Shown here one piece after another: positions 1-24,151 of a stretch of DNA of 24,151 nt. The translations under genes were made by a program, and so were the position numbers. The stretch is from a virus (taxonomy: Duplodnaviria; Caudoviricetes): positions 1 to 24,151 of the IMG/VR virus record IMGVR_UViG_3300002098_000157. One strand, 5' to 3'. Numbering within the stretch: position 1 is the stretch's first letter; each line of letters begins with the position of its first letter. A model generated the notes under the pieces. It had not been told where the DNA came from. It searched no databases and saw only the letters and a list, made by a program, of their open reading frames with translations.

Positions 1-140
1 ACAATGGGTTTGGCAACTTGCTGACGAATCCACTGATGACCGACAACGGCCAAACAGTTGGCGAGCGCAACAGGGCTGAACTTCATGCGCGATTGGATGA
101 ATGGCTCAATGGCAATTTTATGGACGAGTTGAACGCTTAA
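1..140 (+). CDS. 3' end of hypothetical protein (partial, runs off left edge)
   Basis: Open frame from nt 3 (NGFGNLLTNP...DELNA) to TAA at 138-140, followed by the RBS of the next gene. Confidence 0.6.
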   Translation, partial: NGFGNLLTNPLMTDNGQTVGERNRAELHARLDEWLNGNFMDELNA

Positions 141-158
141 TTTATAGGAGTAAGCACA

Positions 159-350
159 ATGAACGAAGACAACAATCAAACACCAGAAATTGCCAACGCT
201 ATTTTGCGTGCGGCAGAATTGCTAGGTAACAACGGCGCGGTTACAAACATGGGCGCCATTGAGGCGCACTCAGTAAAAATAGCTGATGCCCTTAATCGAA
301 TCGCTGATGCCATATTTAAATTGGCTGAAGTGAATGAAGGCCGCGAATAA
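159..350 (+). CDS. hypothetical protein, 63 aa
   Basis: AGGAG RBS upstream of the ATG; helical-looking sequence; fits tight + strand gene packing. Confidence 0.75.
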   Translation: MNEDNNQTPEIANAILRAAELLGNNGAVTNMGAIEAHSVKIADALNRIADAIFKLAEVNEGRE

Positions 351-361
351 AAGAAAACAAA

Positions 362-670
362 ATGAGAAAACCAACTCAAGAACGAATCCGTGACCTCCTA
401 CGCAAGTACGAGGATGGCCTGACTACCCTAGAGGTGGCCCGGTACATCATGCTTGACGCCAGCAACACCAAACGAGCCCTCGTGGCCATGCCAGACGTGT
501 ACATCGACCGATGGATACACCGCTCTGGCTCAGGCCGAGGCCCATGGCGCGAAGTCTGGTGCGCCGCCGACATACCAGCAGACTGCCCACCCCCCGAAGG
601 CTACACCAATGACTCCAATCGTAATAACCGACAAAACCCGACCCATGCACCCATTCAAACTCTGCAATAA
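362..670 (+). CDS. small putative HTH DNA-binding protein
   Basis: IRDLLRKYEDGLTTLEVARYIMLDASNTKRAL resembles a winged-HTH pattern (LTxxEVA). The C-terminal tail overlaps the next ORF. Confidence 0.6.
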   Translation: MRKPTQERIRDLLRKYEDGLTTLEVARYIMLDASNTKRALVAMPDVYIDRWIHRSGSGRGPWREVWCAADIPADCPPPEGYTNDSNRNNRQNPTHAPIQTLQ

Positions 671-773
671 GTGTGAAGAGAAGAAACCCCCAGAAGGCGG
701 CATCGAGCTTGGTGCCAAGTGGATATGCCACCCCTGCTGGATCAACCGCAACTCAAAGAAAGGCAAAAAATGA
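609..773 (+). CDS. small zinc-finger-like protein, 54 aa
   Basis: Internal ATG of the 453..773 frame. It has CNKC...CHPC pairs and a basic tail, and its stop overlaps the next start (ATGA). Confidence 0.65.
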   Translation: MTPIVITDKTRPMHPFKLCNKCEEKKPPEGGIELGAKWICHPCWINRNSKKGKK

Positions 774-1069
774 CACGGAAGCAAACCGATGACGACGCCG
801 CCATCATCCACGCTGAGGCCACCGTCCTTGAGGAAATATGCCATATACACCTTCAGGAGGTAGAGAAAGCGCATGGAGTCGTCACCGCCATGAACGTGGG
901 GATGAACGCTGGCATCTACTTGATCGCCGAAGCCCTGTCCTTCTTTGAGGATGACACCGAGCGCCTCGTGGCCACAATCCATGCCTTCACCACCGTCACC
1001 CATCAACTCAAGCTCACAATCGTCGAGAACGCCGCCGAGAGCATCATCAAGAAAGCCATGAAGAAATGA
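770..1069 (+). CDS. hypothetical protein, 99 aa
   Basis: ATGA coupling at both ends (770-773 and 1066-1069); C-ending codon bias. Confidence 0.75.
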   Translation: MTRKQTDDDAAIIHAEATVLEEICHIHLQEVEKAHGVVTAMNVGMNAGIYLIAEALSFFEDDTERLVATIHAFTTVTHQLKLTIVENAAESIIKKAMKK

Positions 1070-1338
1070 CCAACGACCTAAGCCCCCTCGCCCGCCAAAT
1101 CCTTGGCCACGGCAAAGTAATGCCCATGTACACCCAAAAGGAGTTCGACGCCGCCCTCACCGAGGCAAAGGCCGAGATCATGGCCATCGCCATCCAAACC
1201 ACCAAGCAGGCCATCCTGATCGAGCGAGAGGAGTGTGCCAAGATCGTAGACGCATGGGCAGATAGCCTGAGCAGCGAGCCCGAGATGGTAAAGATCGCCG
1301 CAGAAATCCGCAACCGTATCCCCAACCAAAGGATGTAA
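1066..1338 (+). CDS. hypothetical protein, 90 aa
   Basis: ATGA overlap; EREECAKI...IAAEIR pattern typical of small phage accessory proteins. Confidence 0.8.
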   Translation: MTNDLSPLARQILGHGKVMPMYTQKEFDAALTEAKAEIMAIAIQTTKQAILIEREECAKIVDAWADSLSSEPEMVKIAAEIRNRIPNQRM

Positions 1339-1340
1339 CT

Positions 1341-1670
1341 ATGGAACAATACTCAGAATGGGAACGGAGCCAAGAGCGCACCACCCCGCCAGAACTGCGC
1401 AACAAACCCCACGAACAAGGAATGCAAGCCATGAAAGACGCCGCCGACACCAGACAAGTGGGAGGAGACCACTACCAAGCCCTCGAAGTACAACCATGGG
1501 AGGTAATGCAACACCTACTCACACAGGAGGAGTTCATAGGCTTCCTAAAGGGGAACATCATCAAATACTCCATCAGGCAAGGAAGGAAGTCAGACAGCCC
1601 AGAGGATGGACAGAAGTGCCTGCACTACATCCAGAAGCTCAAAGAGATCACAGACGCAGAATGGGCATGA
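1341..1670 (+). CDS. DUF3310 / SaV-like protein (family includes T7 gp1.7-type nucleotide kinases)
   Basis: Signature QVGGDHY...QPWE...GFLKGNIIKY..R.GRK...D..K..HY. The start codon is uncertain. Confidence 0.85.
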   Translation: MEQYSEWERSQERTTPPELRNKPHEQGMQAMKDAADTRQVGGDHYQALEVQPWEVMQHLLTQEEFIGFLKGNIIKYSIRQGRKSDSPEDGQKCLHYIQKLKEITDAEWA

Positions 1671-1682
1671 TCCCAAACTTTG

Positions 1683-1735
1683 TGTTAAATTAGGCAACAA
1701 GAGAGCCTGACTATAGTAGTCAAATCTAGTAGGAG
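1683..1735 (+). promoter_or_regulatory. putative promoter/operator region upstream of the packaging genes
   Basis: AT-rich intergenic gap with an extended -10-like TGTTAAATT (1683-1691), the inverted repeat TGACTA-TAG-TAGTCA (1708-1722) containing TATAGT, and RBS AGGAG (1731-1735). Confidence 0.4.
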
Positions 1736-1741
1736 TTAAGT

Positions 1742-2125
1742 ATGCCCACAGGTAAGAAGTACGGCGGGAGGACGGCAGGAACCCCCAATAAGGCCACGCA
1801 AGACGCTCGACAGGCCATAGCCTCATTTGTCGATGGAAACGCCCACAGGCTCACTGAGTGGCTCGACCAAGTCGCTGAGGGAGTCAAGGCAGTGGAGGTG
1901 ACCAAGGATGGGGAGGCCGTCGAGGTGTTCGTGGTGCCACCCAACCCAGCCAAGGCGTTCGACCTATTCCAGTCCGTGGTGGAATACCACATTCCCAAGC
2001 TGGCCCGCACCGAGCACGTTGGGGACGACAACAAGCCCATGGTGGTCGAGCACCACGTCAACGTCTTTGGCGAGTTGCTGAAGGCTGCCAAGCTCAAGAA
2101 CCAGTCAGAGGCCTATGGGGGCTGA
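1742..2125 (+). CDS. terS: putative terminase small subunit
   Basis: N-terminal GKKYGGRTAGTPNK motif typical of terS-position proteins; directly upstream of and overlapping terL; strong RBS. Confidence 0.7.
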   Translation: MPTGKKYGGRTAGTPNKATQDARQAIASFVDGNAHRLTEWLDQVAEGVKAVEVTKDGEAVEVFVVPPNPAKAFDLFQSVVEYHIPKLARTEHVGDDNKPMVVEHHVNVFGELLKAAKLKNQSEAYGG

Positions 2126-3554
2126 AGCCGTCATTGAGGATGTAGTGGCGCTCCAAGAGGAGTTCCGCACCCTCAGCCCCATCGAGCAGGCTGTCTTCAA
2201 TTGGCAGTACAAGTGGCACACCCAGCAGGTGCTCCTGCATCAGGTAGAGCCGCCCGGCGAGTGGTGGAGCATCTGGCTCATGCTGGCTGGCCGTGGGGCT
2301 GGCAAGACACGCTGCGCCGCCGAGACGCTGGCAGGGTGGGCTTGGGAGACACCCAACACCCGCTGGCTGGTGGCTGCCCCCACGAGCGGGGACATCAGGG
2401 GCACATGCTTTGAGGGTGAGTCCGGGCTGCTGGCCGTCATCCCTGAGTGCCTGATCGCCCCAGAGGGCTACAACCGCACCCTGCACGAGCTACGCCTGAT
2501 CAATGGCAGTCTGATCAAGGGCATCTCGGCCACCGAGCCAGATCGCTTCCGTGGCGCCCAGTGGCATGGGTTCTGGGCCGACGAGTTGGCCGCATGGGAT
2601 CGCCTGCAAGAGGCATGGGACATGATTGCCTTCTCTGTCCGTCTGGGCCAGCGCACCAAGGGCATCGTGACCACCACGCCCAAGCCCAAGCCATTGATCA
2701 TGGACTTGCTGGGCCGTGAGGGCGACGACGTGGTTGTGACCCGTGCCAGCACCTACAGCAACATCAAGAACCTCGCCCCGTCCTTCCAGAAGCAGATTCT
2801 CCAGTACGAGGGCACCAACCTCGGGCGCCAAGAGATTCACGCCGAGATCATCGACCCCGAGGAAGGCGGCATTGTCAAGCGCGAGTGGTTCAGGCTCTGG
2901 CCCAACGGCAAGCCCTTCCCCAAGCTGGAGTTCATCCTCCAGTCCTACGACTGCGCCACCTCGGACAAGACCCACAACGACCCGACCGGCTCCATCACCC
3001 TTGGCGTGTTCAAGCCATTGGATGGTGGCATGTGCGTCATGGTGCTGGACTGCTGGGTGGATCACCTCACCTACCCCCAACTGCGCCCCAAGGTAATCGA
3101 CGAGTTCGAGGTGGTGTACGGAGAGGGCAAGGAGAAGAAGCGCGTTGACCTCCTGCTGGTGGAGGACAAGTCCGCAGGCATCAGCCTGATCCAAGACTTG
3201 CAGCAGGCCGACCTGCCCGTCCACGCCTACAACCCCGGCAAGGCCGACAAGATACAGCGCCTGTCCATCGTGGCCAACATCATCAAGGCCGGGCGTGTCT
3301 GGGTGCCTGAGTCGGGCAACCGCAAGGGCTTCGTCCGTGACTGGGCCGAAGGCATGGTCAGCCAGATATGCAGCTTCCCTGAAGGCACCGAGCACGACGA
3401 GTTCGTTGACTGCATCAGCCAAGGGCTGCGGTACCTGCGCGATGGGGGCTGGATCAGCATCGACATCCCACGGCAAGACCCGTTCGATGATGATGACATC
3501 TACGACGCAGAAGAATATAATCAGCGCAGCAAGGCCAACCCTTACGCCTCGTAA
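2115..3554 (+). CDS. terL: terminase large subunit
   Basis: Walker A AGRGAGKT, Walker B WADE, coupling motif TTTPK, RNase H-like nuclease motifs QSYD, VEDKSAG and HDEFVD. Confidence 0.97.
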   Translation: MGAEAVIEDVVALQEEFRTLSPIEQAVFNWQYKWHTQQVLLHQVEPPGEWWSIWLMLAGRGAGKTRCAAETLAGWAWETPNTRWLVAAPTSGDIRGTCFEGESGLLAVIPECLIAPEGYNRTLHELRLINGSLIKGISATEPDRFRGAQWHGFWADELAAWDRLQEAWDMIAFSVRLGQRTKGIVTTTPKPKPLIMDLLGREGDDVVVTRASTYSNIKNLAPSFQKQILQYEGTNLGRQEIHAEIIDPEEGGIVKREWFRLWPNGKPFPKLEFILQSYDCATSDKTHNDPTGSITLGVFKPLDGGMCVMVLDCWVDHLTYPQLRPKVIDEFEVVYGEGKEKKRVDLLLVEDKSAGISLIQDLQQADLPVHAYNPGKADKIQRLSIVANIIKAGRVWVPESGNRKGFVRDWAEGMVSQICSFPEGTEHDEFVDCISQGLRYLRDGGWISIDIPRQDPFDDDDIYDAEEYNQRSKANPYAS

Positions 3555-3566
3555 GTTTCGTGTAAG

Positions 3567-3581
3567 CGCGATTAAATCGCG
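3567..3581. repeat. interrupted palindrome CGCGAT-TAA-ATCGCG, copy 1
   Basis: Exact 15-mer, also at 10469 and 21272; intergenic, after the terL stop. Confidence 0.9.
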
Positions 3582-3582
3582 G

Positions 3583-3611
3583 TTGCCCACTTGAGGCATG
3601 CTTGGCATAAT
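3583..3611 (+). promoter_or_regulatory. sigma70-like promoter
   Basis: -35 TTGCCC (3583-3588), 17-bp spacer, TG-n extended -10 CATAAT (3606-3611); RBS GAGGT lies before ATG 3635. Confidence 0.6.
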
Positions 3612-3634
3612 CGCGTCTACACATTGAGGTGCCC

Positions 3635-5482
3635 ATGGCCACTAAACCATCCATCGAGCAGATGAAGTCGGAACTCACCAAGAAGGGGAAGGCCGACAAG
3701 CCTCTGCACTACAAGCCAGCCCCTCCCCTAAGTAAAGCCGATATCACTGCCGAGGCAGATCGCATCGCCCGCCAAGTGTCTGGTCAGGACAACCCACAGG
3801 GCATGACCCAGCAGCAGATGGCCCGCAATGCTGGGCTTGATGTGGACATCCGTGGCAAGAAGAAGGCCAAGATCGACCCCATCGACTTCGAGCGCTTCAA
3901 GGGCGCCTACTCCATCGGGGTGCCCGGCGACCCCAGCCGTGGTGGCCTCGTCCCCTCCAAACCCACCAAGGGCATCAAGGAGCCCAAGGCCGGTGAGTAT
4001 CTCCATGGCATTGGCGGCGAAGAGCTAGAGCGCCCTGTGCCACTGTACGGCGGTAAGGACTACGGCGCCTACGGTGGCCCGGCAGGATGGGCAAGCGACC
4101 TCTCATCGAGCGCAGGCATGTTCAATGTGGCCAAGAGGCTGGCAGAAGAAGACCCAAGCCGGGCAGTGCTTGGCCACTACCACAAGATGTCGCCCGAGTC
4201 GCTCAACCATGCCCTGCACATGCTCGACGCCGTGCTGACGTACCACCGCCCACATGAAGCGCCCAAGGAGCAGCAGGAGATGCTGAACCACCTGATGCGC
4301 AACGTCACAACAACCACGGCCAAGTCAGACATCCCGTACCCGGACTTCCCCGGCTTTGAGAACCCGGCAGCGGTCATGCTCCATGGCTCCATGAGTTCGG
4401 GCATGCGCAAGAAGCTGATCAACCTGCTGGGCACCCAGAAATACTTCCCCGGCGGCAAGCAGAAGCTGGAGGACATAGTGCATGCCATCAGTCATCCCGA
4501 GTTGCGCAACCTTGAGACAGGGGCTGGTGGCCATGCCATCTTGAAGTTCGACCCCAGCAAGGAACTGAAGGACACCATCTCCAGCCACCCCACCTATGGC
4601 CACGACATCCCCTCGGAGTTGATTGGCAAGACAAAGTACCCTACGCCATTTAAAATACTGGCACCACGCTCTCACCACAATGCCGTGACGGAGATCGCCG
4701 CCATGGGCAAGAAGGTCAACCCATTCAATCAGGCCAAAATGAACATCATCCGCGAACCTATTGACGAGCAATACATCAACCAGATGGGCGAGTACGAGCA
4801 GATGATGCGAAAGCTGCTTGGCCATGCTGAAGGCGGCAACGTCAAGGCCGAGCACATCCACAAGCTCATGGCCATGCGCCCCTACTTTGAAGAGCAGGCC
4901 AAGCGCAAGCAGGCGTACAACGACTACACCAAGACGGTCTACCCCCAGCACCAGAAGACATACTCCGACTGGGCGCAAGAGCAGGGCTACCACAATGGCC
5001 CGAGCCAAGATGAGATGCTGGCCCACGTCATGATGCACAAGGCCGAAGGTGGTGCCGTCGATCTGGCCAACGTCGGTGTCGAGGAAGCCCCCGACATGAA
5101 CGTGAAGGACTACATCAGCCCCGGCCCACAAACTGCCGACCAGTTGCCCGTCGGTGGCGTGGACATGATCCCCGTGCAGCCCGGCCAGCAACTGATGCCC
5201 TCACCCAGCCCCGGCGGTATGCCACAACCTTCCGGCCAGCCCCCCGGCATGCAGATACCTCAGGACGGCCCTCAGAACCCGCTGGCACAGCTTGGCGCAC
5301 CCAAGGGCACCCCACCTATGGGCGCGGCCCCTATGGGCATGCCTAAACCCCCACAAGGGGGATTACCCCAAGGTGTCCAGCCCCAAGGCCCGCAGCCCAC
5401 GTCAATGAGCAACCTGCTGAACCTGACCCGCCCCGGCCAAGCCCTGAACGCCATGAAACCTCAGATGGGAGCACCACGATGA
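3635..5482 (+). CDS. large modular hypothetical protein (candidate internal virion/ejection protein) with Pro/Gln/Gly/Met-rich tail
   Basis: Long ORF with phage-typical codon bias. ATG 3635 is preferred because GTG 3629 overlaps the RBS. A globular region is followed by two AEGG motifs and a low-complexity C-terminus. Confidence 0.85.
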   Translation: MATKPSIEQMKSELTKKGKADKPLHYKPAPPLSKADITAEADRIARQVSGQDNPQGMTQQQMARNAGLDVDIRGKKKAKIDPIDFERFKGAYSIGVPGDPSRGGLVPSKPTKGIKEPKAGEYLHGIGGEELERPVPLYGGKDYGAYGGPAGWASDLSSSAGMFNVAKRLAEEDPSRAVLGHYHKMSPESLNHALHMLDAVLTYHRPHEAPKEQQEMLNHLMRNVTTTTAKSDIPYPDFPGFENPAAVMLHGSMSSGMRKKLINLLGTQKYFPGGKQKLEDIVHAISHPELRNLETGAGGHAILKFDPSKELKDTISSHPTYGHDIPSELIGKTKYPTPFKILAPRSHHNAVTEIAAMGKKVNPFNQAKMNIIREPIDEQYINQMGEYEQMMRKLLGHAEGGNVKAEHIHKLMAMRPYFEEQAKRKQAYNDYTKTVYPQHQKTYSDWAQEQGYHNGPSQDEMLAHVMMHKAEGGAVDLANVGVEEAPDMNVKDYISPGPQTADQLPVGGVDMIPVQPGQQLMPSPSPGGMPQPSGQPPGMQIPQDGPQNPLAQLGAPKGTPPMGAAPMGMPKPPQGGLPQGVQPQGPQPTSMSNLLNLTRPGQALNAMKPQMGAPR

Positions 5483-7662
5483 ACCAGCAAGAGTTGCAAC
5501 GCATACTCCTCATGCCTGAAGGCTTGCGGGCTCAGTATCTTGCGGCTCTGAAGAAGCCCCAGAAGATGGCCGATGGGGGTGGGTTTGGTCGCAAAGCCCA
5601 GCGGATCAACCAAGCCACCAGCTTTGGCGATGAGCCCATGGGCAACCAAATTATCAAAGAGACGGGCGGCAACTGGCTGGGTGGTAATGTTGAGAAGGCT
5701 CTTGACCCCTTGACTCGCACCGTGCTCAATGACACTGGAGTCAACAACCTTCGGTCACGACAAGGGGATGAAGTTGCCAACGCATACCTCAAAGAACGCC
5801 CACGCCACGAGGCAGCCAACAACTGGGTGCGAGGCAACCTGACCAACTACGTCAAGAAGCAGATGGCCACCGAGGCCGACCCCGTGCGCAAGCTGGCCGA
5901 GCAGGGCATCAGTCACTTCCCCGTGGTGGATGATCCCCGCTTCTGGAATCGTAAAGGCGAGTCGGCCCGTGAGGCATTGAGTGGCAGGCAAGTCGGGAAG
6001 TCCGATCTGGCCAAGCAATGGGAAAACCGCAGCGACTCCATGATCGAGCGCGACACCGCCCAAGAACATCAAGACATGATGCACCTTGCGCCGGGCCTCT
6101 ACTCAGAGAAAGACGCATGGATCAAGAACGCGCCACCTGAGACCAAGATACACAAAACCGCAGGCAATCGCCCCGGCTTCAACGCTGCTGATCTTGGCTT
6201 TGACCACATCATGGACGTGCTCAAGGAAGACCTAGCAGAGGGCCGCATCCGTCCCGAGCAACTGAGCAAGATCAGCATGGAGCAGGCCGTGCGTCGTGTC
6301 CATGAGTACGACCAAGACAAGCTCAAGAAAATGAGAGAGGCCCAGATCAAGAACACCGAGGGCATGCCAGTCCACAAGGTATACAACGATGGCCACAAGT
6401 GGATCGAGTTGGCTATGCCAAAAGGTGAAGCGGCACTATCTGATCTTGGCAAACAAATTATGGCCAAACACAAAGCAGAAGGCACTGAGCCAAGTCCGGG
6501 TGTTTTGGAGCAAGCCATTAAACAAGGTGGAGAAGAAAAACTTCGCGAAGCCCTCAAGTACGAAGGCGACGCCATGGGCCATTGCGTCGGCGGGTACTGC
6601 CCTGATGTCATGGAAGGCCGCAGCCGCATCTTCAGCCTGCGTGACGCTAAGGGTGAGCCGCATGTGACGGTGGAGACGGAACCTTTGCATGGTGCTGAAT
6701 TAGGTCGATATGCCGCTGACTTGCCCGAGGGCAAAGATGTGATTGCAATGAAAAACCCACCTCACCGCATTGTTCAGATCAAAGGCAAAGGCAATGGCAA
6801 GCCTGTGGCCAAGTACATCCCCATGGTGCAAGACTTTGTGAAGTCCCACAGTTGGGCTGATGTGGGTGATCTGCACAATACAGACCTGATCCACCTTGAT
6901 CCAAAAAGCGATCTAGCTCAAGCCATTCAAGCCAATGGTGAGAAGCCTCCGCGATACATCACCAACCAAGAGTTGACTGACCTTAGTAAAAAGCACAACT
7001 TCCCAACGTGGGTGAACAATGTTCAGAAGAAGGCCGACGGCGGCAGCATAAAAGCATCTGAGCGTGATGCCAACCTTGCGCAGTTCTTGAAGGACAGCGC
7101 GGTTAAGGATCGGATGTACCACGCCACCTCCCATGACTTTAGCGAGTTTGCGGACAACCCACGCGGAGTGCATTTTGTAACTCCATCCGCAAATTGGGCA
7201 AACAAATTTTTGAGCCAAGACGGGGGGATGCCGCCCGACCCCTTAATCATGCCCTTGCATGTCAGCGTTAAAAACCCTTTTGATTACGCAAACAAAAAAC
7301 ACCGCGATGCTTTGGCAGTCAAAGCCAGCATCGGAAAACTTGGTATGGACGAAATCAAAAAAGGTAAGTGGGGTCGAATTGAAGACCGCACCACACTCAA
7401 GGCAATCAAAGACCTTGGGCATGACAGCGTGTACGTTAAAGAAAATGGAATCAAAAATCTTGGCGTATTTGATCCCAATCAAATTAAATCCGCCATCGGT
7501 AACCGTGGCACCTACGACCTCAACAACCCAGACATCACCAAAGCCCAAGGCGGCAGCATCAAGCCCGTGGGTTACACTAAAGAAAAAGTTACAGTTTCAC
7601 CCAGTCTTGACCGCATGCAGTACGAACTGATGAGCGTGAAACACTTCAAAAAGGCCAAATGA
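5479..7662 (+). CDS. polyvalent-type protein with PcfJ-like domain and C-terminal ADP-ribosyltransferase-like (ART-PolyVal-like) domain
   Basis: EGDAMGHCVGGY...IFSLRD...HVTVE...QIKGKGN is PcfJ-like. MYHAT...GVHFVT...PLHVSVKNP...GHDSV...VFDPNQIKSAIGNRGTYD is ART-PolyVal-like. ATGA overlaps on both sides. Confidence 0.8.
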   Translation: MNQQELQRILLMPEGLRAQYLAALKKPQKMADGGGFGRKAQRINQATSFGDEPMGNQIIKETGGNWLGGNVEKALDPLTRTVLNDTGVNNLRSRQGDEVANAYLKERPRHEAANNWVRGNLTNYVKKQMATEADPVRKLAEQGISHFPVVDDPRFWNRKGESAREALSGRQVGKSDLAKQWENRSDSMIERDTAQEHQDMMHLAPGLYSEKDAWIKNAPPETKIHKTAGNRPGFNAADLGFDHIMDVLKEDLAEGRIRPEQLSKISMEQAVRRVHEYDQDKLKKMREAQIKNTEGMPVHKVYNDGHKWIELAMPKGEAALSDLGKQIMAKHKAEGTEPSPGVLEQAIKQGGEEKLREALKYEGDAMGHCVGGYCPDVMEGRSRIFSLRDAKGEPHVTVETEPLHGAELGRYAADLPEGKDVIAMKNPPHRIVQIKGKGNGKPVAKYIPMVQDFVKSHSWADVGDLHNTDLIHLDPKSDLAQAIQANGEKPPRYITNQELTDLSKKHNFPTWVNNVQKKADGGSIKASERDANLAQFLKDSAVKDRMYHATSHDFSEFADNPRGVHFVTPSANWANKFLSQDGGMPPDPLIMPLHVSVKNPFDYANKKHRDALAVKASIGKLGMDEIKKGKWGRIEDRTTLKAIKDLGHDSVYVKENGIKNLGVFDPNQIKSAIGNRGTYDLNNPDITKAQGGSIKPVGYTKEKVTVSPSLDRMQYELMSVKHFKKAK

Positions 7663-10139
7663 TGGACGAGCTAGACGAAAACATGCCAGACATTCAAGAG
7701 AACGACGACGGCAGCGCAGACGTGTTAATGCCTGAGATGAGTCTTGAGACCGAAGAACTGCCTGATGGCTCGGCCATTGTCCGCATCCCCGATGACGGCC
7801 CCGAGGTCAACCCTGACTTCTACGCCAACATGGCAGAAGACTTGGACGAGTTTGATCTGGGTGGTCTGGCATCACGCTACCTTGACCTGCTAGAGAACGA
7901 CAAGAACGCCCGCGAACTGCGCGACAAGCAGTACGAAGAGGGCATCCGTCGCACTGGCATGGGCAATGACGCACCCGGCGGCGCTACGTTCATGGGCGCA
8001 TCCAAAGTGGTTCACCCCGCCATGGCCGAGGGCTGTGTTGACTTCGCTGCCCGTGCCATCAAAGAGATGTTCCCGCCAGACGGCCCCGTCCGCACCAAGA
8101 TTCTGGGCAAGCAGGACGAGGACAAGCAAGAGCGTGCCGAGCGCAAGCGCGACTTCATGAACTGGCAGATCACTGAGCAGATCGAAGAGTTCCGCGACGA
8201 GCAAGAGCAACTGCTAACCCAATTGCCTCTGGGCGGCTCCCAATACTTCAAGCTCTGGTACGACGAGCAGAAGAAGCGCCCATGCGTGGAGTTCCTGCCA
8301 ATCGACCGGATGATCCTGCCCTTTGCGGCCTCCAACTTCTACACCGCCGAGCGTGCGGCAGAAATCCACGAGATCACCCACTGGGAGTTCAACCGCCGTA
8401 TCGCCTCGGGCATGTACATCGATGTGAACTTGCCCCGCTCCACGGTTGAGCCAGAGCAGACCCGTCCCGAGAAGGCCAACAACAAGATTGAAGGCCGCAA
8501 GTTTGAAGAGAACGAGGATGGCCTGCGCGAGGTCTACCACATCTACACCTACTTGGAACTGGACGACGACAGCTACTCCAAGGGCGAGATGGCCCCCTAC
8601 ATCCTGATGATCGACAAGATCAGCCAGAAGATCGTGGGCCTGTACCGCAACTGGGAAGAGCAAGACGAGACCATGACCAAGCTGGACTGGATCGTCGAGT
8701 TCAAATTCATCCCGTGGCGGGGTGCGTATGCCATCGGGCTACCTCACCTCATCGGAGGCCTCTCTGCTGCCCTGACGGGCGCTTTACGGGCCTTGCTGGA
8801 CACCGCGCACATCAACAACTCGGCCACCATGCTGAAATTGAAAGGCGCCAAGATCAGCGGCCAGTCTGCCCAGCCCGACGTGACGCAGGTAATCGAGATC
8901 GAGGGCGCCCCCGGCGTGCAGGACATTCGCCAGATCGCCATGCCCATGCCCTTCAATCCACCGTCAGAGGTGCTATTCCAGCTTCTGGGCTGGCTTGACA
9001 CCGCCGCCAAGGGAGTAGTGACCACCAGCGAGGAAAAGATCGCTGACGTGACCGCCCAAGCCCCTGTGGGCACCACGCAGGCACTGATCGAGCAGGGCGC
9101 CGCCGTGTTCTCGGCCATCCACGCCCGCCTCCATGAGTCGCAAGGCCGTGTCCTGAAGATTCTGGGACGCTTGAACCGCTGGCACTTTGACGAAATGCGC
9201 AAGGCCGACATCGTCACCGATCTGGAAATCCGACGCGAGGACTTTGCCAAGAACACGGACGTGATCCCCGTCAGTGACCCGCACATCTTCTCCGAGACCC
9301 AGCGGATGGCCCAGATGCAGGCAGTGCTGGCGCTGGCCGAGAAGCACCCTGACCAGTTCAACATCAATGCTGTGTTGGAGCGATCCCTCAAGCAAATGAA
9401 GATTCCCGACATCAACATCATCCTCAAGGACACGCCAGCCCCCGAGCAGCGCACCTCTGCGGACGAGAATGCGGCGATGCTCATGGGTCATGCTTCCTAC
9501 GCCTACATGACGCAGGATCACATCGCCCACATTCAGGATCACCTGCAATTTGCCATGAACCCATTCTTGGGCCAATCGCCGTTTGCCGACCCCAATTACC
9601 TGAACCAAACAATCGAGCACCTGAAACAGCACATGACCCTGTGGTACCTCAACCGCAGCAATGCCTATGTGGCCGAAAGCCGTGGTGGCAAACCTTTGGA
9701 CAACTACGATGATCCCAAACTCACGTCAAGCGTTGACAAACTATATGCGGTCGTTGGAGCGCATGTTCAGCAAGACACCAAGGAAGTCTTCGGCGCCTTT
9801 GCACCAGCCTTCCAGCAGCTTATTCAGATGGCCCAGCAGCGCCAGCAATCGCAGAAGCAGAACCTGCCACCTGACGCCCAAGTTGTTCACGATACCAGCA
9901 TGGCTGAGACCCAGCGCAAGACCCAGAAGGATCAAGCTGACGTTCAACTGGCCAAGGCCAAACTTGATGCGGAAATGCAGCAGCATGCTTCTGACAACCA
10001 AACCAAGATTGCGATTGAGAACGCCAAGCTGACTCACTCTACAATCCAACAGCAAAACGAATTGGCGGCAACGCCACAACCGGCAGCAATGCCACCGGCA
10101 GAAATGCCACAACCTCAAGGAGCGCCAAATGGCATCTGA
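7659..10139 (+). CDS. portal protein
   Basis: 826 aa with acidic N-terminus, SKVVHPAMAEGCVDF, FKFIPWRGAYAIGL.HLIG and PVGTTQALIEQG motifs, and a Gln-rich coiled-coil (barrel-like) C-terminus; positioned between terL and the head genes. Confidence 0.9.
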   Translation: MMDELDENMPDIQENDDGSADVLMPEMSLETEELPDGSAIVRIPDDGPEVNPDFYANMAEDLDEFDLGGLASRYLDLLENDKNARELRDKQYEEGIRRTGMGNDAPGGATFMGASKVVHPAMAEGCVDFAARAIKEMFPPDGPVRTKILGKQDEDKQERAERKRDFMNWQITEQIEEFRDEQEQLLTQLPLGGSQYFKLWYDEQKKRPCVEFLPIDRMILPFAASNFYTAERAAEIHEITHWEFNRRIASGMYIDVNLPRSTVEPEQTRPEKANNKIEGRKFEENEDGLREVYHIYTYLELDDDSYSKGEMAPYILMIDKISQKIVGLYRNWEEQDETMTKLDWIVEFKFIPWRGAYAIGLPHLIGGLSAALTGALRALLDTAHINNSATMLKLKGAKISGQSAQPDVTQVIEIEGAPGVQDIRQIAMPMPFNPPSEVLFQLLGWLDTAAKGVVTTSEEKIADVTAQAPVGTTQALIEQGAAVFSAIHARLHESQGRVLKILGRLNRWHFDEMRKADIVTDLEIRREDFAKNTDVIPVSDPHIFSETQRMAQMQAVLALAEKHPDQFNINAVLERSLKQMKIPDINIILKDTPAPEQRTSADENAAMLMGHASYAYMTQDHIAHIQDHLQFAMNPFLGQSPFADPNYLNQTIEHLKQHMTLWYLNRSNAYVAESRGGKPLDNYDDPKLTSSVDKLYAVVGAHVQQDTKEVFGAFAPAFQQLIQMAQQRQQSQKQNLPPDAQVVHDTSMAETQRKTQKDQADVQLAKAKLDAEMQQHASDNQTKIAIENAKLTHSTIQQQNELAATPQPAAMPPAEMPQPQGAPNGI

Positions 10140-10290
10140 TACCGAACAACGTAGCATCAATGTGCCCCAGCACAAACGCATGGCCCAAGGTGAAAAACTT
10201 GACGGCACCAGCCTCAAAGGCTCTGGCGGCAACGCACCCAAGAGCACAAGCTCTAAAGGTGGCCTGAGCGCCCTGACCAAGAAAAAATGA
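10129..10290 (+). CDS. small basic protein, 53 aa (not in the ORF track)
   Basis: AAGGAG RBS inside the portal 3' end; MASDTEQRSINVPQHKRMAQG...LTKKK; stop overlaps the next ATG. Confidence 0.75.
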   Translation: MASDTEQRSINVPQHKRMAQGEKLDGTSLKGSGGNAPKSTSSKGGLSALTKKK

Positions 10291-10466
10291 TTAACCCTCT
10301 GATCCATGTGATCAAACTACGACAAGCCGAAATTAGCCATTCCCTCGCCTCAGGAAATGCTACTAATTGGGAGTCGTACCAGCGGATGGTAGGTGAGCAC
10401 CAAGGGATGCAATACGTCCTTGATGCCATCGACCGGATGCTGGAAGAAGAAGAAGGTAGAGAATAG
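10287..10466 (+). CDS. small helical protein, 59 aa (not in the ORF track)
   Basis: ATGA coupling; MINPLIHVIKLRQAEI...NWESYQRMVGEHQGM...EEEEGRE; fills the gap before the groES-like gene. Confidence 0.8.
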   Translation: MINPLIHVIKLRQAEISHSLASGNATNWESYQRMVGEHQGMQYVLDAIDRMLEEEEGRE

Positions 10467-10467
10467 C

Positions 10468-10484
10468 CCGCGATTAAATCGCGG
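10468..10484. repeat. interrupted palindrome, copy 2 (CCGCGAT-TAA-ATCGCGG)
   Basis: Exact core 15-mer at 10469-10483, extended by one base pair; begins just after the TAG at 10464-10466. Confidence 0.9.
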
Positions 10485-10491
10485 CACAGTA

Positions 10492-10554
10492 AGTCCCCCT
10501 AAAGGACTGAGGCCGCTCTGATAAAGAGCTTAGATGACGCATCTGCAAAGATGT
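10492..10554 (+). promoter_or_regulatory. structured leader with three tandem hairpins upstream of the groES-like gene
   Basis: AGTCC/GGACT (10492-10508), GCTCT/AGAGC (10515-10529), GCATCT-GCAA-AGATGT (10539-10554). Confidence 0.45.
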
Positions 10555-10569
10555 ATTTTAGGAGTTAGT

Positions 10570-11025
10570 ATGAGTGAGAAAGAGAAAATCCCTACCATTG
10601 AGGGAGTTGCGGGAGTGCCTGATCCCGCAGAGTTAGCATGGGCGTTCCCGGATACCAATCCCGGCCAAGCCCCGTTGGGAGGTCGCGTGATTGTGCAACT
10701 GCGCCGCATTAAAAAGCGAGCAGGCCGCATCATCATCGTTGACGAGACCAAAGAAAACGAGAAGTGGAACAACATGATCGGCAAGGTCGTGGCAATTGGC
10801 CCTCTCGCATACCGCAATCGCGAAACCATGGAAACTTGGCCAGAGGGAACTTGGGCCGAAGTGGGTGATTTCGTGCGCGTCCCACGTTGGGGCGGTGATC
10901 GTTGGGAACGTCATGTGCCCGGCGAAGAAGATCAGGAAGACCCAGTCCTGTTCATGACCATCAACGACCACGAAGTGATCGCAAAAATCACGGACGACCC
11001 CCTGTCGTTCAAAACCTACGTCTAA
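10570..11025 (+). CDS. groES: GroES/Cpn10-like co-chaperonin
   Basis: PLGGRVIV, GKVVAIGP, VGDFV and INDHEVIA match the Cpn10 fold motifs; AGGAG RBS precedes ATG 10570. Confidence 0.88.
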   Translation: MSEKEKIPTIEGVAGVPDPAELAWAFPDTNPGQAPLGGRVIVQLRRIKKRAGRIIIVDETKENEKWNNMIGKVVAIGPLAYRNRETMETWPEGTWAEVGDFVRVPRWGGDRWERHVPGEEDQEDPVLFMTINDHEVIAKITDDPLSFKTYV

Positions 11026-11034
11026 GGAGACACC

Positions 11035-12018
11035 ATGGCTACCGACAAAGACAAAATGCAACTGGATGTTCAGGAAGACGCCGACGGTTCTGCCGTTGTT
11101 GATCTACCGGATAACTTCGCGGTCGAGGATGACCACGAACCAAAGGAAAAAGCCGAGGGCGGCGAGGTTCAGGACGACGAACCAGACCTTCCCAACGACT
11201 CTGAAGCCGTTTTAGCGGCCAAACGTGCCCGTCGCAAGGCCAAACGTGACCTCGCCAAGCGGTCGCGTGAGGAAAAAGACGTGCAATTGAACGCCCTGAA
11301 GCGCCAAAACGACGAAATGGCTCGCCAATTGGCCCAAGCCGACGCCCGTTTGCAGCGCGTGGAGCGTGAAAGCCACAACAGCTTCGTTTCCCGCATGGAT
11401 AAAGCCATCCAAGACCAACAAGTTCGGGTGGAATACGCCAAAATGAAGCTGGCCGAGGCCGCAAACTCCAACGACGGCTCCGCAATGGTGCAGGCCCAAG
11501 AGCTAATGTACGAAGCCCGCAAGGATTTGGAGCAATTAGAGGGCCAGAAGCGTCAAATTGAGCGCCAACCAGCCCCAGAAGCGCCTGTAAACGCCCCTGA
11601 CCCCCGTGTGCAGCGTAATGCGGCCCAGTGGCTGGAGCGGAACAACTGGTACAAGGTGGACGGCTCGGACACAGACAGCCGAATTGCCAAGGAAATCGAC
11701 GTAGAACTGTCCAAAGAGGGCTGGGCGCCCACCGATCCCGACTATTGGGACGAATTGGACAACCGCTTGCAAAAATACCTACCACATCGCTATAATGGCG
11801 CATCTGACGGTAATTCCACTGTTAGAAAACCTAGGAATGTTGTGGGAAGTTCTGGCCGCGAGTCTTCTGCCTCTTATGGTGGTTCCAACCGCCAGTTCAC
11901 GCTTTCGCCCGAACGGGTTAAGGCGATGAAGGAAGTTGGCGCTTGGGATAACCCCGAGCGTAAGAAGCGCATGATCGAGAACTTTATTGCCTTTGACCGC
12001 AACAATCGTAGGAGCTAA
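11035..12018 (+). CDS. putative capsid scaffolding protein
   Basis: Acidic N-terminus, long charged coiled coil, WLERNNWY segment and C-terminal LSPERVKAMKEVG helix; lies upstream of the capsid genes. Confidence 0.75.
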   Translation: MATDKDKMQLDVQEDADGSAVVDLPDNFAVEDDHEPKEKAEGGEVQDDEPDLPNDSEAVLAAKRARRKAKRDLAKRSREEKDVQLNALKRQNDEMARQLAQADARLQRVERESHNSFVSRMDKAIQDQQVRVEYAKMKLAEAANSNDGSAMVQAQELMYEARKDLEQLEGQKRQIERQPAPEAPVNAPDPRVQRNAAQWLERNNWYKVDGSDTDSRIAKEIDVELSKEGWAPTDPDYWDELDNRLQKYLPHRYNGASDGNSTVRKPRNVVGSSGRESSASYGGSNRQFTLSPERVKAMKEVGAWDNPERKKRMIENFIAFDRNNRRS

Positions 12019-12020
12019 AA

Positions 12021-12566
12021 ATGGAATCACGTTACAAAAAATCTCTCAATGCTGGTGGCCGCAATGATCGCGCAAGCGAGGACGCTGGACGCGCCGCACC
12101 TGAGAAAAAGTTCGCTTCAACACAGGAACATCGCAAGATGTGGAGTGAGGAGTGGACGCAATCAGCCTTGCCAAAACTGCCCGAAATTGACGGGTGGCAC
12201 CTTTGCTGGCTTTCAACAACCAATAGCTACGACTCCATAGATAAGAAGATTCGCCAAGGCTACGTTCCCGTTAAGTCGGAAGAGTTGCCCGGTTATGACA
12301 ATTATCGAGTGAAGGCCGGTGAGCATGTTGGGTATATTTCCTGCAACGAGATGTTGCTGTTCAAACTCCCCATGGATATCTTCCAAGACATCATGCTTTA
12401 CCAACACCACGAGAAGCCTCGTGAGGAAGCGGAAAAAATCCGTGTCCAGTTGGAATCGCTACAGGGACAGCGTGACAGCAGCGGCAAGTCGCTTGTAAAT
12501 GTTGAGGGCGAAGGTCTTGGTAATTTTGATCAGCAACCAAGCAAACTTCCCGTATTTTCGGGATAA
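12021..12566 (+). CDS. head-module hypothetical protein, 181 aa
   Basis: AGGAG RBS; LPEIDGWHLCWLST...QGYVPVK pattern; lies between scaffold and capsid genes. Confidence 0.85.
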   Translation: MESRYKKSLNAGGRNDRASEDAGRAAPEKKFASTQEHRKMWSEEWTQSALPKLPEIDGWHLCWLSTTNSYDSIDKKIRQGYVPVKSEELPGYDNYRVKAGEHVGYISCNEMLLFKLPMDIFQDIMLYQHHEKPREEAEKIRVQLESLQGQRDSSGKSLVNVEGEGLGNFDQQPSKLPVFSG

Positions 12567-12582
12567 CCCCTAAGGAGTCTTT

Positions 12583-13182
12583 ATGAGTGCTACCTCTGCT
12601 CCGTTTGGCTTGCGTCCTGCGTTCCACCCTTCCGGTCTGGATCGCGCACAGGCGCTTGCTGGCGGCATTACATCTGGATATTCGACCCAGATTCTGAAAG
12701 GTCAACCTGTTGCATACAGCGCAGGCGCTGGCGTCATCATCCCATTGACAACTAACCCCGCTGCGGGTTCGGCTGTTGCATGGTCTGGTGCATTCGCTGG
12801 TGTCGAGTGGACTGATACAACTGGTCGCCGTCGTGTGTCGAACTACTGGCCTGCAAGCACTGCTTACATCGCCGGTTCGTGCGTTGCTTACTTCTACAAC
12901 GATCAAAACATCGTTTATGAAATCCAAGCTGACGGTTCTATGGCGCAAACCACCATTGGTTACGAGTACAACTTCACTAACGTGACGTCGGGCTCTTCTA
13001 CCACTGGCTTGTCGCAAGCTACCTTGGGTTCTGCAACTCAAGCAACCGCATCTTCTGGCCAAGGCCAAATGCGCGTTGTTGACATTGCTCCTTATGTAGA
13101 TAACGCCTTCGGGGACGCCTACACTATTGTTCGAGTTGTGAACGCACAGTCGCAATTCTTCGGTAGCGTCGTTTCTATCTAA
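12583..13182 (+). CDS. putative capsid decoration/cement protein, 199 aa
   Basis: Strong RBS, highly expressed codon style, beta-rich Ala/Gly/Thr/Ser composition, APFGLRP N-terminus; directly before the MCP gene. Confidence 0.7.
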   Translation: MSATSAPFGLRPAFHPSGLDRAQALAGGITSGYSTQILKGQPVAYSAGAGVIIPLTTNPAAGSAVAWSGAFAGVEWTDTTGRRRVSNYWPASTAYIAGSCVAYFYNDQNIVYEIQADGSMAQTTIGYEYNFTNVTSGSSTTGLSQATLGSATQATASSGQGQMRVVDIAPYVDNAFGDAYTIVRVVNAQSQFFGSVVSI

Positions 13183-13199
13183 TCAAGGAGTAACTGAAA

Positions 13200-14114
13200 A
13201 TGGCAGCACCAATGCGCAGTACGGACTTCCGTAGTATCGTTGAGCCTATCCTCAACGAGTGCTTCGATGGAGTCTATGACCAACGTGCCGATGAATGGAG
13301 CCGTGTGTTCCGTGAAGAAGACGGCATTCCCCGTAACTACCACGAAGAGCCCGTCCTGTACGGTTTCGGCGCGGCACCTCAGTTGCCTGACGGCACCCCG
13401 GTGACGTACCAACAAGGTGGTGTTCTGTTCCTGCAACGCTATGTGTACAAGGTATATGGCCTCGCCTTTGCCCTGACCAAAGTGTTGGTAGAGGACGGTG
13501 ACCACATCCGTATCGGCCAAGTGTATGCAAAGCATCTGGCACAGTCCTTGGTGGAAACCAAAGAACTGTTGTCGGCTAACGTGCTGAACACTGCTTTCAA
13601 CTCTTCGTATGTTGGCGGCGACGGCGTTTCCTTGATCAACACCGCTCACCCGATTGTGAACGGCACTTTCAGCAACCAGTTGTCTACTGCTGCTGTTCTG
13701 TCGCAAACATCGCTTGAGCAGATGCTGATCCAGATTCGCCAAGCTGTTGACAACAACGGCAAGAAGATTCGTTTGGTGCCACGCCAATTGGTGGTGGCTC
13801 CGGGCAACATCTTCCAAGCCGAAGTGTTGTTGAAATCGGTTTTGCGTACCGGCTCGGCAAACAACGACATCAACCCCGTCAAGTCTATCGGCTTGCTGGA
13901 CGAAGGTGCCGCTGTTCTGTCCCGTCTGACTTCGTCTACCGCATGGTGGGTTCAGACCGACGCTCCCGAGGGCATGAAGCTCTTGATGCGCCGTCGTCTG
14001 GAGAAGACCATGGAAGGCGATTTTGAGACCGACTCGATGCGCTACAAAGCAACTGAGCGTTACACAGTGGGTTGGACTGACCCCCGTGCAATGTACGGTA
14101 CAGCAGGTATTTAA
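13200..14114 (+). CDS. major capsid protein (Mu gpT-like, HK97 fold)
   Basis: 304 aa; GGDGVSL...AHP, PRQLVVAP and EGDFETDSMRYKATERY.VGWTDPR motifs; strong RBS; followed by a terminator-like hairpin. Confidence 0.92.
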   Translation: MAAPMRSTDFRSIVEPILNECFDGVYDQRADEWSRVFREEDGIPRNYHEEPVLYGFGAAPQLPDGTPVTYQQGGVLFLQRYVYKVYGLAFALTKVLVEDGDHIRIGQVYAKHLAQSLVETKELLSANVLNTAFNSSYVGGDGVSLINTAHPIVNGTFSNQLSTAAVLSQTSLEQMLIQIRQAVDNNGKKIRLVPRQLVVAPGNIFQAEVLLKSVLRTGSANNDINPVKSIGLLDEGAAVLSRLTSSTAWWVQTDAPEGMKLLMRRRLEKTMEGDFETDSMRYKATERYTVGWTDPRAMYGTAGI

Positions 14115-14129
14115 TACCTGACGGCCTTG

Positions 14130-14162
14130 GAAGGGGAGCCGCAATCCCCTTCTATCATTTTT
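14130..14162 (+). terminator. probable intrinsic terminator (may be leaky)
   Basis: GAAGGGGA-gccgcaa-TCCCCTTC stem followed by the interrupted U-tract TATCATTTTT. Confidence 0.65.
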
Positions 14163-14193
14163 AACATCGGTCAAACTTTTCAAGGAGCAGACC

Positions 14194-15183
14194 ATGCCTC
14201 AATTTTCAGACGATCTATTTCTAGGCCCAGTACCGGGCTACCAAGGCACAGGTATTTACCCGTCCTCGACTACTTTTACTGGTTCTATCGCAACCACCAC
14301 GCTGACCGTTACAGCCATGCTGTCAGGCGACCCCATTGTTTTGGGCATGTATGTGTCTGGCGCAAACGTGGCTACCGCAAACACCTATATCACGGCCTTT
14401 GGCACTGGTACAGGCGGAACTGGTACCTACACCGTCAGCACCTCGCAAACGGCTGCTAGCGCCACGATTGTGGGCTCTGGCAACGCCTTTGCTGGTGATC
14501 CGTCGCCCATGTCTTTGGGTATTGGCCCATTGGGTCGTATCTACGTTTGGGACGTTGTGCCTTTGGCCGCTGTCACCAATAACCTAGCAGCCTCGCAAAC
14601 GCCTACTGGCGCTGGCAGTTTGACCCTGACTGCTGGTACCGGCGTCAAGTCGATTGTTCGTGCTGACGGTACTACTGTTTTGCAACTGGACTGCCCTCGT
14701 GCTCTGAGCGTGACTACGGGTTCTGGTACTACTACCAGTTCCAACATCGTCATCACTGGCTATGACTATTATGGTCAGCCCATGAGTGAGCAGATTGCCT
14801 CTGGTACTGTGGCCTCCACCACGACCCCCGGCAAGAAGGCTTTTTACCAGATCAGCGGCATTACCGGCTCGGCTGCTACTACTTCCACCATCGTGGTTGG
14901 TACGACCCAGTTGCTTGGCTTGCCAGTGCGCGTGACTGATGGCGGTTATATCTGCCATGTAGGCTGGAATAACAGCTTTGCAATTGACGGCGGCACTTTT
15001 GCTGCTGCTGTTCAGACCACGCCATCGACCATCACTGGTGACGTTCGCGGTACATTCAGCCCATCTAGCGCACCTGATGGCGTCAAACGCCTGATCGTCG
15101 GTTTGATGTTGCCCGGTATCGCTGTTGGCCCCAATGCAACCCGTGTGGGTGCTTTTGGTCTCAATCAAAACCTTGTTTCCTAA
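14194..15183 (+). CDS. virion structural protein, Thr/Gly-rich, 329 aa
   Basis: AAGGAG RBS; beta-strand-rich; contains an [14 protein letters not shown]...[11 protein letters not shown] module; follows the MCP gene. Confidence 0.8.
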
Positions 15184-15195
15184 TAGGAGGACATC

Positions 15196-16497
15196 ATGGG
15201 TCAATTCAAACCAATGGTTAAGATGGAGACCACTGAGCCTTCAGTTATTCTGAAGCTCAAAAAAGGTGGTCATGTGGCCATGAACAGCAAAAGTGAAAAC
15301 GGGCATACCAATATGCGCGAACACTGCGCTGACGATGAGGCTGCTGAGTCTGGAAGCGCTCCTAAAAAGCCTTCCATGGCCGACCGCCGCAAGGCAATGA
15401 ACCCCAACTTCATGAAGAAGGGTGGCATGGCCAAGCACGATGACGCTGCTCAAGACCGCGCCATGATCAAGAAGGCGCTGGCTGGCAAGAAGTTCGCTTC
15501 TGGCGGCACCATTCAAGGTAATGCAGGCAAGTTCCTGAATACCAAGGTAATGGACGGCGACAAGACAGACAGCGCCAAAGGCACCGGCAAAGTCAAAAAT
15601 GGTAATGGCGGTGGCTATGCTGCTGGCGGCACCATTGAAGGCAACGCTGGCAAGTTCTTGAACACCAAAGTTGTCGATGGCGACAAGAACGATGGTGCCA
15701 AGGGCACTGGCGGCGTCAAGATGGGCAATGGCGGCGGCTACAAGCGTGGTGGCAAGGCCATGATGCACAAAGCCACTGGCGGTGCTATTGAGGGCAACGA
15801 AATGAAGTTTGCCGTCAACAATGTGGACACCACACCTCCGGGCAAGAGCAACACCAAAACTGGTGATGTGAAGAACGGCAACGGTGGCGGCTACAAAAAA
15901 GGCGGTGCTGCAAAAAAGCACTATGCTACGGGGGGCGCAGTTGACACTGGCCGTGCCGTAGCAATGCCACAACGACCTGTTTCGCAACCGATCCGCAACA
16001 CCATGCAATCTGGCACCTTTGCCAAGGGCGGTGCAGTTGGAAAAGAGGAGAAGCCAAACCTTCGCCTCTTGAAGACTCATGCTGGCCCCAAAGGTCACAC
16101 AGCCAAAGTCTACAAAGACAAGGACTGGGGTGAGCATCGCGTGAAATTTTTCAGCCCAGAAGGCAAGCACATGTCTGATTCGGATTACCATACCGATGAT
16201 ATGGCAGATGCTAATGACACCGCAAAAGGCCAACTTGGACGCTTCAAAAAAGGTGGCAAGGTCGCCCACAAAGCCGATGGCGGCAAGATGGAAGACTTGA
16301 GTCGTGGTGCCTATGATCGGTCAATTGGCCCAGATGAAGACGACATGGATATGGCTCGTGCCATTCGCAGCGTTCCTTCCAAAATCGTCAACGCTGCAAA
16401 GCGTATGATGGGCAAATTGCCAGACACAGGTGCTGAAGCAGGACGAGGGTTCACAAATCCTCTAATGACCCGCAAAAACGGCGGTCGCGCAAAGTAA
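15196..16497 (+). CDS. Lys/Gly-rich repeat protein with 12 [AK]xGG motifs (candidate internal polyprotein)
   Basis: AGGAGG RBS; 433 aa, basic and low in complexity; three 41-aa repeats; followed by a terminator. Confidence 0.88.
   Translation: MGQFKPMVKMETTEPSVILKLKKGGHVAMNSKSENGHTNMREHCADDEAAESGSAPKKPSMADRRKAMNPNFMKKGGMAKHDDAAQDRAMIKKALAGKKFASGGTIQGNAGKFLNTKVMDGDKTDSAKGTGKVKNGNGGGYAAGGTIEGNAGKFLNTKVVDGDKNDGAKGTGGVKMGNGGGYKRGGKAMMHKATGGAIEGNEMKFAVNNVDTTPPGKSNTKTGDVKNGNGGGYKKGGAAKKHYATGGAVDTGRAVAMPQRPVSQPIRNTMQSGTFAKGGAVGKEEKPNLRLLKTHAGPKGHTAKVYKDKDWGEHRVKFFSPEGKHMSDSDYHTDDMADANDTAKGQLGRFKKGGKVAHKADGGKMEDLSRGAYDRSIGPDEDDMDMARAIRSVPSKIVNAAKRMMGKLPDTGAEAGRGFTNPLMTRKNGGRAK
15502..15900 (+). repeat. 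three 123-bp (41-aa) intragenic repeats
   Basis: Units 15502-15624, 15625-15747 and 15778-15900, each GG[TA]I[QE]GN...K.GNGGGYxx. Confidence 0.9.
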
Positions 16498-16501
16498 AAT
16501 A

Positions 16502-16526
16502 GTGGGGGCTTCGGCCCCCGCTTTTT
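16502..16526 (+). terminator. intrinsic terminator
   Basis: GTGGGGGC-TTCG-GCCCCCGC stem with a C(UUCG)G tetraloop, followed by TTTTT. Confidence 0.92.
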
Positions 16527-16538
16527 AAGGAAAAAATC

Positions 16539-19193
16539 ATGGGCATTCAAGTCGTATATACCAATTCGTCCTCCAATACGGAGAGTCAACTGCGCACGCA
16601 GACCTCACAGCGTTCAGGAGCTTATGACCCCGTTGATAAGCTGCGCGTCTCGACACCGCAAGCCTTGATCGACACCGACTTTGAGTACGGCACCCAGCCG
16701 ACCAAGTGGGAAAGTATTGCGCTCCAGCAAAATCGCCAGAGTGTGTATTACATCCCCCAATCCCCAATCACAATTGACAACTCGACCAACACCAAAGGAA
16801 TCCAAGGTGCTGGAACTACGTCTGTTGTAATTTTCATGGCCAGCACCGCAGGTATTTCTGTTGGTACGCCCATGTACATCCAAAATGCCACAGACCCCAA
16901 TGCCAATGGCTGGTGGTATGCCACTGCGGTAAGCACCAACGTCAGCGTAACTGTGACCACCACCAACGTGGTTGCAAGCGGCAATCAATTTAATCCGGGC
17001 TACACCTATGTGTATTCTGGCTATTTCTACTCCAATTGCGGTATCAACCTTGGCTCCAACGCCTTCACGGTCACCAGCGCCACTACGATCACCGTAACGA
17101 CCGCTACGCCGCATGGATTGAGCGCAGGCAGCTACATCTATGTGGTAGGCCTTGGAGGCTCTCCTGTCAACGTGATGGGCGCTTTTACGGTCACCACGGT
17201 GCCAACGTCCAATACCTTTACCTATACCACCTCTGGAGCCTCTGGCACGCCCACCAACTCGGCTGGCAACGTCAACTTGTACGCCCGGCCCTCTGGCTAC
17301 GTTGAATCTCGTCCGTTTGACGGCGGCGTGGCCTTCTCAGCAGGTGCCGTGGTGCCCAACCAGCAACTGATCCGTCAGACTCGCCGCTACTTCCGCTACC
17401 AGTCGGGCAAGGGCATCCAGTTCTCGACCGGCACTTGCCTGAAGCCAGCCATCTTCACAACCTCACTGGCAGCCAGCAGCACTTCAGTCGGCGCTACCAT
17501 CACGGTCACCACTCGTTACGCCCACAATCTGGCAGTTGGTACTGTGATTCAAGTAGCTGGCGTGAATGAAACAGGCTACAACGGCAATTACACAATCGCC
17601 ACAGTTCCTACGCCCACCACGCTGACCTACACCGCCACCACGGCGCCATCCTCCACAACGGCAACCGGCATTCAGATCAAGGTGTCGCCGCTCAGTTGGT
17701 ACGGCTCGACCAACCGGATTGGCTTCTTCGACCAGCAGAACGGCATGTTCTTTGAGTTTGATGGCCAAACCCTGTATGCCGTGTGGCGCAGCAGCACGAC
17801 CCAGTTGAACGGCACCGTGGCCGTCACCAATGGCTCTGGCTTGGTCACCGGCACAGGCACCCAGTTTGCAACCCAACTCACTCCGGGTGACTACATCGTA
17901 ATTCGTGGTCAGTCCTACAAGGTGGTCAACATCGCCAGCAACACGTCCATGTACATCTCCCCAGAGTACCGTGGTGCCACGCTGAACACGACCAACACGC
18001 CCAATGCGGGCTACATCGTGTCCAAGACGATTGACGTGCGCGTGCCTCAGTCGCAATGGTTTGACCCATGCAACGGTACTGGCCCGTCGGGATACAACCT
18101 TGATCTGACCAAGATGCAGATGTTCTATATCGACTACTCGTGGTACGGCGCTGGCGTGATCCGCTGGGGCTTCCGTACTACGGGCGGCGCAATCATTTAC
18201 GTTTATGCGCAGCAGAACAACAACATCCAGACCGAGGCCTACATGCGTTCGGGCAACATGGCTGCTCACTATGAGTCGAATCAGCAAAACCCAGTTACTT
18301 ACCTGACTGCTGACTTGGCTTCTGGCACAACGGCCTCTATGAGCGTTGGTGACACCAGCTTATTTGCGCCATCAGGCACAGCCAAGGTGACGGCGGCATC
18401 TGCTACTGGCGCAATTGAGTACATCACCTACACAGGTAAAACATCAACCACATTGACAGGGTTGACTCGTGGCGCAACTGGTGGCTCTGCTGCAACCACG
18501 TTCACATATTCCGCTACAGCACCAATTGCTGTGGAATATTCGGCTCCTGACTCTGCGCCTTCGTTGTCCCATTGGGGCTCGTCGGCGATCATGGATGGTC
18601 GTTTTGATGATGACAAATCGTTGATCTTCAACTACGGAAGCCCTGCCAAGCTGACGACAACTACCAGCACCACGCAGTTGACGCCTGTTTTGGCTATTCG
18701 CATTGCTCCTTCGGTGGACAACGGCACGACTGGACTGATGGGTCTCAAGGAAACAATCAACCGCATGCAATTGCAGTTCGTTGAACTTGGTATCTATGCA
18801 ACTGGCCCGCTGCTGGTGAACTTGGTGCTCAATGGCTACTCCAGCGGTGCATTTAGCTCCTCGTTCCAGTCTCCTGTGACAAGCGGTGCAGGTGCTGTTA
18901 CATCGTCTTTGGCGCAAGTGGCTACCAACATTACCAACTCCATCTCCATCACTGGCGGTGAGTCGGTTGCTGCGGCGTTCACCAACACCAACGGCCAGAC
19001 CACTTTGGATTTGACTCAGGTGCGTGACTTGGGCAATTCAATCTTGGGTGGCGGGACAAGCATCTCTATCCCCACAAGCCAAGCCAATTTCTACCCAGAT
19101 GGCCCAGACATCTTGTACGTTTGCGTGACGCCGTTAACGGCCACCGCAATCGACGTATTTGCCCGTCTGTCTTGGAAAGAAGCGCAGGCCTAA
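16539..19193 (+). CDS. large virion structural protein with several inserted beta-rich (FCCH-like) modules, 884 aa
   Basis: DKLRVSTPQALID N-terminus, RQTRRYFRYQSGKG and IDYSWYGAG core motifs, and repeated TITVTT...H.L..G modules. Confidence 0.85.
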   Translation: MGIQVVYTNSSSNTESQLRTQTSQRSGAYDPVDKLRVSTPQALIDTDFEYGTQPTKWESIALQQNRQSVYYIPQSPITIDNSTNTKGIQGAGTTSVVIFMASTAGISVGTPMYIQNATDPNANGWWYATAVSTNVSVTVTTTNVVASGNQFNPGYTYVYSGYFYSNCGINLGSNAFTVTSATTITVTTATPHGLSAGSYIYVVGLGGSPVNVMGAFTVTTVPTSNTFTYTTSGASGTPTNSAGNVNLYARPSGYVESRPFDGGVAFSAGAVVPNQQLIRQTRRYFRYQSGKGIQFSTGTCLKPAIFTTSLAASSTSVGATITVTTRYAHNLAVGTVIQVAGVNETGYNGNYTIATVPTPTTLTYTATTAPSSTTATGIQIKVSPLSWYGSTNRIGFFDQQNGMFFEFDGQTLYAVWRSSTTQLNGTVAVTNGSGLVTGTGTQFATQLTPGDYIVIRGQSYKVVNIASNTSMYISPEYRGATLNTTNTPNAGYIVSKTIDVRVPQSQWFDPCNGTGPSGYNLDLTKMQMFYIDYSWYGAGVIRWGFRTTGGAIIYVYAQQNNNIQTEAYMRSGNMAAHYESNQQNPVTYLTADLASGTTASMSVGDTSLFAPSGTAKVTAASATGAIEYITYTGKTSTTLTGLTRGATGGSAATTFTYSATAPIAVEYSAPDSAPSLSHWGSSAIMDGRFDDDKSLIFNYGSPAKLTTTTSTTQLTPVLAIRIAPSVDNGTTGLMGLKETINRMQLQFVELGIYATGPLLVNLVLNGYSSGAFSSSFQSPVTSGAGAVTSSLAQVATNITNSISITGGESVAAAFTNTNGQTTLDLTQVRDLGNSILGGGTSISIPTSQANFYPDGPDILYVCVTPLTATAIDVFARLSWKEAQA

Positions 19194-19194
19194 T

Positions 19195-19704
19195 ATGCCC
19201 AGCAAATCACCAGCCCAACATCGTCTGATGGAAGCAGCCGCCCACACCAAGGGTGGCTTTGGTGGCGTGCCGCAGAGCGTCGGCAAAGAGTTTGTCAAGG
19301 CCGACTCCATGAAGAATGGTGGGCTCTATGCCAACATTCACGCCAAGCAAGAGCGGATTGCGCACGGCTCCAAGGAGAAGATGCGCAAACCCGGCTCCAA
19401 GGGCGCCCCGACCGCTGAGGCCTTCAAGCAGTCAGCAAAGACTGCCAAGATGAAGGAAGGTGGCGTGTCGCTGGCAGTGGGCCGAGGCGAAAAGTTGTCC
19501 ACAAAGGCTGGCGCAGGACTTACCGAAAAGGGTCGTGCCAAGTACAATCGCGAAACAGGATCGCACCTGAAGGCGCCACAACCGCAAGGCGGTGCCCGCA
19601 AGGACTCATTCTGCGCTCGCATGAGTGGTGTGGTGGAGCACTCCAAAGGGGATGCACCTCGCGCTAAGGCTTCATTAAAACGCTGGGATTGCCCCGGCTG
19701 GTAA
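19195..19704 (+). CDS. basic three-module protein, C-terminal part DUF6321-like
   Basis: ATG follows the upstream TAA closely. The C-terminal GLTEKGRAKYN...LKAP...RKDSFCARM...SLKRWDC resembles DUF6321. Modules are separated by MKNGG and MKEGG. Confidence 0.8.
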   Translation: MPSKSPAQHRLMEAAAHTKGGFGGVPQSVGKEFVKADSMKNGGLYANIHAKQERIAHGSKEKMRKPGSKGAPTAEAFKQSAKTAKMKEGGVSLAVGRGEKLSTKAGAGLTEKGRAKYNRETGSHLKAPQPQGGARKDSFCARMSGVVEHSKGDAPRAKASLKRWDCPGW

Positions 19705-19714
19705 AGGAAAAATC

Positions 19715-20314
19715 ATGGGCAGGTCTAATTACACCGGAAACGCAGATTCCTACACTCAAGCCAGCGACCCAGATGCCGCAAGTTCAGTTGATCGTGGCGC
19801 AGCATCACGAGCATTGGCAAAAAAAGCCATGGATGAGGCTGATGCAGTGCGCAATTTGCAAATTTCAACTGGCCCAAATTATGGCGATGACATTCGCAAT
19901 TCCAAGTCAGATGCTAGTCCGTATGAGGATGAACCCAATGATCCAATGGAAGCAGCAAATATGCGTGCAGATTTGTCGCCTGTTGGCCCACGCGCCATGC
20001 CGACACGCCCCGGTCAAAACGCCAATGCCTCAGTAGCGCGGCCAGTGACTGCTTCACAGATGTTGAGCCGTCCTCGTCGCCCTGACCAACAGCGTGCAGA
20101 TGCGGCAGCGGCTGATCAAGCCGTTATTGACCGGATTGCACAACGCATGAACCCAAATCCAAAGCTAGGTTCTTTGCGTGGTACCCGTAATGCCATGATG
20201 GGCATGAAGGATGGCGGTGCGGCGAAGAACTACACTAACAAGGGCGGGAAGATCAACCTTGGCTCTGGACGCATTTCAACTGCTTCCAAAGGCAAAAAGA
20301 ACGCTGGGTGGTAA
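19715..20314 (+). CDS. hypothetical, probably disordered protein, 199 aa
   Basis: AAGGA RBS; rich in Ala/Pro/Asp/Arg; MKDGG motif before a basic tail. Confidence 0.75.
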   Translation: MGRSNYTGNADSYTQASDPDAASSVDRGAASRALAKKAMDEADAVRNLQISTGPNYGDDIRNSKSDASPYEDEPNDPMEAANMRADLSPVGPRAMPTRPGQNANASVARPVTASQMLSRPRRPDQQRADAAAADQAVIDRIAQRMNPNPKLGSLRGTRNAMMGMKDGGAAKNYTNKGGKINLGSGRISTASKGKKNAGW

Positions 20315-20316
20315 AT

Positions 20317-20586
20317 ATGATACGTCACAAAAACATCAGCCCCGGAGTACGCATTGAGTACAACAATGGCAATCTGAATGTTCAGACAAAACATGGCGAT
20401 GACTGGAAAACCCAAAAAAGCTATGACGAGATGTCCAATGGCATGGCGCATACTGAAGCCCAAGGCATGGCCTACCATTTAGCCAGCAAAGATATGTCGC
20501 GTTTTGAAAAACCGCCAGAATTCCGCGACCCGAAGCCCTACAAAAAAGGCGGCGCAGCAAAGAAAAAAACCCATTCTTCTTGGTAA
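20317..20586 (+). CDS. hypothetical protein, 89 aa
   Basis: ATG 2 nt after the upstream stop; small alpha/beta domain followed by YKKGGAAKKK. Confidence 0.75.
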   Translation: MIRHKNISPGVRIEYNNGNLNVQTKHGDDWKTQKSYDEMSNGMAHTEAQGMAYHLASKDMSRFEKPPEFRDPKPYKKGGAAKKKTHSSW

Positions 20587-20592
20587 TCAACT

Positions 20593-21666
20593 ATGGCTTA
20601 CTCAGGCACCGTCGGCACCACCGTAGTCACAGTACAGAACCTCATTGACAATGGGGCTCGACGTGCTGGGAAACTGGCCGAGGAATTGACGGTTGAGCAG
20701 GTGCAAAGCGCCAAGCAGTCGCTTTTCTTCATCCTGAGCAACCTGATCAACCAAGGTATCCAGTATTTTGCCGTCAAGAAGACCGTATACGGCCTCCAGC
20801 CGAACCAATACGAGTACCTGCTGCCCGTGGGTGGCAATGACGTGCTCAACGCCCTTTATCGCTGGATGACGCAGCCTACGGGCACCTATACATCCTCGGC
20901 AGGAGGTACATCGGCCAATGTGGCTGACGACAATACCAGCACCTACTGCCAGCAATCCACGGCCAATGGCAACATCGTGGTCGATTACGGCTCCACGCAA
21001 ACCCAGTACATCGGCTCGATTGGCCTGATGCCCTACATCGCAGGCGGCGGCTCGGCCACATGGAGCTACCGCTACCAGTCATCGTCCGATGGAACGAACT
21101 GGACGACCCTGTACACCGCTACGGGCATCACAGTGACCGACGGCCAATGGATATGGCAGGACATTGATCCGGGCGCCAACGTGCAGTATTACCGCATCCA
21201 AGCCTTTGGCGGCACCACGCTGGCCATCCGCGAGTGGTACCTAGGCGTGAACTCGACCGAGATCACCATGGCGCGATTAAATCGCGATGACTACACCAAC
21301 TTGCCAAACAAGAACTTCACGGCCAACCAGCCATTCCAGTTCTGGCTCAACCGCACCATCCCTCAGGCCACCATCACACTGTGGCCTACGCCCCAGAGCG
21401 CCTTCTACCAGATGACAGTGTGGTACTCCAGCCAAATTCAGGACGTGGGCGCCCTGAGCGGGCAATTGGCCATCCCTGATCGTTGGCTGCTGGCCATCCA
21501 GAGCATGCTGGCTCACCAGATGAGCTTGGAGTTGCCTGCCGTGGACTTAACGCGCATCCAGTATCTGGAAGGCCAAGCCGAGAAATACTTCATCATGGCC
21601 GAACAAGAGGAGCGCGACAAGTCGCCCATTTTCTTTTCGCCAAATATTTCCGTATATACACGGTGA
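20593..21666 (+). CDS. putative head-tail adaptor / tail tubular-like protein with inserted discoidin-like domain
   Basis: N-terminal LID.GARRAG...SAKQSL..IL..L.NQG and C-terminal Y.NLPNK...P.QFW...ITLWPTP are adaptor-like. The middle ADDNTSTY...SSDGTNWTTL...YYRI is F5/8C-like. Confidence 0.72.
   Translation: MAYSGTVGTTVVTVQNLIDNGARRAGKLAEELTVEQVQSAKQSLFFILSNLINQGIQYFAVKKTVYGLQPNQYEYLLPVGGNDVLNALYRWMTQPTGTYTSSAGGTSANVADDNTSTYCQQSTANGNIVVDYGSTQTQYIGSIGLMPYIAGGGSATWSYRYQSSSDGTNWTTLYTATGITVTDGQWIWQDIDPGANVQYYRIQAFGGTTLAIREWYLGVNSTEITMARLNRDDYTNLPNKNFTANQPFQFWLNRTIPQATITLWPTPQSAFYQMTVWYSSQIQDVGALSGQLAIPDRWLLAIQSMLAHQMSLELPAVDLTRIQYLEGQAEKYFIMAEQEERDKSPIFFSPNISVYTR
21272..21286. repeat. interrupted palindrome, copy 3 (intragenic)
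   Basis: Exact 15-mer spanning codons gCG CGA TTA AAT CGC Gat (ARLNRD). Confidence 0.9.
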
Positions 21667-21669
21667 TGT

Positions 21670-21963
21670 ATGCCTAGATTTTTAGACACTACCGGGAATG
21701 CGTCGATTGCAATCTTCATTTGCGACCGCTGCAAGATGAAGCGCCCCATCGTTCAAGCCATGCCTGACCCCAACTTTCCGGGGCTCAAAGTGTGCCAAGA
21801 AGGATGCGCGGATGAGAAAGACCCATACCGTCTTCCCGCTCGCAAAACCGAGAAGATTACCCTACAATACCCCCGTCCAGATCAGCCTTTGAATGATCTA
21901 ACAACACCGTCATACCCCTATGGCGGTTATGTGGACGGCTACATCCCTGATCCGGGTCGTTGA
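21670..21963 (+). CDS. small Cys-containing protein (putative Zn-binding), 97 aa
   Basis: CDRC...LKVCQEGC.D.KDP...PRPD pattern; follows the adaptor-like gene. Confidence 0.85.
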   Translation: MPRFLDTTGNASIAIFICDRCKMKRPIVQAMPDPNFPGLKVCQEGCADEKDPYRLPARKTEKITLQYPRPDQPLNDLTTPSYPYGGYVDGYIPDPGR

Positions 21964-21971
21964 GGTAAAAC

Positions 21972-23549
21972 ATGGCAGCAACAAACTACACCCCCATATC
22001 GCTGTATTACAGCATTACGCCCGGAGCAGCGCCGTCCAATTCCCTTTTGGTTAATGGCGAGTTGGGGTTAAACATTGCCGACATGAAACTATACGCCAAG
22101 AATAGTTCTGGCGTAACAACTTTGTTGGCATCTTCGGCTAGTGCCACGGCCACCGTATCAAGTGTGGCAGTATCTGGTGGTACAACGGGTTTAACAACCT
22201 CTGGCGGGCCAATAACCACCTCGGGCACCATTACCTTTGCTGGGACGCTGATCGCGGCAAATGGCGGCACTGGGTTCGCTTCGTATACCACTGGCGACAT
22301 GTTGTACGCCTCGGGCTCAACCACGATCAGCAAACTGGCGTTGGGCACTACCAATTACGTCTTGACCGCTGGAGCTTCTGGCCCGCAGTATGTGGCCCAG
22401 AGCACCTTGTCGGTAGGATCAGCAACTACCGCAGGTTCAGCAACCACAGCGGGATCGGCCACAACAGCAACAACCGCAACTAACATTGCCGGTGGTTCTG
22501 CTAATCAAATTCATTACCAAACTGGTGCTGGGGCAACGAGCTTTGTAGCTGCACCTAGTACGGCTGGTTACGTTTTGGGGTGGACAGGATCAGCATTTGC
22601 GTGGGTAAACGCTCCTTCAGCCACATCTGCTACCAACATTGCAGGGGGTGCAACCGGCGATTTGCTATACCAATCGGGATCAGGTGCTACAACATTCTTG
22701 TCCGATGTTGCCACAGGCAACGCCCTCATATCTGGAGGTATTGGCGTAGCGCCGAGCTATGGAAAGATTGGCTTGACTACTCACGTTAGTGGTGTCTTGC
22801 CCACAGCAAATGGTGGAACTAACCTTTCGTCTTTTACATCTGGTGGCGCTGTTTACGCCACATCCACTTCTGCGCTAACAACTGGCACTTTACCTTCTGC
22901 GTCGGGCGGTACTGGATTAACATCTTTTACCGCCAACGGAATTGTTTACGCATCCTCTACAAGTGCGCTTGCAACAGGTTCTTTATTGTCTTTTGATGGC
23001 ACCACTTTAAGTAGCGGCGCCCATACATTGTCTACTGGCAATTTGACTTTTAACGGAGCTACTCAAAAAATTGTTGGTGACTTTACCAATGCCACCGTTT
23101 CCAGCAGAACAAATTTTCAAACTAGCACGGCAAATTCTGCTACGGGTGTTTATGCGTTACCAAGCGGAACCGGAACTGCGGCGTCTTGGCAAGCATCAAA
23201 TGCTGCTGACCCCACAAATGCGAGCAAAATCCTAATTGCCACCAACGGAACTACGGATGTTCAATTGGTTTCCGGTATTAATGGCATTGGTACATACCTT
23301 CCGTTGTCTATTTGGAATGGTGGCGCGGGGCGTTTTGTAATTGGAACTTCTGGGGAATTTGGTATTGGCCCAACCGCTTCAGTTAACTACGGAACTACAG
23401 GCCAAGTTTTGACTTCAAGCGGTGCAGGTGCTGCCCCAACTTGGGTCTCGGCTGCGTCTGGTGGCGCACAAGCCTTTATAACGCAATCTACGGGCGGAAA
23501 TCAACCCCCCGGAGCCTACAATCCATCCGATGCCTTTGCTTTAATTTAA
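21972..23549 (+). CDS. tail fibre-like protein, 525 aa
   Basis: N-terminal GELGLNIADMKLYAK anchoring motif, repeated xxGGT / GD.LY units, GTTGQVLTSSG.GAAPTW motif; rich in Thr/Ala/Gly/Ser. Confidence 0.85.
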   Translation: MAATNYTPISLYYSITPGAAPSNSLLVNGELGLNIADMKLYAKNSSGVTTLLASSASATATVSSVAVSGGTTGLTTSGGPITTSGTITFAGTLIAANGGTGFASYTTGDMLYASGSTTISKLALGTTNYVLTAGASGPQYVAQSTLSVGSATTAGSATTAGSATTATTATNIAGGSANQIHYQTGAGATSFVAAPSTAGYVLGWTGSAFAWVNAPSATSATNIAGGATGDLLYQSGSGATTFLSDVATGNALISGGIGVAPSYGKIGLTTHVSGVLPTANGGTNLSSFTSGGAVYATSTSALTTGTLPSASGGTGLTSFTANGIVYASSTSALATGSLLSFDGTTLSSGAHTLSTGNLTFNGATQKIVGDFTNATVSSRTNFQTSTANSATGVYALPSGTGTAASWQASNAADPTNASKILIATNGTTDVQLVSGINGIGTYLPLSIWNGGAGRFVIGTSGEFGIGPTASVNYGTTGQVLTSSGAGAAPTWVSAASGGAQAFITQSTGGNQPPGAYNPSDAFALI

Positions 23550-23558
23550 GGAGAAATT

Positions 23559-23960
23559 ATGTCCACCTCTGCGCAATATGCGTCAACACCAAAAGTTGGT
23601 ATTGCCCTTTTAACAACTGCTGATACGTCTTTGACGGCGCCTTCTACGGTGGGCACTGTGCTTACTGCTGGCGCGTCTGGCAGTCGCATTGACTACATTG
23701 AGATCATGGGGGTGGCCACCACGGCTGCAGGTTTGATCAACCTGTTTATCTACGACGGCACTACCTACACCCTTTGGCAGCAGATTCCTGTTTATGCCAT
23801 AACCACTAGCACAACAACGCCGTCTTTTACGGCCAACTTGGCTAGTAACAGTAACGCGAACATCATGCCATTGACTCTCCCCACAGGGTATTCGTTGCGG
23901 GCGACTACAACTACTACGCAAACCGGCGTCAAAGTAATTGCTTATGGAGGTGACTTCTAA
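23559..23960 (+). CDS. tail-fibre-associated beta-rich protein, 133 aa
   Basis: AAGGAG RBS; TAGASGSRID.I...LPTGYSLRA...GGDF pattern. Confidence 0.8.
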   Translation: MSTSAQYASTPKVGIALLTTADTSLTAPSTVGTVLTAGASGSRIDYIEIMGVATTAAGLINLFIYDGTTYTLWQQIPVYAITTSTTTPSFTANLASNSNANIMPLTLPTGYSLRATTTTTQTGVKVIAYGGDF

Positions 23961-24151
23961 TGAACAAGGGAATGTATGGCTTTGGGTTGCCGCCTAACCA
24001 AGCAACTCGTATCCAGCCACCGCGCTGGGCGAACTACAAACTTATTACCGCAACCACGTCCAGCGAGCGCGTGCCGCAGAACGTCTACCAAATGGGTGTT
24101 GCGGTTTGGGGTGGCGGTGGCGCAGGCAGCTCGAACGGCTCGAGCGTTTCC
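23960..24151 (+). CDS. 5' part of a glycine-rich-domain tail protein (partial)
   Basis: TAATG coupling with GGAGG RBS; open to the window edge; VPQNVYQMGVAVWGGGGAG motif typical of phage Gly-rich domains. Confidence 0.75.
   Translation, partial: MNKGMYGFGLPPNQATRIQPPRWANYKLITATTSSERVPQNVYQMGVAVWGGGGAGSSNGSSVS

Follow-up and report, generated by a model that had tools for sequence, protein, structure and literature searches.

Adenain, ASFV pS273R, Ulp1 and C39 peptidases are cysteine proteases that cut after a double glycine, and in their systems, as in the locus described here, a double-glycine motif lies in precursor or core proteins. The prohead-protease systems of T4, phiKZ and SPN3US share with this locus the use of one short motif across unrelated head and ejection proteins, with multiple sites in each; their enzymes cut after Glu (SPN3US gp245 after A-X-E), trim capsid and portal, and are encoded by recognisable genes (PMC10052503). 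Phage-type polyvalent proteins are strings of interchangeable effector domains encoded near the portal and terminase, and have been proposed to be packaged and proteolytically released; the sections of that work dealing with release ascribe it to zincin MPTase domains and describe no Gly-Gly junction (PMC5512222).

Strings resembling the motif described below also occur in three other phages. The T5 tape-measure protein pb2 is cut after R1127, a site mapped by mass spectrometry (PMC10038345), and the sequence there, R|AEGG-M-M, is the only strict and one of two loose matches in 1219 aa. R-A-x-G-G is kept in three of the four distant T5-family tape measures compared, and the passages of the T5 report on the cut name no motif. 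Lambda gpH loses about 14 kDa from its Gly-rich C-terminal region, site and catalyst being unknown (PMC12617516). A cut at F733|ATGG predicts products of 79.8 and 12.5 kDa, a rough fit to the reported values of about 78 and 14 kDa, and three S/G-A-x-G-G strings at residues 706-717 fit the reported masses better. The T5 and lambda cuts both belong to tail assembly in long-tailed phages, not to the head. No mapped cut site was found in the available portions of PMC4205034, PMC2248197 and PMC10713586, the last of which reports that the C-terminal tape-measure fragments resolved in DT57C, lambda and 80alpha have no conserved motif in common.

In crAss001, cargo protein gp45 is resolved over residues 425-552 within the head and over 214-245 within the tail, and its domain starting with the motif string is bound to the portal wing; its authors took gp45 to be a single chain threaded through the portal and proposed no processing (PMC10172136). 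The first residue resolved in the head, 425, is the Ala of N|AFGG. Nine x-[AK]-x-G-G strings, this one included, occur in the 842 aa of gp45, and each of the two ordered pieces falls between successive copies. The model boundary at 425 is not equal to an N-terminus.

Distribution of the motif in the window and its relatives

The window is a stretch of 24,151 nucleotides of viral DNA. Its source is an uncultured phage that belongs with Caulobacter RW and HTVC023P: its major capsid protein (MCP) is 79% identical to that of Caulobacter phage RW and 41% to that of HTVC023P, and the gene order portal, GroES, scaffold, g15, decoration, MCP and the capsid protein itself match Caulobacter RW, HTVC023P and CRP-901-like phages. 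Searches for solved structures related to its capsid or portal gave no match. Its features are listed in Table 1.

Table 1. Genes of the window and the motif copies that they carry.
Feature	Position	Strand	Remarks
Large terminase	2115..3554	+	No motif; context
g8, 617-aa modular protein	3629..5482	+	Copies at 4823, 5039
HAEGG-N-V copy in g8	4823..4843	+	Sequence
KAEGG-A-V copy in g8	5039..5059	+	Sequence
g9, 727-aa polyvalent-type protein	5479..7662	+	Copies at 5566, 7030, 7540
Portal protein	7659..10139	+	phrog_1216 E 2e-20; no motif
GroES-like co-chaperonin	10570..11025	+	No motif
Probable scaffold	11035..12018	+	Assigned from position and coiled-coil-like composition
g15, conserved 181-aa protein	12021..12566	+	Between scaffold and capsid genes
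Major capsid protein	13200..14114	+	No motif
g19, 433-aa Lys/Gly/Ala-rich protein	15196..16497	+	12 copies
Motif copies in g19	15256, 15412, 15493, 15616, 15739, 15769, 15892, 15922, 16018, 16243, 16270, 16471
g21, small basic protein	19195..19704	+	Copies at 19309, 19450
g22	19715..20314	+	Copy at 20204; variant TNKGG-K-I at 20234, then short C-terminal tail
g23	20308..20586	+	Copy at 20539, stop 10 residues on

A preliminary description of this DNA had counted 22 copies of [MFYKHLR]-[AK]-x-G-G, and every one was found at its coordinates, in the frame of a called gene; a regex count likewise bore out the absence of the motif from terL, portal, GroES and MCP of the window. The plus-strand total in genes is 23. 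The additional match, KKYGG at 1754, falls in the probable small terminase, has no x-Val tail and was taken as chance; the minus-strand frames hold three more. When 22 window proteins were shuffled 2000 times, the mean was 3.3 matches and the maximum 12, against the 23 observed. Since the regex was fitted to the window, counts from held-out relatives weigh more, and the excess was replicated there in 80 closely related loci that were not dereplicated (79 from IMG/VR and MW202545). Homologues of g19 held 725 copies against 51.5 expected (62 of 62 proteins with the motif), those of g8 115 against 12.9 (24 of 24), of g9 71 against 6.9 (18 of 18), of g21 94 against 12.9 (57 of 70) and of the scaffold 13 against 2.1 (13 of 67). 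The motif was absent from MCP (0 of 80), GroES (0 of 61) and decoration-type proteins (0 of 78), and 57 portals held two copies. Six near-complete relatives, scanned with a stricter motif, gave 105 copies in morphogenesis genes against 7.6 expected and three elsewhere against 2.4. The family differs from T4, phiKZ and SPN3US in sparing capsid and portal, and its specificity seems to reside in residues downstream of the proposed cut; profile scans matched no prohead protease family.

From 873 unique contexts the consensus is [YFMKL]-[AK]-x-G-G-x-[VAI], without a conserved Glu; the second residue past the glycines is V in 41, A in 18, I in 13 and M in 8 per cent, and the motif therefore runs two residues beyond Gly-Gly. 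Both glycines are encoded by GGC, GGT and GGG, and the Ala/Lys by GCT, GCC, AAA and AAG. Such variation places the conservation at the level of the peptide, in agreement with the earlier remark that the underlying DNA is variable. Gly-Gly ended the protein in just one of 1950 copies, at least two residues following in the others, and none of the 1950 started a protein, on which ground an origin of the modules as genes beginning M-A-x-G-G was rejected. Only 2-7 residues separate many copies from a C-terminus, so that a cut there would split off almost nothing, and paired copies are found 8-13 residues apart. YACGG in a tandem module fits the regex and aligns with G-Y-V-x-G-P-G of other modules, and was not kept as a true copy. 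No description of the motif was found in the literature searched.

Copies coincide with the joints of modular proteins. Those in g8 set a module of 399 aa apart from a linker module of 72 aa, and the latter from a Pro/Gln-rich module, and those in g21 part three modules matching separate small PHROG families and DUF6321. In g9, Pfam identified a PcfJ-like domain (aa 357-401, E 3e-7) and an ART-PolyVal domain (aa 546-678, E 4e-14), the latter flanked on both sides by the copies at 7030 and 7540. This ART-PolyVal domain, the reordered modules and the location near portal and terminase genes liken g9 to the phage-type polyvalent proteins of PMC5512222; no zincin MPTase was matched by Pfam in g8, g9 or the homologues scanned. 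A small RW gene has one sub-threshold MPTase match (E 0.003). In the scaffold, KAEGG-E-V at 11149 closes an acidic 39-aa leader, and 58 of 84 homologues have Gly-Gly within residues 21-70, mostly followed by x-Val.

The suggestion that copies sit at domain boundaries held up in the relatives, which carry modules reordered or fused (those of g8 in another order). Internal BLAST ends fell within 10 aa of a copy in 14 of 36 cases for g8 (7% expected), and ends coincided with copies in 20 of 31 for g9 (9% expected), 144 of 173 for g19 (48% expected) and 27 of 35 for g21 (30% expected). Almost every internal module joint has a copy.

A probable maturation site and alternative readings

On balance, we lean towards the reading that the motif is a virion maturation site at the joints and ends of modules in non-shell morphogenesis proteins, which would be cut before the Ala/Lys. 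As in the prohead-protease systems, a short motif is common to several morphogenesis proteins, and its carriers are likely packed inside the head. No virion proteome for the family was found in our search. Binding of the motif would take place within the particle as it assembles, and the chain may be cut between the motif's first residue and the Ala/Lys. Cutting would release effectors, among them the ADP-ribosyltransferase domain of g9, and would chop the scaffold leader and g19 into small pieces (7-75 aa for g19 if every copy were cut).

A cut before Ala/Lys, not after Gly-Gly, is probable because the mapped T5 cut lies in R|AEGG and the crAss001 domain starts at N|AFGG. The cut in pb2 falls within R|A-E-G-G-x-M, which fits the window motif, and its product is an ejected virion protein; long-tailed T5 has a single such site, in a tail protein, where the window phage has at least 20 sites in seven proteins. 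The presence of at least two residues past the glycines in nearly all copies fits recognition downstream of the cut. The lambda string, the homology breaks at copies, the excess in morphogenesis genes and the conserved candidate module described below also speak for a maturation site. Against it stand the lack of a recognised protease family in the Pfam scans described below, the tail setting of the T5 and lambda cuts, the rough fit of the lambda masses, the single-chain view of gp45 taken by the crAss001 authors, the many copies close to C-termini, the scarcity of copies in RW and HTVC023P, and the chance that the string shared with other phages is convergent.

It is possible, though we hold it distinctly less probable, that the motif is purely a docking or packaging tag, the peptide being bound without a cut by portal, scaffold, capsid interior or an ejection protein, which would load cargo and order it for ejection. 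Copies close to the C-termini of g19 and g23 would suit such a role, the spacing of the paired copies suggests avidity, Pfam recognised no likely processing protease in the window or the relatives' proteins scanned, and the crAss001 domain that begins with the motif binds the portal wing (PMC10172136). Against this, the sole site mapped at such a string, that of T5 pb2, is a cut; nearly all internal joints carry copies where a single tag per protein would suffice; and no copy starts a protein.

The coincidence with homology breakpoints and reordering might also mean that no protein reads the motif and that it is an evolutionary seam, where a flexible linker with a little DNA similarity makes it easier for modules to be shuffled. 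We consider this quite unlikely, as synonymous codons vary freely, the same peptide recurs at a set position in scaffolds and also at the ends of proteins, which take no part in swapping, and the sharp rule on tail length implies binding.

More doubtful still is cleavage after Gly-Gly in the manner of adenain, pS273R, Ulp1 or C39, the analogy drawn in the preliminary description. The string does resemble the adenain site, and the short C-terminal tails resemble SUMO propeptides. However, the T5 cut and the crAss001 boundary both lie before the Ala, the second residue past the glycines is conserved, copies practically never end at Gly-Gly, and no C5, C48 or C39 domain was matched by Pfam. Of the earlier idea of a common tag on internal proteins, cut or docked, the shared peptide signal in non-shell morphogenesis proteins is supported and the Gly-Gly analogy is not. 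Least probable of all is that the Lys/Gly-rich copies bind DNA, as parts of basic core proteins condensing the packaged genome: g19, g21 and g23 do contain 17-19% Lys+Arg, but copies also occur in acidic contexts (the scaffold leader has a net charge of -9) and roughly half have Ala and no Lys in the core.

Candidate readers of the motif

If the motif is a maturation site, an enzyme would read it. Pfam scans covered the 27 window proteins, 84 selected proteins of MW202545, RW and HTVC023P, and 109 proteins of the relatives G403, G415 and G410 (54 of 66, 44 of 71 and 11 of 68 ORFs of at least 70 aa, respectively). No protease family was recognised in the window, as had been noted from its letters, and the C5, C48 and C39 enzymes of the Gly-Gly analogy were absent from the 84 and 109 proteins too, in a profile search that a divergent enzyme could escape. 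Over the whole set, the protease-family matches were just M15 cell-wall peptidases and sub-threshold zincin-like ones.

Our lead candidate, a tentative one even if cutting takes place, is a module of the family's ejection-type protein with the pattern G-x-G-T-G-x-S-D-x-I-x-A-x-L-x-x-G-[ED]-[YF]-V. Each of 12 near-complete relatives carries it, and it has matches among tape-measure proteins (PHROGs E 8e-9; PDB 8ZDO E 4e-9), in which it comes directly after the motif. RW and HTVC023P have the module and few copies of the motif. It was not found in the window (best E 2-4), whose contig stops short of the ejection genes. AlphaFold2 models were of low confidence (pLDDT 51 with 45 rows; pLDDT 62, pTM 0.35 with 98 rows), and searches with them by Foldseek against PDB, in BFVD and by VIA-align returned nothing usable, the best BFVD match being a 580-aa, 73%-identical relative and the best VIA-align Z 2.5. 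Co-folding with a 40-aa g19 peptide scored 0.01, which speaks neither for nor against binding. A likeness to Hint domains, considered from recall, was dropped for want of any match.

The alternatives are a host enzyme and g15, a candidate protease by position only. The latter is present in 15 of 15 related records, has no match in Pfam, PHROG or PDB and no named Atlas match, and its Cys is absent at the corresponding place in phage RW.

Comparison across phage groups

A bolder reading, which we regard as unlikely, is that a single undescribed processing system is common to tailed phages of several lineages: RW/HTVC023P-like phages, crassviruses, T5, and those with lambda-type or actinophage tape measures. 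In it, a small Gly-Glu-containing module of the ejection or tape-measure protein would bind the strand [AK]-x-G-G-x-V and cut immediately ahead of it. Tape measures would be cut in cis; cargo-rich phages would use the module in trans, where tagged polyproteins would be loaded and then split into injectable effectors. The x-[AK]-x-G-G string recurs in the ejected crAss001 cargo protein (C1, gp45; PF25725), as it does in the presumed cargo of the window family, and among named Atlas families PF25725 came nearest (0.85), which is no more than a lead. However, the family's module has no detectable homology to that downstream of the T5 cut (no significant HMM match, with shallow alignments and poor models), and its similarity to crAss-type modules, including that of gp45, and to lambda-type modules is not significant (hhalign P about 0.1; HMM E 2 or worse). 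The shared string could therefore be convergent.

Were the shared system real, it would tell where lambda gpH is cut and by what. Knowing the register of the motif allows exact predictions: a lambda cut at F733|A734, and new gp45 N-termini at A207, A261, A330, A425 and A560. The presence of crAss001 gp45 at either side of the portal has so far been described with no appeal to processing. Within the window family, the motif points to an unrecognised protease or cargo receptor, and divides large genes that lack annotation into modules that are likely to be injected as effectors, in an uncultured group that is widespread, about 2400 IMG/VR stretches fitting its capsid patterns.

Gene content and occurrence of the motif

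On the plus strand of the window, a phage contig of 24 kb, lie genes for terminase, portal, GroES, a probable scaffold, capsid, adaptor and tail. Its capsid protein shares 93% identity with that of MW202545, 79% with Caulobacter phage RW and 41-42% with HTVC023P and CRP-901. RW and HTVC023P share gene order with the window, and the nozzle and ejection-type genes of the relatives lie beyond the end of the window contig.

Locations of individual features (L-numbers are locus handles)
Feature	Location	Remarks
g8/g9, 4-base overlap	window 5460-5580	Equivalent modules of relatives in one frame, joined through a motif copy
Phage-encoded GroES	window 10570-11025	Adjoins scaffold; in 10 of 12 relatives
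g19, three repeats of ~41 aa	window 15493-15891	Each spans one copy to the next, ending N-G-G-G
Short basic tails with terminal Cys or Trp	window 16471-16497, 19660-19704, 20280-20314, 20539-20586	Frequent carrier ends (G-G-x-C, S-C-W, G-W); also in homologues
Head-tail adaptor	window 20593-21666	Inserted F5/8-type domain
g25, 97 aa	window 21670-21963	Conserved group-wide; Cys cluster; no family match
Tad2-like anti-defence domain	L082:7300-7764	In close relative MW202545
Ketoacyl-synthase cluster	L082:13996-15816 (MW202545); L562:17652-19475 (G415)	Ketoacyl-synthase, 93-aa and 143-146-aa genes, directly preceding the ejection-type gene
gp79, divergent module	L083:41799-42749 (HTVC023P)	E 1e-4 to 3e-8; no motif directly in front

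The diglycine motif, [MFYKHLR]-[AK]-x-G-G, is real. All 22 copies listed in the preliminary description are present and in frame, the regular expression adds one at 1754, and shuffled window proteins averaged 3.3 matches (maximum 12 in 2000 runs). As described there, conservation is at the peptide level, with the codons varying synonymously. Because the expression was fitted to the window, it was tested on 80 other loci (79 from IMG/VR plus MW202545), which are close relatives and not independent. Copies numbered 725 against 51.5 expected in homologues of g19, 115 against 12.9 for the modular protein g8, 71 against 6.9 for the PcfJ-like g9 and 94 against 12.9 for the small basic g21. These loci held no copies in the major capsid protein (80 proteins), GroES (61), the decoration-type protein (78) or g26 (40). 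Portal homologues (57) held two copies. Adaptor homologues matched in 10 of 50 cases, mostly as R-A-x-G-G within the F5/8-type domain, where the matches probably reflect a beta-turn and not the signal.

Examined independently of the expression, 1679 unique Gly-Gly contexts from the carrier families favoured Y/K/M/F/L at -3, K/A at -2 and V/A at +2, preferences absent from 823 contexts of shell and tail families. A stricter pattern was counted in six near-complete records from the same clade as the window: morphogenesis genes (69,051 residues) held 105 matches against 7.6 expected, and other genes (37,552 residues) held 3 against 2.4. Six records of the RW-like clade held 3-15 copies each against 1.4-2.6 expected.

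A candidate maturation site at joints and ends

There is about an even chance that the motif is a maturation site, which would be bound within the particle during assembly and cut immediately before Ala/Lys. The data show the motif's presence, consensus and distribution, its breakpoints and the T5 register; we infer that the carriers are packaged, and that a catalyst cuts them within the window's phage family. Docking without cutting, the main rival, is favoured by terminal and paired copies and is a less probable but serious possibility. The two are compatible, since T4-type propeptides both target and get cut (PMC10052503).

Homology breakpoints were checked against the copies, and internal BLAST ends cluster within 10 residues of one in g8 (14 of 36, 7% expected), g9 (20 of 31, 9%), g19 (144 of 173, 48%) and g21 (27 of 35, 30%), although these figures lean high because the motif itself can lengthen alignments; in the scaffold only one of four ends did so. 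The scaffold site is better kept than the expression suggests, with Gly-Gly within residues 21-70 in 58 of 84 homologues, mostly followed by x-Val. The g8 and g9 modules are reordered in relatives, often joined as fusion proteins 1000-1490 residues long, and the ART-PolyVal domain of g9 is bracketed by two copies. A neutral seam at such joints fits worse than a maturation site and appears unlikely; the motif is also kept close to protein ends, separating next to nothing there. Of the 1950 copies counted in 3180 ORFs after dereplication, none starts a protein, and the residues from the glycines to the protein end number zero once, one never, and two, three and four in 25, 23 and 38 cases. The signal therefore includes two residues past the glycines.

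Register of the proposed cut and known systems

T5 pb2 is cut after R1127, as mapped by proteomics and intact mass (PMC10038345). The sequence there reads R|AEGG-M-M; the 1219 residues contain two loose matches, of which this is one, and no other strict match. The strict pattern was written with the T5 site known, though Met at that position had already stood at 8% in family contexts. Three of four distant T5-family proteins have R-A-x-G-G and the fourth R-A-V-G-N. The T5 cut falls before Ala, contrary to the cleavage after Gly-Gly first proposed; a cut after the glycines fits worse and is improbable. Binding of DNA also fits worse and is the least credible reading.

Two further proteins were compared. 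In crAss001 gp45 two pieces are resolved, residues 425-552 at the portal and residues 214-245 within the tail (PMC10172136). The first of them begins with the Ala of N-A-F-G-G, which is among nine x-[AK]-x-G-G strings in the 842 residues; both resolved pieces fall between successive copies, and the available text cites four peptide ranges, none of which spans such a site. In the authors' reading the chain is continuous, and the available passages mention no proteolysis (PMC10172136). Lambda gpH loses ~14 kDa from a Gly-rich region, the site and catalyst being stated as unknown (PMC12617516); F733|ATGG predicts 79.8 + 12.5 kDa, a rough fit only, and strings at 706-717 fit the reported masses better. 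Some 20 genome-collection contigs from unrelated bacteria (L368-L388) show 99-100% identity to lambda gene H, probably through laboratory contamination.

Prohead-protease processing likewise works on internal proteins, but the window's motif and substrates do not conform to it. Polyvalent proteins overlap with the window system, but Pfam did not return their peptidase here; the passages available ascribe release to zincins and do not contain the word 'glycine' (PMC5512222). Full-text literature searches, seen as listings and abstract openings and leaving subscription journals largely uncovered, returned no description of the motif.

Candidate catalysts and the ejection-type module

In agreement with the earlier observation that the window has no recognisable protease, Pfam returned no C5, C48, C39, prohead or JAB protease among its 27 proteins, nor when 84 proteins selected from three named phages and 109 from three further records were scanned. 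Peptidase-type matches were confined to M15 cell-wall peptidases and, in small genes from RW and HTVC023P, two zincin-like ones below threshold. Conserved proteins without assigned function are g15 (between the scaffold and capsid genes), g25, a 77-residue gene and the module described below. A host factor is possible as catalyst, and a 1973 paper, judging by its title, reportedly concerns a role of the host in the T5 tail cut.

The ejection-type gene of MW202545 and RW owes that label to its position and tape-measure matches; it closes with a conserved module that comes after a motif copy. All 12 near-complete relatives carry the module, which in RW and HTVC023P accompanies few motif copies. 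It is similar to tape-measure PHROGs (E 8e-9) and to the Douge tape measure (PDB 8ZDO, E 4e-9), and in proteobacterial tape measures a copy usually stands on each side of it. Its Ser, Asp and Glu residues are invariant or near-invariant in the RW-like clade, and it is tandemly duplicated in the motif-rich clade. Predicted structure models were poor, no significant similarity to the T5, lambda or crAss modules emerged, and the nearest named Atlas family, at lead level only, was crAss cargo protein 1. In the JBD30 paper the same stretch is a predicted hook in which no peptidase motif was found, and a cut is speculated elsewhere, at residue 1066 (PMC11445458). Within the ketoacyl-synthase cluster, the 93-aa gene looks acyl carrier-like by size and position, and the cluster may be a cassette that acylates a virion protein.
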